Virus record (IMG/VR): IMGVR_UViG_2778260993_000007
Span: 1 to 42,288 of that record
Length of the DNA stretch: 42,288 nt
Source of the DNA: a virus
Taxonomy: Duplodnaviria; Heunggongvirae; Uroviricota; Caudoviricetes
Strand: one strand, 5' to 3'
Shown: positions 1 through 42,288 of the stretch, in pieces
How the letters are laid out: the number at the start of each line of letters is the position of its first letter
How positions within the stretch are numbered: position 1 is the first letter of the stretch
Position numbers and translations under genes: made by a program
The notes under the pieces: generated by a model
Seen by the model: only the letters and a program-made list of their open reading frames with translations
Database searches by the model: none
What the model was told of the DNA's origin: nothing

Positions 1-1257
1 GTGCTTACCGATACAAAATTAAAAAACCTCAAGCCGCAGGACAAACTGTACAAGGTCTCCGATCGTGACGGGCTGTATGTAGCTGTGCTTACGTCAGGCA
101 CGGTCTCGTTTCGCTATGACTACCGTATCAACGGTCGCCGCGAAACACTGGTAATCGGGCAGTATGGGCGTGACGGTATCAGTCTAGCAGAAGCGCGAGA
201 AGAACTGATTGCTGCAAAGAAGCTGCTTAAAGCAGGCCAGTCGCCGGCTGCGGCTAAACGTGACGGTATCAAAAAGATTCGTGGTGCCGAGACGTTTGCG
301 GTACATACCGACAGTTATATGAAACACGTCATCCTGGCTGACAGTACCCGCGCAATGAAGCAGGCGGTGATCGACCGTGACATACTTCCGGTTCTTGGTA
401 ACAAAATGATGGCTGAAATTACCACATCGATGGTTCGTGATTTGTGTGACCGGATTGTCGAACGTGGTGGTCGGGCAACAGCAGTACAGGCCAGGGAGAT
501 CATCAGCAGCGTATACCGTCACGCCAATGACCGTGGTCATGGTTTGTTTAATCCTGCGGCTGACATTAAACCTTCGTCTATCGCCATATTTAAACCACGA
601 GAGCGAACACTGACACCAGAAGAAATTGGCCTATTCTTCCGCACGTTGGATGCCATTGGTGCTATGGGCACTATGAAAATGGCTTTAAAACTGGTGCTTA
701 TCACTATGGTTCGTAAGGGCGAATTCACCAATGCAACGTGGGATGAAATAGATTTTAAAAAATGGACATGGACAATTCCTTCAGACCGCATGAAGGGAAG
801 CCGGGCGCATGTTATTTACCTGCCTAAACAGGCTCAGGATATATTGGTCGGGTTGCAGATGTGCGCTGGTGGAAGTGAATATCTGGTTCCTGGTCGTTAC
901 AATTTCAGGAAGCCATTATCTAATGCCGCGCTGAACTCTCTGATCGACAGAACGGTGAAAATAATAAATGAAGATGGTGAGAATATTCAGGACTTCACAG
1001 TACACGATATGCGCCGTACAGCCAGTACGTTGTTGCATGAGGCTGGTTATCCTTCAGACTGGATTGAAAAGGCTCTGGCACATGAGCAGAAAGGTGTGCG
1101 CGCCGTATATAACAAAGCGGAATACGCCAGACAGCGCGCCTACATGTTGCAGCAGTGGGCCGATATGATTGATTCCTGGATTAACGGGGAGCATACGGAT
1201 CTGATTCCGTTCTCCCCGTCGAAGTTTGAGAAGTGGATGGAAGACAGTAATAAATAA
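1..1257 (+). CDS. int: Phage integrase, tyrosine recombinase (P4-like family)
   Basis: 418 aa ORF; N-terminal region resembles the P4-type integrase arm-binding domain, C-terminal part has tyrosine-recombinase features (HxxR...Y region). Starts with GTG at window position 1, so the true N-terminus may lie outside the window. Confidence 0.85.
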   Translation: MLTDTKLKNLKPQDKLYKVSDRDGLYVAVLTSGTVSFRYDYRINGRRETLVIGQYGRDGISLAEAREELIAAKKLLKAGQSPAAAKRDGIKKIRGAETFAVHTDSYMKHVILADSTRAMKQAVIDRDILPVLGNKMMAEITTSMVRDLCDRIVERGGRATAVQAREIISSVYRHANDRGHGLFNPAADIKPSSIAIFKPRERTLTPEEIGLFFRTLDAIGAMGTMKMALKLVLITMVRKGEFTNATWDEIDFKKWTWTIPSDRMKGSRAHVIYLPKQAQDILVGLQMCAGGSEYLVPGRYNFRKPLSNAALNSLIDRTVKIINEDGENIQDFTVHDMRRTASTLLHEAGYPSDWIEKALAHEQKGVRAVYNKAEYARQRAYMLQQWADMIDSWINGEHTDLIPFSPSKFEKWMEDSNK

Positions 1258-1259
1258 TT

Positions 1260-1919
1260 CTATCCTTCCTGGACTTTGGTAAGCGTCAGATTTCCGCAGA
1301 ACACTGCGCCGGTGTCGATGTACATCTGGTTTGCATACACCAGTGGGTGATGTGCTGGCGTATGACCGAAGATGAACAAATCGGCACCGGTTATCTCCGA
1401 GACAATACCGTCCTGCGCGTCGCTAACCCGTTCACGATTCCATATCACCATTTCTTCTGGTACTGGCTTATCGAATGCGTATTCGTTGTGCGGGTAGTCT
1501 GCGTGACAGATGACGACCTTCTTATTGCCGGTAACCAGTTCGATAATCATCGGGAGGTTGGTAATCTTTGGCAGAAGGTATTTGAGTTGCACATCCTGCT
1601 CAGAATCAAGTTGGTGCCACCATCCACCGCCGTTTGACATCCAATGTCCGAAACTTCTGCCGTTGACCAGTGCATCCAGCATCATCTGCTCATGGTTGCC
1701 ACGAACAGCTCGGAACCACGGCATAGTAATCAAATCCAGGCATTCGACGTTTTCAGCGCCGCGCTCAACAAGGTCACCAACGGAAATAAGTAAATCGCGC
1801 ACCGGGTCGAATGAAACTTTGTCGAGTTCGTTCATCAGCAGCGTGTAGCACCCATGCAGATCGCCGACGACGAAGATATTGCACCAGTCAGCGCCATTGA
1901 TGCGTTGATATAGGTTCAT
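1260..1919 (-). CDS. Ser/Thr protein phosphatase (metallophosphoesterase, lambda-phosphatase/PrpA-like)
   Basis: Internal start at MNLYQ within track ORF 1260..2039; metallophosphatase motifs GDLHG, GDLVERG and GNHE present. Confidence 0.85.
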
Positions 1920-2566
1920 GCTGCACGCTCCCGCCCCTGGTTGTCTATTGGTGACACCGGAGCATTGCTGAATGCATTTGTTAATCCTCCAATATCCAAC
2001 GCGTATCCAGGGTGTAGTTGCACTGCCGGGTCTTCGCACTGATTACCCCAAACATCGAAGCCATGAGACGTCTGGCGGGCGAACAGTTCAATGCGAGAAA
2101 CATCGCCTAACAATTGCACAAGTTTTTCACGAACGATATCTGGTTTTCTTGAATGCTCAAGCCGCGGTGCGGTAAATGACTGAACGATCCCTGCATTAAT
2201 GCGCGTAGGTAGTTTTCCCTTTACCGCAAACAGGCAATCTTCACTATTGGCGCGAGTCATGTGCCCCATACCCATAACCAGTTTATCTGGTTGTCGACTA
2301 CCACATTTTATCCACGTGAAGCCCTTCATGGTCATCAGACGGAATCCCCAGGCTTCAACAACTTTTAGCGCTTCGAGTGGTTGTGTTGGCACCCACCACA
2401 TAGCCAACAGACAGTTTTCATCGGCCAAATCCCACACAGGAAGGTGGCAGATATCCATCACACTCATAACCGGATATTTAAAACTGGCACCGCGATTACC
2501 ATCTGCGGCTTTGTCCCGGTATACCCAGGGTGGATCTGCATAGATTAGTGTGTATTTCTTAGTCAT
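1916..2566 (-). CDS. MT-A70 family DNA N6-adenine methyltransferase
   Basis: DPPW catalytic motif (YADPPWVY) near N-terminus; start refined to MTKKYTLIY with GGTGG RBS; 4-nt overlap with the phosphatase start. Confidence 0.8.
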
Positions 2567-2858
2567 AAACCACCCCACAACATCCTATGCCGCTATAGTC
2601 GCCACGGCGAAGGCCGTTACCTTTTGTGATACATTGGTCCCTGCGAACCGCGATCCTTGCACGTTCAACATCACCAGAAGCAACATCCATACACTGAAGC
2701 CAAAGGTGAGCGGCAATGCGGAATTGCCCTTTTTTCTCTCTTTCAATCGCGCGTTTTTCGATCTCTATCGCCGCAGGAGTAACGGCGACAATCTTTGAAG
2801 GGCTGCGCATTGAAACCTTGTTCATGTGATATTTTTCAAGTCGGCTTAACTTTCTCAC
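2559..2858 (-). CDS. Hypothetical protein
   Basis: 99 aa ORF filling the gap between methyltransferase and AlpA-like gene; alternative start codon with GAGGG upstream; no recognisable motif. Confidence 0.35.
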   Translation of the reverse strand: MRKLSRLEKYHMNKVSMRSPSKIVAVTPAAIEIEKRAIEREKKGQFRIAAHLWLQCMDVASGDVERARIAVRRDQCITKGNGLRRGDYSGIGCCGVVYD

Positions 2859-2967
2859 TTAATCCAACCCTCTCTGAAAATTAATGCCAGCAGATAAAGC
2901 CATGCTGAAACAGAGGCCAGGAATAAGTACCATCCTGACCATTTGCTCCAGTGCCTTAGCAGCGCAC

Positions 2968-3216
2968 TCATGCAGCGTTGCTCACGGGACGATATACACG
3001 TTGCTGAACAGGAGGTTTTTTACCCTGGAACTCTGCCGGGCTTGCTGCCTGACGTTCATCAAGCCAACGCTCAACTTCGTCACGGTTCCATGCGCAGCGT
3101 TTGTCAGTGATATACCAGCGTTTAGGAAATTCCCCTGCGCGCTCCATACGGTCGATAGTGCTCCATGACAGTGGCACCACCGCCAGGAGTTCCTTCTTAC
3201 CTAATGCACCTTTCAT
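2968..3216 (-). CDS. AlpA-family transcriptional regulator / excisionase-like protein
   Basis: 82 aa with HTH region (LSWSTIDRMERAGEFPKRW) typical of AlpA/phage excisionase-like proteins; sits in the integrase-proximal early operon. Confidence 0.7.
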   Translation of the reverse strand: MKGALGKKELLAVVPLSWSTIDRMERAGEFPKRWYITDKRCAWNRDEVERWLDERQAASPAEFQGKKPPVQQRVYRPVSNAA

Positions 3217-3265
3217 AAATACCTCTCTTGGTTGCAGTGCGGCGCGTGTGGCGCCGCGGTGGTGG

Positions 3266-4147
3266 TTACATAGATGTTTCGTTTAATTCTTCCCGACGAA
3301 CGCTGTAAACGTCGGTGGCTTTTGCCAGCAGTTCGTCATCATCTGAAAGTTTTTGTGCAATGTATTTGTAAGCCTTATCCAGTTCGGAGACAGTGCTGTA
3401 ATTCATCGCTGCGCTGGTAAAGGCCATCAGCATTTCTTCTGGATCACGGCTATCCGCTTTACGAGTTTGCTCATCAGGCTTTTTCACTGGTTTAGCGTTG
3501 ATCAGACTGTTCATTCCCGCAGCAGTAGTTGTTTGCGGAGTAATGTCTCGCTCAACGCGCGGTGCCGTTTCCTGTAATTCGTCAGGGGTGTAAACACCGA
3601 GAAGCACATCAGGAGCGTGCAGGCGAGCCCATCGTTTCGTGCAAAGATAGGCAAGCTGCTGGCGCGGATCCTGTTCCCACAATGGAGAGTTACGCACTCC
3701 GGCTTGCGCCATACTGATGGTAAGCTCACGGGGTTCTGCTTCTCCTTTAAGAACTGCTGACACAGTTACCGTCAGATTCGGTGATTTATCTGTTTTGCCG
3801 TTAACATTCGACCAGTCACCGCTCCAGCGATAATTCAGGCGTGTCGCCAGCAGGCTGGAAGAGGATACGACCGCGTTTACCAACTGTGCTTCGTAGCCTA
3901 ACGTTCCGTTTACCACATGCGTTTTCTGCGCCACGGCGAAAGGGTTCATTCCCCACTGTGCCGCCTGCATGGTCACCGCCAGACAATCGGCAGTTTTGCC
4001 TTCAAGATGTTTCGGTACAGTCGCTTTGCTTTGTGACATCAACTCCGCGAAACGCACCAGTTGATTCATGCCCTCCGGGCTGAAGATTGCCGCAGCAGTA
4101 CCTACAGTTGCACCTGGTTGTGATGTGATTGCGATATCATTGCTCAT
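3266..4147 (-). CDS. recT: RecT/Red-beta family single-strand annealing protein
   Basis: 293 aa; lambda Bet-like segment (APRVERDITP) and overall RecT/Bet-like composition; immediately downstream of an exonuclease partner with ATGA overlap. Confidence 0.75.
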   Translation of the reverse strand: MSNDIAITSQPGATVGTAAAIFSPEGMNQLVRFAELMSQSKATVPKHLEGKTADCLAVTMQAAQWGMNPFAVAQKTHVVNGTLGYEAQLVNAVVSSSSLLATRLNYRWSGDWSNVNGKTDKSPNLTVTVSAVLKGEAEPRELTISMAQAGVRNSPLWEQDPRQQLAYLCTKRWARLHAPDVLLGVYTPDELQETAPRVERDITPQTTTAAGMNSLINAKPVKKPDEQTRKADSRDPEEMLMAFTSAAMNYSTVSELDKAYKYIAQKLSDDDELLAKATDVYSVRREELNETSM

Positions 4148-4965
4148 ACGTACATATCCTGTTTACGTGCCCAGTCAGGGCGTTTAATAATTTCCACTCC
4201 GCCCCATTCATCGTTGATGCGGCATTCGTGATAGGTATTCAGATCCCGGCGGAACAGAGCGTGCCCGGCATCGACATCTGGCGCATCCAGCTCGAACACG
4301 CGTACCGGATACCGACCACAATCAATGCTTTCGCTCACGGCAAGAAAGAAAAAACCATGCGGCTGACCAGTAACCCTCATTGCGCCTTCGCGGTACATTG
4401 CGTCCTGCACGTGGTAGCGGAATTCCTCGATGTGGCGTGCAAAACGGTCCATATCTGCAACCTTTTTCACGTCGACGATCACGTTGTGCTCGTTCAGCCA
4501 TTTGTCTGGACGAATTCGGCACAACTCACCCGTCTCTTCATCGTTCCAGTACATTGATGCTTCGCAGTAACCAGGTGCTTCCAACATCCAGCGTGCCGCC
4601 GGGTGAGCCATTGCGCTATCACGCATCAGCTCTAGTTTCCGCCACTGCTCGGCATCAAGTACCGTAATCCCCATATCCGCCACATCACGAAGAAATGCCT
4701 CTTCGTCAGCTTTACCTTGTTTCGTCCGACGATCGAATTTCGGCGAAACAATGAAGCGTTTGTCGAACTCTCCAGGCTCCAGAAGAAGACAGTGCAATGC
4801 GGTTCCCATATCCAGTGCAGACTTTTTCTCTTCGTCTTCTGGTGCTGCCTGAACCCATTTAAGAAGCGCCGGATTCTTGGCAACCATGTCCAGTTGCGAC
4901 TTACTCACGCCGTCCCCGGCGTGGTAGTCTTCGTTGCTGATGTCGAAATAAATTCCCGGTTTCAT
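4144..4965 (-). CDS. YqaJ-like viral recombinase exonuclease (PD-(D/E)XK)
   Basis: 273 aa; typical partner gene upstream of recT; conserved acidic/lysine residues consistent with a PD-(D/E)XK nuclease. Confidence 0.75.
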   Translation of the reverse strand: MKPGIYFDISNEDYHAGDGVSKSQLDMVAKNPALLKWVQAAPEDEEKKSALDMGTALHCLLLEPGEFDKRFIVSPKFDRRTKQGKADEEAFLRDVADMGITVLDAEQWRKLELMRDSAMAHPAARWMLEAPGYCEASMYWNDEETGELCRIRPDKWLNEHNVIVDVKKVADMDRFARHIEEFRYHVQDAMYREGAMRVTGQPHGFFFLAVSESIDCGRYPVRVFELDAPDVDAGHALFRRDLNTYHECRINDEWGGVEIIKRPDWARKQDMYV

Positions 4966-5261
4966 GCCGCTTCCCTCTGCCCATCAATCCGATCCGCCAG
5001 ATCCCAGCGTGCGATAATTGCCATTGCCTCGCGCCGGTAGGCATCCATAAGTTCTTCGAACTCAGGGCTGTCTTTAGCTGCCTCCAGCACTTCCTGGCGA
5101 ACTCCTTTGCCTGTTACAGCGTCAAAAGTTGAGGCCAGTTGATGAAGCCGGATACTCTCGATCAGTTCAACTTGTCGGTCATATAGCTGTTCTGACAGGC
5201 GGTAGTCCTTGTCGAATGCCAGCATGATTTTTTGAAGATTTTTCTGCTGATTAACGTTCAT
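4962..5261 (-). CDS. Hypothetical early protein
   Basis: Start refined to MNVNQQ (GAGGG RBS 6 nt upstream); translationally coupled to exonuclease gene. Confidence 0.5.
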   Translation of the reverse strand: MNVNQQKNLQKIMLAFDKDYRLSEQLYDRQVELIESIRLHQLASTFDAVTGKGVRQEVLEAAKDSPEFEELMDAYRREAMAIIARWDLADRIDGQREAA

Positions 5262-5267
5262 TATCAG

Positions 5268-5416
5268 CCCTCCCATATCTCGTTATCGTTGGCCACATCG
5301 CGAGCTTCTTTGCTGACGAAAGCCCACTTAATGCCTTCCTGTAAGGTGCGGAACTTCCAGCTCATGAATCCGCATGCAGTAACGCAGTACCAACCGTTGA
5401 TGATTTTCCACTGCAT
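5268..5416 (-). CDS. Small hypothetical protein (about 49 aa), first gene of leftward operon
   Basis: ATG preceded by GAGGTAA RBS just downstream of predicted PL; stop overlaps next start. Not in ORF track (below 60 aa); coordinates approximate. Confidence 0.3.
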
Positions 5417-5435
5417 AACTTGTTACCTCGGTCTG

Positions 5436-5512
5436 TTACCGTTGAGGTAATAATTATGCGTATCTGGTTTGGTGTCAATAGATATGAGTTAAAAAAATTA
5501 CCCGTTAGGTAA
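5436..5512. promoter_or_regulatory. Predicted OL operator pair flanking PL
   Basis: Perfect palindromes TTACC-GTTGA-GGTAA (about 5436..5450) and TTACC-CGTTA-GGTAA (about 5498..5512) flank a minus-strand promoter with perfect -35 TTGACA (plus-strand tgtcaa about 5474..5479). Confidence 0.6.
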
Positions 5513-5523
5513 TCGAATAGGCA

Positions 5524-5547
5524 ATAAAAAAGCCGCCATAAGGCGGC
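5524..5547 (-). terminator. Rho-independent terminator after repressor gene
   Basis: Minus-strand stem GCCGCC-TTAT-GGCGGC followed by TTTTTT. Confidence 0.7.
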
Positions 5548-5569
5548 TTACTTACTGAAAAATATGATT

Positions 5570-6154
5570 TTATTGTTTGTTTTTTTCGTTCTGGTTGATG
5601 ACAAATTCAATGTAACTTTCGATCTTTGCCTTCTCTGTTTCAGGTAACAATGCGTAGCGCGAGCGGTCATAGTTGATAGTTGCAGGGTCATGCGGATGAA
5701 TCAGTAGTTCATATCCGTGACGCCCGAATGCAGATGCAACATTCTCCAGGGTGGAAATGGAAACGCTGACCTCATTGTTTAACAGGCGGCTTATTGTCAC
5801 CTGGGCGACGCCGGATGCGCGGTGAAGTTTTCCCTGAGTTGAAAGGTCGCGGCTTTCACTCATCCAGCGTTCCAGGTTGTGAGCTGCCAGCTGACCAATG
5901 TCGCTTGGTCCGACAGGCTGAAAACCTTCCTGAGAAAGCGAGCGATCGATATCAAGCCAGTTACGGGGTTTATTGGCGGCAGCTTCGATTTTTCGCGCAA
6001 CCTGGTCGCCGATAACCTTCTTGCCAAGAGCCCAGCGGTTTACCAGATTTGCCTGAGTTCCAAGTTTTTCTGCCATCCGCGTCTGAACACCATTGAATTC
6101 ACGGTCGATCAAGTCGTTGAGATTTTGCCTGCGGACGTCCTGGATACTTTTCAT
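5570..6154 (-). CDS. Prophage repressor (CI-like), tandem HTH, no S24 autopeptidase domain
   Basis: 194 aa; N-terminal XRE-type HTH (QTRMAEKLGTQANLVNRWALGKK) and a second HTH-like segment; divergent from Cro-like gene with operator repeats between; no Ala-Gly/Ser-Lys peptidase motifs seen. Confidence 0.7.
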   Translation of the reverse strand: MKSIQDVRRQNLNDLIDREFNGVQTRMAEKLGTQANLVNRWALGKKVIGDQVARKIEAAANKPRNWLDIDRSLSQEGFQPVGPSDIGQLAAHNLERWMSESRDLSTQGKLHRASGVAQVTISRLLNNEVSVSISTLENVASAFGRHGYELLIHPHDPATINYDRSRYALLPETEKAKIESYIEFVINQNEKNKQ

Positions 6155-6209
6155 TTTCTGGAAAATCGCCTCATATATGAATCAGTAGATGATTCAATTT
6201 AAAGCAATA

Positions 6210-6283
6210 TTACCCAACAGGTAAATGCACCCCATAGGTAACTATCCTTGATTTTTGTTACCTTATGGGTGAATATTTATTAT
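6210..6283. promoter_or_regulatory. Predicted OR operator triplet and PR promoter
   Basis: TTACC-CAACA-GGTAA (6210..6224), imperfect GCACC-CCATA-GGTAA (6227..6241), imperfect TTACC-TTATG-GGTGA (6258..6272); PR -35 TTGTTA (6255..6260) and -10 TATTAT (6278..6283) ahead of the Cro-like gene. Confidence 0.6.
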
Positions 6284-6308
6284 CTGAAATAAATATCAGG
6301 CAATAGCT

Positions 6309-6539
6309 ATGAGCGATAACGGACATTTCGATTTCAAAAAGCACTGGCTTGCACTTACTCCGGATGAGCGTGAAGCCTTCGCACAGGAAGCCGGAACGAC
6401 GAGTCACTATATCCAGACTCACTTAACAGGTAAGCGCAAAATGCCAGGTAAGGTATTGATGAATGGGCTTTTTAAAGCCTGTAAAACAAGACAATGGCTG
6501 CGCTCAAAAGCAGAACTGGCATACTTCTTCTACTCATGA
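6309..6539 (+). CDS. Cro/CII-like HTH regulator
   Basis: 76 aa; first gene of rightward operon; HTH-like segment (TTSHYIQTHLTGKRKMPGK) resembling lambda CII. Confidence 0.55.
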   Translation: MSDNGHFDFKKHWLALTPDEREAFAQEAGTTSHYIQTHLTGKRKMPGKVLMNGLFKACKTRQWLRSKAELAYFFYS

Positions 6540-6560
6540 TATCCAGCCACAACCCTCTGT

Positions 6561-6586
6561 AGACCGTCATCCGGCGGTCTTTTCAT
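6561..6586 (+). terminator. Putative terminator after Cro-like gene
   Basis: AGACCG...CGGTCT inverted repeat followed by TTTTC. Confidence 0.45.
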
Positions 6587-6595
6587 ATCTATTCT

Positions 6596-6610
6596 CACCT
6601 CAAAGGTAAT
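6596..6610. promoter_or_regulatory. Operator-like site TCACC-TCAAA-GGTAA
   Basis: 9/10 match to the palindrome; between Cro-like gene terminator and next operon. Confidence 0.45.
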
Positions 6611-6689
6611 AAAAAACCAAATCTGGTTGATCTTTTTTTTGTGTCAGCACAAAATAACCGTAATCCCAATACTAATAACAGGGCTTACC

Positions 6690-6890
6690 ATGGAAATCAT
6701 TACACGTATTGATGCCGCAAAGCGCGGACTTAAACGCTACTACACCGGAAAACCATGTAAGCACGGACATGACAGTGAACGCTGGGTTTACAACGGACAC
6801 TGTGTTGAGTGCACCATGGAATCAAACCGTCGCATCAGGGCAGAGATTAAGCAGATCATGATTAATTCCTCCCCACAACATTCAAGCTGA
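6690..6890 (+). CDS. Small zinc-ribbon protein (hypothetical)
   Basis: Start refined to MEIITRID; CxH...CxxC motif (CKHGHDSERWVYNGHCVEC). Confidence 0.4.
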   Translation: MEIITRIDAAKRGLKRYYTGKPCKHGHDSERWVYNGHCVECTMESNRRIRAEIKQIMINSSPQHSS

Positions 6891-6905
6891 TAGCGGAGAT
6901 TAATC

Positions 6906-7697
6906 ATGAGCAGACATGCAACAGATTGGGCCTGGGAGACAGATCCAGGTAGCTCGTCATTAAAGCTCATACTGCTCTCGATGGCTGACAGAGCCGATGA
7001 ATATAACCTCTGCTACCCCAGCATAGAACGACTCGTTAAAGACACTTGTCTGAATAAAAAAACCGTGCAGGCCGGGCTTATATCGCTCATGAAAATGGGG
7101 CTTATTTCAGATACCGGAGAGAGAAAGGGAGCGACAAAAAGAGTGCGGGTTTTCTCTCTTAATATAACCAAAAACGGGAACATTAAAGGCAACCGGGAGG
7201 GGGGCAATGAACCCGAAAACGGTAATGTTACCGAAAACGGGAATATACCCAAAAACGGGATGTTGAATGATCCCAAAAACGGGATCCAGAACCAGTCATA
7301 TAACCGGTCATTTAACCAAGAGAGGGAGAGCAGGACAAAAAACGGGGATTCTGTGTCTCATGACCCCGGCGCAAACAACGCCGTGATGAATAACTTTGTT
7401 CCTCCTGGTGGGCCAGGGCAATTAGGCAAATTTGTCATGCATGAACAATGGCAGCCATCAGATGACTTTCTTCGGAAAAGCTCATTGCAGGGAATCTACC
7501 TGGATAGTCTGCCAACGGCACAGGAACTTGCAGAGTTCAGAATTTACTGGATGGCTGAGGGTAAGGCATACCATCAGGCACAGTGGGAGCAGAAGCTGGC
7601 AAGGCGGCTGCAGATTAGCAGACAGAAGCAATCAACATTACCTGATAACAACGTTCCGCACTGGAATAGCCCTGAAGCATGGGAGGATTTCTTGTGA
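6906..7697 (+). CDS. Replication initiation protein (HTH N-terminal domain, DnaT-like C-terminal domain)
   Basis: 263 aa; N-terminal HTH replication-protein-like region; Asn/Gly-rich middle encoded by DNA iterons; C-terminal region resembles DnaT-type primosomal domain. Confidence 0.7.
   Translation: MSRHATDWAWETDPGSSSLKLILLSMADRADEYNLCYPSIERLVKDTCLNKKTVQAGLISLMKMGLISDTGERKGATKRVRVFSLNITKNGNIKGNREGGNEPENGNVTENGNIPKNGMLNDPKNGIQNQSYNRSFNQERESRTKNGDSVSHDPGANNAVMNNFVPPGGPGQLGKFVMHEQWQPSDDFLRKSSLQGIYLDSLPTAQELAEFRIYWMAEGKAYHQAQWEQKLARRLQISRQKQSTLPDNNVPHWNSPEAWEDFL
7168..7284. repeat. Iteron array (putative phage origin of replication) inside replication initiator gene
   Basis: Five direct repeats CC(A/G)AAAACGG(G/T)A(A/T) at about 7168, 7213, 7231, 7248, 7272; lambda-like placement of ori within the initiator gene. 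Confidence 0.65.
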
Positions 7698-8479
7698 ACA
7701 ACGTTTTTACCGCGATACAAAACCGTGACGGAGAAGCCCTTTCTCGCATGTCAGGTTATGAGCATCAGTACGTCAACAATGACAATGTGGTGAACATGTC
7801 AGCAGAGAGGCTTGTTGATGCCCTTTTCAAACAGCTGAAACAACTGTTTCCGGCGGCAGTGGTAACCAACCTGAAGACGCCAGAGCAGGAAGTCGCTGCA
7901 AAACAGCAGTGGATTGCTGCGTTTGCCGAAGGGGGGATCCGAACCCGTGAACAGGTTTCTGCTGGTATGCGCCACGCCCGCGCCAGTGAGTCTCCGTTCT
8001 GGCCGTCGCCAGGGCAATTCATCAAGTGGTGTAAAGACAGCAAGATGGTTCTTGGCGTCACCATTGACGATGTGATGGCGGAGTTTCACCGGTACAGCAA
8101 GGAAAAAAGTTTATATCCTGGTGGTCCCGAAAGATTCCCGTGGCGACATCCGGTTATGTACTGGGTCGTATGTGATACCCGCCGTGCAATGTATCAGCGC
8201 CAGCTTAGCGAGATTGAGGTTGAGAAACACGCGCGCAGGCTGCTCGATGATTGGGCGAAAAAGGTGGCTTCCGGACAGCAGATACCCGATCCGGTGATCA
8301 GCATACAGGCAAAGCCAGAACCCATGAGTACACCTCCGGACACAGGGAGAGACGTTTACCATCCACCAGGGCGAAGTTTCGGGTGCATGCCTAACGCCGC
8401 CACCCTTGGGGGAATAACACCGGCGCAGTGGCTGATGGAGGAATACAGGCGGGGAAAGGCGGCAGGATTTATCAAGTAA
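7679..8479 (+). CDS. Replication protein P-like helicase loader
   Basis: Clear similarity to lambda P central region (GMRHARASESPFWPSPGQFIKWC vs lambda GMRVARRQNRPFLPSPGQFVAWC). Confidence 0.8.
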   Translation: MGGFLVNNVFTAIQNRDGEALSRMSGYEHQYVNNDNVVNMSAERLVDALFKQLKQLFPAAVVTNLKTPEQEVAAKQQWIAAFAEGGIRTREQVSAGMRHARASESPFWPSPGQFIKWCKDSKMVLGVTIDDVMAEFHRYSKEKSLYPGGPERFPWRHPVMYWVVCDTRRAMYQRQLSEIEVEKHARRLLDDWAKKVASGQQIPDPVISIQAKPEPMSTPPDTGRDVYHPPGRSFGCMPNAATLGGITPAQWLMEEYRRGKAAGFIK

Positions 8480-8484
8480 TACCA

Positions 8485-8505
8485 GCGCGATAGCGCATTT
8501 TTTTA
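8485..8505 (+). terminator. Weak putative terminator after P-like gene
   Basis: Short GC stem (GCGC-GATA-GCGC) followed by seven T. Confidence 0.3.
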
Positions 8506-8516
8506 CGTCTCGATGA

Positions 8517-8593
8517 TTACCTGCTGGGTAATAAAATATTCTAAAATCTATTGATTTCGTGTCTTATGTGGTTTTTAATTACCTCAGGGGTAA
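8517..8593. promoter_or_regulatory. Two operator-like sites upstream of gene 8597
   Basis: TTACC-TGCTG-GGTAA (8517..8531) and TTACC-TCAGG-GGTAA (8579..8593), the second abutting the start codon. Confidence 0.55.
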
Positions 8594-8596
8594 ATC

Positions 8597-8941
8597 ATGA
8601 GAAAACAGATACAGGCTCTTGGTCGACTCAAAACAGGCCAGATGAACAAAACAGAATCTGCGTATTGCCAGCACCTTGAGCAGCGTAAACGTGCAGGGGA
8701 AATCGCCTGGTATCGATTCGAGGGTATCAAGCTGCGGTTAGCTAATAACACGTTCTATACGCCCGATTTCGCTGTGATGCTCGCCACCGGCGAGATGGAA
8801 CTGCACGAAGTGAAAGGTTTCTGGACCGACGACGCCAGGGTGAAAACCAAAGTTGCCGCAGATCAGTATCCGTTCCGAATCATCGGGGTAACGGTTAAAC
8901 CAAAGAAAGCAGGTGGTGGCTGGAACATCGAAGAGTTCTGA
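8597..8941 (+). CDS. DUF1064-like phage protein (possible nuclease fold)
   Basis: 114 aa; pattern YTPDF...ELHEVKG typical of DUF1064-type proteins; operator-like site abuts its start codon. Confidence 0.5.
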   Translation: MRKQIQALGRLKTGQMNKTESAYCQHLEQRKRAGEIAWYRFEGIKLRLANNTFYTPDFAVMLATGEMELHEVKGFWTDDARVKTKVAADQYPFRIIGVTVKPKKAGGGWNIEEF

Positions 8942-9002
8942 ATCGACGATCTTTTTAGTTATCAATGTAATCAATAAGTTATGTGGATAAGCGAGGGTAA
9001 AG

Positions 9003-9518
9003 ATGGAAAGTAATATCAAAGGGTTAGTTTCCGCCGGGCATGAGATGGCTTCGGAACTGAAAGCAGAATGTGGTGCCGTTGATATGCGCAGTGTGGCAAA
9101 GCTGATCAGCGATTTGGCAACGCAACTGGAAGTGCAACTGGTGCGTGCTAATGCGCTGGCCGAAGACCAACAGAAAGCGATTGAGTCAATTAAGCAGGCT
9201 GATTCGGCTGTTAAGTTGGCACACGAGAAGTTTTCGGCGCTGGCGGCGGAGAATGAACTGGCTCGTAAGGCAGTTCAGGCATTCTGCGATGTTGTTGGCG
9301 ACAACACCGAGGTTATCGCTGAGGTGGTTGGGCGAGATGGCGTTCTGGTTATTTTGGAGGCCATGAAGGCAACAGGAAATATGTCAGCCACCGATGCTTT
9401 CCTGGATGAAGTACGGGCGCAGGGGGTGGAGATGTTTGCGGAGTGTGCATACACACTTGAACATCATGATCACGCAGTAGCTTTTGCCGCCGAGCTACGT
9501 AAAGGAGGCAACCAGTGA
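9003..9518 (+). CDS. Hypothetical protein
   Basis: 171 aa ORF with GAGGG RBS; no recognisable motif. Confidence 0.5.
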   Translation: MESNIKGLVSAGHEMASELKAECGAVDMRSVAKLISDLATQLEVQLVRANALAEDQQKAIESIKQADSAVKLAHEKFSALAAENELARKAVQAFCDVVGDNTEVIAEVVGRDGVLVILEAMKATGNMSATDAFLDEVRAQGVEMFAECAYTLEHHDHAVAFAAELRKGGNQ

Positions 9519-9814
9519 CTGTATGTCTTATTGATAAACGTCGACGTGGGCAACAAATACCATCTGTTGAAATGCCGAATCACACATGGTTTTGCGTACT
9601 TGATATCGATGGTATGGATACGTTGATCGATACTCGTCATTACTGCGATACCGCAACAGCTACTCCTGCAAAAGCAAAGAAAATGGCTGCTCTGATAGAA
9701 AACTGGACTCCACCTGATGGTTGGTGCAATGGGAATGATCGAGATTGGCACGAAAAAATGAAGGGCTACATCTGCGATTTCTTACGTAAATGCAACGGAT
9801 TCAGGGTGATGTGA
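9515..9814 (+). CDS. Hypothetical protein
   Basis: 99 aa, translationally coupled to upstream gene. Confidence 0.45.
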   Translation: MTVCLIDKRRRGQQIPSVEMPNHTWFCVLDIDGMDTLIDTRHYCDTATATPAKAKKMAALIENWTPPDGWCNGNDRDWHEKMKGYICDFLRKCNGFRVM

Positions 9815-9815
9815 C

Positions 9816-10634
9816 ATGAGCAAGATTGACTATCAGGCACTGCGTGAAAAGGCAGAGAAAGCAACGTGTGGGGTGTGGTCGCTCGAATATGGAGAGAGCC
9901 GATTTGATTGTGATGATGCGCTAATTCATCGTGACGTTGTTGGATATCTTCCCATTTGCAGAATTGAAGGAGCGCATCCTGAAAGCGGTTTCGATGAAGA
10001 TTTCCAAATGGAACAGCAGGCCAATGCTGAATTCATCGCCGCAGCCAGTCCAGCTACCGTGCTGGCACTGCTGGATGAACGGGAAAGAAACCTGCAATAC
10101 ATCAAAAGCCGCGATCAGGAGAACGAGGATATTGCGCTAACGGTAGGGAAGCTGCGTGTTGAGCTTGAGGAAGTAAAACAACACGCTGAAGAATTATCAG
10201 AAACCAACGCTGTTCGTAACCAATGGCGGCCAGATATTTGCCCAATAACCGGACGTGCATTTTTTATGTGGATTGAGCATCCAACATTGGGAAATGTGCC
10301 GACATATGGTGGCCCATTAGATAGTTACACCATTCCAACAAAGGACGGTGACGGTGAGTTTTCATGTGAGCGTTACGATCATGATTTTGGCGGTTGGGTA
10401 GAAAGCGAATGTCTTGGGTTATATCTGATTGATGATAGAGAACAATGCAGGGTCTACGAACTGGAGGAACGCGTTAAGGAACTGGATGCTCGGGAAATAT
10501 CGCTCCCGGAACGTAGCAGCATGCTTCATCGAACAGATTTTCACGATGATTACCAAACGGTAATGGCATACAAAGTTTCTGAAGTCATCGATGCAATCCG
10601 CGCCGCAGGCATTCGCATCAAAGGAGGTGAGTAA
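9816..10634 (+). CDS. Ead/Ea22-like family protein
   Basis: 272 aa with segment EFIAAASPATVLALLDE characteristic of Ead/Ea22-like prophage proteins. Confidence 0.6.
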   Translation: MSKIDYQALREKAEKATCGVWSLEYGESRFDCDDALIHRDVVGYLPICRIEGAHPESGFDEDFQMEQQANAEFIAAASPATVLALLDERERNLQYIKSRDQENEDIALTVGKLRVELEEVKQHAEELSETNAVRNQWRPDICPITGRAFFMWIEHPTLGNVPTYGGPLDSYTIPTKDGDGEFSCERYDHDFGGWVESECLGLYLIDDREQCRVYELEERVKELDAREISLPERSSMLHRTDFHDDYQTVMAYKVSEVIDAIRAAGIRIKGGE

Positions 10635-10980
10635 TGCGTGTGGCATGTATCGGCTTGTTACCATACCCGACTCGTTTTTGGGCTTCTGCGCTAATTGCAA
10701 AGCCGTATGTCCTGATGGCTGACAACATCATCCCGACACCAAAGCGCCGCCATACCGGTATTGCAGCGGCACGACGAGCAGCAAAGAGACGCAGGAGAGC
10801 AAAGCGATGAAAAACCGTAAGGCAAAACGACTTTTTTTTACAGCGACCTGTGCGTGTGGTGGAGCTGGTTATTAGCAACCATAAGATAGCGGTACTCCAT
10901 CCATTTGGTCAGGTGGCTTTTGCCGCAAAGCGTAAGCCTACAGCGTCACAGAACAGGCGGAAGAAAGGGTACGCTGTAAG

Positions 10981-11169
10981 ATGAAAAACCGTAAAGCAAA
11001 GATTCTGTTAGTTCGTAGAAACGCTCCTGGCGTCTGGCAGTGGGTGAGACTCAGCAACCGACGGATGGGGTTGATGAAATATTACGGGATGATGGATTGT
11101 GGTTTTTGCAAAAAGCCCAGCGCGGCGCAAAACCGCTGGAAAAACCACTTGCGCACTAAAGGAGACTGA
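10981..11169 (+). CDS. Hypothetical small basic protein
   Basis: 62 aa; its first 20 nt (ATGAAAAACCGTAAAGCAAA) are duplicated 175 bp upstream as a truncated copy. Confidence 0.3.
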   Translation: MKNRKAKILLVRRNAPGVWQWVRLSNRRMGLMKYYGMMDCGFCKKPSAAQNRWKNHLRTKGD

Positions 11170-11170
11170 T

Positions 11171-11380
11171 ATGGCTATTGCCGCAAGTTACACCATGCAT
11201 CTCTACTGTGATTGTCGCCAGTGTACAAATGGTAAATATCAAACGCCAGACTTCGGTGAGTATATCGGTACGTCATGGGCTGGCTGTGCAAAAGAGGCAC
11301 GTAAGGATGGCTGGCGAATAAGCAAAGACAAAACACGTGCTTTTGCGCCAGGGCATAAAGTTTTAAGGATTAACAAATGA
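11171..11380 (+). CDS. Hypothetical Cys-rich protein
   Basis: Start refined to MAIAASYT with GGAG RBS; CxC...CxxC pattern. Confidence 0.45.
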   Translation: MAIAASYTMHLYCDCRQCTNGKYQTPDFGEYIGTSWAGCAKEARKDGWRISKDKTRAFAPGHKVLRINK

Positions 11381-12315
11381 CCACTATTACCAGAGAAAAC
11401 GCGGAAATTAAATCATTCATCACTGGTTTCCTGAGCGACCCGGCGCACGATAACCAATCTACAGACAGCCTGCTTGCCAATGTGTTTCGTATCGCACAGG
11501 CATCGCTGGAAGCAGAACCAGTTGCTTATATTTTCAAACATCCGGCCGGGAAATTATTCTGGGCTTTGACGGATGAAAGTAATAAAGATCAATCGGACGT
11601 TATTCCTGTTTATGCCACCCCTCCAGTGCCAGTAGTACCTGAAGAAAAACCAATGCCTAACCCTCTTAAAATGTACGCGGTCGATGCTGTTGCCGCTATT
11701 GCAGAGGTGAGAGGCTGGAATGCCTGCCGCGCCGCCATGCTTCAGGGTGTCGAACCTGCAAGTAATCATGAAGAGTTGTCAGAGGAGAACGGATCATCGC
11801 TTCAATTGCGCAATTTAATCCGGCAGCGCCATGCTGAATGGTCAGATAAGACGTTTGGCTGTGTTGGTCCAGTTGGCCCGCTGAAACATCTCTCAAAAGA
11901 GGCACTGGAAGCCGCAGCCGAACCAGACGATCTTAGCGAGTGGGCTGATATGCAGTTTCTGTTGTGGGATGCACAGCGCCGTGCTGGCATCAGCGATGCT
12001 GAAATTACCGCTGCTATGGAAGATAAATTGAAGATCAACATGGAGCGCCAGTGGCCTGAGCCAAAAGATGGTGAGCCTCGCTTGCACATTAAAGAACCCG
12101 GCAACTCTCCGGTAACTCCGGATAGTTGGATAAGCTGTAGTGATCGAATGCCGAACGACGCGCAGTGGTGCGTAGTGAACACAGAATGCGGGTATTACGT
12201 GCAATGCTGGTCTGAAGGTCAAGGATGGCTTGGTGATGATATCAGCATCCCTGAATGCGATGTAATCAATTGGATGCCGCTACCAGAACCGCCGCAGGAG
12301 GTTAACCGTGGCTAA
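11377..12315 (+). CDS. DUF550/DUF551-type protein (MazG-like dATP/dGTP pyrophosphohydrolase domain)
   Basis: 312 aa; central region (RHAEWSDKTFG...DLSEWADMQFLLWD) resembles MazG-like NTP-PPase phage domain; C-terminal Cys/Trp-rich DUF551-like tail. Confidence 0.6.
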   Translation: MTTITRENAEIKSFITGFLSDPAHDNQSTDSLLANVFRIAQASLEAEPVAYIFKHPAGKLFWALTDESNKDQSDVIPVYATPPVPVVPEEKPMPNPLKMYAVDAVAAIAEVRGWNACRAAMLQGVEPASNHEELSEENGSSLQLRNLIRQRHAEWSDKTFGCVGPVGPLKHLSKEALEAAAEPDDLSEWADMQFLLWDAQRRAGISDAEITAAMEDKLKINMERQWPEPKDGEPRLHIKEPGNSPVTPDSWISCSDRMPNDAQWCVVNTECGYYVQCWSEGQGWLGDDISIPECDVINWMPLPEPPQEVNRG

Positions 12316-12589
12316 CCTACAACTTGCCGTCAAAGGTGAATACTTCGATGCCATGATTCGTGGAGAGAAAACGGAAGAGTATCGCCTGTGTAATGACTAC
12401 TGGAATAAGCGAATTATGTTCCGCGAATATGACCGTCTGATTATCACAAAGGGATATCCGAAGCGCGACGACTCCAGTCGCAGAATAGACGTCCCGTATG
12501 AAGGATATGAAATCAAGACAATCACACATCCCCACTTCGGCGATAAACCGGTAAAGGTGTTCGCTATAAAGGTAAATATTGATGGCTAA
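12308..12589 (+). CDS. ASCH domain protein
   Basis: 93 aa; N-terminal pattern (LAVKGEYFDAMIRGEKTEEYR) typical of ASCH/PUA-like domain. Confidence 0.55.
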   Translation: MANLQLAVKGEYFDAMIRGEKTEEYRLCNDYWNKRIMFREYDRLIITKGYPKRDDSSRRIDVPYEGYEIKTITHPHFGDKPVKVFAIKVNIDG

Positions 12590-12920
12590 ATCAGCAGCAG
12601 AGCGCAAAGCCGCTCAGAGAGCCAGACAAGCTGCATCCGGTGTACGTAAGCTGGAGATTGTGCTTGATGCTCAGGAAATTGAAATGCTGGAGCGTAACTG
12701 TGCCACGCGTCGCCCCGGGCGTGTGCCTTACGAATTTGGTGAGTATATTGCGTTACTTATCCGCCAGGATGATGCACGTGTGCGCGGGCGTATAAAATCG
12801 ATCAGCAGAAAACGTTGCGGTAAGTGCGGCGAGAGAGTTCCAGTTAATTCATGCCCGTGTAATGGTGACTCGCAATGCTGGGTGACTAAAGGCTGGCATG
12901 AAACGAAATTAATAGTGTGA
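12579..12920 (+). CDS. Hypothetical zinc-binding protein (last gene before late region)
   Basis: 113 aa with CGKCGERVPVNSCPC motif; basic N-terminus; followed by palindrome GTGACATGTCAC and a terminator. Confidence 0.45.
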   Translation: MMAKSAAERKAAQRARQAASGVRKLEIVLDAQEIEMLERNCATRRPGRVPYEFGEYIALLIRQDDARVRGRIKSISRKRCGKCGERVPVNSCPCNGDSQCWVTKGWHETKLIV

Positions 12921-12928
12921 CATGTCAC
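12917..12928. repeat. 12-bp perfect palindrome GTGACATGTCAC (copy 1 of 3)
   Basis: Exact 12-mer, also at about 15182 and 33060; overlaps stop codon of gene 12579..12920. Confidence 0.6.
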
Positions 12929-12969
12929 GAGTAGATTATGCATGATGAATTTGACGGGTTTTGAATACT

Positions 12970-12995
12970 GCCGCCAACTATGGCGGCTTTATTTT
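12970..12995 (+). terminator. Rho-independent terminator preceding terminase genes
   Basis: GCCGCCA-ACTA-TGGCGGC followed by TTTATTTT. Confidence 0.65.
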
Positions 12996-13006
12996 GCATG
13001 GTACTA

Positions 13007-13039
13007 TTACCACAACGGTAACTATTACCACGGTGGTTA
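13007..13039. promoter_or_regulatory. Operator-like sites at start of packaging/late region
   Basis: TTACC-ACAAC-GGTAA (13007..13021) and imperfect TTACC-ACGGT-GGTTA (13025..13039) overlapping the RBS/start of the terminase small subunit. Confidence 0.5.
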
Positions 13040-13635
13040 TGATGTCTGCTGAACCTAAAACCTATAAACGCAAATCAACGCAATTTAAGCCACTAACAGC
13101 AATGCAGGAGGCTTATTGCCAGTCATACATCAAAACGCCTGAAAACCAGACTCAGGCAGCGATTAACGCAGGATTCTCCCCAAATACAGCGGCAGTTAAA
13201 GCCAGTGTCATGATGCGCGATGAACGCATTCAAAAACGGATTGCCGAGTTGATGGAGGAGCGCAACAAACGAATGCGCGTCAGTGCTGATTACGTTCTCA
13301 TGCGCCTGGTGGAGATCGACCAGATGGACGTGATCGACATCCTCAACGACGATGGGAGCCTTAAACCAATCCGTGAGTGGCCTAAAATCTGGCGCACTAC
13401 GCTTAGTGGCTTTGATCTGTCATCGACCATCATGAACATGAACGAGGATTCGATAGAGACAATCCTCAAAAAAATTAAATGGCCTGACAAGGTGAAGAAC
13501 CTTGAGCTGATTGGTAAGCATGTTGATGTCAACGCGTTCAAAGAACGTCTGGATGTTAATGTGAATGTGACAATTGCTGATCGCATAGCAGCAGCCAGGA
13601 AGCGACTCAAAGAACGTCAGGATGGTAATCAGTGA
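13039..13635 (+). CDS. Terminase small subunit
   Basis: Start refined to MMSAEPK; conserved small-terminase segment (AMQEAYCQSYIKTPENQTQAAINAGFSP); directly upstream of large terminase. Confidence 0.7.
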   Translation: MMSAEPKTYKRKSTQFKPLTAMQEAYCQSYIKTPENQTQAAINAGFSPNTAAVKASVMMRDERIQKRIAELMEERNKRMRVSADYVLMRLVEIDQMDVIDILNDDGSLKPIREWPKIWRTTLSGFDLSSTIMNMNEDSIETILKKIKWPDKVKNLELIGKHVDVNAFKERLDVNVNVTIADRIAAARKRLKERQDGNQ

Positions 13636-15107
13636 CAGATACAGCGTTATCTCCTGAAGAGCAGTTGATCGAGGATATTGCAGGGTTCACTCACGATCCG
13701 CTTGGCTATGCCCTCTATGCGTTCCCGTGGGGGGAAGAGGGGACTGAACTGGCACATGCTACCGGCCCACGTCAGTGGCAGGCCGATGCGTTCCGAGAGA
13801 TACGTGATCACCTGCAGAATCCAGAGGCGCGCTATCAGCCGCTTATGCTGGCACGCGCTTCGGGTCACGGTATTGGTAAATCAGCATTCATCTCAATGCT
13901 GATCAACTGGGGCATGTCCACTTGCGAGGATTGTAAGGTCGTGGTGACTGCCAACACCGACAACCAGCTACGAACGAAGACCTGGCCGGAAATTATCAAG
14001 TGGTCGAACCTTGCTATCACGAAAGACTGGTTTACCTGTACCGCTACCGCGATGTACAGCAATGACCCTGGGCACGACAAGCGGTGGCGGGCTGACGCAA
14101 TACCCTGGTCTGAGCACAACACTGAGGCATTCGCCGGACTACACAACGAGCGCAAACGCATCATCGTGGTATTCGATGAAGCGTCGAACATTGCGGATCT
14201 GGTGTGGGAAGTTGCCGAGGGTGCGCTAACGGACGAAGACACTGAGATTATCTGGGTGGCGTTCGGAAACCCGACGCGTAATACCGGACGTTTCCGCGAA
14301 TGTTTCCGCAAATATAAACACCGCTGGAAAACTGCGCAGATTGACAGCCGGACGGTGGAAGGCACCAACAAACAGCAGTTGCAGAAATGGGTTGATGACT
14401 ACGGGGAAGACAGCGACTTCGTTAAAATCCGTGTGCGCGGCATATTCCCTGATGCATCTGAATTGCAGTTTATCCCTACCGGTCTTACTGACGAGGCAAT
14501 GAAACGGGTGGTCACCGCTGCGCAGGTTGCACATGCTCCGGTGATAATCGGCGTTGACCCGGCATACTCAGGCGTTGATGACGCGGTGATATACCTGCGG
14601 CAGGGGCTGCACAGTAAGGTGCTGTGGACCGGCAACAAGACCACTGACGATCTGATTATGGCAAAGCGTATCGCTGACTTTGAAGACCAGTATCAGGCTG
14701 ACGCGGTGTTCATCGACTTCGGCTACGGTACCGGTCTGAAGTCAATCGGTGACGGCTGGGGTCGTACATGGCAACTTGTTCCGTTCGGCGGCGCGTCTAC
14801 TGACCCGCAGATGCTCAATAAGCGCGGGGAGATGTTCAATGCATGCAAGACATGGCTGAGGCTCGGCGGGATGCTGGATGACCAGGAAACAGCGGACGAC
14901 CTGTCGGCGGCAGAGTACAAAGTTCGCGTGGACGGTAAAATCGTTATCGAACCGAAGGAAGATATCAAGGAGCGGCTTGGGCGTTCGCCGGGTAAAGGCG
15001 ATGCGCTACTGCTGACGTTTGCTTTCCCGGTGTCGAAGCGCCTGCGACTTCCCGGGCAGCAGAACCAGCAAGGCAAGGCGCTTACCGAGTACGATCCCTA
15101 TGCTTAA
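13632..15107 (+). CDS. Terminase large subunit
   Basis: 491 aa; ATPase Walker-A-like motif (ARASGHGIGKS) and C-terminal nuclease region; coupled to small subunit. Confidence 0.9.
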   Translation: MTDTALSPEEQLIEDIAGFTHDPLGYALYAFPWGEEGTELAHATGPRQWQADAFREIRDHLQNPEARYQPLMLARASGHGIGKSAFISMLINWGMSTCEDCKVVVTANTDNQLRTKTWPEIIKWSNLAITKDWFTCTATAMYSNDPGHDKRWRADAIPWSEHNTEAFAGLHNERKRIIVVFDEASNIADLVWEVAEGALTDEDTEIIWVAFGNPTRNTGRFRECFRKYKHRWKTAQIDSRTVEGTNKQQLQKWVDDYGEDSDFVKIRVRGIFPDASELQFIPTGLTDEAMKRVVTAAQVAHAPVIIGVDPAYSGVDDAVIYLRQGLHSKVLWTGNKTTDDLIMAKRIADFEDQYQADAVFIDFGYGTGLKSIGDGWGRTWQLVPFGGASTDPQMLNKRGEMFNACKTWLRLGGMLDDQETADDLSAAEYKVRVDGKIVIEPKEDIKERLGRSPGKGDALLLTFAFPVSKRLRLPGQQNQQGKALTEYDPYA

Positions 15108-15181
15108 TCCGTTAGCGGGGATAATGACGGAGATATCCTCTGGTGAGGATAAAACAAATCCAGCTCATCGGCTGGCTGTTT

Positions 15182-15193
15182 GTGACATGTCAC
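15182..15193. repeat. 12-bp perfect palindrome GTGACATGTCAC (copy 2 of 3)
   Basis: Exact 12-mer just beyond the 3' end of moron gene 15198..15569. Confidence 0.6.
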
Positions 15194-15197
15194 GGTG

Positions 15198-15569
15198 TTA
15201 TTGCTCGCTTAACTTCTGCTTCAGTAAGTAACCTTCAAGCATCCAGATTTTGTTTACAGCATTCTGCCGGGCAATCTTCCGACCAATTTCCGCATCAAAG
15301 TTTTCCGGGCTTGCACAGGCGCTCTCTCCTGTGACGGTGAAGCCGTTGCGCAGCACCAGGACGCAGAACGTCAGCAGAGAAAGTGATTCGTGCGGCTGGT
15401 AGTTTACCTCTCCGCCAGTATGTTTCGCTTTTATGGCTTTGCCAAAGGCACCATCTTCTGCTGTGAAATATGCCTCCTGAGCAATAATGCCTTCGATATG
15501 GTCTGGCGTAACGCGCGGTGCCGTTTTGCCTTTCTCAACGATTTCTTTTTCGATTTGCTGGTCGTTCAT
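15198..15569 (-). CDS. Hypothetical moron protein (opposite strand inside packaging module)
   Basis: 123 aa; AAGGTGAG RBS; opposite orientation to flanking structural genes; function unrecognised. Confidence 0.55.
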   Translation of the reverse strand: MNDQQIEKEIVEKGKTAPRVTPDHIEGIIAQEAYFTAEDGAFGKAIKAKHTGGEVNYQPHESLSLLTFCVLVLRNGFTVTGESACASPENFDAEIGRKIARQNAVNKIWMLEGYLLKQKLSEQ

Positions 15570-15575
15570 AATCTC

Positions 15576-15602
15576 ACCTTAAAAAAATGCCCGGCGAACC
15601 GG
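15576..15602 (-). terminator. Hairpin plus T7 run immediately upstream of moron RBS (terminator or attenuator)
   Basis: Minus-strand GCCCGG-TTCG-CCGGGC followed by ATTTTTTT then AAGGTGAG RBS and ATG. Confidence 0.45.
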
Positions 15603-15693
15603 GCGAACTGGAAGCAATGAGTTATGCCTTCCGTGGCTGTACTGGTTTACAGCATGAAGTCATCGCAATGGCGTCCTGCTGTAAAAAGGGCGG

Positions 15694-15735
15694 TGATAGT
15701 TCTTCAAGGGAAACCATCACCGCCAAGCACCTGGA
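15694..15735 (-). terminator. Terminator downstream of tRNA-Arg
   Basis: Minus-strand 9-bp stem GGCGGTGAT...ATCACCGCC followed by TTTTT. Confidence 0.5.
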
Positions 15736-15767
15736 ACTTCTGGCATCACGGTCCTTAGGCGTGATTC

Positions 15768-15844
15768 TGGCGTGGCATGCAGGATTCGAACCTGCGACCA
15801 ACCGCTTAGAAGGCGATTGCTCTGTCCAACTGAGCTAATGCCAC
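15768..15844 (-). tRNA. tRNA-Arg (anticodon UCU)
   Basis: 77-nt cloverleaf on minus strand: acceptor GTGGCAT/ATGCCAC, D-arm GCTC...GAGC, anticodon loop CTTCTAA, T-arm GCAGGTTCGAATCCTGC, 3' GCCA; resembles but is not identical to E. coli argU. Confidence 0.8.
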
Positions 15845-16165
15845 AACGCTGAGAGCACTTAGCCTGTTAAGGCGCCACACTTTGTCGCGGCTCCATAAAT
15901 GCTCTCATCGTTGTACCTCGTCTCTTCCGAGGCGTCACACCGAATCGCCGGGATGGTGAATCCCCGTGCGCGGAATAAAACCGCTCGACTTGCACATTCC
16001 GGCTACCTGGTTCGTTTGCCCGAGCAAGGGAGGGTGCCCCTTAAACGTACCCAGACCGCTATCGGCGCATGTGCCATACGCCGTACTACTCAAAATAAAA
16101 GCTCACTCCACCTGTTCAATTTAACGACAAGCCAGTCAGGTTAGTAACCGGAATGAACTCTTTAG

Positions 16166-16180
16166 TTACCTGAAAGGTAA
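16166..16180. promoter_or_regulatory. Operator-like site upstream of head gene operon
   Basis: TTACC-TGAAA-GGTAA about 90 bp upstream of gene 16271. Confidence 0.5.
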
Positions 16181-16270
16181 TAATTCGCGCGTTAAATGTC
16201 AACTGTCTACGATAAATAAATCATATGTGGTTAAATTGGTAATGATTTAATTGCGTACGGAGTCATTGAT

Positions 16271-16477
16271 ATGTGCATGGGTAGCTCACCATCAGTGCCT
16301 GCAACACCAGAAGTTCAGGCAGCACCACAGGAGCAGGATGCCGCCGTTGTTGATGCCCGCGACGAAGAAACACGTCGCCGTCGCGCTGCTGCTGGTCGTA
16401 GTTCTACGCTGCTTACTGGTTCTCAGGGCGACACATCAACCGCTAATACCAGCGGTAAAACGCTGCTTGGTCAGTAA
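16271..16477 (+). CDS. Hypothetical small protein (low complexity)
   Basis: 68 aa; its RBS/start context CGGAGTCATTGA(T/A)ATG is repeated at the portal gene start. Confidence 0.4.
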   Translation: MCMGSSPSVPATPEVQAAPQEQDAAVVDARDEETRRRRAAAGRSSTLLTGSQGDTSTANTSGKTLLGQ

Positions 16478-16491
16478 CCGGAGTCATTGAA

Positions 16492-18171
16492 ATGGCGGAA
16501 ACAACTAAAGAGCGATTGAACAAACAGTTCGCACAACTTGAAAGCGAGCGTCAGTCGTTCGAGCCGCACTGGCGCGAGTTGAGTGATTACATCAACCCGC
16601 GTGGTTCCCGCTTTCTGACTTCAGAGGTCAACCGTAACGATCGACGCAATACACGCATTATTGATTCGACCGGGACTATGGCGGCGCGCACTCTCGCCAG
16701 CGGCATGATGTCAGGCATCACAAGCCCCGCGCGTCCGTGGTTTCGCCTGGCTACGCCAGATCCTGAAATGATGGATTATGGCCCTGTTAAGTTGTGGCTT
16801 GAGGCGGTGCAGAACCGCATGAACGATATGTTCAATAAGTCGAATCTCTACCAGTCTCTTCCGCAGTTATACGGAAGCCTCGGCACATACAGCACTGGTG
16901 CAATGGCAGTGCTGGAGGATGACGAGGACATCATTCGCACAATGCCATTCCCGATAGGCAGTTACTACCTGGCTAACTCACCTCGTGGCAGTGTTGACAC
17001 CTGTTTTCGCAAGTTCTCTATGACTGTTCGTCAGCTTGTTCAGGAGTTCGGGCTAAATAACGTCAGCGAATCCGTAAAAAGCATGTGGGAAAGCGGCACC
17101 TACGAGAAGTGGATCGAAGTGATGCATTCGGTTTACCCGAACATTGACCGCGATACATCGAAGCTGGATAGCAAGAACAAGCCATTCAAATCGGTTTATT
17201 ACGAGGTTGGCGGCGATAACGACAAGTTGTTGCGTGAGTCCGGATTCGATGAGTTTCCAATTATGGCTCCGCGCTGGGAAGTTAACGGCGAAGATGTTTA
17301 TGGATCATCATGCCCGGGTATGCTGGCGCTTGGACCTGTTAAGGCATTGCAGCTTCTCCAGAAGCGCAAGTCGCAGTTGATTGATAAAGCCACCAATCCG
17401 CCGATGGTTGCTCCGACTTCCCTCAAGAATCAGCGCGCCTCCCTTCTTCCTGGCGACATCACGTATATCGATCAGATTACTGGTCAGGATGGTTTCAGGC
17501 CTGCTTATCTGGTTAACCCCAGTACAGCAGATCTGGTGGCAGACATTCAGGACACTCGCCAAATCATTAACAGCGCCTACTTTGTCGATCTGTTCATGAT
17601 GTTGCAGAACATCAATACCCGCTCGATGCCTGTTGAAGCGGTGATCGAAATGAAAGAAGAAAAACTTCTGATGTTGGGGCCGGTTCTGGAGCGTCTGAAC
17701 GACGAATGTCTTAATCCTCTCATTGACCGCGCTTTCTCTATGATGGTGCGTAAAAACATGCTGCCGCCACCGCCTGACGCGATGGAAGGCATGCCCCTGA
17801 AGGTCGAATACATTTCCGTCATGGCTCAGGCGCAGAAGTCTATCGGCCTGTCCAGTCTGGCGTCCACGGTTAACTTCATTGGTCAACTTGCGCAAGCGAA
17901 ACCAGAAGCTCTCGACAAACTCAACGTTGATCAGGCGATCGATGCATTCGCTGATATGTCCGGAGTGTCTCCAACCGTCATTGTTCCGCAGGAACAGGTT
18001 GAGCAGGCTCGCCAGCAACGGGCACAGCAACAACAGCAGCAACAAATGATGGCGATGGGGATGGCGGCGGCACAGGGTGCCAAGACGCTAAGTGAAGCTA
18101 AAACTTCGGATCCGAGTGTTTTGTCAGCTATGGCGAATGCAGTTAGTGGTCAGGGTGGGCAATCACAATGA
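16492..18171 (+). CDS. Portal (head-to-tail connector) protein, T7 gp8-like
   Basis: 559 aa; C-terminal Gln/Met-rich tail (QQQQQQQMMAMGMAAAQG) as in T7 gp8; position after terminase. Confidence 0.8.
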   Translation: MAETTKERLNKQFAQLESERQSFEPHWRELSDYINPRGSRFLTSEVNRNDRRNTRIIDSTGTMAARTLASGMMSGITSPARPWFRLATPDPEMMDYGPVKLWLEAVQNRMNDMFNKSNLYQSLPQLYGSLGTYSTGAMAVLEDDEDIIRTMPFPIGSYYLANSPRGSVDTCFRKFSMTVRQLVQEFGLNNVSESVKSMWESGTYEKWIEVMHSVYPNIDRDTSKLDSKNKPFKSVYYEVGGDNDKLLRESGFDEFPIMAPRWEVNGEDVYGSSCPGMLALGPVKALQLLQKRKSQLIDKATNPPMVAPTSLKNQRASLLPGDITYIDQITGQDGFRPAYLVNPSTADLVADIQDTRQIINSAYFVDLFMMLQNINTRSMPVEAVIEMKEEKLLMLGPVLERLNDECLNPLIDRAFSMMVRKNMLPPPPDAMEGMPLKVEYISVMAQAQKSIGLSSLASTVNFIGQLAQAKPEALDKLNVDQAIDAFADMSGVSPTVIVPQEQVEQARQQRAQQQQQQQMMAMGMAAAQGAKTLSEAKTSDPSVLSAMANAVSGQGGQSQ

Positions 18172-18464
18172 CAGATTACGAAGACGATCAACTGAAAGAA
18201 GAAAACGCCCGTAAGCAACGTGACATGGTGCAGCGTGAAATTGATGACATTCGCTTTGTCATGAGCAGTGAACAGGGGCGTCGCGTTGTCTGGTCGGTGC
18301 TGGAGAAAGGCCGTGTGTTTTCCGCTATCTCACCGATGGACGCTATGGCAATGGCATTTAATGAGGGGCAACGCAATCTGGCGCTGGAACTGTTTCAGCG
18401 CGTTATGGCGCATTGCCCTGAACAGTATTTGAAGATGGCCAAAGAGGCCAGTGAACAGGAGTGA
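18168..18464 (+). CDS. Hypothetical head-module protein
   Basis: 98 aa, translationally coupled between portal and scaffold genes. Confidence 0.45.
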   Translation: MTDYEDDQLKEENARKQRDMVQREIDDIRFVMSSEQGRRVVWSVLEKGRVFSAISPMDAMAMAFNEGQRNLALELFQRVMAHCPEQYLKMAKEASEQE

Positions 18465-19162
18465 TCATGAATTTATTTGAGCGTTTGCTGTATCGCCGTC
18501 TTTGCAATGAGCAACCAGTCGATGGTGGAGCAGCTCCGGCTGCGTCAGAACCGTCAGCGCCTACAGGTGATAACCCTGCTCCAGTTGGTGATCCATCACA
18601 ACAGGAAGGTGATAAGACACAACCTGTTGCTGATGGCGATAAACCTGCTGATGACAAAAAGCCTGAAAGCGATAAGCAGGGTGAAAAAAATGACGGCGAT
18701 AAACCGGAGGGTGCGCCGGAGAAGTACGAGTTTCAGGCTGCCGAAGGCGTAGAGCTGGATACAGAAGCGTTGAAGGAATTCGAGCCGGTGGCGCGAGGAC
18801 TTAACCTGACCAACGAGCAAGCGCAAAAGCTGGTTGATGCTTATCCGAAGATTCTGGCAGGTGTTCAGCAGCGCCAGGCAGAAGCCTGGCAGAAAACAAC
18901 CGAGCAGTGGGCTGCGGATGTAAAAGCTGACAAAGAAATCGGTGGCGACAAGTTGATTTCTAACCTTAGCGCCGCACAGCGTGCGCTTGACCAGTTCGGG
19001 ACACCTGAACTCAAAGAATATCTGAACACCACCGGGCTGGGTAATCACCCTGATCTGGTCAAAACGTTCGTGAAAATCGGAAAGGCGATGTCTGAAGATG
19101 GCATGGTCACCGGTGGTAATGAAGGCCAGCGTAGTGCGGCCGAAGTGCTCTATGGCAAATAA
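18461..19162 (+). CDS. Scaffolding protein (putative)
   Basis: 233 aa, acidic, Pro/Asp/Lys-rich low-complexity N-terminal half; located immediately before major capsid gene. Confidence 0.55.
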   Translation: MIMNLFERLLYRRLCNEQPVDGGAAPAASEPSAPTGDNPAPVGDPSQQEGDKTQPVADGDKPADDKKPESDKQGEKNDGDKPEGAPEKYEFQAAEGVELDTEALKEFEPVARGLNLTNEQAQKLVDAYPKILAGVQQRQAEAWQKTTEQWAADVKADKEIGGDKLISNLSAAQRALDQFGTPELKEYLNTTGLGNHPDLVKTFVKIGKAMSEDGMVTGGNEGQRSAAEVLYGK

Positions 19163-19176
19163 AAGAGGAAATGACA

Positions 19177-20163
19177 ATGGCTGTTAAAGGCTTAACTGCG
19201 CTAACGCTGGCTGACTGGGGTAAGCGCGTCGATCCAAACGGGAAAGTCGATAAGATTATCGAGCTTCTCGGTCAAACTAACCCGATCCTTCAGGATATGC
19301 CTTTTGTCGAAGGGAACCTTCCTACCGGACACCGAACCACCATTCGTTCTGGTTTACCTTCAGCTACCTGGCGTTTGCTGAACTATGGCGTACAGCCAAG
19401 CAAATCAACCACAGTGCAGGTAACCGATTCCGTTGGCATGCTGGAAACCTATGCGGAAGTCGATAAGTCACTGGCTGATCTGAACGGCAATACCGCCGAA
19501 TTCCGCCTGTCTGAAGACCGCGCATTTATTGAAGCGATGAATCAGCAGATGGCGCAGACGCTGTTTTATGGTGATTCCAGCGTTAACCCTCAGCAGTTTA
19601 TGGGACTGTCCTCCCGCTATTCCAGCCTGTCTGCGGGTAATGCTCAGAACATCATTGATGCTGGTGGCACGGGTACAGATAACACCTCAATCTGGTTAGT
19701 GGTGTGGGGCGAAAACACCGTGCATGGCATCTTCCCGAAAGGGCAGAAGGCTGGCATCCAGATGGAAGATAAAGGCCAGGTGACACTGGAAGATGCTAAT
19801 GGCGGCAAGTACGAAGGCTATCGCACCCATTACAAATGGGATAACGGACTTGCTCTGCGTGACTGGCGTTATGTTGTTCGCATTGCAAACATCGATGTCA
19901 GCAATCTTTCAGAACCTTCCTCTGCCGCAAATATTGCGAAGTTGATGGTTAAAGCACTGCATCGCATTCCAAACCGTGGAATGGGTCGCCCGGTGTTCTA
20001 CATGAACCGCACTGTAGGCCAGGCTCTTGATCTGCAATCTCTGGAGAAAACATCTCTGGCGATCAGCGTAAAAGAGACAGAAGGCGAGTGGTGGACTTCA
20101 TTCCGTGGTGTACCAATCCGTGAAACTGATGCGCTTCTGGAAACAGAAGCCCGCGTGGTGTAA
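19177..20163 (+). CDS. Major capsid protein
   Basis: About 328 aa; second ATG chosen for RBS spacing (GAGGAA); position and size typical of major capsid; followed by small decoration-like genes and a strong terminator. Confidence 0.75.
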   Translation: MAVKGLTALTLADWGKRVDPNGKVDKIIELLGQTNPILQDMPFVEGNLPTGHRTTIRSGLPSATWRLLNYGVQPSKSTTVQVTDSVGMLETYAEVDKSLADLNGNTAEFRLSEDRAFIEAMNQQMAQTLFYGDSSVNPQQFMGLSSRYSSLSAGNAQNIIDAGGTGTDNTSIWLVVWGENTVHGIFPKGQKAGIQMEDKGQVTLEDANGGKYEGYRTHYKWDNGLALRDWRYVVRIANIDVSNLSEPSSAANIAKLMVKALHRIPNRGMGRPVFYMNRTVGQALDLQSLEKTSLAISVKETEGEWWTSFRGVPIRETDALLETEARVV

Positions 20164-20214
20164 CGCCTGTTATTAACCTGTGGGTCGTAACAGACCCACT
20201 AATGGAGAAAGAAG

Positions 20215-20652
20215 ATGATCACCGACAAACTGTTGATATTCTCCGAAGCTCAGGCGGTTACGAATACCGCGGCTTCTACTGACGTAATCGATCTCGGTCC
20301 AATTGACGGAAAACGTCGTGATATCGGCGTGGGTTACCCGCTTGAGTTTTGGGCGCTGGTTAATACAGCCGCCGCAGCAAGCGGTGATGCAACTGTAAAC
20401 ATCCAGTTGCAGACGAGTGAGGATAACAGCTCATGGACCACTATTTATGATAGTGGTGCACTGGCAAAGACCGCCCTGACAGCAGGTAAACGAGTTGTTT
20501 CTGCAAAGGTGCCTGCCGGTGTTCAGCGATATCTGCGTGTTAACTACTCCGTCGCAACTGGTCCACTAACGGCCGGCAAATTCACTGCGGGTATCAGTCT
20601 GGATGTTGATGCCAATACACCGTACCCGATCCGCTCAAAAGTAACTGGTTAA
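20215..20652 (+). CDS. Putative capsid decoration / structural protein
   Basis: 145 aa, Ala/Thr/Val-rich beta-type composition, GAGAAAG RBS. Confidence 0.45.
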   Translation: MITDKLLIFSEAQAVTNTAASTDVIDLGPIDGKRRDIGVGYPLEFWALVNTAAAASGDATVNIQLQTSEDNSSWTTIYDSGALAKTALTAGKRVVSAKVPAGVQRYLRVNYSVATGPLTAGKFTAGISLDVDANTPYPIRSKVTG

Positions 20653-20653
20653 G

Positions 20654-20998
20654 GTGATATCGATGTCAGGTGAGAAACCGAAGTACCGAGTTCTGCGCCT
20701 CTCTCATATCCACAATAACCTGTGGCCGGAGGGCTCTGAAATTGAATATGACGGCGAGCCAGGTAGTGCACTGGAACCCATCAACGATGCAGCGAAGGCG
20801 GCGAAGGCAAAGGTTACAGGTAAAGCAGCAGAAACCGTAACCAGTGCCAAACCCATCAACGATGCAGCCGAAGATGGCGATCTGGATAAGCTCCGTGAAG
20901 AGTACGAATTGCTCTTTAACGAGAAGCCACACCATAACGCCAAAGCCGAAACGCTACGCGAGAAGATCGCAGATAAGCGTAAAGAACTGGGCGTGTAA
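20654..20998 (+). CDS. Hypothetical structural protein
   Basis: 114 aa with internal repeat (PINDAAK... twice). Confidence 0.45.
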   Translation: MISMSGEKPKYRVLRLSHIHNNLWPEGSEIEYDGEPGSALEPINDAAKAAKAKVTGKAAETVTSAKPINDAAEDGDLDKLREEYELLFNEKPHHNAKAETLREKIADKRKELGV

Positions 20999-21014
20999 GC
21001 CTCGCGAATCAGAC

Positions 21015-21037
21015 AAGGGGCTTCGGCCCCTTTATTG
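21015..21037 (+). terminator. Rho-independent terminator after capsid gene cluster
   Basis: GGGGC-TTCG-GCCCC followed by TTTATT. Confidence 0.75.
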
Positions 21038-21054
21038 CAGGAGTATAGAAACTT

Positions 21055-21660
21055 ATGGCCTCTGTAGTAGAGATCTGCAATCGTGCGCTGTCCAATATTG
21101 GCAACAGCCGCAGCATTAACAGCCTGACGGAAGCCAGCAAGGAAGCGGGGGAATGTTCGCTGCACTTTGAGGCCTGCCGTGATGCTGTGCTTTCTGATTT
21201 TGACTGGAACTTTGCTACCAAACGCGTGGCGCTTGCAGATACGAGCAATCCACCGCCTGACTGGGAATATGCGTATCAGTACCCGTCCGATTGTCTGCGC
21301 ATTACTGAAATTATGCTTCCTGGTGTACGCAATCCAACAGCAGCAATGCGCGTTCAGTACGAAGTTGGTGCAGACACCAACGGAACAGGAAAGTTGATCT
21401 ACACAGACCAGCCGCAGGCATGGCTCAAGTATGTCTCTCGCGTTTCAGATGTGAACATGTTTGATGCCATTTTTATGGAGGCGTTGGCCTGGCGTCTTGC
21501 GGCAGCTATTAACATGGCGCTGACTGGGAATGCAGACCTCGGTACATTTGCTCTCAATATGTACAATCGCGTGATTCTTAGTGCTGGCTCGCATAGCCAG
21601 AATGAATCACAGGAACCACAGCCACCGGTTGACGAGTTTACCATTGCGAGGTTGTCCTGA
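21055..21660 (+). CDS. Tail tubular protein A-like (T7 gp11-like)
   Basis: 201 aa; size, position before the large tubular protein B gene and N-terminal pattern resemble gp11. Confidence 0.5.
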   Translation: MASVVEICNRALSNIGNSRSINSLTEASKEAGECSLHFEACRDAVLSDFDWNFATKRVALADTSNPPPDWEYAYQYPSDCLRITEIMLPGVRNPTAAMRVQYEVGADTNGTGKLIYTDQPQAWLKYVSRVSDVNMFDAIFMEALAWRLAAAINMALTGNADLGTFALNMYNRVILSAGSHSQNESQEPQPPVDEFTIARLS

Positions 21661-24131
21661 TGGCTATCAGTTGGATCCAGCCCAGCTTTGCCGGTGGTGA
21701 GATTGGACCGTCGTTGTACGGGCGTATTGACATGGCGAAGTACCAGGTGGCATTGCGCAAGTGCGATAACTTTATCGTGCGGCAGTATGGCGGCGTTGAG
21801 AATCGACCTGGTACGCGTTTTGTCGGTGCCGCCAAATACCCAAATCGGAAATGCCGCCTGATCCCGTTCCAGTTCTCGACGGTTCAGACTTATGCTCTGG
21901 AGTTCGGACACCAGTACATGCGTGTTATCAAAGATGGTGCGTTGGTGCTGAACAGCAGTAATGTTATTTATGAAATTGCCACGCCATATACTGAAGCCGA
22001 TCTGTTCCTAATTAAATTCACGCAAAGCGCAGACGTGCTTACGCTGGTTCATCCGGCATACCCGCCGAAAGAGTTGCGCCGCTATGCGCATGACAACTGG
22101 CAACTGGTTGATGTGGTAACGAAGAACGGGCCATTTGAAGATATCAATATTGACGAGTCAGTGACGGTTTATGCCAGCGCCAGCACCGGGACAATTACGT
22201 TAACGGCAAGCGCCTCTATTTTTGGCGCGGAGCAGGTAGGCAAATTGTTCTATCTGGAACAGCCAGCAGTGGATTCAGTACCGGTATGGGAAACCAGTAA
22301 GAGTACGTCGACTGGCGATATTCGCCGTGCAGACAGTAACTACTATCGCGCCGTTACAGCAGGCAAAACAGGCACTTTGCGCCCTTCGCATACAGAAGGC
22401 ACATCATGGGATGGCTGGGGCGGCTCCGGTGATGATGATACTGGCATTGAGTGGGAGTATCTGCACAGTGGTTTTGGCATTGCCCGTATAACTGCTGTAA
22501 ATGGCACTACTGCAACTGCTGAGGTGATTTCCTATATCCCTTCGCAGGTCGTTGGCGAGGATAATGCCAGCTATAAATGGGCTAAATATGCCTGGAACAG
22601 TGTTAATGGTTATCCTGGCACTGTTGTTTATTATCAACAGCGTCTTTACTTCGCCGCATCGACTGCGTTCCCTCAGACTATCTGGGCCAGCCGTACTGGG
22701 GATTATAAGGATTTTGGCAAAAGCAATCCTACGCAGGATGACGACAGAATTATCTACACCTATGCCGGGCGTCAGGTTAATGAGATCCGCCACCTGATTG
22801 ATGTTGGTTCGCTGGTGGCGCTGACTTCCGGAGGTGAGTACGTCATCACCGGCGACCAGAACAAAGTGTTAACCCCATCATCATTTGCATTCAGCTCTCA
22901 GGGATCAAATGGCTCAAGCAACGTCCCACCAATTGCTGTGGCGAATATTGCTCTGTTCGTCCAGGAGAAAGGCAGTGTTGTCCGTGATCTGGCCTACTCA
23001 TTCGATGTTGATGGCTATCAGGGGAACGACCTTACTATCCTTGCCAATCATCTTTTTCAGAAGCACAGCATTGTTGACTGGTGCTTCTCTATTGTCCCTT
23101 ACTCCAGCGCCTTCTGCATTCGTGATGACGGTAAATTACTGGTGATGACCTATTTGCGTGATCAGCAGGTTTTTGCATGGGCACCACAATCCAGTACCGG
23201 GAAATATGAAAGCACATGCAGTATCAGCGAAGGCAATGAAGATGCGGTGTATTTCGTCGTTAACCGAACCGTTAACGGGCAAACAGTGAGATACATCGAG
23301 CGACTGTCCAGCCGTTTATTTACCAGCGATGAAGATGCTTTCTTTGTTGATTCTGGCCTTAGCTATGATGGAAGAAATACGTCTGACAGAACGATGACCA
23401 TCACTGGTGGTTCTGGTGAATGGGATTACCGCACGGAATATACAATCAGTATTTCTGGTGGTGCGTACTTCACCAGTAGTGATGTCGGCGCGCAACTACA
23501 GTTCCCTTATGCCGGAACTGATCCTAATACTGGCGATGAAGTGTCAAAAGAATTACGTTGCGACATTATTTCTGTAACCAGCAACACCGCTGTAGTGGTT
23601 CGTGCTAACAGGAACGTCCCGCCATCCCTCAGGAATGTGGCCACCACGAACTGGCAGATGGCGCGCCGGGCATTTGGCGGCTTGTCTCATCTTGAAGGTC
23701 AGACCGTAAACATCCTCTCTGATGCGAACGTGGAACCACAGAAAGTGGTTTCCGGAGGTGCCGTCACGCTTGAATCACCAGGGGCTGTAGTGCACATCGG
23801 CCTGCCAATAACTGCTGAATTCGAAACACTGGATATCAACATTAACGGACAGGAAACGCTGCTGGACAAAAAACAGGTGATCCCCTCCGTTACTCTGGTT
23901 GTGAATGCCAGTCGCGGCATCTGGGCGACTACGCCCGGCGGTAAATGGTACGAATATCCACAGCGTGAATTCGAGTTCTACGATGATCCTGTTGATGATG
24001 CTACCGGAAAAGTAGAAGTGAAACTGGACAGTAACTGGGGCAAAAACGGACGTGTAAAAATCCGTCAGCTTGATCCGTTGCCGCTGTCTGTTCTTGCCGT
24101 TATTCCTCGCCTTACTGTTGGGGGATTCTGA
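21660..24131 (+). CDS. Tail tubular protein B-like (T7 gp12-like)
   Basis: 823 aa; size and synteny with gp11-like gene; translational coupling (ATGA). Confidence 0.6.
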   Translation: MAISWIQPSFAGGEIGPSLYGRIDMAKYQVALRKCDNFIVRQYGGVENRPGTRFVGAAKYPNRKCRLIPFQFSTVQTYALEFGHQYMRVIKDGALVLNSSNVIYEIATPYTEADLFLIKFTQSADVLTLVHPAYPPKELRRYAHDNWQLVDVVTKNGPFEDINIDESVTVYASASTGTITLTASASIFGAEQVGKLFYLEQPAVDSVPVWETSKSTSTGDIRRADSNYYRAVTAGKTGTLRPSHTEGTSWDGWGGSGDDDTGIEWEYLHSGFGIARITAVNGTTATAEVISYIPSQVVGEDNASYKWAKYAWNSVNGYPGTVVYYQQRLYFAASTAFPQTIWASRTGDYKDFGKSNPTQDDDRIIYTYAGRQVNEIRHLIDVGSLVALTSGGEYVITGDQNKVLTPSSFAFSSQGSNGSSNVPPIAVANIALFVQEKGSVVRDLAYSFDVDGYQGNDLTILANHLFQKHSIVDWCFSIVPYSSAFCIRDDGKLLVMTYLRDQQVFAWAPQSSTGKYESTCSISEGNEDAVYFVVNRTVNGQTVRYIERLSSRLFTSDEDAFFVDSGLSYDGRNTSDRTMTITGGSGEWDYRTEYTISISGGAYFTSSDVGAQLQFPYAGTDPNTGDEVSKELRCDIISVTSNTAVVVRANRNVPPSLRNVATTNWQMARRAFGGLSHLEGQTVNILSDANVEPQKVVSGGAVTLESPGAVVHIGLPITAEFETLDININGQETLLDKKQVIPSVTLVVNASRGIWATTPGGKWYEYPQREFEFYDDPVDDATGKVEVKLDSNWGKNGRVKIRQLDPLPLSVLAVIPRLTVGGF

Positions 24132-24595
24132 TGATCGATGTTCAAATTATTCCCGCAACCGAAGAGCATCTTCAGATGATTTTGCCGGATGTTCGTCAGG
24201 CTGATATTGACGAACTGTATGCGGTATCACTGATGACTACCGAAGATGCGCTGCGTGTTGGTCTGCGTACTGCGACTATGGCCTGGTCAGGATTTGCGAA
24301 CGGAGAACTGGTAACCATGTTTGGCGTATCTCCGGCGTCAATGATCGGTGGCAATGGTACGCCCTGGCTGGTCGGAACCAGCCGCATCGAAAAATATCAG
24401 AAGACATTTCTTCGCCACTGCCGCCCTGTATTGCAGCAGATGCTGGCAGTTTATCCGCGCTTGGAAAACTATGTCGACGAGCGAAACCATGTTGCCAAAG
24501 CATGGCTGCACTGGCTTGGATTCAGGCTTGAAGAAGCCGCGCCTTATGGTGCTCTTGGTCTTAATTTCCACAGATTTCACATGGAGAGAAAATAA
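24131..24595 (+). CDS. Hypothetical virion protein
   Basis: 154 aa, coupled within tail/internal-protein operon. Confidence 0.45.
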   Translation: MIDVQIIPATEEHLQMILPDVRQADIDELYAVSLMTTEDALRVGLRTATMAWSGFANGELVTMFGVSPASMIGGNGTPWLVGTSRIEKYQKTFLRHCRPVLQQMLAVYPRLENYVDERNHVAKAWLHWLGFRLEEAAPYGALGLNFHRFHMERK

Positions 24596-25161
24596 TGTGT
24601 AACCCAGCCATCGCTTTGGTTGCCGTCACAGTGGCATCCACAGCCGCGTCAATGTACAGCCAGAGCAAGCAGGCAAAATACCAGTCAGCCATAGCTGATC
24701 GGAATGCTGAAATTGCTGAAGCTCAGGCACAGGATTCAATCAATCGTGGGAATATTGAAGCGGATCAGCGTCGTCGTGAAATGCGTCAACGCTCAGGCAC
24801 TGCGGCGGCCACTATGGGGGCTACCGGTGCGGAATTAAGTAGCGGAACAGCTCTTGACGTTTTTGCGGATAATGCTCAGTTCGGCACTCTTGATGCGTTA
24901 ACGACAGTGAATAATGCTCAGCGTGAGGCATATGGGTATCAGGTTCAGGGAATGAATGCTCAGGCACAGGGGGCTGCTGCTCAGTCGGCTGCTAAATCAT
25001 CGATGACCAGCACTTTGTTAACGGCACCACTAAAAGCATACGGTGCATATAAGTTGGGTAGCGGAAGTATCAATCCGATTAGTAAGCAAGGAAACACGCC
25101 AATGTTATCTAACTCAGGTTTTATGAATTCTGACTCCCGATTCAAAATAGGAGGTTACTGA
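24595..25161 (+). CDS. Internal virion protein (gp14-like, membrane-associated)
   Basis: 188 aa; N-terminal hydrophobic segment, Ala/Gln-rich; position before large ejection proteins. Confidence 0.5.
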   Translation: MCNPAIALVAVTVASTAASMYSQSKQAKYQSAIADRNAEIAEAQAQDSINRGNIEADQRRREMRQRSGTAAATMGATGAELSSGTALDVFADNAQFGTLDALTTVNNAQREAYGYQVQGMNAQAQGAAAQSAAKSSMTSTLLTAPLKAYGAYKLGSGSINPISKQGNTPMLSNSGFMNSDSRFKIGGY

Positions 25162-27869
25162 TGCCTGTTGTTCCTACTACATCCGGACGCCAGGTGCAAA
25201 GTCGTGGTGTGCAAACCGGTGGTTTTCAGATCTTCGATGTTCCTCAAGCAGGTCAGGTGCTGGCGAATGTCGCAGATCAGTATGCGGTGGCATATGGTGA
25301 AGCCAGGCAGAAAGCGAATGTTGCATTGTCTCAGGATGCCATCCTTCAGCTTAATCAGCGCAGCAATGAACGTCTTTATAACCCTCAAACCGGTTTTTAT
25401 GCACAACAAGGCAAAAATGCGATTGGTAAGGGGCAAGAGTACATATCTGGATTTGATCAGGATGTGGAAGAAATAGCTGCTTCATTGACTGATGAAGCAG
25501 CAAGAAATATGTTTTTGCAACAAGCCAGAACACAGAAAATTCAGTTCAGTACTGGAGTTCTCAGACATGAGATAGGGCAGACAAATGCCTATGAAGATGA
25601 GCAATATCAGGCAACGAGAAAATTATGGATACAAAATGAAGCGGATGCCTGGAATGACCCGCAAACTGCCACTTTAGCCAGAAATTCCAGAATGGTAGCC
25701 ATTGCCAGATATGGAGCAGCCAGGGGATGGTCACAAGAACGCATTCTGGAAGAAATAGAAAGTGATGATCGCAGTGCCACAGAAATGCGGGCGAAGAATT
25801 ATGCCGCTGCTAATCCAGAAGGATGGCTAAATGGTCTGTTTCAGAAAAATGATTCTGGAGGCATGGACATGCGTGCCATACGCCTTGTTGAATCAGGTGA
25901 TCGACATTTTAATCCTGATGGTAGTCTTCTTGAAGGACCGATAACATCTTCTGGAGAGAGAGCCCAGGGGAAATACCAGTTAATGCCGGGCACAGGGAAA
26001 GAACTGGCGGCCAAGCGTGGCGTTGAATACAACCCTACGGACGAACAACAGCATGAAATGCTCGCCAGTGACTATGTAAATCAACTGTATGGTAAGTACG
26101 GCTCCGAAATATTGACCGGAGCAGCATATAACTGGGGGATGGGTAACGTGGATAAACTGATCGCCAAAGTCGGTGATCCGCGTAAAGGTGAAATATCAGA
26201 AGAAGAATTTATCCGAAATCTTCCATCAGAAACACAAGGGTGGCTTTCCCGATATAGAAAAAATAAAACTGGAATGGATCCGCTGACTATTTATCAAATA
26301 GATAACCTTGCTAATAGTCAGATAGAAAAGCAAAGGAAGTTAATATTAGAACAGCTTGAGCCAGCTATTAATAACACCATGGCCCAGCTATATAACGGTG
26401 AGGTTCCAGATTATATACCGGCTCAGGAGACTATCATCAGGGGGTATGGAAAAAATGCAGATAAAATAATCAATCAACTGGATATAGCGATTGATAACGC
26501 GAGAATATTCCAGGCAATTCAGTATTTACCTCCTTCTCAGCAGCAAGAAGAAATGCAGAAAGTGAAGCCTGAGGTTAACGATCCTCACTATGCGTTAAAA
26601 CTCGATGCTTACGGAAAATTGTCTGCATTGCTTCAGAGATCAAATGAAGCAATTCAGGCGCAACGGGATTCACGCAGATTCAATGAGGCGCTGACAATAG
26701 GTGAAAAATTAGACCCAAGCAACAAGTCAATGCAGAAAGCTGCTGATTACACAGAAATGGCGCAGAACTTTCGTATTAATGATGCCTCCACTCATGATGG
26801 GGTTGTTCGGCTTGTGGCTCAGACTGGCATAATGCCTTCGCAGGTCATCACGCAGCTTTCAGCAGTATCCCGATCCAGCAATCAGGAAGTGGTTAAAAAT
26901 GCGGCGGAACTGTTTAGTCGGTTATATGAAACAGACAATGCATCTATTGGAAATATGCCGAAGGATATGCAGGGTTTTTATCTGACTGTTAAGCAACTAA
27001 CTGATGCAGGGATGTCTTCAGATGCTGCTATTGTGGAAGCGCAGAGTAAGACATACAACCAGACAGATGCACTAAGGGCGCAGCTCTCATCTGTTCAGAG
27101 TACAAGAGAATACAAAAAAGAGCGTGACAGCGCAGCCAATTCTGCTGTCAGCAATATGGCTCATTGGCTTCGCTGGGATCCGTCTGCGGATGACCAGACG
27201 CCGGAAGCAGCGCTCTTTCGCAATGACTATCAGATGCTGTATGACGTTAACTATCGCCTTGCTGGTGGTAACGCTGACGTAGCGAAGCAAATGACCAACC
27301 AGCAGATAGCCCGCACCTGGAGTATCAGCGAGGTCAACGGGGAAGCACAGTTTATGAAATATGCACCGGAGGCGCTTTATCAATATGGGCCGTCAGGCTG
27401 GATTGCAGCGCAATGGAAAGCTGAAAAAGAAAAAATCATGTATGGCGATGACTTGCATAAACCAGCTCCTTCATTTAACCGACCTTCAACTGAGGCTGGT
27501 GCATTGGGACTGAATACACCACGCTCACTGGTTGGAGGTGAGTTGATTCTTGTTCCTGATTTATCAACTCCGAGAGATAAGCTTTATTCAGTTGTGATCA
27601 GAACAAAAGATAAAGATGGTATTACGAGGGATGATTTATTTTATGACAAGCATGGAAGACTGATGCGCTGGGGGCCATCACTAGAAGATTGGGAACCTTA
27701 TAAGAAAATGCAGCAGGAACGGGAGCAGCACGAGCAGGAAGAAATTATGCGTGGACAGGCTATACAAAACTTCAAAGACAAGCATCGTGCTCTGGATGAG
27801 CAGTATCAGCGCCTGCATAACGAACGTATGGACAAATTTAAAGATTACTTTTCGTGGGGATCTAAATAA
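25161..27869 (+). CDS. Internal virion (ejection) protein with lytic transglycosylase domain
   Basis: 902 aa; SLT-type motif region (ESGDRHFNPDG...AQGKYQLMPGT...YNWG). Confidence 0.65.
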   Translation: MPVVPTTSGRQVQSRGVQTGGFQIFDVPQAGQVLANVADQYAVAYGEARQKANVALSQDAILQLNQRSNERLYNPQTGFYAQQGKNAIGKGQEYISGFDQDVEEIAASLTDEAARNMFLQQARTQKIQFSTGVLRHEIGQTNAYEDEQYQATRKLWIQNEADAWNDPQTATLARNSRMVAIARYGAARGWSQERILEEIESDDRSATEMRAKNYAAANPEGWLNGLFQKNDSGGMDMRAIRLVESGDRHFNPDGSLLEGPITSSGERAQGKYQLMPGTGKELAAKRGVEYNPTDEQQHEMLASDYVNQLYGKYGSEILTGAAYNWGMGNVDKLIAKVGDPRKGEISEEEFIRNLPSETQGWLSRYRKNKTGMDPLTIYQIDNLANSQIEKQRKLILEQLEPAINNTMAQLYNGEVPDYIPAQETIIRGYGKNADKIINQLDIAIDNARIFQAIQYLPPSQQQEEMQKVKPEVNDPHYALKLDAYGKLSALLQRSNEAIQAQRDSRRFNEALTIGEKLDPSNKSMQKAADYTEMAQNFRINDASTHDGVVRLVAQTGIMPSQVITQLSAVSRSSNQEVVKNAAELFSRLYETDNASIGNMPKDMQGFYLTVKQLTDAGMSSDAAIVEAQSKTYNQTDALRAQLSSVQSTREYKKERDSAANSAVSNMAHWLRWDPSADDQTPEAALFRNDYQMLYDVNYRLAGGNADVAKQMTNQQIARTWSISEVNGEAQFMKYAPEALYQYGPSGWIAAQWKAEKEKIMYGDDLHKPAPSFNRPSTEAGALGLNTPRSLVGGELILVPDLSTPRDKLYSVVIRTKDKDGITRDDLFYDKHGRLMRWGPSLEDWEPYKKMQQEREQHEQEEIMRGQAIQNFKDKHRALDEQYQRLHNERMDKFKDYFSWGSK

Positions 27870-30800
27870 TGCCGTTCTATCCTGTATCTGAATCAAACAA
27901 TAACGGATTTATTTCTGCTGGTCGCGCCATTCCTGAACCTGATGAACAGAGTTTTGATGTGCATCCGCCAGAAGGTAAGAACCCTGAGCCTCGCCAAAAA
28001 GAGCCTTCATTGCTTGCCGCAGCAATACGACAGAACAATATTCTGGCTGGTTTTTTCCGTCCTGCCAGACAGTTTGAACCGGTCGAGGGTTATAACCCAT
28101 ATGCTGATAAAAATGAGTTGCACGGCTATGAATACTGGGGTGCGAAATTTGCAGGTTCCCGCTCGCCAGAAGAAACAGCGTGGATTAAGCAGCAGATAGA
28201 TGATGAAAATGAAGATCGGCGTTTTATCTCTGAAGCAGGCTTAGCTGGTGGAATTGCCAGTGCAACAGCGATGCTTTTTGACCCGGTTACTGTTGCGTCA
28301 ATGTTTATCCCAGGTGCTCAAGGAGGGGCACTGGCGCGTATTGGCTCACAGATTGCGATTGGTGCTGCCGGTACTGCATTAAGCGAGGTTGTACTGAATA
28401 ATCAGCAAATAACACGCTCATGGGGTGAAAGTGCCGCTCACGTTGCAGCGGGTGCGATAATGAGCGGCGTGTTTGCCAGTGCTGGTGTTGCGCTTTCGCC
28501 ATCTGTCCGGGCTGCAGCCACGCGTGAGGTTGCTGATGCTCTTGATAATATGAGCATTACATCAGCGACTGACAGGGCTGCCGCTTCGCTTTCTGATGGT
28601 GGTAGTGTTGGTGCTATGAAAATTGATACAGCGACTCTGGATGATTTAACCCCTGTTTCCGGTGGGCGGGTTGGAAAGGCTGCATGGAAAGCAGGGAGCT
28701 ATCTTACTCCTTTGACAAGGTTAATGGAGTCTCCGTCCAAGACGGTGCGAAAAACAACGCTGGAGTTAGCCGAAAATAATTTCACCCTTAAAGGAAATGA
28801 AAGGGGGATTGAAACACCGGTAGCTGTAGAAACCCGTACACGTGGATGGCAGCGTGAAGAAGCTGCTGTTGTTGTCGGAAATAAACAGGCATACGCAAAG
28901 TATAAAGCTGATGGTGGTGACATGAGTTTTGATTCATTTCGTCAGCAGGTTGGGAATGCTATGCGAAGCGGTGATGTGCATGCTAATCCTGTTGTTCAGG
29001 AAACGGCGCAGGCGATGCGAACTGTATTAAATCGGGTAAAAGTTGAAATGCAAAAGCTTGGTTTATTGCCGCCAGATGAAGAACTGAAAGCATTAGGCCA
29101 GGCAAGCTATTTCCCACGCATATATAAAGTTGGAAAAATAATCAGTGAACGCGATAAATTTCGACGCATTTTGGTTGACTGGTGGTCGAGAGGAAATAAA
29201 AAACTGGATCCTGAGGATGCTGAAATTGCAGCGGATATCGTAATTAATAAAATTACTGGTGCTAAGGTTCCACAGGATTTTGTCAGCGTATTTTCTGTAA
29301 AAGCCGCAGGTAGTACGAAAGAAAGAACATTAAATGTTCCTGATAGTCTTATCAGGGATTATCTTGAAAGTGATGTGAATTACGTGCTGCAACGTCATAT
29401 CCGTGAAGCGGCAGCAGAAATTGAGTTGACGAGAACATTTGGCAAACGAACTATGACTGAGCGTCTGCAATTAATTGAGGACGAATATGACAGTCTGTTA
29501 CGGGAAGTGCCTGAAAAAATAAAGGCGAAATATGACGAAAGTGTGGCAAATCTGAAAGCACGTTATGAGAGCAATGGTGAAGTTGTTCCTCAGGGTAAAC
29601 TCGATTCATTAATGCGAAAGTACGAAAAGGAATTACGGAAAGAACAGTCCAGACTTTCAAAATCAAGAGCAAATGATCTCAGAGACATAACAGCATTACG
29701 CGATCGTCTTGTTGGTACATATGGGATGCCTGATGATCCGTCTTCGTTTTTTGTTCGTGCTGGCGCTTTTCTGCGGGATGTGAACTTCACGACCAAACTC
29801 GGTGGAATGACAGTATCAGCTATTCCAGATCTGGCCAGAGGGGTTATGGTTAATGGTTTCCGTAACACCATGAAAGGCTATGCTTCTCAGATATCCCAAT
29901 CACCGGCATTTAAGGCCAGCAAAGAAGATATGTTGAAGATGGGGATTGGATTGGAAGCTGTACTACATTCACGTTCTCGTGCAATTGGTGATCTTGTTGA
30001 CAGTTCTTCCAGGACAACAGCAGTCGAAGCAGGAATGGAGCGAATTACTGATGCCTTCGGCAAGCTGACACTCATGGATCGATTTAATGACATAAACAAA
30101 TCCATGAACGGAATGCTCACGTCAGACGGTATTTTGTCTGGTGCGTTTTCTGCACGTCGCATGGCAAAACTCGGTATCAACGACAATATGGCTGCGCGTA
30201 TTCGCAGTGAGTTCGAGAAACATGGTGAGGTAATTGATGGATGGCACATTGGTAACTTTGATAAATGGGACGATCAGTACGTTGCCGGAGTATTCCAGTC
30301 AGCGGTTCTGAAAGACGTTAATAACACTATCATCACCCCCGGTATTGGTGACACACCTTTATGGGCGAGTACTCCAATGGGGCGAACGATATTTCAGTTT
30401 AAATCATTCACAACGGCTTCATACAACCGTGCGCTACTTGGTGGGTTACAGGAAGGAACTGCGCAATTTTATTATGGCACTGCATTTCAGATTGCTCTTG
30501 GCTCACTGGTCTATGCGCTTAAAGAAGCATCGAAAGGGAAAAATGTTGACTGGTCACCAGAGAAGCTGGTGCTTGAGGGTATAGATAGATCCGGTATTCT
30601 TGGGCCATTGATGGAATATAACAACATGGCTGAAAAGGCGACTGGTGGTGCTGTTGGGCTGGGGGCTTTATTTGGCACTGGCACACAGTCCAGGTATGCC
30701 AGTCGTGGATTCGTAGGATCTCTATTCGGACCGTCATTTGGTCTTGCGGATAGCATCATTGATGTGACCTCAGGAGTGTTGAATGGTGATGCCGGTGATC

Positions 30801-30892
30801 GTATTGTGCATAATGTCCGAACCCTGATACCCGGCAATAACCTGTTCTGGATTGCGCCACTAATAAACCAGGTGGATCCGGTGATGCGTTAA
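27869..30892 (+). CDS. Large internal virion / ejection protein (gp16-like)
   Basis: 1007 aa; size and position after the transglycosylase-containing protein. Confidence 0.6.
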   Translation: MPFYPVSESNNNGFISAGRAIPEPDEQSFDVHPPEGKNPEPRQKEPSLLAAAIRQNNILAGFFRPARQFEPVEGYNPYADKNELHGYEYWGAKFAGSRSPEETAWIKQQIDDENEDRRFISEAGLAGGIASATAMLFDPVTVASMFIPGAQGGALARIGSQIAIGAAGTALSEVVLNNQQITRSWGESAAHVAAGAIMSGVFASAGVALSPSVRAAATREVADALDNMSITSATDRAAASLSDGGSVGAMKIDTATLDDLTPVSGGRVGKAAWKAGSYLTPLTRLMESPSKTVRKTTLELAENNFTLKGNERGIETPVAVETRTRGWQREEAAVVVGNKQAYAKYKADGGDMSFDSFRQQVGNAMRSGDVHANPVVQETAQAMRTVLNRVKVEMQKLGLLPPDEELKALGQASYFPRIYKVGKIISERDKFRRILVDWWSRGNKKLDPEDAEIAADIVINKITGAKVPQDFVSVFSVKAAGSTKERTLNVPDSLIRDYLESDVNYVLQRHIREAAAEIELTRTFGKRTMTERLQLIEDEYDSLLREVPEKIKAKYDESVANLKARYESNGEVVPQGKLDSLMRKYEKELRKEQSRLSKSRANDLRDITALRDRLVGTYGMPDDPSSFFVRAGAFLRDVNFTTKLGGMTVSAIPDLARGVMVNGFRNTMKGYASQISQSPAFKASKEDMLKMGIGLEAVLHSRSRAIGDLVDSSSRTTAVEAGMERITDAFGKLTLMDRFNDINKSMNGMLTSDGILSGAFSARRMAKLGINDNMAARIRSEFEKHGEVIDGWHIGNFDKWDDQYVAGVFQSAVLKDVNNTIITPGIGDTPLWASTPMGRTIFQFKSFTTASYNRALLGGLQEGTAQFYYGTAFQIALGSLVYALKEASKGKNVDWSPEKLVLEGIDRSGILGPLMEYNNMAEKATGGAVGLGALFGTGTQSRYASRGFVGSLFGPSFGLADSIIDVTSGVLNGDAGDRIVHNVRTLIPGNNLFWIAPLINQVDPVMR

Positions 30893-30913
30893 TCAATATT
30901 TATTGGAGTTCTT

Positions 30914-31441
30914 TCAATGGCTGTTTATGGCTTCTAAAGAATCTTCTGCACTTATCGGCAAAGCAATAGCATCCTTGTTAGATGTGCTATTGCTTTCCAG
31001 AACGATGGAAATCCAATCCTCTTGGTTTTTATTAATTGTGCTGACAGCCATGATAGCATTCAAATCGTTTTTATATATTTCTGATCGAATAAGACCTTTC
31101 CTGAATAATTTAGTTAAGCTTTCCGCTATCGACATCGCACGAATGCTAACTTTACTAAGCTCAATGACGTCACTACCTGCGACTTTAGCGTGTTGAGAAA
31201 GAGCCATCAAAGCTATATGCGAAAATGTTTCTTCTTTTGAAAAACCATTACTTAAAGACAGGAGTGATACACTAGCTCCGTATGGGGTGAGCTTATATCC
31301 TGATACATTCAATGCATGCTCTACAAAGATAAGAGCATCAGTTGTAGAAGCATGGATATTGTTACTTTTTTGTTTTTTCGCAATAAATAAAAAAACAAAA
31401 TTAATAATTACGATGCCGACAATGATTAAGAAAACTTCCAT
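30914..31441 (-). CDS. Membrane-anchored hypothetical protein (accessory)
   Basis: 175 aa; N-terminal TM helix MEVFLIIVGIVIINFVFLFIA; AT-rich; promoter, operator and first codons duplicated in inverted orientation at 35151..35200. Confidence 0.6.
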   Translation of the reverse strand: MEVFLIIVGIVIINFVFLFIAKKQKSNNIHASTTDALIFVEHALNVSGYKLTPYGASVSLLSLSNGFSKEETFSHIALMALSQHAKVAGSDVIELSKVSIRAMSIAESLTKLFRKGLIRSEIYKNDLNAIMAVSTINKNQEDWISIVLESNSTSNKDAIALPISAEDSLEAINSH

Positions 31442-31481
31442 TGCTTTTCCTCACAATAACATTACCTTAAAGGTAATATTT
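31432..31481. repeat. Inverted repeat IR-1, left copy
   Basis: About 50 bp (operator, promoter, RBS, ATGGAAGTTTTCT) is the reverse complement of 35151..35200. Confidence 0.7.
31462..31476. promoter_or_regulatory. Operator-like site upstream of membrane protein gene 30914..31441
   Basis: TTACC-TTAAA-GGTAA; part of 50-bp inverted repeat shared with 35151..35200. Confidence 0.5.
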
Positions 31482-31501
31482 TGTGTTAATGTAATCAAGT
31501 G

Positions 31502-31900
31502 TTAAGTGTAAACCTCCTGCTGTTCAGTGGTGATTTTACCCGGCAACACCTTTTTAGCTTTGCGTGGGTTAACTACATGGCCTTTAGTCCAGTAATCGTA
31601 GAGCACATCGTCACACTCTTCCTGATACTGGATTACCTTGTCGCGGATTTCAGGGCGTACTTTGTTTGGACTGATGCTGTTCAACCAAGCTGCCAATTTT
31701 CGTAAAGCCATACAAATCATGGCTTGCACCCCACCGGCAGAAGGTATGGTGATTTCCACCATACCCTTCGAGAAGCGTTGAGAAATCTTCTTATGTTGAG
31801 ATTTCCAGTCTAGCCCCATTCCCTCAACGATAGGTTTCATTGGGGTATACGGTTCACCGTTGTGATTGACAACATAAAGATCTGCGCCGTGGAATGGCAC
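31502..31900 (-). CDS. Putative antirepressor-like protein (P22-antirepressor N-terminal-like domain)
   Basis: 132 aa; segment GEPYTPMKPIVEGMGLDWKSQ...GGVQAM resembles N-terminal domains of phage antirepressors; weak RBS, start uncertain. Confidence 0.45.
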   Translation of the reverse strand: MPFHGADLYVVNHNGEPYTPMKPIVEGMGLDWKSQHKKISQRFSKGMVEITIPSAGGVQAMICMALRKLAAWLNSISPNKVRPEIRDKVIQYQEECDDVLYDYWTKGHVVNPRKAKKVLPGKITTEQQEVYT

Positions 31901-31994
31901 GTTGATAATAGTGACAAATTTGAAACATCGCTGGTTGTAAGCCAGCAGATGCTCGTTATTTTACATCGCGGTACAATTTCTCGCTGGTGGCTCT

Positions 31995-32328
31995 TTTACA
32001 CACCTTAACCAAATACGGTTGATTTTAATATTTCTAAGCGCTTATCATTACCTTTTCGGTAAATTTACATCGCATTCCTCTTGTGCCATAGTAATCGGGC
32101 ACTGGCAAAATCCAGTGCCGGGATTGGTCTCCCGGATTACTACAGAGGCACATATGCCGCATAAGCGGTTTTTTTATGTGTAAAGCGCACCTATTCTATG
32201 GTGGGCTGTGTGGGGGCACCGAAAGGTGCGCCGGGTCCTTTGTAGCCGGTAAGACCAACTCTGCACAGTTCACCACCATCTGATTGGTCTCAGCGGTGGT
32301 GATTAACCTAACTACAAAGGTGATCGCC
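31995..32328. repeat. Inverted repeat IR-2, left copy (antirepressor leader)
   Basis: About 330 bp, roughly 85-90 percent identical to the reverse complement of 34790..35125. Confidence 0.65.
32048..32062. promoter_or_regulatory. Operator-like site in leader of BRO-type antirepressor gene
   Basis: TTACC-TTTTC-GGTAA adjacent to putative -35 TTTACA. Confidence 0.5.
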
Positions 32329-33021
32329 ATGAATACCAAACCTTCCATCTTTTCCTTTGAGTCATCCTGCCAGATCCGTATGTTCATGATTGACGGAGAA
32401 CCTTGGTTTGTCACCAAAGATGTGTGCAATGCTTTGAATATTGATGTTACACAAGCGAGAAAACTTGATAAAAAAGGCTGGAACAAAAAGGGGCTGTATT
32501 CAATACAGACCCCTGGTGGAATACAAGAACTATCCATCGTTTCAGAATCAGGTCTCTACATCCTTATTCTGCGTTGCAAAGAGGCAATGACTGAGGGAAC
32601 GAGAGCATTCAGATTTCTTGAATGGGTTACAGGTGAGGTTCTTCCTCAGATCCGCCGCACCGGAAGTTACATTAAAAACTCGCTCCCGCAGGAAGAACGC
32701 ATAAAGATGGTTGCCGACCAGGTAGCCAACGCCACGGCGTCAGCAGTAATGCAGGCGATGAAGATAGAGAACAAAACCTACAGCGCCCCGCTGAAGCCCG
32801 GCTACCGCAGTTTGATTCACTCGCCGTCTGGTGTTCTCGGCCTGACGGAGAACTCACTGCTGATGAATCTGCTGAACCAGTTACAGGAAGACGGGCACGA
32901 CGTATCGGGCGCGGCGGCGGAGCTGACCACCATGTTCTGCTACATCGTCGGTGTGAGCAAATGCCTGCGTGATATCCAGACGCACGCGGAGTACATCAAC
33001 GACAAGGCAGGGTTCTTCTGA
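32329..33021 (+). CDS. Antirepressor, BRO-N domain plus shared C-terminal domain
   Basis: Start refined to MNTKPSIF (AAGGTGA RBS); BRO-N-like N-terminus (FMIDGEPWFVTKDVCNALN...GEVLPQIRRTGSY); C-terminal about 80 aa identical to C-terminus of 34133..34789. Confidence 0.7.
   Translation: MNTKPSIFSFESSCQIRMFMIDGEPWFVTKDVCNALNIDVTQARKLDKKGWNKKGLYSIQTPGGIQELSIVSESGLYILILRCKEAMTEGTRAFRFLEWVTGEVLPQIRRTGSYIKNSLPQEERIKMVADQVANATASAVMQAMKIENKTYSAPLKPGYRSLIHSPSGVLGLTENSLLMNLLNQLQEDGHDVSGAAAELTTMFCYIVGVSKCLRDIQTHAEYINDKAGFF
32770..33021. repeat. Inverted repeat IR-3, left copy (shared antirepressor C-domain coding region)
   Basis: About 250 bp nearly identical to reverse complement of 34133..34385; the few differences seen are synonymous. 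Confidence 0.7.
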
Positions 33022-33059
33022 CAGAACGGCGGCACAGGGATGTGCAAAACGGAACTATC

Positions 33060-33071
33060 GTGACATGTCAC
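33060..33071. repeat. 12-bp perfect palindrome GTGACATGTCAC (copy 3 of 3)
   Basis: Exact 12-mer between BRO-type antirepressor stop and its terminator. Confidence 0.6.
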
Positions 33072-33096
33072 AGGCCGCTTTCGCGGCCTTGTTTTT
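33072..33096 (+). terminator. Terminator after BRO-type antirepressor gene
   Basis: AGGCCGC-TTTC-GCGGCCT followed by TGTTTTT. Confidence 0.65.
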
Positions 33097-33256
33097 AACG
33101 AATGCCACCGCCGCCCGGGCTGGAATCCGCAGAACGCCCACCGCAGCGGGAGCCGTCAGCGGCAGTATCGCTGTCGTGCTGACAACGACCGGCAAAGGCC
33201 TGAGTTGAAGCTACCAGAGACAACAAAACGAACAGTGCAGCAAATGCTTTTTTCAT
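33095..33256 (-). CDS. Possible small secreted peptide
   Basis: Signal-peptide-like N-terminus MKKAFAALFVLLSLVASTQAFA; but Gly/Ser-rich remainder overlaps a GC-rich terminator region; may be non-coding. Confidence 0.2.
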   Translation of the reverse strand: MKKAFAALFVLLSLVASTQAFAGRCQHDSDTAADGSRCGGRSADSSPGGGGIR

Positions 33257-33325
33257 TGTGAAATTTCCATCTATAAGCCACCTCAATGTGGCGTCAATGA
33301 GTGTAGTACTGACTTTTGTTTCGTC

Positions 33326-33351
33326 CACAAAAAAGCCCGCGCTGCGGGCTT
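33326..33351 (-). terminator. Terminator after gene 33355..33987
   Basis: Minus-strand AGCCCGC-AGC-GCGGGCT followed by TTTTTTG directly after stop codon. Confidence 0.7.
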
Positions 33352-33354
33352 CTG

Positions 33355-33987
33355 TTAATGCAGTTTATCTTTGCTTATAACCAGTAGTCTGTGGGTATGC
33401 ACATCTTTATCACTGCCCCAACAGAAATCAGCCCACTGGCTATAGAAATCATCCCATGATGTCATGAAGCTAAGAGGTCTATCTTCTTCAGAGCCATCTG
33501 AAACGTATACATTATATCCTGGGGTGTTTATAGCCCAAGAAATCATTCTTTCCCAGAATCTTCTCCCATCGATTGTTTGTTGCTCATCAGATACAACGAT
33601 CGCATATTGCTCTAGGAAGAACTGAAAAAAAATCTGAGGCAAACCATGAACAGCACGGTCATGAATAACATTAGGCGTACGCCATACCATGATCTGCGTA
33701 CATGTTCTTTTGGCTTCGACGATATCTTCCCGAAAGATTAACTTAACCGCATACACCGTTTCTGGAGTATCGCTGGTAGTAATCATTCTGTAATGATCGC
33801 CATTACAAGATTTTACAAGGCGATAACCATAAGGTGTTGTGAATCCCGGAAGAACGAAATCAACCACACCTTTCGCTAAGTAGCTTTCGGTGTGACTAGT
33901 GTTCTTCTCAGACATGTTCAGTTTTCTATCGAAATCTGCTTCTGGGATAATGTATGGCATCGCTTTTCTTGTTGTATTTGTTCTCAT
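33355..33987 (-). CDS. Hypothetical protein at centre of antirepressor island
   Basis: 210 aa; own operator-like site upstream (about 34047..34061) and strong terminator directly after stop; no recognised domain. Confidence 0.55.
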   Translation of the reverse strand: MRTNTTRKAMPYIIPEADFDRKLNMSEKNTSHTESYLAKGVVDFVLPGFTTPYGYRLVKSCNGDHYRMITTSDTPETVYAVKLIFREDIVEAKRTCTQIMVWRTPNVIHDRAVHGLPQIFFQFFLEQYAIVVSDEQQTIDGRRFWERMISWAINTPGYNVYVSDGSEEDRPLSFMTSWDDFYSQWADFCWGSDKDVHTHRLLVISKDKLH

Positions 33988-34046
33988 TTCGTCCTCCCAT
34001 GTTTGGCTACAGGACGCGTTTTGAAGGGAAGATTAAAAATGCTTTC

Positions 34047-34061
34047 TTACCCTTGAGGTAA
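34047..34061. promoter_or_regulatory. Operator-like site upstream of gene 33355..33987
   Basis: TTACC-CTTGA-GGTAA in the 145-bp gap between AntA-type gene stop and next start. Confidence 0.5.
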
Positions 34062-34132
34062 TAGTACGCTATTCACCCCCAGTCTGCAATCTGTACAGAA
34101 TTATTTAAAGGCACGTCCCTGTGCCGCCGCCG

Positions 34133-34385
34133 TCAGAAGAACCCTGCCTTGTCGTTGATGTATTCCGCGTGCGTCTGGATATCACGCAGGCATTTGCTCA
34201 CACCAACGATGTAGCAAAACATGGTTGTCAGCTCCGCCGCCGCGCCCGATACATCGTGCCCGTCTTCCTGCAACTGGTTCAGCAAATTCATCAGCAGTGA
34301 GTTCTCCGTCAGGCCGAGAACACCAGACGGCGAATGAATCAGGCTACGGTAGCCGGGCTTCAGTGGGGCGCTGTATTCTTTTTTG
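34133..34385. repeat. Inverted repeat IR-3, right copy
   Basis: See left copy. Confidence 0.7.
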
Positions 34386-34789
34386 TCTTCCAGCTTGATC
34401 GCCTCCATAATGGCGGGCATGAAGCCTGACAAGACCTTCTCCACTTTTGTTTCTTGTTGTCTTAAACGTTTCTCGCATTCAATGAAGTAGCGTCGCACCT
34501 GGCGACCTTTTTCGTTACGCTCGACCATCGCCAGCTCTTTGGCTGTATCAAGGGTGAGGTGGTACTCTTTGCGGTTGTGGCCGCCTCTACCAGATGTTTG
34601 CTTTCCCAAATTGGAAAGCAAAATATAGTCTTGATTTTCAATGAATTCGTATTCTGATATGCGATTTGTAATCCATGCTGCAAACACCTTTTTAACACCT
34701 AAAAAAGCGTGCAGATCGCGGGCATTACAAAGTAGGGCTGTTTCGTTAGATATAGTGCCGTTGAATACGGGGATGAGTTGAGCGTTCAT
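34133..34789 (-). CDS. Antirepressor, AntA/AntB-type N-terminal domain plus shared C-terminal domain
   Basis: 218 aa; AntA-like N-terminus ([34 protein letters not shown]); C-terminal domain identical in protein sequence to that of 32329..33021. Confidence 0.7.
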
Positions 34790-35125
34790 GATGGCGTCTC
34801 CACTTAGCGAATTACATCACCACCGCTGAGACCAATCAGATGGTGGTGAACTGAACGGAGTTGGTCTTACCGGCCTAAGTGGTACCGGCGTCCTTTCGGA
34901 CCCCCATTCAGCCCACCATAATTCTGGCATGACTGTGCTATACGCATAAAAAAACCACGTCTGGCGTGGTATGCGCCACTTAGTAATCCGGGAGACCAAT
35001 CCCGGCACTGGATTTTGCCAGTGCCCGATTACTATGGCACAAGAGGAGTGCAATGTAAATTTACCGCAAAGGTAATGATAAACGCGAAGAAATATTAAAA
35101 TCAACCGTATTTGGTTGATTGCGTT
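34790..35125. repeat. Inverted repeat IR-2, right copy (antirepressor leader)
   Basis: See left copy; ends at the AntA-type gene start codon. Confidence 0.65.
35061..35075. promoter_or_regulatory. Operator-like site in leader of AntA-type antirepressor gene
   Basis: TTACC-GCAAA-GGTAA; inverted counterpart of the site at 32048. Confidence 0.5.
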
Positions 35126-35150
35126 TAACGCTTGATCACCTGAAAGCAAG

Positions 35151-35200
35151 ATATTACCTTTAAGGTAATGTTATTGTGAGGAAAAGCAATGGAAGTTTTC
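35151..35200. repeat. Inverted repeat IR-1, right copy
   Basis: Reverse complement of 31432..31481 by direct comparison. Confidence 0.7.
35154..35168. promoter_or_regulatory. Operator-like site upstream of membrane/zinc-ribbon gene 35189
   Basis: TTACC-TTTAA-GGTAA, 21 bp before start codon. Confidence 0.5.
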
Positions 35201-35917
35201 TGGATAGTTGTTGGTGTGGTTGCGGTGATTATTTACGTTATCAACCAGAACAAGACTAAGATCTCTGATCGTACGGTCGTTAATTATAACAAAACGATAA
35301 AGACCGAAGATGGGGAGATAACGATTAATCGTACACAGGTGATAGAACACACCTCTACTCAGTTTCAAAAAACTGGAGGTAATGCGCCTAATATTTCCGC
35401 ACCTCCTGCTTATGATAGTGCGGTAATCCAGACATATTATAAACAGCAGGAGTTAGCAAAAGAGAGGCAACTGATTCAGCCAAAGCCGTTTACAGCTGAG
35501 CTTCCACCTGGAGTGTCAATGCGTCCGGCATATCATGGAAGATTCCCTGGTGATGACATATCGTCTCAGTCATCTAAAAAAGCACCTCAGGCAGTATCAG
35601 AGCCAGCAAGAATACCTTCTGTATCGCCGCCAAAAGAAGAATCAGCTAACAGAGTTTCAAGTGGTAGCAAGCAGTGCTTGCGATGCAGAATAAACCTACC
35701 ATATGAAAAATTCAGGAAATCGTCAAAAAATCCAGATGGATTGACTAAGTGGTGTGCAAGGTGTCTCGATGGCCCAAAGAATACACGCCATATGAAGTGG
35801 TGCCCAATTTGTAATGTCCGCAGAAAACGAACAAGCTTTTACCCTAATAATCAAAATGCGGATGGCTTAATGGCATGGTGCAAAACGTGCTGGGACGAGC
35901 ACAAAGCGAAACGATAG
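35189..35917 (+). CDS. Membrane-anchored protein with tandem C-terminal zinc-ribbon repeats
   Basis: 242 aa; N-terminal TM helix MEVFWIVVGVVAVIIYVI; two about 35-aa repeats each with CxxC...DGL..WCxxC. Confidence 0.6.
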   Translation: MEVFWIVVGVVAVIIYVINQNKTKISDRTVVNYNKTIKTEDGEITINRTQVIEHTSTQFQKTGGNAPNISAPPAYDSAVIQTYYKQQELAKERQLIQPKPFTAELPPGVSMRPAYHGRFPGDDISSQSSKKAPQAVSEPARIPSVSPPKEESANRVSSGSKQCLRCRINLPYEKFRKSSKNPDGLTKWCARCLDGPKNTRHMKWCPICNVRRKRTSFYPNNQNADGLMAWCKTCWDEHKAKR

Positions 35918-35939
35918 GCCGCTCTTGCGGCCTTTAAAT

Positions 35940-36197
35940 TTACCGGGTTTGTTTTCGTAATTGTTCGGCACAATAGTCGAGATGTGTTTGCAGATCCCGC
36001 ATAGACATCTGTGAGCTGGTGACGTAGTTAATCAGTGCAGTCAGTTCGGCAAGTGGGCCATCGACATTAAATCCATCCTTATCGAGCTCCCGGAGTAATT
36101 TCATCAAGTGCGATCCCTCCACCAGTGATCTGACGCCTCCCGGCGTGTGAATCCTTTCGGTAAATCCGTCTTCCAGTGGATAGTGATACTGCTGCAT
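35940..36197 (-). CDS. Small protein homologous to the antirepressor C-terminal domain (candidate SOS-induced antirepressor)
   Basis: About 85 aa from ATG with GGAGAAG RBS (track ORF extends to 36215); aligns with the shared antirepressor C-domain (TPGGVRSLVEGSHLMKLLRELDKDGFNVDGPLAELT...MRDLQTHLDY); LexA box immediately upstream. Confidence 0.6.
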   Translation of the reverse strand: MQQYHYPLEDGFTERIHTPGGVRSLVEGSHLMKLLRELDKDGFNVDGPLAELTALINYVTSSQMSMRDLQTHLDYCAEQLRKQTR

Positions 36198-36218
36198 CTT
36201 ATCTTCTCCATGCAATAA

Positions 36219-36234
36219 CTGTATAAATATACAG
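36219..36234. promoter_or_regulatory. LexA (SOS) box
   Basis: aaCTGTataaatatACAGta: CTGT-N8-ACAG with AT-rich spacer matching the enterobacterial LexA consensus TACTGTATATATATACAGTA at most positions; about 22 bp upstream of start of minus-strand gene 35940..36197. Confidence 0.65.
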
Positions 36235-36273
36235 TATCAAATAATTTATTTGCTATCCAGCACGTTTTGCGAA

Positions 36274-36288
36274 TCACCTGAAAGGTAA
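36274..36288. promoter_or_regulatory. Operator-like site TCACC-TGAAA-GGTAA upstream of tail fiber gene
   Basis: 9/10 match; in divergent intergenic region between LexA-box gene and tail fiber gene. Confidence 0.45.
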
Positions 36289-36392
36289 TATCTGTTCGTA
36301 TTTATGGGTTGTCTATCCATATATGGTTTTTCAGGTAATAGAATAACCGGATATGCGGCGCAACGGGTGCTGCGACTATCTGGAGATTTAAC

Positions 36393-38927
36393 ATGACGGT
36401 CTCAACCGAAGTTGACCACAACGAATACACCGGTAACGGTGTTACAACGACATTCCCTTATACCTTCAGGATTTTCCAGAAATCTGATTTAGTAGTGCAG
36501 GTTGTTGACCTGAACGAGAACATCACAGAGCTGATTCTTGATACTGATTACATAGTCACTGGTGCGGGAGGGTATAACGGCGGCAATGTAATTCTGTCGA
36601 AGGCGTTGGTTAACGGTTATCAGATTTCTATATCAAGAGAGCTACCGGTTACGCAGGATACCGATCTGCGCAACCAGGGTAAGTTCTTCGCTGAGGTGCA
36701 TGAAGACGCATTCGATAAACTGACGATGCTGATACAGCAGGTTAGAAGTTGGTTCAGGTTGGCTCTGCGTAAACCATCATTTATTGCTAATTATTATGAT
36801 GCTTTGAACAATTATATTCGTAACCTGAGAGATCCCAGATTTCCGCAGGATGCGGCAACAAAAAATTACGTGGATACGCTTGCTGGTAGCAATCTAAGCA
36901 AAACTCTTCGCGTTCCTGAATCAATACCTTCCTTACCTGATGCTATTGAAAGAGCAAACAAGATGGTTGCTTTTGATAATGATGGTAATCCATTTGTCGT
37001 ATTACCACCATCTGGATCTGCCTCAGACGTTCTAATTGAATTAGCTAAACCTGATGGGTATAAGTTAATTGGTGGATTAGAAAACAGATTATATATATAT
37101 GATATAAGCGCACTAGACGGTGAGCGGAATAGTGATCAGCTTAATGCTATATTTTATAAGTATAAAGATACACCAATAAAAATATACTCAAGCGTGCCAC
37201 TAACTTTCACCATAGATAAAGAAACACATCTATATGGTGATTTTGATTTGAGTAATTGTACTTTCCACTTAACAAACGGAAAGGTTGTGTATAAAGATGA
37301 AAGGGATGATGATAGTTATATAAAGGAAGTTAATATATCAACATACCCATTGAACGAATTAACCTCAGTTTTTTCTTGTGTTGAGGATTTAACAGGGTGG
37401 GGTAATTCGCTCGTCAAAATAATAAGTCCAACAGAGGTTGATCTCTATAGGTTGCTTGGTGGTGTATTCACCCCAAGATATAAAGGTGAAGTGAACTTTA
37501 TGACTAAGTCAGGGGAATTGGCTTACAGTCTTAAAAATACTTACAACGACCCCGTAACTTGTACGTTATTTAAGCTACCAACTAAGCGTAATAAAATTGT
37601 ATTGCCGCGTTTCACTGGTCAATTTTCACGCTATGCTTTTGATATCCAACGTTCTTTAGTTGATGTTGAGGTTGTTTACTTTAATGACATGGGGATGACA
37701 GCTACAGATTCTAATATTTTTGGTAGCTCTACCACCTACGGAGTTAACTGGAGATTAACGAGTGCGGGTATTACGCAGACGGATAATAATTCTCGTTATA
37801 CCGTAGCTATGGAGTACACCCTTAAACATACTTTTATCGGCTGCGAAGTGGGTAAGGGGTGGAGGTCTATTGACGGCAACTATTGCAGGGATGTGGTTGT
37901 GAGAGACAGTAATCTTGATAGCTTCCACATGCACTATGGGTGCTCAAAGATTCTTGTTGATAATTGCCGGATACCTGGAGGCGTCATGGTTGGTACTGGG
38001 GCGTTCGACGAGGCCACACAGATCATCAATTCTCACATAGGGCCGTTTGGAGTACGTACGGATTACGGTGAACATAAAGGTGATTTCATAGTCCGTGGGG
38101 GATCCGTTCGTATTCCAGAGGGTTCATCCGGTTTGGTGGATATGATTTTGTGTCGTCCAGACAATGTTATCGCGTCTGGGAATCCTGTTCAGCCGCGCAC
38201 TTTACATCTTCCGAAGAATATAATTGTACAGACGAATATATACTGGCCTTCTGAGGTAACACTCAATATTTTATCATTTAAAAATAACTTTAAAACACAG
38301 CCATCACCTTTGCGTGACTTTAAAATGCCGTCATTGATAGATTTTACTGGTAGCACTTTTAATGGTAAAGCCGCAAGATTTGAGTTGGCAATTTCATATC
38401 ATGATGCATCTACAAGAGATATTCCTGTAATTAAATTGACTCCAGCTAAATCAACTGGATGTAAAGTTGTATGTTATGTTGGATACCTGGATGAGTATGC
38501 ATCATGCCTTTATGGTCTTGAGAGCAATATGGATATTGCATATATGAATATCACATCAGGAATGAATAGGAGTTACATCAAGCATGATGGTGGTGTATTA
38601 CGTAGGTTTGTAGGCTATTCTGGTGGAAACACATATATGCTTGGCAGTGTTTATTTTGACAAAATGGCCATAGATTGGGATGTGAGTAACAACCTTGTTT
38701 CAGGATTTATGTCAGTGTCTGACTGTCTTATAGATGGTTCGAGAGCTAAGGGATCATCTTCATCTAAGCCGATAGTAAATACGTATGTACATAGGTCGGC
38801 AAATAATATATGTCATGAGATAGTGGCAACTGACTCAAGGGATGTTGTCGATAAAAAATATGCCCTTTGCAGTAGAGAGGGAACCGCAGGGAACTTCTCA
38901 ACAGGTGAGATACCTATAACATTTTAA
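36393..38927 (+). CDS. Tail fiber / tailspike protein (T7 gp17-like N-terminal adaptor, divergent C-terminal receptor-binding region)
   Basis: 844 aa; N-terminus (EVDHNEYTGNGVTTTFPYTF) resembles podovirus tail-fiber N-terminal domain; C-terminal two-thirds AT-rich. Confidence 0.75.
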   Translation: MTVSTEVDHNEYTGNGVTTTFPYTFRIFQKSDLVVQVVDLNENITELILDTDYIVTGAGGYNGGNVILSKALVNGYQISISRELPVTQDTDLRNQGKFFAEVHEDAFDKLTMLIQQVRSWFRLALRKPSFIANYYDALNNYIRNLRDPRFPQDAATKNYVDTLAGSNLSKTLRVPESIPSLPDAIERANKMVAFDNDGNPFVVLPPSGSASDVLIELAKPDGYKLIGGLENRLYIYDISALDGERNSDQLNAIFYKYKDTPIKIYSSVPLTFTIDKETHLYGDFDLSNCTFHLTNGKVVYKDERDDDSYIKEVNISTYPLNELTSVFSCVEDLTGWGNSLVKIISPTEVDLYRLLGGVFTPRYKGEVNFMTKSGELAYSLKNTYNDPVTCTLFKLPTKRNKIVLPRFTGQFSRYAFDIQRSLVDVEVVYFNDMGMTATDSNIFGSSTTYGVNWRLTSAGITQTDNNSRYTVAMEYTLKHTFIGCEVGKGWRSIDGNYCRDVVVRDSNLDSFHMHYGCSKILVDNCRIPGGVMVGTGAFDEATQIINSHIGPFGVRTDYGEHKGDFIVRGGSVRIPEGSSGLVDMILCRPDNVIASGNPVQPRTLHLPKNIIVQTNIYWPSEVTLNILSFKNNFKTQPSPLRDFKMPSLIDFTGSTFNGKAARFELAISYHDASTRDIPVIKLTPAKSTGCKVVCYVGYLDEYASCLYGLESNMDIAYMNITSGMNRSYIKHDGGVLRRFVGYSGGNTYMLGSVYFDKMAIDWDVSNNLVSGFMSVSDCLIDGSRAKGSSSSKPIVNTYVHRSANNICHEIVATDSRDVVDKKYALCSREGTAGNFSTGEIPITF

Positions 38928-38932
38928 AAATA

Positions 38933-38964
38933 AGGGAATGTAATAATACATTCCCTATTATATT
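38933..38964 (+). terminator. Terminator after tail fiber gene
   Basis: 8-bp stem AGGGAATG...CATTCCCT followed by ATTATATT. Confidence 0.5.
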
Positions 38965-39082
38965 GGTGTCCTTAGTCAGTTTCAGGCGCATGGCGGCAGA
39001 AACAGATAATCGCCCCACTATGCGGGTGGTTCTGATTTAAGTGACTTTAGTACGCAACAGATATAAAACAAATTTTTCTCTA

Positions 39083-39097
39083 TTACCGTTAGGGTAA
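39083..39097. promoter_or_regulatory. Operator-like site upstream of lysis cassette
   Basis: TTACC-GTTAG-GGTAA followed by repeated element GTTTTTTTATGTGTAAAG also found in the antirepressor leaders. Confidence 0.5.
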
Positions 39098-39200
39098 ATG
39101 AAATCGTTTTTTTATGTGTAAAGTTTATCATATATGGTTTACTGTGTATGATATACCCATTTAACTAAGGGCGTATCATGAACATTAAGCGGCGGTTACA

Positions 39201-39605
39201 ATGTCTACTGCTCTAACAAGCGAATCATTAAATCAGTGGCTTAGTATGGGATCTCTTGCTGCGGTGATAGCAGGAGCTCCTCCAGAGGTAGCTTTGGGAT
39301 CTTTGGCTGGTGCGGTAATTTTTGTTACCTCTGCGGTAGAGTATCCAATACGTCGTCGTGTTCTTCTATCGATGCTCAGCTTCCTCTGCGGCCTTCTCTT
39401 CTACAAACCAGTAGCATCAATTCTTATAGGCATAGCTAGCCTGATCCCTACCATCACCCAGGACTCTTTCGAGAAAGGGGTTGTTTTCTCTGCTGGCGCA
39501 TTCGTGTCAGCAATCGTCGCAGTACGAATTGGCATCTGGCTCTATCACCGTTCCGATAATCCACGTGAGTTAATTCCGGGGAGAAAAGACGATGGCAACG
39601 TATGA
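39201..39605 (+). CDS. Holin-like membrane protein
   Basis: 134 aa with multiple hydrophobic helices and charged C-terminus; first gene of lysis cassette. Confidence 0.5.
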   Translation: MSTALTSESLNQWLSMGSLAAVIAGAPPEVALGSLAGAVIFVTSAVEYPIRRRVLLSMLSFLCGLLFYKPVASILIGIASLIPTITQDSFEKGVVFSAGAFVSAIVAVRIGIWLYHRSDNPRELIPGRKDDGNV

Positions 39606-39900
39606 GCTTTTTTTTCTTATCACCAATGCAGTTATTTGTACTGGCATAGCAATTCGCGTTGTCACATTCCGGCGTAACGGATCTCAATATCGAAGATGTG
39701 GTGGGTGGCTTGCTTATTTCCTTATTGTTGCTGCGGCCAGCATTCCTGTTCGTGTCGTCTATGCAATTTGGTTATGCACGCCAATGGCTGTTGATTTATC
39801 TGAGGTCATTATTAACGCTGTCATGCTTACTGCTGTTATTAAAACACGCGGTAACGTTGTTCAGATTTTCAAAATATCGAGGTCTAAACATGGAGATTAA
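39592..39900 (+). CDS. Holin/antiholin-like membrane protein
   Basis: 102 aa with 2-3 TM segments, basic C-terminus; overlaps endolysin start. Confidence 0.45.
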   Translation: MATYELFFLITNAVICTGIAIRVVTFRRNGSQYRRCGGWLAYFLIVAAASIPVRVVYAIWLCTPMAVDLSEVIINAVMLTAVIKTRGNVVQIFKISRSKHGD

Positions 39901-40519
39901 ACAATTCCAGCGAGCTGCTGGTATCAGCGAGTCGCTTGCCGCACGCTGGTTCTTGCATATAACTTCTGCGATGAAAGAGTTTGGTATCAGCAACACCGAA
40001 AATCAGGCAATGTTTATTGCCCAGGTCGGGCATGAGTCTGGTGGCTTCACCCGGTTGCAGGAGAATTTCAACTACAGCGTTACCGGACTGGCGAGCTTTG
40101 TCAGGACTGGACGCCTCACCCAGGGACAGGCTAATGCACTGGGGCGCCGTGCTGGTGAACCACCATTGCCACTCGAGCGCCAGCGCGCGATCGCAAATCT
40201 GGTGTACAGCAAACGCATGGGTAACAATGCTCCTGATGATGGCTGGAATTACCGTGGGCGCGGGCTTATCCAGATTACCGGTTTGAATAACTATCGTGAC
40301 TGCGGAAACGGCTTGAAAGTGGACCTGCTGGAGAGCCCTGAACTGCTGGCGCAGGACGAATATGCGGCTCGTAGCGCGGCGTGGTTCTTCGCCAGCAAAG
40401 GATGCATGAAGTATACCGGCGATATTGCACGTGTAACTCTGATTATCAATGGTGGCCGGAACGGCATCGACGACCGGCGAGCGCGGTACATCACTGCCAG
40501 TAAGGTGCTGGCGGTATGA
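39890..40519 (+). CDS. Endolysin, glycoside hydrolase family 19 (chitinase-like)
   Basis: Start refined to MEIKQFQRAAG with GAGG RBS inside track ORF 39659..40519; GH19-like motifs (AQVGHESGGF, NYRGRGLIQITG). Confidence 0.8.
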   Translation: MEIKQFQRAAGISESLAARWFLHITSAMKEFGISNTENQAMFIAQVGHESGGFTRLQENFNYSVTGLASFVRTGRLTQGQANALGRRAGEPPLPLERQRAIANLVYSKRMGNNAPDDGWNYRGRGLIQITGLNNYRDCGNGLKVDLLESPELLAQDEYAARSAAWFFASKGCMKYTGDIARVTLIINGGRNGIDDRRARYITASKVLAV

Positions 40520-40998
40520 TCTGGGCATTCGTAAAAGCATACTGGAAACAGTTGATTATCGTGGCAGTGCTTGCTGTTCTGGTCATATCAGGAGTTGTTG
40601 CCTGGAATGTACACGGTAGCCGTCAGTACGACGCCGGGTATGCGCAGGCGAAAGAAGACTGCAAAGCTGAAGAAGAAAAAGTTCGTCAGTACTACGAACG
40701 GGAGAAAGCGACAAATGAACGTGAAGCGCAGCAGAGGATCGACCAGGCGCGCAATGATGCTCTTGATGCTGCCGCTCGCGCTGGCCGGTTGCAGCAACAA
40801 CTCTTTGCCATCCGTGAGCAGCTCAGGCAGTATAACGCCATTGTCGGCGCTGGGTCGTCAGCCGCAGACACCGGAGTTTTGCTTGCCGACGTGCTCAGCA
40901 AATCTCTCGAGAGAAACAGACAACTGGCAGAGTATGCTGACCGGGCAGCCGAAGCCGGAAGAGTCTGCGAAAAACAGTACGACACTTTGACCAGATAG
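40516..40998 (+). CDS. i-spanin (Rz-like)
   Basis: 160 aa; N-terminal TM helix then coiled-coil periplasmic domain; ATGA overlap with endolysin stop. Confidence 0.7.
   Translation: MIWAFVKAYWKQLIIVAVLAVLVISGVVAWNVHGSRQYDAGYAQAKEDCKAEEEKVRQYYEREKATNEREAQQRIDQARNDALDAAARAGRLQQQLFAIREQLRQYNAIVGAGSSAADTGVLLADVLSKSLERNRQLAEYADRAAEAGRVCEKQYDTLTR
40754..40990 (+). CDS. o-spanin (Rz1-like lipoprotein) embedded in +1 frame of i-spanin gene
   Basis: Internal start MMLLMLPLALAGC within track ORF 40571..40990; lipobox LAGC; Pro/Ser-rich mature part. Confidence 0.65.
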   Translation: MMLLMLPLALAGCSNNSLPSVSSSGSITPLSALGRQPQTPEFCLPTCSANLSRETDNWQSMLTGQPKPEESAKNSTTL

Positions 40999-41147
40999 CA
41001 TGGCATTTTTCATGGTACTGATTTCCGGTGACGGTATGTAAAACGGTACGGGAAAAATTGAGATTTGGAAAAATGTTATCACTCAATTAGTTATGGTTAT
41101 CGTAAATAATTGAGTGGGAATGATTTTAATCCCTGCACTATGAATGA

Positions 41148-41180
41148 ACAAAACCCTCTGTTACTACAGAGGGTTTTTTA
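41148..41180. terminator. Bidirectional terminator between lysis cassette and convergent right-end gene
   Basis: CCCTCTG...CAGAGGG stem flanked by A-run upstream and TTTTTT downstream. Confidence 0.7.
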
Positions 41181-41217
41181 TCTTCAAGAATCATAGGCTT
41201 GAAGTTACTAACATCGA

Positions 41218-41757
41218 TTAATTAAACCAGCTGTCCGATTTGTTCTCTTCTGCTTTGCCCACGCTTTTCATCAGATCGCGACCGCCTTCAGTCATATTTC
41301 TGTTGGCGTCAGCTTCAGATTGCACCACATCGGTTTGCGCAGCTTTGTGCTTCAGTTCCTGATCGATAAATTCGTTTTCTCGCTTAACGCGGGCTTCTTC
41401 TTTTGCCAGCGCCAGTTTTTGTTTCTGAATCTCTAAGCTGCGTAGCTCATCTTCATAACTTTGATCGCGTTTTTTGTCCGCAGAGGCTTCGGCGTCCAGT
41501 TTATCCTGACGAGCTTTCTTATTTGCCGCTGCCGTTGCCGCTCTTTTGTTAGCGGCGGCCTGGGCATTTGCGCGACGTTGCTTCTCTTGCTGGATTTCCC
41601 TGTTGCGCTCCGCGACCCATTCGTCATGCTGCCTTTGCTCTTCATTTTTACCTTGCTGTTCAGCTTCTGCTACAGCAGAGAGTTGATCCTGCAATGATGA
41701 GGCGATAGCCGGATAGCTTAAGGAGGCCAAGATGGCGCAAAGAAAAACTTTCTTCAT
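41218..41757 (-). CDS. Secreted coiled-coil protein (signal peptide); host or moron gene
   Basis: 179 aa; signal peptide MKKVFLCAILASLSYPAIA; Gln/Glu/Lys/Ala-rich coiled-coil body; convergent with lysis cassette across a bidirectional terminator. Confidence 0.6.
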   Translation of the reverse strand: MKKVFLCAILASLSYPAIASSLQDQLSAVAEAEQQGKNEEQRQHDEWVAERNREIQQEKQRRANAQAAANKRAATAAANKKARQDKLDAEASADKKRDQSYEDELRSLEIQKQKLALAKEEARVKRENEFIDQELKHKAAQTDVVQSEADANRNMTEGGRDLMKSVGKAEENKSDSWFN

Positions 41758-41772
41758 GACTCCTCCTGATTA

Positions 41773-42288
41773 TTAGCTCTTTTCAGGACATTTAGTATTT
41801 GGCTGAATACGCGTTTCGTTATACGTTGTGGTAATAACAACGGCTAAACCTGTCGTAAACTGGCACTCTTTACCCACCTGGGTAGAGGTATACACTTTGG
41901 TGCCTTCCTTATATGTTAAAGAAACACCTTCCACTAAGGTTTTATCATTCACCATAGAACCCACTGCCGCGCCTACAGCTCCGCCGCCAACTGCCCCTGC
42001 CGTCGTTCCGGAATTGCTGCCAGAACCGACGTTGTGGCCGATAACACCGCCAGCGACTGCGCCAATAAGCGCGCCGAAGGCTTGTGCGTTCCGTTTATTT
42101 TGGGAGTTGTCTACGGCAACTTTTGCGGGAAGAATGGAAATAATATTAACGGTTTTAGTTTCTTGTTTGGTATTCAGTTGATCGGTTTGATAAACATCGG
42201 CGGCATGATCGTCAGCATTTGACTGGCATCCTGCCAGAGTGAATGACGCTAACATTGCCACAGGCAGAAGACATTTTTTAAATTTCAT
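41773..42288 (-). CDS. Lipoprotein with glycine-zipper motif (host or moron gene)
   Basis: 171 aa; lipobox LAGC; Gly-rich segment (GALIGAVAGGVIGHNVGSG...GAVGGGAVGAAVGS) typical of glycine-zipper outer-membrane lipoproteins. Confidence 0.6.
   Translation of the reverse strand: MKFKKCLLPVAMLASFTLAGCQSNADDHAADVYQTDQLNTKQETKTVNIISILPAKVAVDNSQNKRNAQAFGALIGAVAGGVIGHNVGSGSNSGTTAGAVGGGAVGAAVGSMVNDKTLVEGVSLTYKEGTKVYTSTQVGKECQFTTGLAVVITTTYNETRIQPNTKCPEKS

Follow-up and report, generated by a model that had tools for sequence, protein, structure and literature searches.

The 42,288 nucleotides analysed here (the window) very probably carry a prophage of the genus Uetakevirus, an epsilon15/phiV10-like temperate podovirus with operons shut off by a repressor and a short tail related to that of T7. 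Directly observed were the identities of the genes, their synteny, the distribution of operators and the att site. DNA identity to PAS61, phiv142-3, HEMP4, TL-2011b and phiV10 is 96-98%. The core genes, compared gene by gene, are 93-100% identical to those of phiV10 or TL-2011b, and synteny is kept.

The original prediction described a mosaic. Its module-by-module description stands, and all listed elements are present, with the corrections given below; the mosaic is, however, not new. The architecture is the standard layout published for Uetakevirus (epsilon15, phiV10, TL-2011b, ZX5, PAS61). In this known family, early genes like those of lambda normally go together with tail genes that distantly resemble those of T7. 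The whole-genome comparison with temperate podoviruses matched the Uetakeviruses phiV10, TL-2011b and PAS61. Within the known genus, the window is a new combination of variable modules.

Prophage limits and host site

The prophage occupies positions 1-41125; its integration site, used by the tyrosine integrase, is the 3' end of guaA in E. coli. The span had been predicted as 1-41000; its end is corrected to 41125, after which host genes (yfgI, yfgH) follow (Table 1). The att core of the window is identical to the one given for ZX5, phiV10 and epsilon15 (PMC9782041). attL lies upstream of int, beyond the window. Of 5426 complete E. coli genomes, 329 contain relatives with at least 80% of window 1-25000, and 5347 contain at least 80% of window 40900-42288. 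Among the records that match the element best, coverage reaches 88% for the left 25 kb and 79% for the right 16 kb, and none was found that spans it entirely.

Table 1. Features of the window, with the evidence for their assignment.
Feature	Position	Strand	Evidence
Tyrosine integrase, P4-type arm-binding domain	10..1257	+	Pfam Phage_integrase, Arm-DNA-bind_3, Phage_int_M
MT-A70 adenine methylase	1916-2578	-	Pfam; PADLOC MTase_II
PerC-like activator	2559-2858	-	Pfam
AlpA/excisionase-like protein	2968-3216	-	Pfam
RecT annealing protein	3266-4147	-	Pfam RecT 4.8e-31
PDDEXK RecE-like exonuclease	4144-4965	-	Pfam DUF3799 4.2e-22
Immunity-region TTACC-N5-GGTAA operators (5436, 5498, 6210, 6258, 6595)	5436..6609	.
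Prophage repressor, two HTH domains, no S24 peptidase domain	5570..6154	-	Pfam HTH_3; PHROG 8
cro-like small repressor	6309..6539	+	phrog_35 'transcriptional repressor' 5.6e-13
Replication initiator, HTH_36 and DnaT domain	6906-7697	+	Pfam
Lambda P-family helicase loader	7679-8479	+	PF06992, 1.5e-56
Operators 8517 and 8579, CTTATGTGGTT box 8563, ahead of nin-like genes	8517..8593	+
nin-like accessory region (DUF1064, DUF7739, Ead/Ea22, dATP/dGTP pyrophosphohydrolase + DUF551, others)	8597..12589	+	Pfam
Small predicted ribbon-helix-helix (RHH) protein, Cys-rich C-terminus, epsilon15 gp49 / N15 gp46 family	12582..12920	+	phrog_536
Palindrome GTGACATGTCAC (12917-12928), then terminator-like hairpin 12970-12987 with T-run	12917..12996	+
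Two operators abutting terS start codon	13007..13039	+
Small terminase, ATG 13040; longer TTG-initiated ORF from 12961	from 13040	+	Pfam Terminase_2; phrog_2 (terS-terL 13040..15107)
Large terminase	13632-15107	+	Pfam Terminase_2; phrog_2 (terS-terL 13040..15107)
Second GTGACATGTCAC palindrome, just past terL terminator-like hairpin 15160-15175	15182..15193	.
tRNA-Arg (TCT)	15768..15844	-	ARAGORN; Rfam
Operator 16166, CATATGTGGTT box 16222, ahead of gp3/portal operon	16166..16232	+
Portal protein, T7 gp8 family	16492..18171	+	PF12236 624 bits; PDB 8ck0 5.7e-179
Head genes, including Bbp19-like	18168..20998	+	Pfam, PHROG
Protease/scaffold	18461-19162	+	Pfam, PHROG
Major capsid protein, epsilon15 GP7 family	19171-20163	+	Pfam, PHROG
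Bbp16-like cement protein	20215-20652	+	Pfam, PHROG
gp9-like	20663-20998	+	Pfam, PHROG
Tail adaptor, T7 gp11 position	21055-21660	+	PDB 8ck1_E 'Connector Protein' 2.9e-26
Tail nozzle, T7 gp12 position	21660-24131	+	PDB 8ck1_A 'Tail Nozzle' 1.1e-216
gp13-like internal protein	24131-24595	+	phrog_308/phrog_342 set common to T7 gp13 and gp16
gp14-like internal protein	24595-25161	+	Pfam T7_gp14
902-aa internal protein with SLT domain	25161-27869	+	Pfam SLT
gp16-like 1007-aa internal protein, without SLT domain	27869-30892	+	phrog_308/phrog_342 set common to T7 gp13 and gp16
immI-like accessory region	30914..36215	.	Rfam, inverted repeats, Pfam, PHROG, BLASTP
Cargo ORFs	30914-31441; 33095-33256; 33355-33987; 35189-35917	-; -; -; +
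Truncated P22_AR_N ORF	31502-31900	-
Cassette A: isrK; C4; Bro-N Ant	32099-32175; 32194-32280; 32323-33021	+
Third GTGACATGTCAC palindrome, terminator hairpin immediately after	33060..33095	+
Cassette B: isrK; C4; AntA	34948-35024; 34839-34923; 34133-34789	-
gp19-like stand-alone antirepressor C-domain	35940-36215	-
Operator 36274, CATATATGGTT box 36318, ahead of tail-fibre gene	36274..36328	+
Tailspike/tail fibre: conserved Uetakevirus N-terminal anchor (~230 aa), foreign receptor-binding domain	36393..38927	+	PHROGs, tblastn
Operator 39083, CATATATGGTT box 39129, ahead of lysis cassette	39083..39139	+
Lysis cassette	39201..40998	+	Pfam
Holin-like	39201-39605	+
Holin	39592-39900	+
GH19 endolysin	39890-40519	+
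i-spanin	40516-40998	+
o-spanin lipoprotein embedded in i-spanin gene	40715-40990	+	lipobox LAGC in translation
attR core ATTGAGTGGGAATGATT, prophage right end	41109..41125	+
Host yfgI and yfgH, non-phage	41218..42288	-	conserved in E. coli genomes

Early region

The early region had been called lambdoid (int, recT/exo, repressor/cro). This is borne out by the gene order and by the Pfam and PHROG families of its products. The integrase is 99% identical to those of phiV10 and TL-2011b, and the cro-like and repressor genes are divergently transcribed. Two replication genes had been predicted to be O/P-like, and this applies to P only: the other gene was rejected as a member of the lambda O family, its product being an initiator with HTH_36 and DnaT domains.

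Repressor and operators

The repressor is 100% identical to phiV10p40. Its counterpart in ZX5 was demonstrated to block lytic growth, and its overexpression lowered holin and endolysin transcripts by >99.9% (PMC9782041). The effect of a Bro-N antirepressor (only ~39% identical to that of phiV10) has also been demonstrated in ZX5.

The window contains 18 TTACC-N5-GGTAA operators (0.68 expected). There are 14-15 at the same positions in each of phiV10, TL-2011b and epsilon15, and none in T7. In the epsilon15 record, seven such sites carry a repressor-binding annotation; the equivalent of the terS site is annotated in this way. The operators precede every operon, late ones included: the nin-like genes, terS-terL, gp3/portal to ejection proteins, both antirepressor cassettes, the tail fibre and the lysis genes. 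In the immunity region, two (5436, 5498) flank a leftward promoter-like site, and two others (6210, 6258) lie between the repressor and cro-like genes.

We propose that the two-HTH repressor maintains lysogeny by binding these operators, both at the divergent immunity promoters and ahead of every other unit. Because operators stand in front of every transcription unit, the entire genome, late operons too, would be shut off directly and not via a single Q-antiterminated late operon. The repressor is devoid of an S24 domain. Derepression would probably proceed via the Ant-type antirepressors; Ant translation would be held down by the P1-type C4 antisense RNAs. A Q-like antiterminator had been predicted to be missing, and neither family scans nor fold comparison found a Q homologue in the window. 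The late promoters do not fit the sigma-70 consensus and may therefore depend on an additional activator protein.

Virion and lysis genes

The virion genes are syntenic, gene for gene, with T7 genes 8-18.5. Homology to T7 is remote. It is seen at the profile level for gp8, gp13, gp14, gp16 and the gp17 N-terminus, while for gp11 and gp12 it becomes visible only by way of solved relatives; in pairwise BLASTP against T7 proteins, the SLT domain alone was found, the rest being at noise level. The virion module had been predicted to be T7-like, which holds for portal, tail and ejection proteins but not for capsid, protease and cement (GP7/Bbp16/Bbp19) or the terminase, which is Sf6/P22-like, headful-type and not T7-type. 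Distant homologues of T7 gp8 and gp11-gp17, in the same order, very probably make up the portal, adaptor, nozzle, internal core (gp13/14/15/16-like) and fibre anchor of this short-tailed virion. They go together with a capsid of the epsilon15/BPP-1 type and a terminase of the headful type.

The gp8-like portal was recognized correctly. It shares PF12236 with T7 gp8 (379 bits for the latter), the two proteins match PHROGs 332/449 reciprocally, and the C-terminal tail is indeed Gln/Met-rich (...ARQQRAQQQQQQQMMAMGMAAAQ...). The tubular proteins do not reach the T7 gp11/gp12 Pfam or PHROG families, so that their prediction as gp11/gp12-like holds via solved relatives only. 'Connector Protein' and 'Tail Nozzle' are the depositors' names for the matched chains of a podovirus that may be Cobetia phage Carin-1 (PDB 8ck0/8ck1). 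In LME-1 (9efk), the matches are orf17 (12 chains) and orf18 (6 chains). The LME-1 paper and an HHpred note in the epsilon15 record also back this reading. Ejection proteins with a transglycosylase domain were found as predicted, with a T7_gp14-family member and an SLT domain.

The gp17-like N-terminus attributed to the tail fibre has four PHROG profiles in common with that of T7 gp17. Relatives share 27-30% of the fibre's length, and its receptor-binding domain was not seen (tblastn, C-terminal part) in sequenced Uetakeviruses of the searched phage collection. The lysis cassette, correctly placed at the genome end, is followed by attR with no other prophage module in between. Its position after the tail fibre, also predicted, is universal in the genus.

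Antirepressor region

Antirepressor genes are located between the ejection-protein genes and the tail fibre. This is the P22-like immI position that had been predicted, but the system is another: P1/P7-type C4 cassettes are found, not mnt/arc/sar. The P1-type cassette (isrK, C4 antisense RNA, antirepressor) is duplicated, with the copies convergent. Both C4 RNAs match Rfam RF01695 (74 and 61 bits).

Alternative readings

Late genes might be switched on by the small RHH/Cys-rich protein, acting at terminator-adjacent GTGACATGTCAC, a Q-like logic without homology to Q. It would bind over a promoter-like site (12917-12946) and control readthrough of the 12970-12987 terminator into terS. Its gene is the last early one, and the palindrome (overlapping its stop codon), the terminator and terS follow directly, an arrangement conserved at the early/late boundary of epsilon15. 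The family co-occurs with a terminator-adjacent GTGAC-N2-GTCAC palindrome across phage types: in 13 family-encoding loci of diverse phages there are 13 occurrences (~0.09 expected), frequently over the stop codon of the family gene or directly upstream of terS. By number of loci it ranks first among palindromes of its type (9 of 13, against 3 for the next best), and palindrome binding would be in keeping with the RHH fold predicted for the protein. We nevertheless consider this role doubtful. Homologues occur in phages that have a late regulator of their own (Q in N15-like phages, Mor in a Mu-like element), one is on a P2/186-like backbone, and the other two palindromes of the window are at operon ends, not at promoters.

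The element could be partly defective because the epsilon15 gp10-like ('staple', capsid) gene is absent from the head module and one antirepressor ORF is truncated; attL, moreover, was not observed. That it is a cryptic remnant and not a functional phage is nonetheless improbable: the remaining core genes have kept their full length and match those of plaque-forming phages at 93-100% identity, the isolated phage EC.W1-9 has the same gp10-less junction, and the attR core is intact. A recent, novel recombinant of a lambdoid and a T7-group phage might be suspected from the lambda-like early genes (P, Ea22, RecT) and the T7 synteny, but can hardly be credited and was rejected. Pairwise similarity to T7 is at noise level except for the SLT domain, a phage RNA polymerase is absent, and the relatives within Uetakevirus are close. 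The same combination is fixed genus-wide, including epsilon15 of Salmonella, so that a fusion, if there was one, is old and has been described before. A Uetakevirus prophage is retained as the best explanation.

Comparison with known systems

Phage lambda has the same order of int, xis-like, recombination, repressor/cro, replication and nin-like genes, and its P-family and Ea22-like genes are also in the window. In contrast to lambda, the window has no Q, lambda O family member, S24 autocleavage domain in the repressor or single late operon, and its lysis genes do not precede the terminase.

T7 (Autographiviridae) shares the order portal, scaffold/capsid, adaptor, nozzle, gp13, gp14, gp15, gp16, fibre, holin, spanins, with lysis genes after the fibre (17, 17.5, 18.5/18.7), and has Pfam or PHROG families in common for gp8, gp13, gp14, gp16 and the gp17 N-terminus. 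The phage of the window is, however, temperate and lacks a phage RNA polymerase. Its terminase genes are upstream of the portal (after the fibre in T7), it has a capsid, a cement protein and a protease of the epsilon15/BPP-1 type, and SLT is in the gp15-position protein (at the gp16 N-terminus in T7). Bordetella phage BPP-1 has the Bbp16 and Bbp19 families in its head module. Legionella LME-1 and the 8ck0-8ck1 podovirus have homologous portal, adaptor and nozzle proteins, and their solved structures resemble the T7 tail. These three differ from the window in hosts and regulatory regions.

P22 immI (mnt-arc-ant-sar) has its antirepressor module at the same place, between ejection-protein and tailspike genes, but the window has C4/isrK cassettes instead of sar or Arc. 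TL-2011b is P22-like there (Arc-like repressor, Ant, sar RNA). In P1/P7 immI, c4 antisense RNA controls ant, and a C4-family RNA is likewise upstream of the antirepressor genes in the window, where the cassette is, however, duplicated in inverted orientation. The dispersed C1 operators of P1 are one operator type scattered ahead of many operons, as is TTACC-N5-GGTAA in the window.

With Uetakevirus (epsilon15, phiV10, TL-2011b, vB_EcoP_ZX5, vB_EcoP_PAS61), the window shares the whole gene order, the att core and guaA integration; identity to the E. coli members is 93-100% for the capsid, portal, adaptor, nozzle and lysis genes. It differs in having TL-2011b-type ejection proteins, its own nin-like genes, a gp14-like protein with only 57% identity, and two convergent C4/isrK-Ant cassettes; it is devoid of a gp10-like gene, and beside the tailspike there is no O-antigen acetylase or other gene for serotype conversion.

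Genus Assignment and Prophage Boundaries

[quoted passage not shown] When 50,697 phage records were searched by megablast, the left 25 kb was closest to vB_EcoP_PAS61 (97.7% identity over 85%), with phiv142-3, HEMP4, TL-2011b, ZX5 and phiV10 comparably near, and the right 25 kb was closest to TL-2011b (96% identity over 76%). For PAS61, phiv142-3, TL-2011b and phiV10, identity is 96-98% and 76-85% of the query is covered; epsilon15 matches in segments with about 78% identity. TL-2011b, phiV10 and epsilon15 are annotated with the same gene order. According to per-gene tblastn, the integrase, the repressor, the Cro-like protein, both terminase subunits, portal, capsid, adaptor, nozzle and the lysis proteins have 93-100% amino acid identity to phiV10/TL-2011b. 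Only the nin-like genes, the 30.9-36.2 kb segment, the tailspike in its C-terminal 70%, the gp14-like protein (57% identity) and both large ejection proteins diverge or have been replaced. These ejection proteins are of the TL-2011b type and are missing from phiV10 and epsilon15. The original prediction described a mosaic of a lambdoid early region, a T7-like virion module, a P22-like immI position and a terminal lysis cassette. As a description of the sequence this is accurate, but the "mosaic" is the established layout of a known genus.

The window starts 9 nt upstream of the int start codon; attL and guaA lie outside. At the other end, the att core ATTGAGTGGGAATGATT, which is the core reported for ZX5, phiV10 and epsilon15 (PMC9782041), has a single exact occurrence, with yfgI and yfgH beyond it. 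The prophage is thus placed at the 3' end of guaA. Of the 5426 complete E. coli genomes, 5347 contain 80% or more of the segment 40900-42288. The RefSeq record of TL-2011b (NC_019445.1) also runs into host DNA (41360-42430 of that record); its gp54 (DUF5384) and gp55 (annotated as 'DNA methyltransferase') correspond to E. coli yfgI and yfgH.

Prophages with at least 80% of window positions 1-25000 are found in 329 of the 5426 genomes (ca. 6%). For 25000-41125, none of the complete E. coli genomes has at least 80% in one place (the best has 79%, at 96.4% identity). The kind of prophage is common; its exact combination of modules is new, because no genome carries that much of the right part in one place.

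Features of the prophage and the adjacent host DNA
Feature	Positions	Strand	Basis or remark
Repressor gene	5570-6154	-	Pfam
CATAT(A/G)TGGTT boxes	8563; 16222; 36318; 39129		exact copies, coding strand
Last early gene (phrog_536)	12582-12920	+
GTGAC-N2-GTCAC palindromes	12917; 15182; 33060		exact copies
Terminator-like hairpin before terS	12970-12987
tRNA-Arg (TCT)	15768-15844	-	antisense
Junction lacking the gp10-like gene	20998-21055
1007-aa gp16-like protein	27869-30892
Cargo ORF	30914-31441	-
Interrupted inverted repeat	31416-35214		both antirepressor cassettes
Truncated P22_AR_N ORF	31502-31900	-	Pfam
C4 antisense RNA (RF01695)	32194-32280	+	Rfam gathering threshold
Bro-N antirepressor ORF	32323-33021	+	Pfam
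Terminator after palindrome	33072-33095
Cargo ORF	33355-33987	-
AntA antirepressor ORF	34133-34789	-	Pfam
C4 antisense RNA (RF01695)	34839-34923	-	Rfam gathering threshold
Cargo ORF	35189-35917	+
Stand-alone Ant C-terminal domain	35940-36215	-	91 aa
Tailspike receptor-binding domain	37083-38927
att core	41109-41125
yfgI and yfgH (host genes)	41218-42288		downstream of att core

Early Region and Repressor

Pfam confirmed a tyrosine integrase, an MT-A70 methylase, a PerC-like protein, an AlpA/excisionase-like protein, RecT, a PDDEXK exonuclease, Ead/Ea22, and DUF1064 and similar nin-region genes. A lambdoid early region had been predicted, and this is borne out by the gene order and by a protein of the lambda P family (PF06992, 1.5e-56). 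The presumed O-like replication initiator, however, has an HTH_36 and a DnaT domain and falls outside the lambda O family. The cro-like ORF matches phrog_35 ('transcriptional repressor'). In the repressor, Pfam detects two HTH domains and no S24 autocleavage domain. A tRNA-Arg gene is located between terL and the portal operon; phiV10 and TL-2011b also have one, and ZX5 was reported to have a single tRNA.

Virion Module and Its Relation to T7

(a) Most tail and core proteins are only remotely homologous to those of T7. T7 genes 8-19 served as the control, and 19 window proteins were compared pairwise with 14 T7 proteins by BLASTP and phmmer. The SLT domain of the 902-aa protein matches the N-terminus of T7 gp16 (30% over 147 aa, E 2.4e-4), and there are weak matches for gp15. 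Everything else was noise, so that direct pairwise homology to T7 is rejected.

(b) Family profiles reach further. The portal and T7 gp8 both belong to PF12236 (624 bits for the window protein, 379 bits for gp8) and match each other's PHROGs (332 and 449); the predicted Gln/Met-rich C-terminal tail of the portal is real. Internal ejection proteins with a transglycosylase domain had also been predicted. They are indeed present, with the gp13, gp14 and gp16 families matched in addition to the SLT domain: the 154-aa protein shares phrog_308 with T7 gp13, the 188-aa protein scores 31.6 bits with the Pfam family T7_gp14 (cut-off 27), and the 1007-aa protein shares phrog_342 with T7 gp16. As the last alignment covers only profile positions 199-1225, the gp16-like protein lacks the N-terminal lytic domain.

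(c) For the tubular proteins, the predicted likeness to gp11/gp12 is only partly upheld. The adaptor has no match to PF17212 (gp11) and the nozzle none to PF25675 (gp12), even at E <=1, and their PHROGs differ from those of the T7 proteins. Functional and structural equivalence is supported only via solved structures and an annotation. The adaptor matches PDB 8ck1_E ('Connector Protein', 2.9e-26) and the nozzle 8ck1_A ('Tail Nozzle', 1.1e-216); both match proteins of Legionella phage LME-1 in 9efk (orf17, adaptor, 12 chains; orf18, nozzle, 6 chains). The RefSeq record of epsilon15 has an HHpred match of its gp11 to T7 gp11. All nozzle homologs retrieved had identities of 82% or more. In LME-1, portal, adaptor, nozzle and fiber base have T7-like structures without sequence similarity (PMC12407071).

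(d) T7 gene order and protein sizes are followed from gene 8 to 18.5. This includes the holin and spanins after the fiber, as was predicted for the lysis genes.

(e) The major capsid protein belongs to the epsilon15 GP7 family (PF20911, 2.1e-149). The epsilon15 gp10-like 'staple' gene (TL-2011b gp32, phiV10p13; ca. 317 bp) is cleanly missing. Among 21 matching phage records, only that of the isolated phage EC.W1-9 has the same junction.

(f) The first 27-30% of the tailspike are 72-89% identical to phiV10, TL-2011b and epsilon15, while the remainder is unrelated (tblastn); the N-terminus is 69% identical to its ZX5 counterpart. Uetakevirus tailspikes consist of a conserved N-terminal anchor and an exchangeable C-terminal domain (PMC11522302). 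The N-terminus has four PHROGs in common with residues 1-150 of T7 gp17 (1640, 8460, 2710 and 27277). PF03906, the N-terminal tail-attachment domain of gp17, gives sub-threshold scores of 12-17 bits (cut-off 25.2), which are in register in four family members. With hhalign, the probability of a match to gp17 was 1.8%, and the AlphaFold model of the N-terminus was too poor for use (mean pLDDT 47.8). Sequenced Uetakeviruses offer no close match for the receptor-binding domain; its best matches are the tail spike of the myovirus vB_EcoM_ECO1230-10 (70.6%), followed by podovirus P433.1, phage Paul and Proteus phage PM16.

The immI-Like Region

Three antirepressor-type ORFs are located between the ejection-protein genes and the tailspike. 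Each of the two full-length ant genes is directly preceded by an isrK RNA and then a C4 RNA (both at the Rfam gathering threshold); these antisense RNAs are of the P1 type. The two isrK-C4-Ant cassettes form the arms of an interrupted inverted repeat and converge on a cargo segment. The C-terminal domain is near-identical in both Ant proteins. A sar RNA (RF00262) was not detected in the window at the Rfam gathering threshold; TL-2011b has it.

The double cassette recurs in a prophage of E. coli strain CE0007a, where the arms enclose other cargo (8503-9832 of that locus); this suggests a cargo slot. Two of the cargo ORFs in the window start with a membrane anchor, and these starts are homologous, and the 242-aa ORF ends in Cys-rich repeats that match endonuclease VII and Lar-like PHROG profiles. 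PADLOC returned no known defense system among them. Next to the repeat, a stand-alone copy of the Ant C-terminal domain (45% identity; phrog_450) is homologous to epsilon15 gp19; it is conserved even in epsilon15, which itself lacks C4/Ant cassettes.

Regulatory Motifs and the Absence of Q

(a) Three DNA motifs in the prophage are statistically real and conserved. TTACC-N5-GGTAA, scanned with one mismatch allowed, occurs 18 times between 5436 and 39339 (against an expected 0.68, and more often than in any of 100 shuffles), and all copies but one are intergenic. A promoter-like site pointing leftward is flanked by two of them, another two separate the repressor gene from the cro-like gene, and two abut the ATG of terS. 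The others are upstream of the nin-like genes, the gp3/portal operon, both antirepressor cassettes, three cargo genes, the tail fiber and the lysis cassette. Equivalent positions in phiV10, TL-2011b and epsilon15 carry 14-15 copies per genome; the T7 segment is devoid of the motif. Seven of the sites are annotated as repressor-binding in the epsilon15 record.

(b) The second motif, CATAT(A/G)TGGTT, is found 44-56 nt downstream of an operator, ahead of the nin-like, portal, fiber and lysis units but not of terS. Its placement is conserved in the relatives, epsilon15 among them, and it might serve as a late promoter element or as the site of an activator. Sigma-70 promoters were considered for the late operons and rejected: the scan returned 9 sites, as compared to 13.9 in shuffles, with no convincing fit near the operators.

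(c) We infer that the repressor binds the dispersed TTACC-N5-GGTAA operators and would so silence the late operons directly. Induction would be driven by the antirepressors. In ZX5, overexpression of the repressor abolished free phage and lowered the holin and endolysin transcripts by >99.9%, while overexpression of the Bro-N antirepressor, whose identity to the phiV10 and phiv142-3 counterparts is reported as only ca. 39%, reduced lysogeny (PMC9782041).

(d) The genome lacks Q, as originally predicted. No Q family was found in any ORF between P and terS when scanned with Pfam, NCBIfam and PHROGs. The product of the last early gene might have been a candidate, but the family scans and its predicted RHH-like fold rule this out, as do homologs that occur alongside Q in N15-like phages. 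This protein belongs to phrog_536 (149 representative clusters), the family of epsilon15 gp49 and N15 gp46, which has a basic N-terminal helix and invariant cysteines. Homologs are encoded beside genuine Q genes in N15 and one N15-like element, beside Mor in a Mu-like element, and in a P2/186-like backbone.

(e) The third motif is the perfect palindrome GTGACATGTCAC, with three copies in the window (0.14 expected), each adjoining a terminator-like hairpin. One overlaps the stop codon of the phrog_536 gene and is located about 40 nt upstream of the hairpin that precedes terS; one is just past the terL hairpin; and one is just ahead of a terminator in the immI-like region. In epsilon15, the first two positions are conserved, and the structural operon ends with a third copy, located after gp18. 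The phiV10 and TL-2011b records examined have two exact copies each. We analyzed 13 loci from very different phages that encode phrog_536 members (91 kb in total). Exact GTGAC-N2-GTCAC occurs 13 times (about 0.09 expected) and in nine of the loci; no other palindrome of its class is as widespread (the runner-up reaches three). It overlaps the stop codon of the phrog_536 gene in the window, epsilon15, N15 and one further lineage, lies within the 3' end of that gene in the Mu-like element, and in two related loci immediately precedes the ribosome-binding site of terS. We found no paper with these palindrome sequences in the phage literature searched.

(f) GTGAC-N2-GTCAC is the putative cognate site of the RHH-family protein. 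That this protein governs entry into late transcription seems unlikely at present. It is conceivable, though rather doubtful, that a new two-layer system replaces lambda-style Q in Uetakeviruses. One layer would be the TTACC-N5-GGTAA operator ahead of every operon, with the CATAT(A/G)TGGTT box at the above distance in four cases. The other would be the RHH/Cys-rich phrog_536 protein, acting on the palindrome at its own stop codon, beside terminators or directly upstream of terS. At the boundary between early and late genes, it may then work as a switch or an insulator in many unrelated temperate phages.

Significance

The finding as originally stated matters little, as it adds one further mosaic variant to a common E. 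coli prophage family. Uetakeviruses serve O-antigen-specific detection and typing. The regulatory layout is of some value, with lambda-like early genes, no Q and the same operator on each operon. So is the small predicted DNA-binding protein, which is widespread and unstudied and has a conserved palindrome at operon boundaries. If it did control late entry, it would represent a new and easily testable late-switch module, common to lambdoid-like, N15-like, Mu-like and P2-like phages. The capsid variant without gp10 and the duplicated C4/Ant cassettes around a variable cargo slot are simple starting points for experiments.

Comparison with Known Systems

In T7, the lytic transglycosylase is at the N-terminus of gp16, whereas in the window the SLT domain occupies residues 263-342 of the 902-aa protein at the gp15 position. 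The epsilon15 GP7 family capsid, the Bbp16-like cement protein, the Bbp19-like protein and the protease are not T7-like, nor are the small terminase subunit (Terminase_2) and the location of the terminase genes. T7 (Autographiviridae) encodes a single-subunit RNA polymerase. No such family was found in Pfam scans of the window, and all ORFs of at least 400 aa are otherwise assigned (int, terL, portal, nozzle, two internal proteins and tailspike).

Lambdoid phages have CI-type repressors with S24, and Q with a PR'-type late operon; the repressor in the window is not of the LexA-like autocleaving type, and Q is absent. phiV10 and TL-2011b carry an O-antigen acetylase gene after the tailspike, and the window has none there.

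A P22-like immI had been predicted, and the position of the region agrees with this. The control element does not: the P22 set (mnt/arc, ant, sar) is not present, and the sole P22_AR_N ORF is truncated. The arrangement is instead that of the P1/P7 type, with a C4 antisense RNA upstream of an antirepressor gene, and it occurs twice. At this locus, epsilon15 has no cassette, phiV10 has one, TL-2011b has one together with a P22-type arc/ant/sar set, and the prophage described here has two.

Follow-up and report, generated by a model that had tools for sequence, protein, structure and literature searches.

In the 42,288-nt stretch of DNA analysed here (the window), 18 palindromes of the form TTACC-N5-GGTAA, counting near variants, are predicted to be operators bound by the immunity repressor Rep, a reading to which a probability of roughly 0.85 may be given. 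By sequence comparison, the window is an E. coli prophage of the genus Uetakevirus (ε15 group), which is ~97 % identical to phage phiV10 and integrated beside yfgI/yfgH. The palindrome set is a re-discovery of low novelty, as the ε15 GenBank record (AY150271.2) labels seven copies of the motif 'protein_bind, repressor', upstream of the small terminase gene, the head operon, the tailspike gene and the nin-like region, as well as at OL. The same motif at orthologous positions in the ε15 record bears out the view of the earlier note that the operators are spread genome-wide, beyond OL and OR; the ε15 annotation already showed this layout, so that the novelty implied for it is unsupported. What is new is the comparative support from Pseudomonas phages for the repressor as the predicted binder. 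The motif is kept in every Uetakevirus examined, with orthologous sites in phiV10, ε15, SPC32H, Tyrion and BUCT711, though Rep identity drops to 42 %, and the positional conservation that the earlier note had proposed to check in related prophages was found.

An exact-match scan of the window yielded 13 perfect copies of TTACC-N5-GGTAA, starting at positions 5436, 5498, 6210, 8517, 8579, 13007, 16166, 31462, 32048, 34047, 35061, 35154 and 39083; the 'at least 14' of the earlier note should read 13, the number of coordinates that it listed itself. The claim that this count is far above chance holds, as dinucleotide shuffles contain 0.01 copies on average and none of 100 shuffles reaches 13. The core is often extended to ATTACC..GGTAAT. 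Four palindromes with one mismatch (6258, 6595, 13025 and 36274) occupy positions kept in relatives, and one, at 6227, has two mismatches. The imperfect copies reported earlier at 6227, 6258 (GGTGA) and 13025 (GGTTA) are present, as is the TCACC variant at 36274, while the other TCACC variant starts at 6595, one base before the position first given. A further one-mismatch copy at 39325, inside a holin-like gene (39201-39605), has no conserved counterpart in relatives; chance alone would yield roughly one match of this kind. A scan with a symmetrised weight matrix, as the earlier note had proposed, separated 16 sites scoring 18.5-26 from everything else in the window (13.8 or less).

The 18 palindromes all lie outside genuine genes. 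Even under a greedy mechanical ORF model, which treats 93 % of the window as coding, nine of the 13 perfect sites are outside every ORF, and the remaining four fall in ORFs judged to be non-genes, namely a 5' extension of the small-terminase ORF (whose homologues match a start at 13042), two ORFs overlapping isrK/C4 RNA genes and one ORF on the strand opposite the first PL gene; the intergenic placement claimed before therefore stands. It is most unlikely that the palindromes function as RNA hairpins (terminators, processing sites or attenuators) rather than as protein-binding DNA. Stems of 4-5 bp can form, but they are weak (-3 to -4 kcal/mol) and lack a U tract, and their sequence is invariant, with no covariation. 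Moreover, the conserved variants all alter one half only, the few 'compensated' variants sit in coding DNA, and many sites are located at or upstream of the likely transcription start.

The immunity region has the organization described in the earlier note. The promoter scan agrees on a leftward promoter, PL (5450-5478, minus strand), with a perfect -35 TTGACA (5478-5473; conserved in six of six relatives), a 17-nt spacer and the -10 hexamer AATTAT (5455-5450). It is flanked by two perfect operators, OL1 (5436-5450), which adjoins the -10 hexamer and covers about -7 to +8, and OL2 (5498-5512), upstream of the -35 element and 62 bp from OL1 centre to centre. Rep itself (5570-6154, minus strand; 194 aa) has the same sequence as the repressors of phiV10 and ZX5 (100 % identity) and is homologous over its full length to SPC32H Rep (PDB 5D50_A, E 4e-42); no S24 peptidase domain was found in it, and its N-terminal domain, including the NLVNRW stretch, is the part of the protein that is conserved among relatives. 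Three sites are indeed present between rep and the divergent gene for a Cro-like HTH protein (6309-6539, plus strand; 76 aa, phrog_35): a perfect operator nearest rep (6210-6224), the two-mismatch copy GCACC..GGTAA (6227-6241), which is 17 bp from the first and whose ortholog is perfect in ε15, SPC32H and BUCT711, and the one-mismatch copy at 6258-6272, which lies in the spacer of the rightward promoter PR, downstream of a conserved -35 TTGATT. The variant at 6595-6609 follows just after the terminator behind the cro-like gene, ahead of the replication genes.

The assignment of these sites to Rep draws support from the distribution of the half-site. The N-terminal domains of Rep and of the S24-type cI from Pseudomonas phage PseuP_224 share 39 % identity (E 1e-12), and in all 19 Pseudomonas-type loci with a Rep-like N-terminal domain the sequence TTACC-N4-GGTAA occurs at -73 or -74 from the cI start. 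A second copy is found at -34 in each of them except the most divergent (L107), and 18 of the 19 have a copy shortly after cI (about +822 to +1015); the complete genome of PseuP_224 contains no copy other than these three, at OR and OL. A comparison of the PseuP_224 Cro-like ORF with the Cro-like protein of the window revealed no similarity. The half-site thus tracks the Rep N-terminal domain while the Cro-like proteins are unrelated, which supports Rep as the binder, and together with the ε15 annotation and the conservation within Uetakevirus sustains the choice of the repressor in the earlier note.

The Cro-like protein, or another phage regulator, might instead be the main reader of the palindrome. 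In lambda-type switches, Cro and the repressor have operators in common, and the Cro-like protein is conserved better than Rep, its 58-84 % identity across relatives and its invariant AGTTSHYIQ.HLT stretch (one position being T/V) fitting an invariant DNA motif. Nevertheless, this explanation seems improbable, as the half-site accompanies the N-terminal domain of Rep even in Pseudomonas phages, where the Cro-like ORF is unrelated, the ε15 annotators gave the sites to the repressor, and SPC32H Rep has been described as a palindromic-site binder. It is possible that the Cro-like protein is a second binder of the same sites. A host factor whose sites are common on the E. coli chromosome is a very remote candidate: nothing specific favours it apart from the IHF sites that the ε15 annotators predicted beside some operators, whereas 100 kb of E. 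coli chromosome contained no perfect copy of the motif and one-mismatch copies at chance level. Furthermore, the motif occurs in Salmonella, Klebsiella and Enterobacter phages (with N4 in Pseudomonas), always with the phage repressor domain. Rep accordingly remains the favoured binder.

Beyond the immunity region, many operators adjoin -10 hexamers with -35 matches at the right distance, while a generic sigma-70 scan gave no overall enrichment (11 matches vs 19 expected). In the nin region, two perfect operators are 62 bp apart, the first directly after a terminator (8517-8531) and the second ahead of a DUF1064 gene (8579-8593; gene 8597-8941), where the operator begins on the final T of a conserved -10 TTTAAT; the -35 TTGATT, 17 nt upstream of this hexamer, is conserved as well. 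The perfect terminase operator (13007-13021) adjoins a conserved extended -10 (TGnTACTAT) and precedes the small terminase gene, whose true start was placed at 13042 by homologue comparison, and the one-mismatch copy 18 bp away (13025-13039) overlaps the ribosome-binding site. A perfect operator (32048-32062) adjoins the -10 TATCAT (-35 TTGATT) of a rightward module (32099-33021, plus strand) composed of isrK (32099-32175), C4 antisense RNA (32194-32280) and a Bro-N antirepressor-type gene (32284-33021). The second such module (34133-35024, minus strand), comprising isrK (34948-35024), C4 (34839-34923) and an AntA-type antirepressor gene (34133-34789), has an equivalent operator at 35061-35075, again adjoining TATCAT with a -35 TTGATT. 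Three further perfect copies lie ahead of accessory genes: one at 31462-31476, absent from phiV10, is 21 bp upstream of a membrane-protein gene (30914-31441, minus strand); one at 34047-34061 adjoins a leftward -10-like TACTAT, 60 bp upstream of a gene of unknown function (33355-33987, minus strand; phrog_1349); and one at 35154-35168 is 21 bp upstream of gene 35189-35917 (plus strand), whose leader is a paralogue of the 31462 cassette.

The remaining sites are associated with late operons. The perfect head operator (16166-16180) lies upstream of the gp3/portal/head operon and adjoins a leftward -10-like AATTAT facing tRNA-Arg and a gp66-like gene. The variant at 36274-36288, between ant and the tailspike gene, adjoins a leftward promoter-like TAGACA-17-GATATT; ant (35940-36197, minus strand) encodes a small antirepressor, a close homologue of SPC32H Ant (PDB 5D50_E, E 7e-47), and directly upstream of it is a canonical LexA box, AACTGTATAAATATACAGTA (36219-36238), kept in relatives. 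The perfect lysis operator (39083-39097) is 118 bp upstream of the lysis cassette (39201 onward); its ortholog is perfect in ε15 and a TCACC variant in phiV10, SPC32H and Tyrion.

At these three late operons, direct repression is uncertain, as the operator is well upstream of a separate promoter-like box. The operator centres are 38-50 bp upstream of a conserved CATATRTGGTT and roughly -70 from rightward -10-like hexamers, a placement that does not suit occlusion. The box, which has weak -35 matches, is found in six of six genomes at these three operons, each time 30-41 nt after the operator. Rep may therefore bind all sites without directly repressing the head, tailspike and lysis operons, the operator serving a divergent leftward promoter (that of tRNA-Arg and the gp66-like gene, or of ant) or acting as a loop anchor, with the rightward operons using a CATATRTGGTT promoter class that needs an early-encoded factor. 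This alternative, whose chances fall somewhat short of even, is favoured by the conservation of the box, by the leftward -10/-35 matches adjoining operators 16166 and 36274 and by the presence of genes for a PerC-family protein and a phrog_536 'transcriptional regulator'; candidates for the factor are the PerC-like protein (2559-2858) and an RHH/zinc-ribbon protein in the Q position (12582-12920). On the other hand, the ε15 record marks repressor sites ahead of these operons, CATATRTGGTT has no linked factor, and the structure model of the candidate is too poor to read. When the identical repressor of phage ZX5 was overexpressed, free phage disappeared and holin and endolysin mRNA, measured by qPCR, fell by 99.97-99.99 % (PMC9782041), which supports Rep as the regulator and speaks against the alternative, although this drop could be an indirect effect. 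The claim that control reaches beyond the early promoters fits the operator geometry at the terminase gene and the antirepressor modules; in the head, tailspike and lysis operons, Rep may or may not repress directly. Family searches of the window detected no lambda Q-type antiterminator, in agreement with the earlier note.

Returning to Rep as the common reader, its binding, tetramer bridging and any direct repression of the late operons are steps that we infer. Each 15-bp palindrome would be contacted by two N-terminal HTH domains reading the TTACC half-sites. For SPC32H Rep, the literature describes a tetramer with palindromic binding sites and a TetDloop domain that forms loops (PMC9638917, PMC9986798); the 'one DNA-binding dimer' proposed earlier is thus retained as regards the repressor, but not as a simple dimer. 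By homology, the Rep tetramer would comprise two DNA-binding pairs, so that one tetramer could bridge two operators. Across 61 loci, the prevailing spacings are 62-63 and 17-18 bp. Bridging would account for the conserved 62-63 bp pairs of OL and the nin region, a distance of six helical turns, as well as for the neighbouring 17-18 bp pairs at OR and before the terminase gene. Most operators either share their first base with the final T of a -10 hexamer or sit in a promoter spacer, positions in which bound Rep would occlude RNA polymerase; this geometry is seen at PL, PR, the nin and terminase promoters, the two isrK/C4/antirepressor modules and several accessory cassettes. As Rep lacks an S24 domain, induction would not proceed via RecA-mediated cleavage. 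Instead, DNA damage would cause LexA to leave the box before the small ant gene, and Ant would then strip the Rep tetramer from DNA, de-repressing all operator-controlled units at once, while the conserved Cro-like protein may occupy the same sites later in infection.

Among known systems, the closest are ε15, phiV10, SPC32H and SPN1S (Uetakevirus), which have the same TTACC-N5-GGTAA core, and in ε15 and its relatives the site positions are also the same (OL, OR, nin region, terminase, head operon, ant/tailspike and lysis). The Rep-Ant-LexA components are common to this prophage and the SPC32H switch. Perfect copies number 13 here, 8 in phiV10 and 11 in ε15, the extra copies being on accessory cassettes without a phiV10 counterpart (the second isrK/C4/antirepressor module and three genes of unknown function). 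The divergent rep/cro pair with three operators between, the two or three operators at PL and their overlap with promoters are lambda-like, and TTACC-N4-GGTAA is arranged in an OL/OR-only lambda layout in the Pseudomonas cI(S24) phages, whose repressor has a homologous N-terminal domain. Unlike lambda, at least 11 further sites lie outside OL and OR, in line with the contrast to the canonical lambdoid layout drawn in the earlier note; Rep lacks an S24 autocleavage domain, the searches detected no Q family, and induction would run through an antirepressor. In phage P1, one C1 repressor acts at many operators across the genome, including one ahead of the immI (c4-icd-ant) module, which is paralleled here by C4 and isrK RNA genes downstream of operators, with antirepressor genes; P1 operators, however, are asymmetric 17-mers with an unrelated reader protein, whereas those described here are palindromes, predicted to be read by the HTH domain of a tetrameric Rep. 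In mycobacteriophage L5, dozens of gp71 'stoperators' run through early and late regions. A passage of PMC1934351 contrasts these dispersed sites with lambdoid phages. The likeness to L5 consists in repressor sites spread through the early and late regions of a temperate phage, although L5 sites are asymmetric 13-mers, largely within transcribed regions, that block elongation in an orientation-dependent manner, while those of the present prophage are symmetric and at promoters.

The window is collinear with Escherichia phage phiV10 from position 1, where the integrase gene starts, as far as the lysis cassette (approximately 41125), its immunity region is approximately 97 % identical to those of phiV10 and several sibling phages, and its final 1.1 kb (41126–42288) carries the host E. 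coli genes yfgI/yfgH on the minus strand, which are found in 5422 of 5426 complete E. coli genomes. Given this collinearity and the E. coli end, the element is identified as a prophage that belongs to Uetakevirus, the genus of the ε15 group. A strong terminator (41150–41177) precedes yfgI/yfgH, and the prophage–host junction lies near guaA.

The perfect operator palindrome, TTACC-N5-GGTAA, was recovered exactly 13 times by a pattern search of the full window (5436, 5498, 6210, 8517, 8579, 13007, 16166, 31462, 32048, 34047, 35061, 35154 and 39083), which reproduces every coordinate listed in the earlier note and corrects its count of at least 14. Dinucleotide shuffles yielded a mean of 0.01 perfect copies, and none of 100 shuffles reached 13. 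The variant sites that had been proposed were recovered by a relaxed search as well, namely TCACC variants at 6595 and 36274, a GGTGA variant at 6258, a GGTTA variant at 13025 and a site with two mismatches at 6227; an additional one-mismatch copy at 39325, within the holin-like gene, is at chance level and unconserved in relatives. In a full-window scan with a symmetrised weight matrix, 16 sites scored 18.5–26 and every other position at most 13.8, and at least 11 of the high-scoring sites lie outside OL (the 5436/5498 pair flanking PL) and OR (the sites between the rep and cro-like genes). The intergenic placement claimed for the set also stands: 9 of the 13 perfect sites are outside all ORFs, even though a greedy ORF model renders 93 % of the window coding, and the other 4 fall within mechanical ORFs judged to be non-genes (one where the small-terminase ORF is extended at its 5′ end, two in ORFs over RNA genes and one in an antisense ORF). 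In relatives, a one-mismatch copy, TTACC-N5-GGTAT, is present approximately 57 bp upstream of the integrase gene (phiV10 26870, ε15 26882, SPC32H 26960, Tyrion 28568); the window begins at the integrase start codon, and the corresponding position thus falls just left of position 1.

The same motif is the commonest 5-N-5 inverted repeat by far in ε15, phiV10, SPC32H, Tyrion and Klebsiella phage BUCT711, which carry 11, 8, 10, 9 and 9 perfect copies, respectively. Positional conservation, suggested earlier as a check, was borne out by alignments that remain in register at the terminase, head, ant/tailspike and lysis units and at OL, OR and nin, despite diverged flanks. The ε15 GenBank record (AY150271.2) contains features labelled "protein_bind / repressor / lysogeny" upstream of the small terminase gene, upstream of gp3/portal, between gp19 and the tailspike gene, at OL (three) and ahead of the nin-like region (one), and the sequence at every one of these coordinates is (A)TTACC-N5-GGTAA(T). 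The feature is, judged from its sequence, a member of the ε15/phiV10/SPC32H Rep-operator network, all testable defining features of which were found here; because the public ε15 record has the same motif in the same places for the same protein, the present observation is a re-discovery of something already known. The sites are unannotated in the phiV10 record and in the phiV10-like phage and prophage records examined, and text searches for the operator consensus in literature other than the primary ε15 and SPC32H papers returned nothing relevant. In their 2007 paper on the ε15 genome, Kropinski et al. reportedly assigned a 17 bp hyphenated inverted repeat to gp38, the major repressor, as its operator.

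Two other readings of the palindrome were considered. A host-factor site, which would be expected to be common across the host chromosome, is unlikely, as a 100 kb sample of the E. coli chromosome holds zero perfect copies and the motif, which is also present in phages infecting four other host genera, is always accompanied by the repressor domain. A role as an RNA hairpin is similarly improbable, as only weak stems form, their sequence stays constant instead of covarying, and all conserved variants are one-sided.

The sites show two regularities, one in their spacing and one in their promoter register. The OL pair and the nin pair (8517/8579) are each separated by exactly 62 bp, centre to centre, in the window and by 62–63 bp in every relative, and the OR and terminase (13007/13025) pairs are 17–18 bp apart. 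The same two classes dominate in 61 further loci, with 95 pairs at 62–63 bp and 59 at 17–18 bp. A distance of 62 bp corresponds to six helical turns and would suit a single Rep tetramer that grips two operators around a promoter. At many sites, a −10-like hexamer ends in the T with which TTACC opens, and a −35 match is found at a distance of 16–18 nt. The operator thus abuts the predicted −10 of PL (TTGACA-17-AATTAT), of the nin promoter (TTGATT-17-TTTAAT), of the terminase promoter (extended −10 TGnTACTAT) and of the promoters of both isrK/C4 modules (TTGATT-18-TATCAT), while site 34047 abuts the −10-like TACTAT, leftward −10-like hexamers abut sites 16166 and 36274, and the PR operator falls within the spacer, downstream of a conserved TTGATT. 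This putative operator-on-promoter register is ordinary occlusion geometry. Generic promoter scans gave overall match counts at or below shuffle expectation, and only matches conserved in relatives or at a fixed operator register were therefore used; moreover, because the flanking A of ATTACC raises the −10 score, weight was given only to −10 elements with a −35 match or conservation.

The earlier note had proposed that one protein, most likely the repressor and possibly also the Cro-like protein, binds these sites. The window repressor, Rep (5570–6154, minus strand), has the same sequence as its phiV10 and ZX5 counterparts (100 % identity) and is 78 % identical to that of Tyrion, 45 % identical to Klebsiella phage repressors and 42 % identical to the ε15 and SPC32H repressors. 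It matches the SPC32H Rep chain 5D50_A over its full length (residues 1–190, E 4e-42), a protein with an N-terminal HTH and a C-terminal tetramerisation and Ant-binding domain; Pfam returned only HTH families for Rep, and an S24 peptidase domain was not found in Pfam/PHROG scans. The best-conserved part of Rep is its N-terminal 70 residues, including the invariant NLVNRW, and this putative reading surface fits an operator that is unchanged across 42 %-identical proteins.

A comparison with a different repressor architecture points in the same direction. The cI protein of Pseudomonas phage PseuP_224 has a LexA-like S24 C-terminal domain and an N-terminal domain 39 % identical to that of Rep (E 1e-12), and the complete PseuP_224 genome contains TTACC-N4-GGTAA exactly three times, twice just upstream and once just downstream of cI. 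In this one complete genome examined, the copies (10906, 11768 and 11807) are located at OR and OL only. A viral-contig scan led by full-length Rep gave no information, since every locus obtained was 100 % identical, but one led by the Pseudomonas N-terminal domain yielded 19 Pseudomonas-type loci. All 19 have TTACC-N4-GGTAA at −73 or −74 from the cI start, all except the most divergent (L107) have a second copy at −34, and 18 have another shortly after the end of cI. The PseuP_224 Cro-like ORF shows no similarity to the window Cro-like protein (6309–6539, plus strand). Since the 19 loci share the repressor domain and the PseuP_224 Cro-like ORF is unrelated, the half-site tracks the repressor N-terminal domain and not the Cro-like protein, which supports the assignment of Rep as the predicted primary binder, reading the DNA through its N-terminal domain. 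The length of the spacer, N5 or N4, goes with the different oligomerisation domains of Uetakevirus Rep and Pseudomonas cI, and these two phage groups form a natural pair for studying the co-variation of spacer length and oligomerisation domain. The repressor part of the earlier proposal is thus supported. Lambda Cro shares the sites of the lambda repressor, and the window Cro-like protein, which is 58–84 % identical across relatives with an invariant HTH stretch, may do likewise.

Control of Rep itself appears to follow the SPC32H pattern. The gene at 35940–36197 (minus strand), divergent from the tailspike gene, encodes a close homologue of the small SPC32H antirepressor Ant (5D50_E, E 7e-47), and directly upstream of it, at the ant promoter, lies a canonical LexA box of the CTGT-N8-ACAG type, AACTGTATAAATATACAGTA (36219–36238), which is conserved in relatives. 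The box marks a predicted route of induction from SOS to Ant rather than repressor cleavage. In published descriptions, the tetrameric SPC32H Rep attaches to palindromic DNA through DNA-binding pairs supplied by different dimers, and it is disassembled by tetrameric Ant (PMC9638917); its C-terminal domain is described as a loop-forming TetDloop fold (PMC9986798).

Less certain is the earlier claim that the repressor controls the late operons. Operators are indeed present ahead of the head, tailspike and lysis units. Nevertheless, they lie near −70 of the rightward promoter-like elements, and direct repression of these operons by Rep is therefore a tentative reading. Overexpression of the identical ZX5 repressor left no free phage and reduced the mRNAs of holin and endolysin by 99.97–99.99 % (PMC9782041), in line with a control over the lysis operon that may be direct or indirect. 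The operators at 16166, 36274 and 39083 may instead control leftward promoters (of tRNA-Arg and a gp66-like gene, and of ant) or act as loop anchors. The leftward promoter-like element abutting operator 16166 is upstream of the tRNA-Arg gene (anticodon TCT; 15768–15844, minus strand), which is located between the terminase and head operons, as in SPC32H.

The same three late units share a second box, CATATRTGGTT, always on the plus strand and 30–41 nt downstream of the operator (16222–16232 at head, 36318–36328 at tailspike, 39129–39139 at lysis), which is kept in all six Uetakevirus genomes; a more distant variant occurs in the nin region (8563–8573). Its core, CCATATATGG, is itself palindromic. 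The operator centre is 38–50 bp upstream of the box, which is followed after 6–8 nt by a −10-like hexamer (TAATGA, TAATAG/TAGAAT, TATGAT) with a weak −35; the box sits in the spacer of this promoter-like element. As the earlier note had supposed, a lambda Q-type antiterminator seems to be absent: Pfam/PHROG scans that covered Rep and the proteins of the nin region and the left operon found no Q-type family, and no terminator was found in the short late leaders, which makes a Q mechanism unlikely. An early-encoded late activator is possible, with a PerC-family protein (2559–2858) and the protein at 12582–12920 as candidates. The latter (plus strand, 112 aa) is encoded in the Q position, directly ahead of the small terminase gene, is conserved, belongs to phrog_536 ("transcriptional regulator"), and combines an RHH-like strand–helix–helix N-terminus with a C-terminal Cys cluster (CGKCG..CPC..C). 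Neither a Pfam family nor, even at E 10, a PDB sequence match was found for it, its AlphaFold model is poor (mean pLDDT 57.5), and 719 homologues were found, the 120 matches listed all being "hypothetical" and at least 76 % identical. A bolder reading, to which low odds are given, is that the late operators are half of an undescribed two-part module, in which the box would be read by a late regulator (e.g. the 12582–12920 protein as an RHH-like/Cys4 zinc-ribbon factor) and Rep at approximately −70 would gate that regulator or bridge operators as a tetramer, rather than act by simple occlusion. A third palindrome, GTGACATGTCAC, is found at 12917–12928, 15182–15193 and 33060–33071 (3 copies against 0.14 expected), at operon 3′ ends, where a terminator-like hairpin adjoins it or follows closely; ε15, SPC32H and Tyrion likewise conserve it ahead of their terminase terminator.

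The Rep-operator network further encompasses the 30.9–36.3 kb segment, which differs from phiV10 and holds 5 of the 13 perfect sites. It contains two inverted P1-immI-like modules, each ordered as operator/promoter, isrK RNA, C4 antisense RNA and antirepressor-type gene. The isrK (RF01394) and C4 (RF01695) pairs form an inverted duplication (32099–32280, plus strand; 34839–35024, minus strand), both above Rfam gathering thresholds (61–75 bits), and the antirepressor-type genes encode Bro-N (32284–33021) and AntA (34133–34789) proteins; a single related leader is present upstream of p23 in phiV10. The segment also includes a P22_AR_N fragment and a gene (33355–33987) behind operator 34047. Around the antirepressor modules lies an inverted pair of paralogous membrane-protein cassettes (30914–31476, minus strand; 35154–35917, plus strand; phrog_21690 and phrog_6762), which encode the same N-terminal membrane helix and are identical from the operator (31462 and 35154) through the leader into the first codons. 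Given this operator-first layout, each accessory cassette is preceded by a separate copy of the operator of the resident repressor. PADLOC returned no matches for the operator-controlled accessory genes.

The window element is now identified as a phiV10/ε15-type prophage with an SPC32H-type Rep–Ant–LexA switch and predicted operators at nearly every transcription unit. The operator sites can be added to phiV10-like records, and the accessory cassettes are predicted to be silent in the lysogen. P1 and L5 offer known examples of dispersed operator networks, and as the layout was annotated for ε15 years ago, no new question is opened. What is added here is the tracking of half-site and N-terminal domain across two repressor architectures, the strict 62–63 bp pairing, an own operator copy for each accessory cassette without a phiV10 counterpart, and the second conserved box at the late operons.

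In lambda-type immunity, operators are confined to OL and OR, the repressor is an S24 autocleavage protein and Q acts upstream of the late genes, whereas the window has at least 11 high-scoring sites elsewhere and neither an S24 repressor nor Q was found among its scanned proteins, so that the earlier description of its layout as unlike the canonical lambdoid one holds. The predicted dispersed operator set of the window would work like those of P1 C1 and L5 gp71, although the window sites are symmetric and the protein is unrelated. As in P1 immI, a C4 RNA gene lies between a promoter, here predicted to be repressor-controlled, and an ant gene. The likeness to ε15, phiV10 and SPC32H extends to the palindrome itself, (A)TTACC-N5-GGTAA(T), which is found in the window at positions orthologous to the repressor-annotated sites of ε15.

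Follow-up and report, generated by a model that had tools for sequence, protein, structure and literature searches.

Probable control by antirepression in a phiV10-like Escherichia coli prophage: a repressor without an S24 domain, a LexA-boxed ant gene and two Ant-domain fusions behind C4/isrK RNA leaders

The stretch of DNA analysed here (the window, 42,288 nucleotides) is, by sequence comparison, a phiV10/epsilon15-like (Uetakevirus) podovirus prophage of E. coli. Its gene order is that of phiV10 throughout, and the region around rep has 98% DNA identity to phiV10 (also to related Uetakevirus, epsilon15-like podoviruses). The window begins within the integrase gene, and the attR core ATTGAGTGGGAATGATT at 41109..41125 matches the published attP of phiV10, epsilon15 and ZX5 (PMC9782041). 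The host flank that follows the attR core (41218-42288) carries a DUF5384 gene and a Gly-zipper/TraT-like lipoprotein gene; six other E. coli genomes with related prophages show the same flank. This type of prophage is very common in E. coli. A tRNA-Arg gene (anticodon TCT; Rfam 70 bits, also called by ARAGORN) lies between the terminase and portal genes at 15768-15844 on the minus strand, opposite to the structural genes and overlapping an ORF at 15587..15838 (plus strand).

The lysogeny repressor gene, rep, occupies 5570..6154 on the minus strand (194 aa, ATG at 6154). It diverges from a plus-strand gene at 6309..6539 for a 76-aa Cro-like regulator (phrog_35, E 5.6e-13), which is homologous to phiV10p41 and epsilon15 gp39, and so stands in the CI position. 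An intrinsic terminator is found just downstream of rep (5530..5549, minus strand), and phiV10 has an annotated terminator at the equivalent place. phiV10p40 and the vB_EcoP_ZX5 repressor (ORF21) have the same sequence as Rep (100% identity); overexpression of the ZX5 repressor abolished free phage (PMC9782041).

The initial annotation held that the protein in the CI position lacks an S24 autocleavage domain, and the analyses of Rep agreed. The HMM search against S24 and HTH profiles that it had proposed placed HTH_3 (E 1.2e-9) on residues 106-147 and a second, weaker match, to a YdaS/Cro-like HTH (E 3e-4, under the gathering score), on residues 21-61, and Pfam returned no match to Peptidase_S24 at E<=10. 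A precomputed S24 domain (PF00717) was present in 0 of 86 Rep homologues drawn from a collection of 5.8 billion proteins. The AlphaFold2 model of Rep, built on 28 homologues, is all helix, with 11 helices and no strands at a mean pLDDT of 75, and the PDB folds closest to it are the Rep-Ant complex 5D50 and the Rep structure 5D4Z, not the C-terminal domains of LexA or CI. The C-terminal half of Rep is thus helical and HTH_3-like rather than an S24 C-terminal domain with a Ser-Lys dyad and Ala-Gly site, and on these grounds autocleavage of the S24/CI-like kind was rejected. An N-terminal XRE-type HTH and a second HTH-like segment had also been described. Two HTH regions are indeed present, but by Pfam score the one that is clearly of XRE type is the C-terminal one.

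Rep is 41.8% identical, over 98% coverage, to the product of the SPC32H gene annotated 'rep'. Among PDB chains it matches 5D50_A (E 4e-42) and, with residues 89-190, 5D4Z_A (E 4e-20), which is the Rep C-terminal domain in isolation. Compared with SPC32H Rep, its N-terminal domain is 54% and its C-terminal domain 37% identical. By homology, the N-terminal HTH (about residues 1-70) is predicted to be the DNA-binding domain, and the C-terminal HTH_3-like domain (about 92-190), through its relation to 5D4Z, the oligomerisation domain. The latter sits in the place of an S24 domain and need not be a second DNA reader (PMC9638917). Lacking S24, Rep would have no means of self-cleavage, and its inactivation probably falls to LexA-controlled Ant.

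The candidate operator of this system, the palindrome ATTACC-N5-GGTAAT, occurs at 17 sites in the window when up to two mismatches are allowed, against 1.4 expected, and almost all of these are intergenic (17-mer starts at 5435, 5497, 6209, 6594, 8516, 8578, 13006, 13024, 16165, 31461, 32047, 34046, 35060, 35153, 36273, 39082 and 39544). The palindromes adjoin promoter-like sites, including those of both RNA-gated cassettes described below and of neighbouring accessory genes. The leftward early promoter region (5435..5513; -35 TTGACA at 5478..5473 and -10 AATTAT at 5455..5450) is flanked by Rep-type palindromes at 5435..5451 and 5497..5513, and the epsilon15 record marks three 'repressor' sites at the equivalent place. 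Between rep and the Cro-like gene, the control region at 6209..6283 holds the palindrome ATTACCCAACAGGTAAA (6209..6225), GGTAAC/GTTACC half-sites and a rightward promoter-like site (6255..6283). Another copy lies between ant and the tailspike gene at 36273..36289, is a 'repressor' site in the epsilon15 annotation, and has both hexamer arms nearly invariant in an alignment of eight phages. That Rep binds ATTACC-N5-GGTAAT is an annotation-level prediction taken from the epsilon15 record, in which the identical 17-mer is labelled a 'repressor' binding site. The motif is kept though the two Reps are only 42% identical, which suggests an operator specificity common to nominally different phages.

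Four antirepressor-type genes had been reported elsewhere in the prophage and paired with the repressor. The coordinates of all four ORFs proved correct; the genes are not, however, equivalent partners of Rep, being one cognate Ant, two C4-gated fusions and one truncated fragment.

The small antirepressor gene, ant, lies at 35940..36197 on the minus strand and encodes an 85-aa orthologue of SPC32H Ant that matches phrog_450 over its full length, no Pfam family being found for it. The protein is 88% identical to the product of SPC32H 'ant' (KC911856) and 97.6% identical to its phiV10/ZX5 counterpart, and matches chain 5D50_E at E 5.5e-47. The gene diverges from the tailspike gene, outside the immunity region, in the same position as in SPC32H. 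A LexA (SOS) box, AACTGTATAAATATACAGTA (36217..36236), begins 20 nt ahead of the ATG of ant. It contains a perfect CTGT-N8-ACAG and agrees with the E. coli LexA consensus at 18 of 20 positions, which makes it the sole site of at least 15/20 in the 42-kb window; the next best site scores 14/20. Moreover, the box before ant is kept in eight Uetakevirus phages, with hosts in Escherichia, Salmonella, Enterobacter and Klebsiella, while its flanks drift. The other three antirepressor-type genes have only poor CTGT-N8-ACAG sites with one mismatch, none of them reaching 15/20, and a consensus sigma-70 scan returned no promoter overlapping the ant box. That the small Ant is the cognate, SOS-controlled partner of Rep among the four flagged genes is well supported. 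In nearly all Escherichia and Salmonella phage and genome records examined here the gene is labelled 'hypothetical protein', an annotation gap given its closeness to a crystallised antirepressor.

The truncated gene at 31502..31900 (minus strand, GTG start) encodes a 132-aa N-terminal fragment of a P22/CUS-3-type Ant, with P22_AR_N (E 9.7e-45) as its only Pfam domain. It has 97% DNA identity to the first 400 bp of CUS-3 ant, which encodes 307 aa, and its product covers positions 13-136 of the 317 in phrog_524. In place of a full-length P22-type Ant, only the equivalents of about residues 8-140 of the 307-aa CUS-3 protein are present, and a PHROG search found no Ant-like domain in the product. 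This gene is probably a truncated remnant of a P22-type ant.

The two remaining genes are fusions. The gene at 32329..33021 (plus strand) encodes a 230-aa protein with an N-terminal Bro-N domain (E 1.8e-13) and an Ant-like domain at residues 147-228, and the gene at 34789..34133 (minus strand) encodes a 218-aa protein with AntA (E 4.2e-26) followed by an Ant-like domain at residues 135-216. In a PHROG search the C-terminal ~82 residues of both fusions fell into phrog_450, the family of the small Ant. The two C-terminal domains do not differ from one another and share 43% identity with the small Ant, which they match at E 1e-16 (Bro-N fusion) and E 6e-17 (AntA fusion). The first search for Ant homologues was saturated by close stand-alone homologues, and the fused forms were seen through a profile search of a representative library. 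That search, of 1.84 billion representatives, gave the Ant-like domain family only 61 members, in which the domain either stands alone at ~85-95 aa or forms the C-terminus behind AntA, Bro-N, Phage_pRha or ORF6N.

Each fusion gene is the last element of a cassette. Cassette 1 (32047..33021, plus strand) consists of a Rep-type palindrome (32047..32063), a promoter-like site (32064..32092), isrK (32099..32175), C4 antisense RNA (32194..32280) and the Bro-N fusion gene. Cassette 2 (34133..35076, minus strand) is its mirror image, with the palindrome at 35060..35076, the promoter-like site at 35059..35031, isrK at 35024..34948, C4 at 34923..34839 and the AntA fusion gene. The RNA leaders occupy 32086-32328 (plus strand) and 34790-35037 (minus strand). 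The isrK model scores 74.7 and 67.7 bits in the two leaders (Rfam gathering score 50) and the C4 model 74.0 and 61.2 bits (gathering score 45); the upstream a1b1 model reaches 39.9 bits, slightly under its gathering score of 46.7. An ORF at 34817..35149 (minus strand, 110 aa) was rejected as a gene because the isrK/C4 leader of cassette 2 lies within it. The cassettes are imperfect inverted copies of each other (arms 32007-33022 and 34132-35116, 87-96% identical); the arms carry the promoter, RNA leader and Ant-like domain, and the N-terminal domains have been swapped (Bro-N against AntA). A gene for a 210-aa protein (33355..33987, phrog_1349) is flanked by the inverted arms. The duplication could allow inversion or recombination.

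Pairing between C4 and its targets was assessed by inspection of loops and targets and by arm-to-arm covariation. In cassette 1 (left arm) the second C4 loop, CCTTTGTAG, is complementary to CTACAAAGG in the RBS region, and in cassette 2 (right arm) the second loop, CCACTTAGG, is complementary to CTAAGTGG in the RBS region. An AGACCAA/TTGGTCT pairing is common to both cassettes. Loop and RBS target vary between the cassettes, with complementarity retained within each, a compensatory change that is reminiscent of P1/P7 heteroimmunity. Whole-duplex energies calculated with RNAduplex for C4 and its targets were no different from those for shuffled targets. C4 is overlapped in either arm by a short ORF (35 and 37 codons), and the encoded peptides are not conserved in sequence. 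An isrK/C4 leader also precedes the 'anti-repressor' genes of ZX5 and of Enterobacter phage Tyrion, and SPC32H is without one. Overall, ZX5 ORF4 (a Bro-N 'anti-repressor') shares 81% identity with the Bro-N fusion of the window, rising to 100% in the Ant-like domain, and its overexpression lowered lysogens about 1000-fold (PMC9782041). Most likely, the two fusions are extra, SOS-independent antirepressors of the P1 immI type, each kept untranslated by its own C4 RNA.

We favour, at a probability of roughly 0.85, a Uetakevirus Rep/Ant switch in which a Rep without S24 is countered by a LexA-controlled Ant that disassembles the Rep tetramer, and to which two SOS-independent C4-gated fusions and one remnant have been added. 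Rep would hold the early promoters, and apparently many others, shut, probably through the ATTACC-N5-GGTAAT operators, and in the lysogen host LexA on the box at 36217..36236 would keep ant silent. DNA damage would activate RecA and bring about the self-cleavage of LexA, so that Ant is made; Ant would then bind Rep and break the DNA-binding tetramer into dimers, and the prophage would be induced. Hence, RecA would act on LexA and not on Rep. The domain content of Rep, its homology and that of Ant to the two chains of the SPC32H complex, the synteny and the conserved LexA box are demonstrated here. Since both SPC32H partners are present and a near-consensus LexA box precedes ant, induction by antirepression rather than by RecA-mediated cleavage, as the initial annotation had concluded, is well supported.

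Ant is said to dock on the C-terminal domains of Rep in the work of Kim et al. of 2016. Recognition of the window's Rep by the small Ant is extrapolated from SPC32H, and in that C-terminal domain the two Reps are only 37% identical. Ant-Rep binding, tetramer disassembly and an uncleaved Rep would be expected by homology with SPC32H, whose Rep binds DNA as a tetramer that is broken when an Ant tetramer binds two Rep dimers (PMC9638917, citing Kim et al. 2016 PNAS, PMC4983836). A review (PMC7380047, citing Kim and Ryu 2013 among others) describes several S. enterica prophages in which Ant is made once LexA has cleaved itself and the repressor is inactivated by protein contact, uncleaved; LexA-controlled antirepressor logic is likewise established for the Gifsy prophages (PMC3121763). 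SOS need not be the only or the main trigger, because ZX5 lysogens release phage spontaneously, at about 1e7 PFU/mL (PMC9782041).

The SPC32H Rep/Ant system (Kim and Ryu 2013, J Virol; Kim et al. 2016, PNAS; PDB 5D4Z and 5D50) belongs to the same genus and has the same two-domain, S24-less repressor (42% identity at full length), an Ant of 85-86 aa (88%), the same position of ant and a LexA box before it, a box that is mutated in the natural mutant SPC32N. It differs in Rep sequence type, most in the C-terminal domain, and has the small ant only at the locus, whereas the window adds a ~5-kb mosaic region, two fusions with isrK/C4 leaders and the P22-type fragment. phiV10 (Perry et al. 2009) and ZX5 (Li et al. 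2022, PMC9782041) share Rep (100%), the small Ant (97.6%), the attP core and the integration module with the window. Unlike the window, phiV10 carries a single Bro-N gene without an Ant-like domain, and ZX5 carries one fusion cassette, with isrK and C4 first, in place of two inverted cassettes that differ in N-terminal domain and in C4 specificity. In the ZX5 paper the small ant is listed as hypothetical and the LexA box goes unnoted (PMC9782041).

The leaders resemble P1/P7 immI (c4-icd-ant; PMC12197685) and Gifsy-1 isrK-orf45-anrP (PMC4825925), both in having isrK and C4 above Rfam gathering scores and in having C4 loops complementary to upstream and RBS sites of an antirepressor-type gene. 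In Gifsy-1, orf45 overlaps STnc1160; the 35-37-codon ORFs of the window likewise overlap C4. In contrast to immI and Gifsy-1, the antirepressor-type genes of the window join Bro-N or AntA to a domain like SPC32H Ant, and their promoters adjoin a Rep-type palindrome. Gifsy-1/2/3 and Tum of coliphage 186 (Lemire et al. 2011, PMC3121763) follow the same logic, with an uncleavable repressor and a small LexA-controlled antirepressor encoded outside the immunity region. Contact between repressor and antirepressor in Gifsy most likely involves dimers, whereas the window's Rep is predicted to be a two-HTH, tetramer-forming protein. Finally, Rep is like lambda CI/LexA in its position divergent from cro, its role in lysogeny and its N-terminal HTH; it differs in lacking S24, the beta-rich C-terminal fold and the chemistry for self-cleavage, and in that RecA would act indirectly, through LexA.

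More tentatively, the prophage may have used the SPC32H Ant fold as a portable module for targeting repressors, deployed three times against one Rep: once LexA-gated, with SOS as input, and twice as fusions behind hetero-specific C4/isrK gates, which would be SOS-independent and used at infection or under stress. If so, a podovirus has joined the antirepression logics of the Gifsy/186 type and the P1 immI type on one repressor.

It is also conceivable, though we think it unlikely, that the C4-gated fusions act in trans on the repressors of co-resident or superinfecting prophages and not on the resident Rep, as Fels-1 FsoA acts on Gifsy-2. The Ant-like domain of the fusions is only 43% identical to the cognate Ant, as would suit such a role. 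Moreover, Rep-type palindromes abut the fusion promoters, so that, if Rep binds them, the cassettes would lie downstream of Rep derepression and resemble fsoA; FsoA is under Fels-1 repressor control, plays no role in Fels-1 induction and acts on another prophage (PMC3121763). Against this, ZX5 ORF4 altered the lysis-lysogeny outcome of its own phage, whose Rep is identical to that of the window (PMC9782041). The exact AntA fusion protein of the window is, furthermore, listed in 2826 index blocks of public assemblies, and in 6 of the 6 places displayed, of those 2826 blocks, its gene adjoins the small ant at the same host site in a Uetakevirus prophage, which points to co-inheritance with the phage type.

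The pairing of Rep with four antirepressor-type genes in the initial annotation implied that all four are redundant, equivalent inactivators of Rep. The Ant fold does recur in three of the four, as the small Ant and the two fusions, and overexpression of a near-identical Bro-N fusion pushed ZX5 towards lysis (PMC9782041). Nonetheless we regard equivalence as improbable: a LexA box precedes ant only, the C4/isrK RNA leaders of the fusions imply a different control logic, the P22_AR_N gene covers only the start of a CUS-3-type Ant (132 residues out of about 307) and lacks the Ant-like domain, and SPC32H and epsilon15 have the small ant alone. Inactivation of Rep by non-S24 proteolysis, through a partner protease or cryptic RecA-stimulated cleavage, is a formal possibility of very low probability, with nothing in the sequence for it. 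Rep has neither an S24 nor a beta-rich domain, no ImmA/IrrE-type protease gene was found adjoining rep, and for several S. enterica prophages, including the case of Kim and Ryu 2013, a review gives LexA-controlled Ant synthesis and not repressor cleavage as the way of induction (PMC7380047).

The Rep/Ant SOS switch that we favour for the window is the published Uetakevirus mechanism and is not new. What novelty is left is modest and lies in the use of the Ant fold three times under two control systems, LexA and C4/isrK antisense RNA, an arrangement of which the literature searched gave no description. A very common type of E. coli prophage would thereby be coupled to the SOS response by way of LexA and Ant and not by self-cleavage of its repressor, which is useful for predicting inducing antibiotics or stresses and for annotation. 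The Ant-domain fusions behind C4/isrK RNAs hint at added inputs for induction or anti-immunity.

Between the last virion gene and ant lies a highly mosaic accessory region (30900-36400). In a comparison with 5426 complete E. coli genomes, no more than 87% of its length was matched at any single place, and pieces of it are present in 1297 of these genomes, including the N-termini of Stx-phage 'anti-repressors'. A 90-nt inverted repeat (31416-31505 and 35125-35214, 87% identical) holds a perfect Rep-type palindrome and also spans the 5' ends of two unrelated accessory genes, 30914..31441 on the minus strand and 35189..35917 on the plus strand; the product of the latter has matches to endonuclease VII and to Lar-like Zn-fingers. 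The operator-bearing segments of this repeat look like module junctions within the mosaic region.

Follow-up and report, generated by a model that had tools for sequence, protein, structure and literature searches.

The window, that is, the whole stretch of 42,288 nucleotides that was analysed, is an epsilon15/phiV10-like prophage at guaA. It raises the question of what is served by a perfect 12-bp palindrome, GTGACATGTCAC, that occurs in it exactly three times (12917-12928, 15182-15193, and 33060-33071). Epsilon15-like phages include phiV10, SPN1S, and many guaA prophages of E. coli and Salmonella, and next to nothing has, to our knowledge, been reported on how their late genes are controlled.

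The palindromes lie at the 3' ends of three rightward transcription units

An earlier note on this DNA had reported three exact copies and a chance expectation far below one. Recounting confirmed this: no copy of GTGACATGTCAC was found in any of 100 dinucleotide-preserving shuffles, and the analytic expectation was about 0.0025. Scanning of the window with one or two mismatches revealed no further copies, so the 12-mer family is sharp; at three mismatches, the count was less than chance. The copies and the features beside them are as follows.

12582-12920 (ORF 12579-12920), plus strand: candidate regulator gene, 112 amino acids, PHROG 536 "transcriptional regulator"
12917-12928, no strand assigned: candidate operator copy 1, tGTGACATGTCACg, spanning the regulator's TGA stop, at the end of the early-right unit
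12970-12987, plus strand: intrinsic terminator t1, GCCGCCAACTATGGCGGC then T-run, between copy 1 and terS
15160-15175, no strand assigned: terminator hairpin t2, CCAGCTCATCGGCTGG, with a T-run that is good for the minus strand and weaker for the plus strand
15182-15193, no strand assigned: candidate operator copy 2, tGTGACATGTCACg, at the end of the terS-terL unit
33060-33071, no strand assigned: candidate operator copy 3, cGTGACATGTCACa, at the end of the structural unit (plus the inserted isrK/C4/ant)
33072-33089, plus strand: intrinsic terminator t3, AGGCCGCTTTCGCGGCCT then T-run, abutting copy 3

The last early-right gene ends within copy 1, at a TGA stop (12918-12920), and this copy lies 41 nt ahead of the intrinsic terminator at 12970-12987. 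Copy 2 is flanked by the terL terminator hairpin, which is bidirectional and ends 6 nt before it, and by the stop codon (15198-15200), 4 nt away, of a minus-strand moron, an N4-gp49/Sf6-gp66-family gene. Copy 3 follows the Bro-N/Ant gene (32284-33021) and directly abuts the hairpin at 33072-33089. Equivalents of t2 and t3 are annotated as terminators in phiV10. The placement claimed earlier relative to genes and terminators was right for all three copies. Their description as marks of module junctions also holds; more exactly, they mark the 3' ends of three long rightward transcription units, each beside an intrinsic terminator.

The motif is conserved in position and strict in geometry

Comparison with four diverged Uetakevirus genomes revealed the exact 12-mer at all three equivalent places in phiV10, an epsilon15-type phage, SPN1S, and Tyrion, within flanks that have diverged. 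The equivalent of copy 3, a palindrome and terminator after the last structural gene, lies at 19493 in phiV10, 19727 in the epsilon15-type phage, 19662 in SPN1S, and 20377 in Tyrion. At the place of copy 1, the motif is present in about 200 IMG/VR loci. Relatives keep copy 2 after terL but differ greatly in the sequence on its right side. The earlier note had named two findings that would speak against its reading, a 12-mer common in the host chromosome and a 12-mer absent from equivalent positions in related phages. Neither was obtained; 200 kb of sequence sampled from E. coli K-12 contained no copy, and the positions of the 12-mer are conserved in the relatives.

The consensus across related loci is Y-GTGAC-NN-GTCAC-R (12 to 14 bp), a short dyad-symmetric element with a fixed half-site spacing, Y at -1, and R at +1. 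Both half-sites are invariant, and the central dinucleotide varies (AT, CT, GT, AC, GC, and TG). In 4.56 Mb of regulator-encoding loci, which are not independent because many are near-identical prophages, GTGAC-NN-GTCAC was found at 386 sites, compared to about 4 expected from composition. Other half-site spacings gave 0 to 11 matches in the same sequence and the inverted arrangement 0 to 3. The N2 spacing of the 386 sites, which is that of all three sites in the window, compares with a single N3 site in related loci. The earlier proposal of a binding site for a dimeric protein is therefore well supported on comparative grounds, by invariant dyad half-sites, strict 2-bp spacing, and a variable center.

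The sites are few per genome (1 to 5) and widely spaced; in one subgroup, tandem sites lie 33 bp apart. Of 389 sites, 332 (85%) are intergenic or at a gene end, compared to 20% of random positions, and 243 of these 332 are no more than 15 nt from a predicted stop codon. Stoperators are known for the same placement, on or close to stop codons in short gaps between genes. A terminator-like hairpin was found within 45 nt of 48% of the noncoding or gene-end sites, compared to 9% for intergenic positions drawn at random; in many lineages, no terminator follows the site. Placement at unit ends is not universal, since some sites fall within genes, namely repA of N15/phiKO2 and a 107-amino-acid early-left ORF in one subgroup.

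The motif accompanies one predicted DNA-binding gene

ORF 12579-12920 is the only ORF of the window with homologues in N15/phiKO2, a Yersinia P2-like phage, and the Vibrio siphovirus K303. It belongs to the epsilon15 gp49/phiV10 gp55/N15 gp46 family (PHROG 536). The protein is predicted to have a basic N-terminal helix, a ribbon-helix-helix (RHH)-like core, and a C-terminal Cys-rich (Cys4) zinc module. No Pfam RHH model matched the 112-amino-acid protein at threshold, a Foldseek comparison with the PDB gave nothing significant, and no match to Q families was found in Pfam, NCBIfam, or the PDB. A TraR/DksA-like zinc finger is not claimed for this protein, given an E value of about 0.3 against PDB profiles, a different cysteine spacing, and no Pfam match.

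The motif occurs exclusively together with this gene and co-varies with it. In epsilon15-type phages, one copy overlaps or directly follows the regulator's stop codon, and it lies on this stop codon in N15, phiKO2, the Yersinia P2-like phage (where it is the single copy), and a Pseudomonas phage contig. N15 and phiKO2 have three conserved sites in common. Where the regulator ends in TAA, the motif is found 6 to 9 nt downstream without stop overlap, and in K303 it follows the regulator gene at a distance of about 230 nt, just upstream of terS. Lambda and P22 have neither a regulator homologue nor the motif. In Pseudomonas elements, the regulator is about 29% identical and the sites have shifted to GT(G/T)AC-SS-GT(C/A)AC (half-site GTKAC), with 4 or 5 copies per locus, one on the regulator's start codon and one on its stop codon. 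In the reverse direction, 63 of 80 sampled IMG/VR loci with TGTGACATGTCACG belong to regulator-bearing lineages.

Protein and site thus co-occur in six independent lineages, and the half-site shifts with the protein in the divergent Pseudomonas clade. This association with one predicted RHH-type DNA-binding gene is further evidence for the dimeric-protein proposal. Because the motif tracks and co-varies with the regulator gene, it is read as the DNA operator of that protein. Judged from sequence comparison, the 12-mers are conserved binding sites, most likely for the protein encoded at 12582-12920, and physical binding of the operator by this protein is highly probable. A host factor recognizing GTGAC half-sites could conceivably be the binder instead.

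A roadblock at unit boundaries is proposed, with antitermination as the main alternative

In the proposed mechanism, a dimer (or pair of dimers) of the 12582-12920 protein would recognize Y-GTGAC-NN-GTCAC-R. One such operator would lie on or just after the regulator's own stop, and epsilon15-like phages would add two at the ends of the terminase and structural units. Since the regulator gene closes the early-right operon, its product presumably accumulates late in the early phase and would then occupy the unit ends. The bound protein would act as a roadblock or insulator that strengthens unit boundaries next to intrinsic terminators. It would keep early-right transcription out of the terminase genes and would prevent transcription from passing, in either direction, between the late units and the oppositely oriented morons. 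The starts of units in the window, among them those of terS, the portal block, the tailspike, and the genes for lysis, are marked by another motif, TTACC-N5-GGTAA, so that the late units should need no read-through.

The chances that the sites affect transcription at unit ends at all appear about even, and a negative effect, judged in absolute terms, is possible if rather doubtful. For the reading as a whole, in which regulator-bound operators form a roadblock or insulator reinforcing unit boundaries at terminators, the evidence leaves the balance roughly level.

The same operators could instead have a positive effect, with the protein serving as a Q-like DNA-tethered antiterminator or as a late activator; this is considered fairly improbable. 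In its Q-like version, considered equally improbable, the protein would load onto RNA polymerase at each site, allow it past the adjacent terminator, and so join the early-right, terminase, structural, and downstream units into late transcripts. The gene order of regulator, site, terminator, and late genes is that of lambda Q/qut/tR' and P22 23/qut/t-late. At site 1, at site 3, and on the moron side of site 2, the order in the direction of transcription is stop codon, palindrome, hairpin, and U-run; because the site precedes the terminator, antitermination fits this arrangement equally well. However, the units of terS, the portal, the tailspike, and lysis are equipped with TTACC-N5-GGTAA promoter-operator regions of their own, read-through at the convergent junctions of sites 2 and 3 would yield only antisense RNA, and the terminator after the site is missing in many lineages.

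In K303, the sites precede the start codons of terS and of a second gene by about 20 to 30 nt and the holin gene by about 290 nt, which would suit a positive effect. The Pseudomonas copies, in contrast, bracket the regulator gene, as is typical of autorepression, and one N15/phiKO2 site falls within repA. Site 1, which has a downstream terminator, offers a -35-like GTGACA, an 18-nt spacer, and CATGAT (a promoter-like match at 9 of 12 positions). Direct reading of sites 2 and 3 revealed no comparable match, and that of site 1 is lost in the variant with a small gene after the site. No Q homologue is evident in the epsilon15-like group, although both Q and the PHROG 536 protein are present in N15 and phiKO2.

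Resemblance to matS and readings based on DNA architecture

Both half-sites of the phage motif are the same as those of matS, GTGAC-RNY-GTCAC. The phage protein might therefore bridge the three sites in the manner of MatP and loop or condense the DNA for packaging, replication, or SMC exclusion, which is regarded as distinctly improbable. Placement at unit ends would then reflect merely a need for noncoding spots with little transcription, a version given the same low standing. The bracketing of terS-terL by sites 1 and 2, the tandem sites at 33 bp, and the small number of widely spaced sites per genome would fit such bridging. A comparison with MatP by hhalign, however, gave a probability of 0.2% and no sequence homology, and neither the four-helix bundle nor the coiled coil of MatP is present in the phage protein. 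In the Yersinia P2-like phage there is just a single site, and the link to stop codons and terminators exceeds what any intergenic spot would be expected to give.

Binding of the sites by host MatP itself is very improbable. MatP is encoded by most hosts of these phages (Enterobacterales, Vibrio, and Aeromonas), both pentamers match, and K303 has one true 13-bp matS-like site. Yet matS is 13 bp long in both E. coli and V. cholerae, whereas the phage sites keep strictly to 12 bp, as the N2 and N3 counts show. As a positive control, the search did recover a true matS, GTGACAGTGTCAC, from the Ter DNA of K-12. Prophages avoid matS, and the prophage in the window adjoins guaA/yfgI/yfgH at about 2.63 Mb in K-12 coordinates, outside the Ter macrodomain. 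Moreover, the motif follows the regulator gene even into Pseudomonas, where the half-site shifts together with the phage protein; we know of no MatP in Pseudomonas. A host MatP site is thus disfavored by site length, hhalign, spacing counts, and Pseudomonas co-variation. Because the matS half-sites stand one base closer in the phage motif, the phage protein might compete with host MatP or evade it.

RNA-level, recombination, and other readings

An RNA-level element, either a small hairpin for processing or stability or a translational operator near ribosome-binding sites, is scarcely credible. The sequence is palindromic, and many copies lie 1 to 15 nt upstream of a Shine-Dalgarno sequence or immediately before a terminator hairpin. 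The hairpin it could form has only -1.2 kcal/mol (z = -0.03 compared to shuffles) and is missing from the minimum-energy fold at site 3, and with positions 5 and 8 invariant, the loop would have to be 2 nt long, which is impossible. Across related loci, no compensatory stem changes were seen, and the Pseudomonas variant GTGACGGGTAAC, found in both orientations, breaks the stem. A search of Rfam at the sites found nothing. With the same negligible energy and z score, the palindrome was also rejected as part of the intrinsic terminators, whose real hairpins are separate and adjacent.

A recombination signal or hotspot for module exchange has a similarly slight chance of being right. Mosaic breakpoints do coincide with the palindromes: at least eight different sequences begin 1 to 4 nt beyond the right edge of site 2, site 1 has alternative sequences after it, and the ant module is inserted immediately to the left of site 3 relative to phiV10. 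Any conserved regulatory element beside a moron slot would, however, resemble a breakpoint. No cassette flanked by duplicated sites was found and no dedicated recombinase co-occurs with the motif; copies within genes or bracketing the regulator gene do not fit recombination. The earlier suggestion of a recombination or processing signal is accordingly unsupported, given the lack of cassette-like duplication, the negligible hairpin, and the broken RNA stem of the Pseudomonas variant.

Four further candidates were rejected. As to an immunity operator, the repressor/cro intergenic region carries TTACC-N5-GGTAA repeats instead of the 12-mer. As to cos or a genome end, the phiV10 record begins inside copy 1 only because its depositors opened it right after the stop of the last gene. 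A TerS or pac site is at odds with the motif accompanying the regulator into N15, with its lambda-type cos terminase, and into P2-like phages. A two-palindrome cassette was dismissed as well, since the +540 class of matches is a different element group and the "insertion" after site 1 is a 70-amino-acid gene without a second copy.

Significance and comparison with known systems

The analysis links one defined cis element to one defined protein of 112 amino acids that is easy to purify, and the pair is conserved in at least six phage lineages. Together, motif and gene provide a compact marker with which these prophages and their transcription units can be annotated. A literature search whose coverage excluded the epsilon15 genome paper (PMC2698709) revealed no paper that reports the 12-mer, or a variant of it, from phages. 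It is conceivable, if unlikely, that this widespread family of small phage proteins with RHH core and zinc module defines a new boundary element that times the stop or passage of polymerase at operon ends. No more likely is that such a novel boundary-element system extends through enterobacterial podoviruses, N15-like plasmid prophages, P2-like myoviruses, and Vibrio and Pseudomonas phages.

Lambda Q and P22 gp23 resemble the present system in the sequence of last early gene, own DNA site, intrinsic terminator, and late genes. They differ in that the regulator has no Q-family homology and that extra sites lie at promoterless unit ends. The late activators P2 Ogr and P4 delta are zinc-finger proteins that use TGT-N12-ACA sites, with the Ogr sites at -55 of late promoters. 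They too are small zinc-binding phage regulators with a dyad element repeated a few times per genome, but motif and position are different and no homology exists.

MatP/matS has identical half-sites (GTGAC/GTCAC). However, matS is a 13-bp element with an RNY center, the phage protein has a zinc module instead of a four-helix bundle plus coiled coil, and the phage motif occurs in phage genomes, a guaA prophage, and Pseudomonas elements rather than in Ter. The identity of the half-sites raises the question of whether these phages are deliberately one base pair off a host chromosome-organizing signal.

RHH repressors (Arc, Mnt, CopG, omega, MetJ, and toxin-antitoxin antitoxins) share the predicted fold, the small size, the short dyad operators, and, in the Pseudomonas relatives, the autoregulatory placement around the regulator's own gene. 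The heptads of omega have a half-site center spacing of 7 bp, as in the phage motif. In contrast to these repressors, the phage protein is predicted to add an N-terminal basic helix and a C-terminal Cys4 zinc module, and its operators lie at gene 3' ends, not at promoters.

Stoperators are short repressor sites dispersed over the genome in short intergenic gaps, often on stop or start codons, and they act on elongating polymerase instead of at promoters. They are asymmetric 13-mers, orientation dependent, present at about 30 per genome, and bound by a helix-turn-helix immunity repressor. Those of mycobacteriophage L5 and Cluster A, the gp71 sites, were reportedly described by Brown and colleagues in EMBO J in 1997. 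The phage motif resembles them as a short site in intergenic gaps that often overlaps stop or start codons. It differs in that the immunity-type operator here is TTACC-N5-GGTAA, the presumed binder is an RHH protein of the early operon, and each genome has 1 to 5 sites. Should action at operon ends be borne out, this protein would represent a Gram-negative equivalent of the mycobacteriophage stoperators, with a different fold and a different logic.

Palindromes at the ends of transcription units

An exact search of the window revealed three perfect copies of GTGACATGTCAC, at 12917, 15182 and 33060, as the earlier note had reported; 100 of 100 dinucleotide-preserving shuffles contained zero copies. 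No further copies with one or two mismatches were found in the window, and matches with three mismatches were fewer than expected by chance. The scarcity of near-matches therefore marks the 12-mer as a sharp family rather than the best-preserved members of a degenerate repeat. The placement of all three copies at gene 3' ends and junctions, also claimed in that note, was accurate.

Features at and near the three copies in the window
12582-12920, +, regulator gene; 112 aa, PHROG 536 "transcriptional regulator", epsilon15 gp49/phiV10 gp55
12917-12928, copy 1; holds the TGA stop of ORF 12579-12920; intrinsic terminator (12970-12987) 41 nt further on
15182-15193, copy 2; 6 nt past the hairpin CCAGCTCATCGGCTGG (15160-15175), 4 nt from the stop of 15198-15569
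15198-15569, -, gene beside copy 2; Pfam Phage_gp49_66
15768-15844, -, tRNA-Arg (anticodon TCT); moron region, between terL and the portal block
33060-33071, copy 3; 3' of the Bro-N/Ant gene 32284-33021, abutting a terminator hairpin (33072-33089)

The hairpin at copy 2 could permit termination on either strand. A second dispersed palindromic motif, TTACC-N5-GGTAA, was present in the window in 18 copies at ≤1 mismatch, compared to 1.3 in shuffles (5436, 5498, 6210, 6258, 6595, 8517, 8579, 13007, 13025, 16166, 31462, 32048, 34047, 35061, 35154, 36274, 39083 and 39325). Copies fill the repressor/cro region, and almost all transcription units have one on their 5' side, among them terS (13007), the portal block (16166), the isrK/C4/ant module (32048), the tailspike (36274) and the lysis genes (39083), with further copies before other starts. 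This motif is probably the operator of the immunity repressor, which would imply that "late" promoters are repressed directly. The two motifs punctuate the genome: TTACC-N5-GGTAA marks the starts of units and GTGACATGTCAC the ends of three long rightward units (early-right; terminase; structural plus ant).

Analysis with Rfam detected a module of isrK sRNA and C4 antisense RNA, above the gathering score, in two inverted copies (32099-32280, +; 34839-35024, -), one of them directly 5' of the Bro-N/Ant gene. The isrK/C4/ant arrangement looks like antirepressor control of the P1 immI type that has entered an epsilon15-like phage. Four 19-nt direct repeats resembling AATATAACCAAAAACGGGA (7161-7284), located within a replication-initiator-like ORF (6906-7697), are probably origin iterons.

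Conservation of the sites in related prophages

Sequence comparison identifies the window as an epsilon15-like (Uetakevirus) prophage near phiV10. Its last 1.2 kb (41109-42288) is host DNA with 98.6% identity to E. coli K-12 yfgI/yfgH beside guaA; this identity places the prophage end near 41109 and the attachment site at guaA, outside the Ter macrodomain. The earlier note had considered that equivalent positions might be empty in relatives; they were found to be occupied. The phiV10 genome carries the 12-mer at 2262 (3' of terL) and 19493 (just before the terminator closing the structural operon), and its third copy, which has one mismatch, is divided between the two termini of the linear record. 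All three copies are perfect, and at the equivalent places, in an epsilon15-type Salmonella phage, SPN1S and Enterobacter phage Tyrion. The 12-mer is kept while its flanks are only ~80% identical among these relatives. In the window, the isrK/C4/ant module is inserted between the final structural gene and copy 3, and despite this insertion the unit is still closed by palindrome and terminator.

A fourth, degenerate copy overlaps the Rz stop codon, where the lysis unit ends, in SPN1S (GTGACATGTCAT) and the epsilon15-type phage (GTGACATGGCAT) (loci L003, 26722; L002, 26830). Its window counterpart (40995-41006) has decayed to ATAGCATGGCAT; the string behind it, TTTTCATGGTACT, recurs at 12993, behind the terminator that comes after copy 1.

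Geometry and placement of the motif

In 4.28 Mb from 267 IMG/VR loci that surround homologues of the regulator gene, which ends in copy 1, GTGAC-NN-GTCAC occurred 369 times, compared to 4.1 expected from base composition, and inclusion of further genomes raised the count to 386 in 4.56 Mb. In the larger set, other spacings gave 0 to 11 matches (3-bp spacing, just 1) and the inverted order GTCAC-Nn-GTGAC 0 to 3. A pyrimidine preceded the motif in 381/386 cases and a purine followed it in 366/386. Both half-sites are invariant, and the central dinucleotide varies by lineage (in the 267 loci, AT 307, CT 25, GT 13, AC 9, others), with the copies of one locus mostly sharing a centre (99 loci versus 16).

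Intergenic or gene-end placement was found for 332 of 389 motif sites (85%) versus 76 of 389 random positions (20%); 243 of these 332 lay ≤15 nt from a predicted stop codon, and 160 (48%) had a terminator-like hairpin with T-run within ≤45 nt, versus 34/389 (9%) random intergenic positions, counts that are inflated by shared ancestry, although the pattern recurs in independent lineages.

If the sites were read as RNA, positions 5 and 8, which are invariant and symmetric, would leave a 2-nt loop. No compensatory stem changes were seen among motif copies of the related loci, and the isolated RNA hairpin (-1.2 kcal/mol) equals that of shuffles. Such properties are characteristic of DNA sites bound by a symmetric protein, and recognition at the RNA level is highly improbable.

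Association and co-variation with the regulator gene

About 200 sites in the related loci lie over or right after the stop codon of one gene, the regulator gene 12582-12920. Where TAA replaces TGA as the stop of this gene, the motif persists but is moved 6 to 9 nt downstream; it is therefore no by-product of coding. Searches with tblastn revealed regulator homologues in N15 (gene 46), phiKO2 (gp45), Yersinia P2-like myoviruses, Vibrio siphoviruses and Aeromonas phages. N15 and phiKO2 have exactly three GTGAC(TG/CA)GTCAC sites each, at the same three places (the regulator stop codon, the antirepressor [immA] operon leader and the interior of repA), separate from the annotated partition sites. 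Yersinia phage vB_YenM_31.17 has a single site, on the regulator stop codon, and Vibrio phage K303 has three, one lying 31 nt 5' of the terS start codon and one in the gap preceding the lysis genes. BLASTP profiling of all window ORFs identified the regulator as the only one with homologues in N15, the Yersinia phage and K303; none was found in lambda or P22, which have zero motif sites. Conversely, when 80 IMG/VR stretches with TGTGACATGTCACG were sampled, 63 belonged to regulator-bearing lineages.

Distant regulator homologues are present in Pseudomonas. A P. lurida-type phage contig carries GTGACTGGTCAC on the regulator stop codon and three other sites with the 2-bp centre. Three Pseudomonas genomes whose regulator is ~29% identical have a shifted motif, GT(G/T)AC-SS-GT(C/A)AC, at 4 to 5 copies per 12 to 20 kb (~0.08 expected), with one copy on the regulator stop codon and another on its GTG start codon; in one of them (L403) an in-frame stop lies 3 nt 5' of this GTG. 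The asymmetric form GTGACGGGTAAC permits no RNA pairing and occurs in both orientations. The shifted motif beside a diverged regulator and the unpairable form argue that the site changes along with the protein and is recognized at the DNA level.

Several loci show other arrangements. Six IMG/VR contigs with no regulator homologue within the fetched stretch (L297, L345, L316, L326, L331 and L338) carry GTGAC/GTCAC half-sites clustered, in the manner of iterons, about a full 14-mer, e.g., GTCACgcGTGACcgggtGTGACATGTCACgcGTGAC; this half-site may serve in arrays in other groups of phages. In AT-rich elements (L235-L271) with a ~38% identical regulator, the stop codon lacks a site, and a tandem GTGACATGGCAC-21 nt-GTGACATGTCAC with an extra half-site lies ~540 nt downstream of the regulator in a 700-nt non-coding region (e.g., L246, 3805-3880). 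Because of an upstream 851-aa ORF, these may be satellites or integrative elements. In L203-L228 and others (e.g., L206, 3709; L170, 543), a copy within a 107-aa early-left ORF encodes T-C-D-M-S; every synonymous position is fixed though the proteins are only ~45% identical, which suggests DNA-level selection within a coding region. In L201, L196, L199 and L155, right after the regulator stop, the operator lies 6 nt 5' of the -35 of a LexA-box promoter (TACTGT-N8-ACAGTA) driving a umuD-like gene.

Predicted structure and role of the regulator

In the regulator alignment, R8, C79 and C82 are invariant and R13, E54, L59, P87 and C99 nearly so. The AF2 model is confident (pLDDT 91.7); in it, a basic helix (5-19) and an extended segment (20-29) are followed by two helices (30-42, 52-74), a Cys-rich knuckle and a further helix (100-108). 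Searching the PDB with this model in Foldseek gave no significant match. Pfam gave sub-threshold matches to RHH_5, RHH_1 and RepB-RCR_reg for a few regulator members only, and NCBIfam a weak match to RHH-type YbfE. The regulator is likely an RHH protein with a zinc module. The C-terminal half gave a weak profile match to TraR (E ~0.3), which neither cysteine spacing nor Pfam supports.

The motif, constant in geometry, conserved and regularly placed, is associated exclusively with the regulator gene and co-varies with it, and the regulator quite probably binds it. The preferred, tentative reading is that the bound regulator acts as a roadblock or insulator at unit ends, because sites 2 and 3 fall at convergent junctions, the late units are served by promoter-operator regions of their own, RHH proteins are for the most part repressors, the Pseudomonas regulator genes are bracketed by the site in an autoregulation-like manner, and N15 sites occur inside repA and in the immA leader. 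The main alternative, a positive role like that of Q, would fit the Q-like gene order and the position of the site before the terminator in the direction of transcription; it is unlikely. Bridging of sites in the manner of MatP is doubtful, and a recombination role is very improbable.

Comparison with matS and other known systems

The resemblance of the 12-mer to matS, the 13-bp site of host MatP with the same half-sites, is real. Unlike matS, including that of V. cholerae (likewise 13 bp), the phage motif is strictly 12 bp. The regulator has no homology to MatP by hhalign, prophages avoid matS (PMC3603311), and the motif accompanies the regulator gene into Pseudomonas. The earlier note had allowed for the 12-mer being common in the host chromosome; it was absent from 200 kb of sampled E. 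coli K-12 DNA, in which one true matS in Ter was recovered as a control. Membership in matS was therefore rejected; binding of host MatP is unlikely, and as an explanation of the sites it has very little probability. Vibrio phage K303 carries, beside its 12-bp sites, a true 13-bp matS-consensus site, GTGACACCGTCAC (19491-19503), over the stop codon of a small gene.

No description of the motif was found in GenBank records or searchable papers, a search outside which the epsilon15 genome paper fell. Phage transcription factors that act through an operator are a kind already known. What looks new is that this motif is paired with the regulator protein, that it lies over the stop codon of the regulator's own gene and at operon ends, and that it is found in phages of unrelated types and is offset by one base from matS.

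Follow-up and report, generated by a model that had tools for sequence, protein, structure and literature searches.

A structured RNA in the terminase-portal gap

A conserved RNA of approximately 240 nucleotides, with five helices and a pseudoknot, is encoded on the minus strand between the terminase and portal genes of an E. coli prophage, and may represent a new transcription-control or host-takeover RNA. The window (the whole 42,288-nucleotide stretch of DNA that was analysed) is a prophage of the phiV10/epsilon15 type (Uetakevirus), and the unit containing the RNA occupies its terminase-portal gap. Both phiV10 and 223 complete E. coli genomes share this arrangement, at 95-98% identity. Our best explanation of the locus as a whole, which includes antitermination in cis and is offered tentatively, is that positions 15151-16202 form a single leftward accessory transcription unit. 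The features of the locus are as follows.

13632-15107, plus strand: TerL open reading frame (ORF listing)
15151-15175, minus strand: T3, hairpin CCAGCCGATGAGCTGG followed by ATTTGTTTT, just past the Acb4-family gene (terminator scan)
15198-15569, minus strand: 123-aa Acb4-family gene (PF13876, N4 gp49 / Sf6 gp66 family; Pfam, AF2, Foldseek)
15581-15604, minus strand: T2, hairpin GCCCGGTTCGCCGGGC followed by ATTTTTTT, canonical intrinsic terminator
15610-15632, minus strand: small conserved hairpin GGAAGGCA...UUGCUUCC between T1 and T2 (alignment)
15681-15724, minus strand: T1, 14-bp terminator-like hairpin GGCGGUGAUGG...CUAUCACCGCC followed by CUUUUUAC (hairpin scan, alignment)
15745-15765, minus strand: P6, conserved covarying hairpin AUCACG...CGUGAU directly past the tRNA (alignment)
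15768-15844, minus strand: tRNA-Arg(UCU), CCA encoded (ARAGORN; Rfam RF00005)
15845-16086, minus strand: structured RNA, about 242 nt, abutting the first base of the tRNA (covariation, covariance model)
16087-16165, minus strand: predicted 5' leader, transcription start to P1 (alignment and inference)
16166-16180: operator-like palindrome TTACCTGAAAGGTAA, one of the TTACC-N5-GGTAA copies in the window
16174-16202, minus strand: sigma-70-like promoter, TTGACA (16202-16197), N17, TACCTT (16179-16174) (alignment)
16181-16270: near-invariant AT-rich divergent control region AATTAAATNATTACCAATTTAACCACATATGATTTATTTA, upstream of the 68-aa gene and the portal operon (alignment)
16271-16477, plus strand: 68-aa open reading frame preceding the portal gene (ORF listing)
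16492-18171, plus strand: portal gene (Pfam Head-tail_con, E 1.6e-187)

The 123-aa minus-strand reading frame, the tRNA-Arg(UCU), the hairpin with its T7 run and the approximately 400 bp free of credible reading frames that an earlier note had picked out are all in place. Positions 15845-16270 hold short reading frames only (81, 52, 52 and 42 aa), and the suggestion that this stretch could hold a small RNA was borne out by the structured RNA, to which a covariance model (R1) assigns 143.6 bits in the window (E 5e-45). The other origin proposed there, a degraded tRNA or attachment remnant, does not hold; the RNA is a 240-nt, multi-helix, pseudoknotted one that is common to lambdoid phages and P1.

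Covariation supports the RNA fold

The RNA is composed of the following parts, all on the minus strand.

16083-16063: P1 hairpin
16059-16051 with 16010-16000: P2, enclosing a variable arm
15999-15989: invariant GAAUGUGCAAG
15989-15934: P3 and an H-type pseudoknot
15933-15915: P4 hairpin with a GAAGAG loop
15914-15898 with 15860-15845: P5, a long stem with a hypervariable tip

Analysis of a MAFFT alignment with RNAalifold yields 46 pairs, 15 of them compensatory. Pairing holds in 98.9% of cells among 83 distinct sequences, compared with 30-44% for slid partners, and 11 pairs show double changes. A pseudoknot pair is C-G in 59 cases and A-U in 21, and the pseudoknot strands change from CACC/GGUG to AACC/GGUU in E. 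coli, Kosakonia and Buttiauxella. We assigned the RNA to the minus strand because many G-U pairs fit that strand alone. Single-sequence folding gives only z = -2 on either strand, and both strand and structure were taken from covariation rather than from such folding. Homologues have core lengths of 156-178 nt with indels that are not multiples of three, which indicates that the stretch is non-coding.

These data can be weighed against an explanation in which the stretch consists of divergent promoters and operators, as regulatory DNA, together with a recombination scar shared by mosaic phages, and its structure is functionless. Positions 16166-16270 are indeed promoter and operator DNA, and truncated copies of the RNA lie at mosaic junctions in epsilon15 and in loci L059, L071 and L077. 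However, compensatory changes are present in every helix, the high level of pairing holds across genera, arm lengths vary around invariant junction sequences, and the G-U pairs are strand-specific. We consider an origin as functionless DNA to be very improbable.

The tRNA and the Acb4-family gene are of known kinds, but the RNA is not. None of the families in Rfam 15, including EAR, ROOL, GOLLD, riboswitches and ribozymes, matches the RNA region. When searched at E<=10, positions 15000-16600 of the window and 2850-3560 of a lambdoid locus (L131) gave, besides the tRNA, chance-level matches only (E>=0.08). The RNA is annotated neither in any of the 79 phage records that carry it nor in RefSeq E. 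coli genomes, and a literature search found no paper that quotes its conserved sequences or describes it.

A promoter overlapped by an operator-like palindrome

The -10 element of the promoter sits within the operator-like palindrome, and the -35 element, the spacing and the operator are kept in Klebsiella, Enterobacter and Salmonella relatives. A promoter scan tool reported an overlapping alternative, TAGACA-18-AATTAT. The TTACC-N5-GGTAA palindrome is present 18 times in the window versus 0.68 expected (0 of 100 shuffles), and other copies flank a minus-strand reading frame at 5570-6154, which we take to be the presumed repressor gene. The annotation of epsilon15 marks the corresponding site as bound by the repressor. 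Because the promoter overlaps this palindrome, to which the repressor probably binds, the unit is probably under repressor control, such that it would be repressed in the lysogen and expressed early.

These observations bear on the proposal in the earlier note that the 123-aa gene is a moron. The gene does have its own terminator (T3) and lies in opposite orientation between TerL and the portal gene. Expression in the lysogen is doubtful, however, because the sole plausible promoter is overlapped by the dispersed operator palindrome; no promoter was found between T2 and the 123-aa reading frame.

The predicted leader that separates the promoter from P1 varies in length among relatives, with epsilon15 and PAT1 carrying approximately 150 nt more. 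The feature labelled 'RNaseIII' in epsilon15 was discarded as a candidate element, since it lies within a leader insertion that the window lacks.

Terminators between the RNA and the downstream gene

T1 begins 43 nt past the tRNA and is a longer hairpin than T2; its stem covaries among relatives, and its loop holds UUUCCCUUGA. T2 comprises six G-C pairs, a UUCG loop and U7, and is kept in all aligned Uetakevirus relatives. It ends two bases upstream of the AAGGUGA (AAGGTGA in the DNA) ribosome-binding site of the 123-aa reading frame, and thus a terminator does adjoin the start of this gene, as had been noted earlier. The T3 hairpin is also flagged as terminator-like on the plus strand, after TerL.

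Two further models for this region were rejected. An attenuator formed by pairing of P6 and the 5' strand of T1 would suit the window, but other variants do not preserve it, and a resemblance to a T-box, through UGGUACCGC in T1 of some copies, reduces to a covarying stem. A weak RyhB-like match at chance level is explained by the hairpin at 15610-15632.

Distribution and genomic contexts of the RNA

The RNA is present in 34% of complete E. coli genomes, and its 79 phage records comprise phiV10-like phages, lambdoid phages of the Stx2, cdtI and mEp460 kinds, and P1/P7. It is therefore carried by a third of complete E. coli genomes, by Shiga-toxin phages and by a textbook phage. The E. coli K-12 prophages e14 and CPS-53 lack the RNA, and K-12 transcriptome data are consequently uninformative.

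In lambdoid phages, the RNA follows cI and PL/OL and precedes terminators and an early-left operon without N. Approximately 80 of 120 IMG/VR loci have the RNA 110-260 nt past a cI-type (HTH plus Peptidase_S24) repressor gene on the same strand, and the early-left genes that follow include yfdP/Q/R, ParB-like and Ea22-like genes. In locus L131, exact operator-like TTGC-N7-GCAA sites are confined to two places, the cro-cI gap and the sequence immediately upstream of the RNA; the promoter upstream of the RNA can therefore be identified as PL/OL. Terminators separate the RNA from the first reading frame both in the window (T1 and T2) and in L131, and by a strict rule at least one is present in 93 of 107 loci. 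No promoter is evident past these terminators, and the first downstream genes include no N-like reading frame or Pfam match to N. The complete genome of mEp460 has one copy of the RNA and none on the PR side.

The copies also differ in what adjoins them. In lambdoid phages a tRNA or a tRNA-like cloverleaf comes after the RNA; those cloverleaves that take the place of the tRNA are not called tRNA or tmRNA by ARAGORN or Rfam, and we therefore name them cloverleaf-like only. In P1, the RNA core is located in the C1-controlled ban operon, directly before ban, with a tRNA-Ile upstream; this core lacks the P5 stem, and no terminator follows it. Conservation is higher in the RNA than in the sequence after it. 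Viable epsilon15-type phages have lost the RNA, the tRNA and half of T1 by deletion, and keep T2 and an intact Acb4-family gene.

Possible functions of the RNA

Our best guess is that the RNA acts in cis as a leader that lets RNA polymerase read through terminators, although we hold this only tentatively. The promoter would be silent in the lysogen and would fire early after induction or infection. Approximately 80 nt of leader would be transcribed first, then the pseudoknotted RNA of about 242 nt and then tRNA-Arg, and since the 5' end of the tRNA abuts the RNA, RNase P would be expected to cut exactly at the junction. The RNA would modify the polymerase that is making it, such that T1 and T2 are read through into the cargo gene. 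Polymerase would likewise be carried into the N-less early-left operon in the lambdoid relatives. This proposal is argued for by the location of the RNA past cI and PL/OL and before terminators and early-left genes, with no N present, and by the placement of the P1 core in front of ban in an operon under C1 control. For N-less phages with such an early-left operon, the mechanism has been described as unknown and possibly put-like (Casjens and colleagues, PMC12315714). With the RNA standing first after a repressor-controlled early promoter and before terminators, the published question of how lambdoid phages that lack N (or known put sites) bypass terminators becomes directly testable.

The put sites of HK022 offer the closest comparison to such a leader, because they too are non-coding and structured, lie just past a repressor-controlled early promoter in an N-less lambdoid phage, and are followed by terminators and early genes (PMC9378689). 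They promote terminator read-through in cis, which is blocked by mutations in the beta' zinc-binding domain. However, put comprises approximately 70 nt in two stem-loops and occurs twice per genome (PL and PR sides), whereas each genome has a single copy of the RNA, which measures approximately 240 nt, folds into five helices plus a pseudoknot and has a tRNA or cloverleaf after it. The RNA shows neither homology to put nor its two-stem, 70-nt architecture. A second comparison is provided by the EAR (eps-associated RNA) of Bacillus, a larger pseudoknotted leader for which terminator read-through without a dedicated protein has been proposed or shown. It differs in host phylum and in fold, and has no Rfam match in the region.

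Several observations argue against antitermination in cis. The single copy in mEp460, with none on the PR side, contrasts with putL plus putR in HK022, and the RNA is three times the size of put, with model R1 finding nothing in HK022. In the window, unless the unremarkable T3 halted it, a processive complex would continue antisense into the terminase genes. The P1 core lacks both P5 and a downstream terminator. The epsilon15 type retains the Acb4-family gene without the RNA, and thus the cargo gene either is not strictly dependent on the RNA or is silent in those phages. Moreover, constant adjacency to a tRNA or cloverleaf suggests release as a stable RNA, which would be needless for a cis antiterminator.

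This last point leads to the main rival proposal, to which we assign well under even likelihood, wherein the RNA acts in trans as a stable non-coding RNA. It would be the first product of the early promoter and would be excised by tRNA-processing enzymes, either by RNase P, cutting 5' of the downstream tRNA or cloverleaf, or, in P1, when the 3' end of the upstream tRNA-Ile is processed. Its role would be host takeover or anti-defence, through binding to a conserved factor of the host or of a defence system. T1 and T2 would mark no more than the end of the RNA gene, and leakage past them would account for expression of the cargo gene. On this proposal the RNA would be made early by the phage and directed at a conserved host target. 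Contact with a tRNA or a cloverleaf (acceptor-like stem GUUGUGGU/ACCACAAC) is constant across three unrelated genome contexts, and the single-stranded segments GGUAGCCGGAAUGUGCAAG and UGGCACAUG and the GAAGAG loop are near-invariant even in loci fetched via another part of the RNA. Anti-defence sponges as neighbouring genes, and the retention of the cargo gene without the RNA in epsilon15, are also consistent with a stable RNA. The large phage RNAs ROOL and GOLLD, which are structured prophage non-coding RNAs of 500-800 nt found mostly in Firmicutes and relatives, likewise typically adjoin tRNA genes, but neither has an Rfam match in this region of the window. On the other hand, a terminated RNA gene after PL would block early-left genes that have no other evident promoter, and RNase P cleavage at cloverleaves that ARAGORN and Rfam do not recognise is conjecture.

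We also considered a leader that recruits Nus factors, as lambda nut and rrn leaders do. In this arrangement, P4 with its GAAGAG loop would be boxB-like, YGCUCUYW in the 3' strand of P5 would be boxA-like, and a boxC-like GUUGUGG would follow; NusB/E/A/G on the polymerase would then shield the long untranslated RNA-plus-tRNA transcript from Rho and terminators. Such a transcript resembles an rrn operon in kind, and YGCUCUYW is present at that position in 65 of 86 distinct sequences, a count that is weak evidence because the sequences are phylogenetically related. In some copies the motif reads UGCUCUUU, which coincides with the opening 8 nt of rrn boxA. In contrast to canonical boxA (GCUCUUUA-like), which is single-stranded and bound by NusB-NusE, the boxA-like stretch is paired inside P5, where it covaries with the opposite strand. 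Variants such as GCGCUCCC and CGCCGUUU no longer have the motif, and no N-like protein is encoded downstream. Overall, we judge Nus-factor recruitment to be improbable.

More broadly, the RNA could represent a third, structurally unrelated class of polymerase-modifying antiterminator RNA that replaces N in many lambdoid phages (Stx2a/2c/2k, cdtI, mEp460 and probably LLS/ST64B-type early-left operons) and that was captured, with a tRNA-type processing signal and terminators, as a portable anti-defence expression cassette in Uetakeviruses and in the P1 ban operon, or else an early RNA, freed by RNase P, with a role in anti-defence or host takeover. This generalization is speculative, and we regard it as doubtful.

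The tRNA-Arg(UCU) and codon usage

The tRNA fold proposed in the earlier note is accepted by both ARAGORN and Rfam, with RF00005 matching positions 15771-15844 at 70 bits (gathering score 29, E 2e-13), and the gene is annotated as tRNA-Arg in RefSeq E. coli genomes. A gathering-threshold Rfam scan of the whole window also matched isrK and C4, both outside the region. The Rfam alignment and the sequence place AGUUGGACA in the D-loop, CUUCUAA in the anticodon loop, and a discriminator G followed by CCA. Recognition by ArgRS relies on A20, C35 and G/A73, and the tRNA-Arg(UCU) carries these identity elements.

AGA and AGG occur at 8.1 and 4.6 per 1000 codons in the phage reading frames, compared with approximately 2 and 1 per 1000 in E. 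coli. Because these codons are three to four times as common in the phage, supplementation of a rare host tRNA is plausible, as had been suggested. The fit is incomplete, however, in that the codons cluster in tail and accessory genes and are absent from head genes. The tRNA-Arg would supply AGA decoding or would replace a lost host tRNA. It resembles known phage tRNAs, which serve rare codons or replace tRNAs destroyed by defence systems, in being a bona fide tRNA-Arg(UCU) of a temperate phage with AGA/AGG-rich reading frames. It differs from the usual phage tRNA genes in being embedded in a conserved RNA-tRNA-terminator module. Since relatives hold non-tRNA cloverleaves in its place, the tRNA may also serve as a processing signal.

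We note that the RNA could instead be a dedicated 5' leader of the tRNA that acts in its folding, stability or processing and sets only the tRNA level. In favour of this, the RNA abuts the 5' end of the tRNA-Arg in the window and in many relatives. However, a functional tRNA is missing after most lambdoid copies, the tRNA in P1 is upstream and of a different kind, and the RNA is better conserved than what comes after it. We rate a role restricted to the tRNA as quite improbable, below Nus-factor recruitment.

An Acb4-family gene in an exchangeable cargo slot

The 123-aa product, whose function the earlier note had not recognised, matches PF13876 (E 8.6e-35; 119.5 bits versus a cut-off of 27), with residues 20-120 spanning positions 1-82 of the 82-position profile. 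Its AF2 model (pLDDT 83.6) has an Acb4-like predicted fold, and in a Foldseek search of the PDB, ranks 1-13 are all SPO1 Acb4 9e4w (probability 1.0, TMt 0.60-0.68). Identity to SPO1 Acb4 is only approximately 22%, and a direct phmmer comparison gives E 0.006. PF13876 has been equated with the Acb4 family of anti-CBASS sponges, and all eight of the eight family members tested bind 3'3'-cGAMP (PMC11722364). Judging from its family, the 123-aa protein most likely sequesters CBASS cyclic dinucleotides.

The locus shows the gap between TerL and the portal gene in Uetakeviruses to be an exchangeable slot for anti-defence sponges of the Acb4 or Tad2 type, which the RNA module would drive. In a Klebsiella relative the gene in this slot is Tad2-like; the window, phiV10 and epsilon15 each have an Acb4-family gene there.

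Features between the terminase and portal genes

The window is a Uetakevirus (epsilon15/phiV10-type) prophage, and positions 15108-16270 share 95.7% identity with Escherichia phage phiV10 and 97-98% identity with prophages of 223 complete E. coli genomes. This interval is flanked by genes for TerS, TerL (13632-15107), a 68-aa product (16271-16477) and the portal protein (Pfam Head-tail_con, E 1.6e-187). An earlier note had described here a minus-strand 123-aa ORF, a minus-strand tRNA-Arg(UCU), a hairpin and T7 run abutting the start of the ORF, and ~400 bp lacking convincing ORFs. These observations were confirmed, including the ~400-bp stretch, where an ORF scan yields only short and unsupported candidates; the accompanying interpretation proved right in part.

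Features of the locus
TTGACA 16202-16197, 17 nt, TACCTT 16179-16174; minus; sigma-70-like promoter
15768-15844; minus; tRNA-Arg(UCU), accepted by ARAGORN and by Rfam (70 bits)
15724-15681; minus; T1, terminator-like hairpin with a 14-bp stem, 3' of the tRNA
15604-15581; minus; T2, perfect terminator GCCCGGTTCGCCGGGC, then T7, ending 2 bases before the AAGGTGA ribosome-binding site of the ORF
15198-15569; minus; 123-aa ORF
15175-15151; minus; T3, terminator-like hairpin 3' of the ORF

Both the tRNA and the ORF, an Acb4-family gene, belong to familiar classes. What makes the locus interesting is an unannotated, widespread and strongly covarying RNA with a fixed position heading early phage operons.

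A conserved structured RNA

The first 240 nt of the non-coding stretch (15845-16084) share 82% identity with a segment of the lambdoid phages cdtI, mEp460, Ayreon, 2H10 and many Stx2c phages, which carry no tRNA there. A pattern scan of IMG/VR yielded 120 loci. When 17 diverse copies were aligned with MAFFT, RNAalifold gave a consensus of 46 pairs, and compensatory changes occur in 15 of these.

Elements of the structured RNA (minus strand)
P1; hairpin CGGCRUAUGGCACAUGYGCCG
P2; helix enclosing a variable arm
Invariant single-stranded stretch; GGAAUGUGCAAG
P3; helix enclosing a variable arm and an H-type pseudoknot, in which loop xACC pairs with GGUx
P4; hairpin with a GAAGAG loop
P5; long stem with a tip of ~20 to 300 nt

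A covariance model of helices P1-P4 (R1) scores 143.6 bits on window 15910-16086(-). Pairing holds in 98.9% of cells across 83 distinct sequences, a figure that falls to 30-44% once partners are shifted by 1-3 columns, and double changes appear at 11 pairs; the pseudoknot pair is CG in 59 sequences, AU in 21 and unpaired in none. The earlier suggestion that the stretch might hold a small RNA is borne out. Because G-U pairs are frequent, the RNA is assigned to the minus strand. A coding reading is ruled out; indels are not multiples of three. Rfam gives no match for the RNA at E<=10, and its conserved strings occur in none of the searchable papers.

Distribution of the RNA

The RNA is present in 1837 of 5426 complete E. 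coli genomes, including 554 places on ~90-100-kb plasmids, and is absent from E. coli K-12. RefSeq E. coli records annotate no RNA at these sites, and nearly all matches listed have no feature whatever. It also occurs in 79 phage records, namely Uetakeviruses, lambdoids including Stx2a/Stx2c/Stx2k converters, and phages P1, P7, D6, RCS47 and SJ46. Enterobacterales account for 22 of the 24 species-representative genomes with the RNA (Klebsiella, Citrobacter, Enterobacter, Kosakonia, Kluyvera, Phytobacter, Buttiauxella, Erwinia and others). Two further hits, exact 19-mer matches, are in MAGs labelled 'Oscillospiraceae' (L145) and 'Bacillota' (L157), most likely through enterobacterial prophage contamination of the bins. 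The top of helix P1, UGGCACAUG, is near-invariant in the species-representative genomes, even though these were fetched via another part of the RNA.

One viral contig (L021) carries two tandem copies ~800 nt apart (3993-4155 and 4800-4960), and Phytobacter ursingii has three in one genome, on three contigs (L139, L158, L159). Four deposited ORFs lie across the tRNA or the structured RNA and probably do not represent real genes: PhiV10p04 (L001 2672-2923), mEp460_037 (L133 31040-31408), Tyrion gp54 (L007 1850-2011) and SPN1S_0004 (L009 1547-1717).

tRNA and tRNA-like domains

The RNA is always followed by tRNA-Arg(UCU) or by a domain that varies greatly and has GUUGUGGU/ACCACAAC as its closing stem. 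This domain has D-arm-like and T-arm-like hairpins, with a canonical GGUUCGAUUCC loop in some copies, and is not called a tRNA by ARAGORN or Rfam. Either form is followed by a covarying hairpin, AUCACG...CGUGAU, and then T1. This constant adjacency favours the main rival to a cis-acting function, a stable trans-acting RNA freed by tRNA-processing enzymes, which we rate only slightly below the cis-acting reading.

Insertions of 90-300 nt occur in the P5 tip and the cloverleaf-like domain (L008 PAT1, L009 SPN1S, L083, L085, L087, L066). Canonical T-arm sequences, GGTTCGATTCC, are present in some of these, as though fragments of tRNAs had been captured repeatedly or had decayed there.

The 36 ORFs of the window use AGA and AGG at 8.1 and 4.6 per 1000 codons; E. 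coli uses about 2 and 1. These codons are concentrated in 25161-30892, 33355-33987 and 35189-38927, and the head genes contain no AGA or AGG, a pattern suggesting that genes of horizontal origin and higher AT content are the ones served by the tRNA. The earlier proposal of rare-codon supplementation is plausible. Alternatively, the tRNA might replace one attacked by host defences, a reading prompted by its anti-defence neighbours. ORF 33355-33987 (210 codons) has 10 AGA.

Promoter and probable repressor control

The promoter -10 lies within a palindrome, TTACCTTTCAGGTAA (16180-16166), and the -35, spacing and palindrome are kept in Klebsiella, Enterobacter and Salmonella relatives. The equivalent palindrome of epsilon15 is annotated as repressor-binding by the annotators of that record. 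TTACC-N5-GGTAA occurs 18 times in the window versus 0.68 expected, at 5436, 5498, 6210, 6258, 6595, 8517, 8579, 13007, 13025, 16166, 31462, 32048, 34047, 35061, 35154, 36274, 39083 and 39325. Copies lie on both sides of ORF 5570-6154(-), taken to be the repressor gene, and others adjoin two isrK/C4 RNA modules. The sites resemble a regulon with scattered operators, as for C1 in phage P1, rather than one immunity region. We infer repression of the leftward unit in the lysogen and early expression, a pattern more in keeping with an anti-defence cassette than with a moron active in lysogens.

The two isrK and C4 antisense RNA modules are inverted (32099-32280 (+) and 34839-35024 (-); Rfam 61-75 bits), suggesting that this Uetakevirus prophage has two antirepressor control units resembling immI of P1/P7.

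The Uetakevirus arrangement accounts for about 40 of the 120 IMG/VR loci. In nearly all others, a cI-type repressor gene (HTH + Peptidase_S24) ends 110-260 nt upstream on the same strand, and early-left genes lie downstream. At one such locus (L131), two exact TTGC-N7-GCAA sites come after the cI terminator; because the sole other exact copy lies in the cro-cI gap, the promoter before the RNA is probably PL with OL. Downstream of the RNA at this locus lie, in order, a cloverleaf-like domain, a homologue of T1 and another long hairpin bearing a U-run, which directly abuts the ribosome-binding site of yfdP. No N gene was found in mEp460, Stx2c or Stx2a_1447. In phage P1, the P1-P4 core occupies the unannotated 287-bp trnI-ban gap (AF234172, L161 71009-71294; L130:2999-3183), within the C1-controlled ban operon that also bears a dicF-like region and three tRNAs; this copy lacks helix P5 and a downstream terminator.

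The downstream cargo gene

The earlier note regarded the 123-aa ORF as a moron of unrecognised function, but its family is recognizable. It matches Pfam PF13876 (N4 gp49 / Sf6 gp66 family) at E 8.6e-35, and direct phmmer finds the Acb4 structure 9e4w (E 0.006). With an AlphaFold2 model (pLDDT 83.6), the best 13 Foldseek matches in the PDB are all 9e4w chains (probability 1.0, TMt 0.60-0.68). SPO1 Acb4, the founding member of PF13876, is a tetrameric sponge for CBASS cyclic dinucleotides, and 8/8 homologues tested bound 3'3'-cGAMP (Chang et al., PMC11722364).

Epsilon15 has another PF13876 member in the corresponding slot. In Klebsiella phage ST512-KPC3phi13.3 (L006:1135-1656), this slot, again behind the RNA-tRNA-terminator module, holds a Tad2-like gene instead (PF11195, E 4e-26, anti-Thoeris). 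The slot therefore carries interchangeable genes for predicted anti-defence sponges.

Possible action of the RNA

This analysis establishes the anatomy, covariation, strand and distribution of the RNA, its cargo protein family, and the terminators between it and downstream ORFs; operator positions suggest a repressor-controlled early context. The downstream genes begin directly behind strong terminators, and no other promoter is evident for them, from which we infer that some part of the leader must permit read-through. Our tentative first choice is that the RNA acts in cis by modifying polymerase, and would work like HK022 put or Bacillus EAR, although both are structurally unrelated to it.

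Minor alternatives are a leader specific to the tRNA, non-functional DNA and a Nus-factor leader of the rrn/nut type. For the last of these, 65 of 86 distinct copies have a boxA-like YGCUCUYW in the 3' strand of P5 (15845-15862 and homologues), but this stretch is drawn as paired. Its sequence there, (G)UGCUCUY..GUUGUGG, resembles rrn/lambda boxA followed by a boxC-like run.

Epsilon15 lacks window 15718-16051, and with it the RNA, the tRNA and one half of T1. That epsilon15-type phages survive this loss while retaining T2 and the cargo gene favours the trans-acting RNA. The cis and trans readings are mutually compatible, since put, the cis-acting antiterminator RNA used as a model, remains active untethered from the nascent transcript (PMC9378689).

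The loops of the P2 arm (16020-16045) and T1 (15695-15712) share the motif UUCCCUUGA(UGC), and the epsilon15 deletion spans exactly between these two repeats (L003:1501).

Follow-up and report, generated by a model that had tools for sequence, protein, structure and literature searches.

Salmonella phage SPC32H reportedly carries a Rep-Ant antirepression switch (PDB 5D4Z, 5D50), said to have been described by Kim and Ryu in 2013 and by Kim et al. in 2016. Shuffling of Bro-N, KilA-N and P22_AR_N domains in phage regulators is likewise said to have been described by Iyer et al. in 2002. The immI operon of phages P1 and P7 has the order c4-icd-ant (Citron & Schuster 1990, summarised in PMC8198154), and ant of P1 is kept silent jointly by C4 and C1 (PMC8198154). 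In the Salmonella prophage Gifsy-1, IsrK read-through governs translation of the downstream antirepressor AnrP (PMC4825925). Overexpression of a Bro-N antirepressor lowered lysogeny in ZX5, a relative of the phage considered here (PMC9782041).

In this study, we analysed an island within a 42,288-nt viral DNA stretch (the window). As the initial annotation had proposed, it is an antirepressor island located between an internal-virion-protein gene and a tail-fibre gene. The island is probably an antisense-gated anti-immunity region of a temperate podophage of the epsilon15/phiV10/SPC32H type, in which two homologous antirepressor modules point toward each other; as part of this reading, three proteins would have a repressor-binding Ant domain in common, each held by a lock of its own. 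Judged from the sequence, the novelty lies in the arrangement, the parts (SPC32H Rep/Ant and P1-type c4 control) being known and not amounting to a new kind of system.

Inverted Repeats

Three nested inverted repeats had been claimed for this region, and an inverted-repeat search with arm-to-arm alignment recovered them at the same places, with lengths of 90, ~300 and 257 nt (Table 1). They are far beyond chance for their length and identity. IR-3 (search repeat I1) is 93% identical. The core of IR-2 is I2 (32007-32142 and 34981-35116; 136 nt, 96%), extended by I5, I8 and I4 (32229-32303 and 34816-34890, 87%) to the full leader repeat. IR-1 (I3) is 87% identical, and its inner 50 nt (31431-31480 and 35150-35199) are the same in both arms. 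This identical part contains the operator palindrome, RBS and MEVF codons, so that IR-1 indeed supplies operator, promoter, RBS and first codons to two outward-facing genes for membrane-anchored proteins; the bodies of these two genes are unrelated.

In the arm-versus-arm alignment, likeness ends at the N-terminal domains, restarts at ...YSAPLKPG and continues to ~22 nt beyond the stop codons. The nested repeats are the conserved parts (promoter/operator, leader, Ant domain) of two homologous modules standing tail to tail. What varies is the b' loop, together with its targets b1 and b2, as well as the N-terminal domain and the cargo genes. The layout is no assembly artefact, since it recurs in complete E. 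coli genomes (CE0007a, PF9285, A_5 and MS 196-1) and two convergent modules occur in 17 of 104 related loci overall.

Table 1. Positions of the island features and of the Rep gene in the window.
Feature	Position	Strand	Basis or content
Rep, prophage repressor	5570..6154	-	PDB 5D50 chain A (SPC32H repressor), E=4e-42, full length
Membrane-anchored protein, 175 aa, begins MEVF	30914..31441	-	ORF; phrog_21690 over full length
IR-1 left arm	31416..31505		Promoter-like TTAACA-16-CAAAAT, operator, RBS, first codons of 175-aa gene; promoter scan
Operator palindrome ATTACCTTAAAGGTAAT	31461-31477		IR-1 left arm
P22-type antirepressor remnant, N-terminal domain only	31502..31900	-	Pfam P22_AR_N 9.7e-45
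Left leader (IR-2 left arm)	32007..32328	+	I2/I5/I8/I4 repeats, promoter and terminator scan, direct reading
Left leader promoters	32019-32048 and 32064-32092	+	Tandem; operator 32047-63
Left leader sites	a1 32122-31; b1 32140-48; terminator 32156-69; a2 32282-91; b2 32312-20	+	b2 over RBS
IsrK-like RNA, left	32099..32175	+	Rfam RF01394, 74.7 bits (gathering score 50)
C4 antisense RNA, left	32194..32280	+	Rfam RF01695, 74 bits (gathering score 45)
Left C4 loops	b' 32237-45; a' 32252-58	+	b' CCTTTGTAG; a' AGACCAA
Large antirepressor 1, Bro-N::Ant, 230 aa	32329..33021	+	Pfam Bro-N 2.1e-13; phrog_130 and phrog_450
IR-3 left arm	32766..33022		Ant domain coding; I1
Terminator-like hairpin between convergent operons	33072..33089	+	7-pair stem, 6 G-C, then T run
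Small secreted/membrane protein, 77 aa (53 aa annotated in relatives)	33095..33328	-	phrog_3117 and phrog_14503 'membrane associated protein'
Central cargo gene, 210 aa, GNAT-like fold	33355..33987	-	Slot variable; other genes there in relatives
Operator-like palindrome CTTACCCTTGAGGTAAT	34046..34062		Upstream of 210-aa gene; 1 mismatch
IR-3 right arm	34132..34388		Ant domain coding; I1
Large antirepressor 2, AntA::Ant, 218 aa	34133..34789	-	Pfam AntA 4.2e-26
Right leader (IR-2 right arm)	34790..35116	-	Repeats, direct reading, promoter and terminator scan
Right leader promoters	35104-35075 and 35059-35031	-	Operator 35060-76
Right leader sites	a1 35001-34992; b1 34983-76; terminator 34970-54; a2 34837-28; b2 34807-00	-	b2 over RBS
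C4 antisense RNA, right	34839..34923	-	Rfam RF01695, 61.2 bits
Right C4 loops	b' 34882-75; a' 34867-61	-	b' CCACTTAG
IsrK-like RNA, right	34948..35024	-	Rfam RF01394, 67.7 bits
IR-1 right arm	35125..35214		Operator 35153-35169, RBS, first codons of 242-aa gene
Membrane-anchored protein, 242 aa	35189..35917	+	phrog_6762; two C-terminal Cys4 zinc-ribbon-like motifs
Small antirepressor Ant, 85 aa, SPC32H type	35940..36197	-	PDB 5D50 chain E, E=7.3e-47
LexA box CTGTATATTTATACAG	36219..36234	-	In spacer of small-ant promoter TTGATA-17-TATTGC; direct reading
Operator-like palindrome ATCACCTGAAAGGTAAT	36273..36289		Upstream of small-ant promoter; 1 mismatch

Leader RNAs and Operators

The initial annotation was right to place the IR-2 arms as leaders of inward-facing antirepressor genes. 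However, their composition marks each of them as a phage P1 immI-type control region with c4 and IsrK elements, beyond a plain untranslated leader. The order in each arm is tandem promoters with an operator palindrome, an IsrK-like RNA (a1/b1, terminator), a C4 antisense RNA and a2/b2 over the ant RBS. The operator is placed between the promoters, and the predicted start of the second promoter coincides with the IsrK 5' end. IsrK and C4 matches exceeded the Rfam gathering scores in both arms. The left IsrK-like RNA bears a1 and b1 and terminates at the intrinsic terminator; a match to RF03163 (c4-a1b1) at 32086-32138 reached 39.9 bits, under the gathering score of 46.7.

The C4 fold is conserved, with compensatory changes in 14 of 27 pairs (25 relatives). 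Cognate b'-b2 complementarity is 8-9 nt per arm, b2 covering the RBS. Across 19 loop types, the longest b'-b2 run averaged 8.6 nt for cognate versus 4.3 nt for non-cognate combinations, and the longest b'-b1 run 7.3 versus 4.7 nt. Loop-only duplex energies were -12 to -14 kcal/mol for cognate and -3.6 to -6.9 kcal/mol for cross-arm pairs. Because the b' loops of the two C4 RNAs differ, each fitting the targets of its own arm only, each C4 would gate only its own gene. Since a'/a2 are the same in both arms, the two C4 RNAs may cross-talk to some extent.

We counted 15 copies of the palindrome ATTACC-N5-GGTAAT in the window, where 0.07 would be expected. Six of them belong to the island, in which each of the six transcription units has one at its start or close to it, and operator-like palindromes are also found around the Rep gene (5435, 5497 and 6209). 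The enrichment and positions of this palindrome suggest a putative Rep operator. It preceded 74 of the 86 c4 leaders driving an Ant-domain gene, but only 3 of the 26 other c4 leaders.

Antirepressors and Other Island Genes

The C-terminal 80 aa of Bro-N::Ant and AntA::Ant are identical, and residues 137-213 of AntA::Ant match PDB 5D50 chain E (E=4.6e-14), which identifies the common C-domain as a predicted SPC32H-type repressor-binding Ant domain. IR-3 had been correctly recognised as encoding a shared C-terminal domain with synonymous-only differences (no replacement among the 12 changes found in the last 80 codons), but its SPC32H Ant identity and the third, LexA-controlled copy had been missed. 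The consensus LexA box is CTGT-N8-ACAG, with which the box at the small ant gene agrees. Rep, coded outside the island, is the likely target of all three Ant domains. The free-standing small Ant and the C-terminal domain of the large antirepressors share 45% identity. As identity between the Ant domain of the large proteins and the solved Ant is likewise only 45%, binding of Rep by the large proteins is a prediction. The gene coordinates given earlier held overall, except for two starts: the Bro-N gene most likely begins at ATG 32329 rather than TTG 32284, and the 91-aa ORF at ATG 36197, giving 85 aa.

The Ant domain is under purifying selection (pN/pS = 0.093, 61 distinct sequences), which maintains the fit of each copy to one common repressor, and not, as had been suggested, the identity of the two C-domains with each other.

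The gene at 31502-31900, overlooked in the initial annotation, is a dead fragment of a P22-type ant. It covers phrog_524 positions 13-136 of 317 with both ends truncated, its counterpart in CE0007a is annotated as a pseudogene, and window positions 31515-31911 are 97% identical to CUS-3 ant. Neither the 175-aa nor the 242-aa protein had a match in Pfam, NCBIfam or PADLOC; the latter weakly resembled endonuclease VII and Lar-like families in their zinc-binding parts. The gene for the 77-aa protein is the last in the right-arm operon and is kept beside the 3' end of the Bro-N gene in CE0007a, TL-2011b and MS 196-1.

Relatives and Alternative Explanations

Among complete genomes, the Bro-N arm was found in both orientations and both positions. 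Between loci L037 and L040, 3260 bp is inverted at 98.4% identity with collinear flanks, and the Bro-N arm with adjacent cargo is reversed in MS 196-1 compared to PF9285 and the window. Both orientations of an arm, which had been anticipated, thus exist in the comparison between genomes, as does swapping of N-terminal domains at the borders of the repeats: Bro-N, AntA and P22_AR_N replace one another among relatives, and the left arm of TL-2011b and similar phages is an Arc gene with a full-length P22-type Ant. Single-arm prophages carry either the Bro-N (54) or the AntA arm (23). The two arms fit a joining of diverged modules by recombination. The conserved boundaries appear to double as crossover points, with whole cassettes exchanged and flipped among related prophages.

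The two reversals between collinear flanks would also suit a programmed invertible switch, in which a 3.3-kb or 1.1-kb segment flips often and alters the expressed genes, as in Gin/Cin or shufflons. This is very unlikely: no invertase or recombinase was present among island ORFs of at least 40 aa, coding and regulatory homology fully explains the repeats, which are 4-13% diverged, and both promoters are of one kind, so a flip across the leaders would alter little. Furthermore, none of the 17 two-armed loci showed an inversion of the cargo alone across IR-3, and the remaining variants among relatives are cassette replacements, not flips. The common plan of the arms and their long high-identity stretches would favour a recent inverted duplication of one module, the arms being kept alike by gene conversion, which the initial annotation had proposed. 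However, the N-terminal domains (Bro-N vs AntA) and membrane-protein bodies are unrelated, the b' classes differ, the shared domain carries the 12 synonymous differences, and either arm type is common alone. Copies within one genome differ by 12.9 nt versus 11.8 nt between genomes, showing no sign of conversion; we regard this origin as highly improbable.

Also highly improbable is a rearranged immI region of the P22 type (mnt-arc-ant plus the antisense RNA sar), which the analogous position beside the tail-fibre gene, the P22_AR_N fragment and the TL-2011b-like relatives would favour. The window holds no arc or mnt homologue, its P22-type gene is a remnant cut at both ends, its regulatory RNAs are C4 and IsrK, and its repressor is of the SPC32H type, not P22 C2. 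As an account of the working parts of the window this explanation is refuted; it holds for position and for one module in some relatives. The large proteins might, alternatively, not act mainly on their own Rep, with Bro-N and AntA directed at host DNA or at repressors of other prophages and Ant mainly tetramerising. The interchangeable N-domains would agree with this, as would the structure paper for PDB 5D50, where Ant is reportedly a tetramer. Antirepressors of Gifsy phages that reportedly act in trans on other prophages (PMC3121763) count in the same direction. We consider it unlikely, because Rep-type operators accompany the Ant domain (see above), strong purifying selection on it fits a fixed partner, and the overexpressed ZX5 Bro-N protein pushes its own phage toward lysis (PMC9782041).

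Proposed Mechanism

With two antisense-gated modules as the preferred reading, Rep in the lysogen would occupy the six operator-like island sites, LexA would block the small ant gene and C4 would stop translation of leaky large-ant mRNA. Small Ant behind its LexA box would be the SOS trigger, as in SPC32H: DNA damage would release small Ant, Rep would be stripped off DNA and the island promoters would fire. Once transcripts exceed C4, the two large Ants may add to Rep inactivation, possibly as a positive-feedback commitment step, with a1/b1 on the IsrK-like RNA serving as a presumed decoy against C4.

Comparison with Known Systems

The island resembles SPC32H in its Rep homologue, its ~85-aa small Ant homologue, the LexA box in the ant promoter and its place just upstream of the tail-fibre gene. 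In contrast to SPC32H, this prophage has two extra Ant domains, fused to Bro-N and AntA, which are under antisense-RNA leaders and putative Rep operators, not LexA.

As in P1/P7 immI, the island has a C4 RNA whose a'/b' are complementary to the a1/b1 and a2/b2 sites; b2 covers the RBS, the tandem promoters come with an operator for the main repressor, an antirepressor lies downstream and specificity classes are set by the pairing sequences. With Gifsy-1 IsrK-orf45-anrP it shares an above-threshold IsrK-family RNA and terminator upstream of an antirepressor gene, where read-through is needed. According to the ORF list, the interval from C4 to ant lacks an icd-like ORF, and none resembling orf45 is coupled to the start of ant; neither of the two leader models in the literature therefore fits unchanged. 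Compared with P1/P7, Rep takes the place of C1 as repressor, the antirepressor domains differ, two units with different b' classes share one genome and an IsrK-like intrinsic terminator stands between b1 and C4. Compared with Gifsy-1, C4 RNA fills the interval, and the published mechanism is IsrK activation in trans (PMC4825925), whereas here a1/b1 would act as a decoy.

The match to P22 immI (mnt, arc, ant, sar) pointed out earlier holds for position, that of an accessory antirepressor region near the tail-spike/tail-fibre gene, but not beyond it. A P22-type ant fragment is present here and full Arc-Ant modules in relatives; the RNA family and repressor type differ. Finally, exchangeable N-terminal domains joined to a common C-terminal module recall the domain shuffling of phage regulators. 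Here, in contrast, the common module can be named as the solved Ant domain that binds Rep, and the exchange unit also takes in the matching b' loop of C4 with the targets of that loop.

Two-armed layout of the antirepressor island

The island is flanked by the genes for a 1007-aa internal virion protein and the tail fibre, in a prophage whose closest phages are the epsilon15-like podophages TL-2011b, phiv142-3 and phiV10. ORF calling agreed with the island genes listed in the initial annotation, and the three nested inverted repeats it had described were recovered at their places, both by a repeat search (I1, I2 and I3) and by arm-to-arm alignment. In this alignment, the leaders of the two large antirepressor genes were similar throughout and the N-terminal coding parts dissimilar; similarity resumed at ...YSAPLKPG and extended about 22 nt beyond both stop codons. 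By sequence reading, I3 holds a 50-nt core without any difference between the arms. Neither the right arm nor locus L032 contains an equivalent of the roughly 100-bp stretch that separates the P22-type ant fragment from the left leader (31901-32006); this stretch may be a recombination scar.

Coordinates of island features and of associated elements elsewhere in the prophage
Feature	Position (strand)	Extent or score	Basis or remark
I1 inverted repeat (shared Ant domain)	32766-33022 / 34132-34388	257 nt, 93%	repeat search
I2 inverted repeat (leaders)	32007-32142 / 34981-35116	136 nt, 96%	prolonged by I5, I8 and I4 to 32303 / 34816
I3 inverted repeat (promoter/operator, MEVF codons)	31416-31505 / 35125-35214	90 nt, 87%	repeat search
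Rep homologue	5570-6154 (-)	E=4e-42	full-length match to PDB 5D50 repressor chain (5D50_A)
Small Ant	35940-36197 (-)	E=7.3e-47	match to PDB 5D50 antirepressor chain (5D50_E)
LexA box	36219-36234		canonical
Bro-N protein	32284-33021		Pfam Bro-N
AntA protein	34133-34789		Pfam AntA
P22-type ant remnant	31502-31900	profile positions 13-136 of 317	Pfam P22_AR_N
MEVF protein, 175 aa	30914-31441		membrane-anchored
MEVF protein, 242 aa	35189-35917 (+)		membrane-anchored
IsrK terminators	32156-69 (left), 34970-54 (right)
Palindromes in island	31461, 32047, 34046, 35060, 35153, 36273		ATTACC-N5-GGTAAT
Palindromes outside island	5435, 5497, 6209, 8516, 8578, 13006, 13024, 16165, 39082		ATTACC-N5-GGTAAT
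tRNA gene	15771-15844 (-)	70 bits	Rfam

Rep/Ant switch and additional Ant domains

Both chains of PDB 5D50 have homologues in the prophage, namely a repressor (Rep) and a free-standing small antirepressor (small Ant). For the 91-aa ORF that contains the latter (35940-36215), ATG 36197 is the most likely start, and the protein would then have 85 aa. A canonical LexA box, CTGTATATTTATACAG, overlaps the small-ant promoter, lying in the spacer between TTGATA and TATTGC. The two protein matches, together with the LexA box, argue for the presence of an SPC32H-type Rep/Ant switch in this phage.

The C-terminal 77 residues of the AntA protein also matched the antirepressor chain of PDB 5D50 (E=5e-14), and this region is 45% identical to small Ant. 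The repeat shared by the two large antirepressor genes thus encodes two further copies of the Ant domain, each fused to another N-terminal domain. When the 80-aa C-terminal domain was used as a homologue-search query, only 18 short proteins were returned, none of them multidomain; N-domain partners were instead counted from c4-anchored IMG/VR loci.

Probable operator palindromes and promoter-like sites

The palindrome ATTACC-N5-GGTAAT (at most one mismatch) occurs at 15 sites in the window, compared to 0.07 expected. Within the island, each of the six transcription units has one copy at its start or close to it. Outside the island, pairs stand on either side of the rep gene, and others lie ahead of several rightward gene blocks. 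The set resembles a dispersed repressor regulon such as that of P1 C1, and we infer that Rep binds this palindrome. The same ATTACC...GGTAAT consensus has reportedly already been put forward as an operator in the epsilon15 genome paper. The leader palindromes (32047-63 and 35060-76) sit between tandem promoter-like sites, TTGATT-18-TATCAT and TTTACA-17-CATAGT; the repressor here is not C1. From the second promoter, transcription would begin at 32099, where the IsrK model has its 5' end.

Leader RNAs and their pairing

Both leaders contain a C4 antisense RNA in the same direction as the downstream gene (RF01695, 74 and 61.2 bits; gathering score 45) and an IsrK RNA (RF01394, 74.7 and 67.7 bits; gathering score 50). 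The c4-a1b1 target motif of Rfam was also present in each leader at 39.9 bits, under its gathering score of 46.7. In P1/P7 immI, RNase P releases C4 from the transcript; here, the 3' end of C4 reads as tRNA-like (...CACCACCA). A distance of 48 nt (left) or 49 nt (right) separates the end of C4 from the ant ATG. No ORF was listed in that interval in either arm that could be an icd-type gene, and among ORFs of 40 aa or more none stops at an ant start as orf45 does.

The C4 region a' (AGACCAA) pairs with its targets a1 and a2 (GATTGGTCTC), and these sequences are the same in both arms. The b' loops, by contrast with one another, are unlike. The left loop, CCTTTGTAG, pairs with b2 (CTACAAAGG, 32312-20), located right over the RBS of the Bro-N gene, and with b1 (CTACAGAGG), one G-U pair included. 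In the right arm, b1 and b2 share the sequence CTAAGTGG, to which the loop, CCACTTAG, pairs; b2 covers the RBS of the AntA gene. With stem-flanking bases included, cognate and non-cognate duplexes were less clearly separated, and loop-only sequences were therefore taken; on these, duplex energies were -12.0 to -13.9 kcal/mol for cognate pairs versus -3.6 to -6.9 kcal/mol across arms.

Specificity classes and modules in related prophages

When IMG/VR was scanned with an exact pattern of the a'...a2 core, 119 loci were obtained. The C4 fold is kept, with compensatory changes in 14 of 27 pairs, and the variable spot is the loop of hairpin 2. The surveyed loci have 19 types of b' loop. Paired with its own b2, a loop had a longest Watson-Crick run of 8.6 nt on average, compared to 4.3 nt with the b2 of other loci; for b1, the values were 7.3 and 4.7 nt, respectively.

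The leader was followed by a Bro-N::Ant gene in 54 loci, by AntA::Ant in 23, by another N-domain fused to Ant in nine, and by a gene without the Ant domain in 26. An upstream operator palindrome accompanied 74 of the 86 loci with an Ant domain versus three of the 26 without; the Ant domain thus travels with the Rep type, the N-domains and b' classes being the parts that vary.

Two large Ant-domain genes were found in 17 of 104 loci and were convergent in all 17. The pairings comprised Bro-N/AntA, AntA/Bro-N', Bro-N/Bro-N' and an Arc-controlled P22-type Ant with Bro-N. Phage phiV10 has one arm only; in its record (L003, 3063-3292) a frameshift splits the Ant domain of the Bro-N antirepressor between gp23 and gp22, reflecting either genuine inactivation or an error in sequencing. 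The distal arm holds very different modules in E. coli MS 196-1 (L123, 2683-5227), with an ORF6N-domain protein and extra cargo (DUF2335), and in TL-2011b (L002, 2812-3996), with Arc and a full-length P22-type Ant whose terminal part is again this Ant domain. The central cargo slot in relatives is often occupied by YafO toxin genes.

Rearrangement, selection and alternative explanations

The initial annotation had proposed that the cassette is maintained by inversion or gene conversion between the repeats. Inversion was met in related prophages, where the arm occurs in both orientations. Between loci L037 and L040 the flanks are collinear and 3260 bp are inverted at 98.4% identity, with breakpoints within the leader repeats. 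The complete genome PF9285 contains the L040 form at 100% identity, and A_5 carries this form too. Misassembly of L037 was considered, as no complete genome matched it over its full length at first; it was dropped on finding that the complete genome of MS 196-1 is collinear with L037 over 5.1 kb (98.9%). Likewise, an assembly artefact as the source of the two-armed layout was rejected because complete genomes show the same layout. Relative to the window, MS 196-1 has the left arm (32037-33334) inverted and on the small-Ant side, again with collinear flanks, and in two further loci (L071 and L007) the AntA cassette lies on the far side with the cargo orientation unchanged. Inversion of the cargo only was not found among the compared relatives. 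Taken together, these flips and cassette moves indicate that the conserved 5' part of the leader and the Ant domain act as crossover points for both inversion and cassette replacement. A switch driven by an invertase of the Gin/Cin/Hin type was rejected: Pfam and PHROGs revealed no recombinase or invertase among the eight island proteins scanned, and ORF calling listed no other of note in the island.

As the initial annotation had noted, the two Ant domains differ synonymously only (12 of 12 differing sites in the last 80 codons). Across 64 Ant-domain copies there were 61 distinct DNA sequences and 17 distinct proteins, with a pN/pS of 0.093. Copies within one locus differed by 12.9 nt on average versus 11.8 nt between loci; concerted evolution is therefore not in evidence, and conversion between the arms was rejected. 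The sameness of the two Ant-domain proteins is due to purifying selection, and the simplest account is that both must fit one Rep.

Other island genes

The P22-type ant remnant shares 97% identity with CUS-3 ant, and its counterpart in CE0007a is a pseudogene. The 242-aa gene and the unrelated 175-aa gene have promoter, operator, RBS and first four codons in common. The 242-aa protein carries two CxxC...CxxC zinc-ribbon-like motifs at its C-terminal end, with a weak match to zinc-binding parts of endonuclease VII and Lar-like phage families. NCBIfam and PADLOC gave no match for the two membrane proteins, the 210-aa protein or the 77-aa protein. A tRNA gene is located mid-prophage.

Proposed working and immunity

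In the lysogen, the island would be silenced by Rep and LexA, and leaky large-ant mRNA would remain untranslated through C4. In P1, ant is silenced by C1 and C4 together (PMC8198154). Upon SOS induction, small Ant would be freed and would inactivate Rep; the derepressed leaders would then produce mRNA and an IsrK-like decoy carrying a1/b1 in excess of C4, and the large Ants would reinforce Rep inactivation. A decoy role of IsrK would fit Gifsy-1, in which IsrK activates translation of the downstream antirepressor in trans, though the explanation given in that paper is not a decoy (PMC4825925). Overexpression of ORF4 of ZX5, a related Bro-N antirepressor, led to less lysogeny (PMC9782041).

At least 19 b' classes were distinguished, each fitting its own b1 and b2. 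A tentative and rather doubtful reading is that the hypervariable C4 b' loop serves as an immunity barcode among prophages with one repressor type, a two-module phage holding two keys and two locks. If so, when such a phage superinfects a lysogen whose C4 fits just one of its two classes, its Ant of the other class would be translated and would inactivate the shared Rep, so that immunity is broken; as a prophage, the same phage would keep Ants of either class from being translated on entry of another phage. An arms race extending P1/P7 heteroimmunity would then be driven by exchange of cassettes at the conserved boundaries of leader and Ant domain, and two locks would explain both heteroimmunity between same-repressor prophages and mosaic antirepressor genes. 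Induction of such prophages bears on phage spread and serotype conversion in pathogenic E. coli.

Comparison with known systems

All components of the locus belong to described families. In the literature searched, we found no description of the large antirepressor C-domain as the SPC32H Ant domain, of many b' classes travelling with the N-domain, or of a convergent two-module form with two different classes. The C-terminal half of many E. coli prophage proteins annotated only as "Bro-N" or "AntA antirepressor" can now be assigned to the solved Rep-binding domain. The c4-type locks come in many specificity classes, and lock and N-terminal domain move together as a cassette that is exchanged in one piece.

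Identity with a P22-type immI was rejected: tblastn with TL-2011b Arc found nothing in the island, Pfam gave no arc or mnt match, and the P22-type Ant is partial here, not full-length. With P1/P7 immI the island shares C4 RNA, with a'/b' matching a1/b1 upstream and a2/b2 downstream and b2 over the RBS, but it is not a strict member, since icd is missing and the proteins differ. Similarly, IsrK RNA with its own terminator lies upstream of the antirepressor gene as at the Gifsy-1 IsrK locus, but orf45 is missing. The nucleotide sequence of Gifsy-1 orf45 is conserved and its amino-acid sequence is not (PMC4825925). In both arms, C4 RNA follows the IsrK terminator (32175-32194 and 34923-34948), in the interval of Gifsy-1 orf45, so by analogy the orf45 region may be a C4 homologue. 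The components of the SPC32H switch (Rep, small Ant and the LexA box at the ant promoter) are all present. One locus joins the SPC32H Rep/Ant structure, the P1 c4 antisense lock and the Salmonella IsrK RNA, hitherto studied apart.
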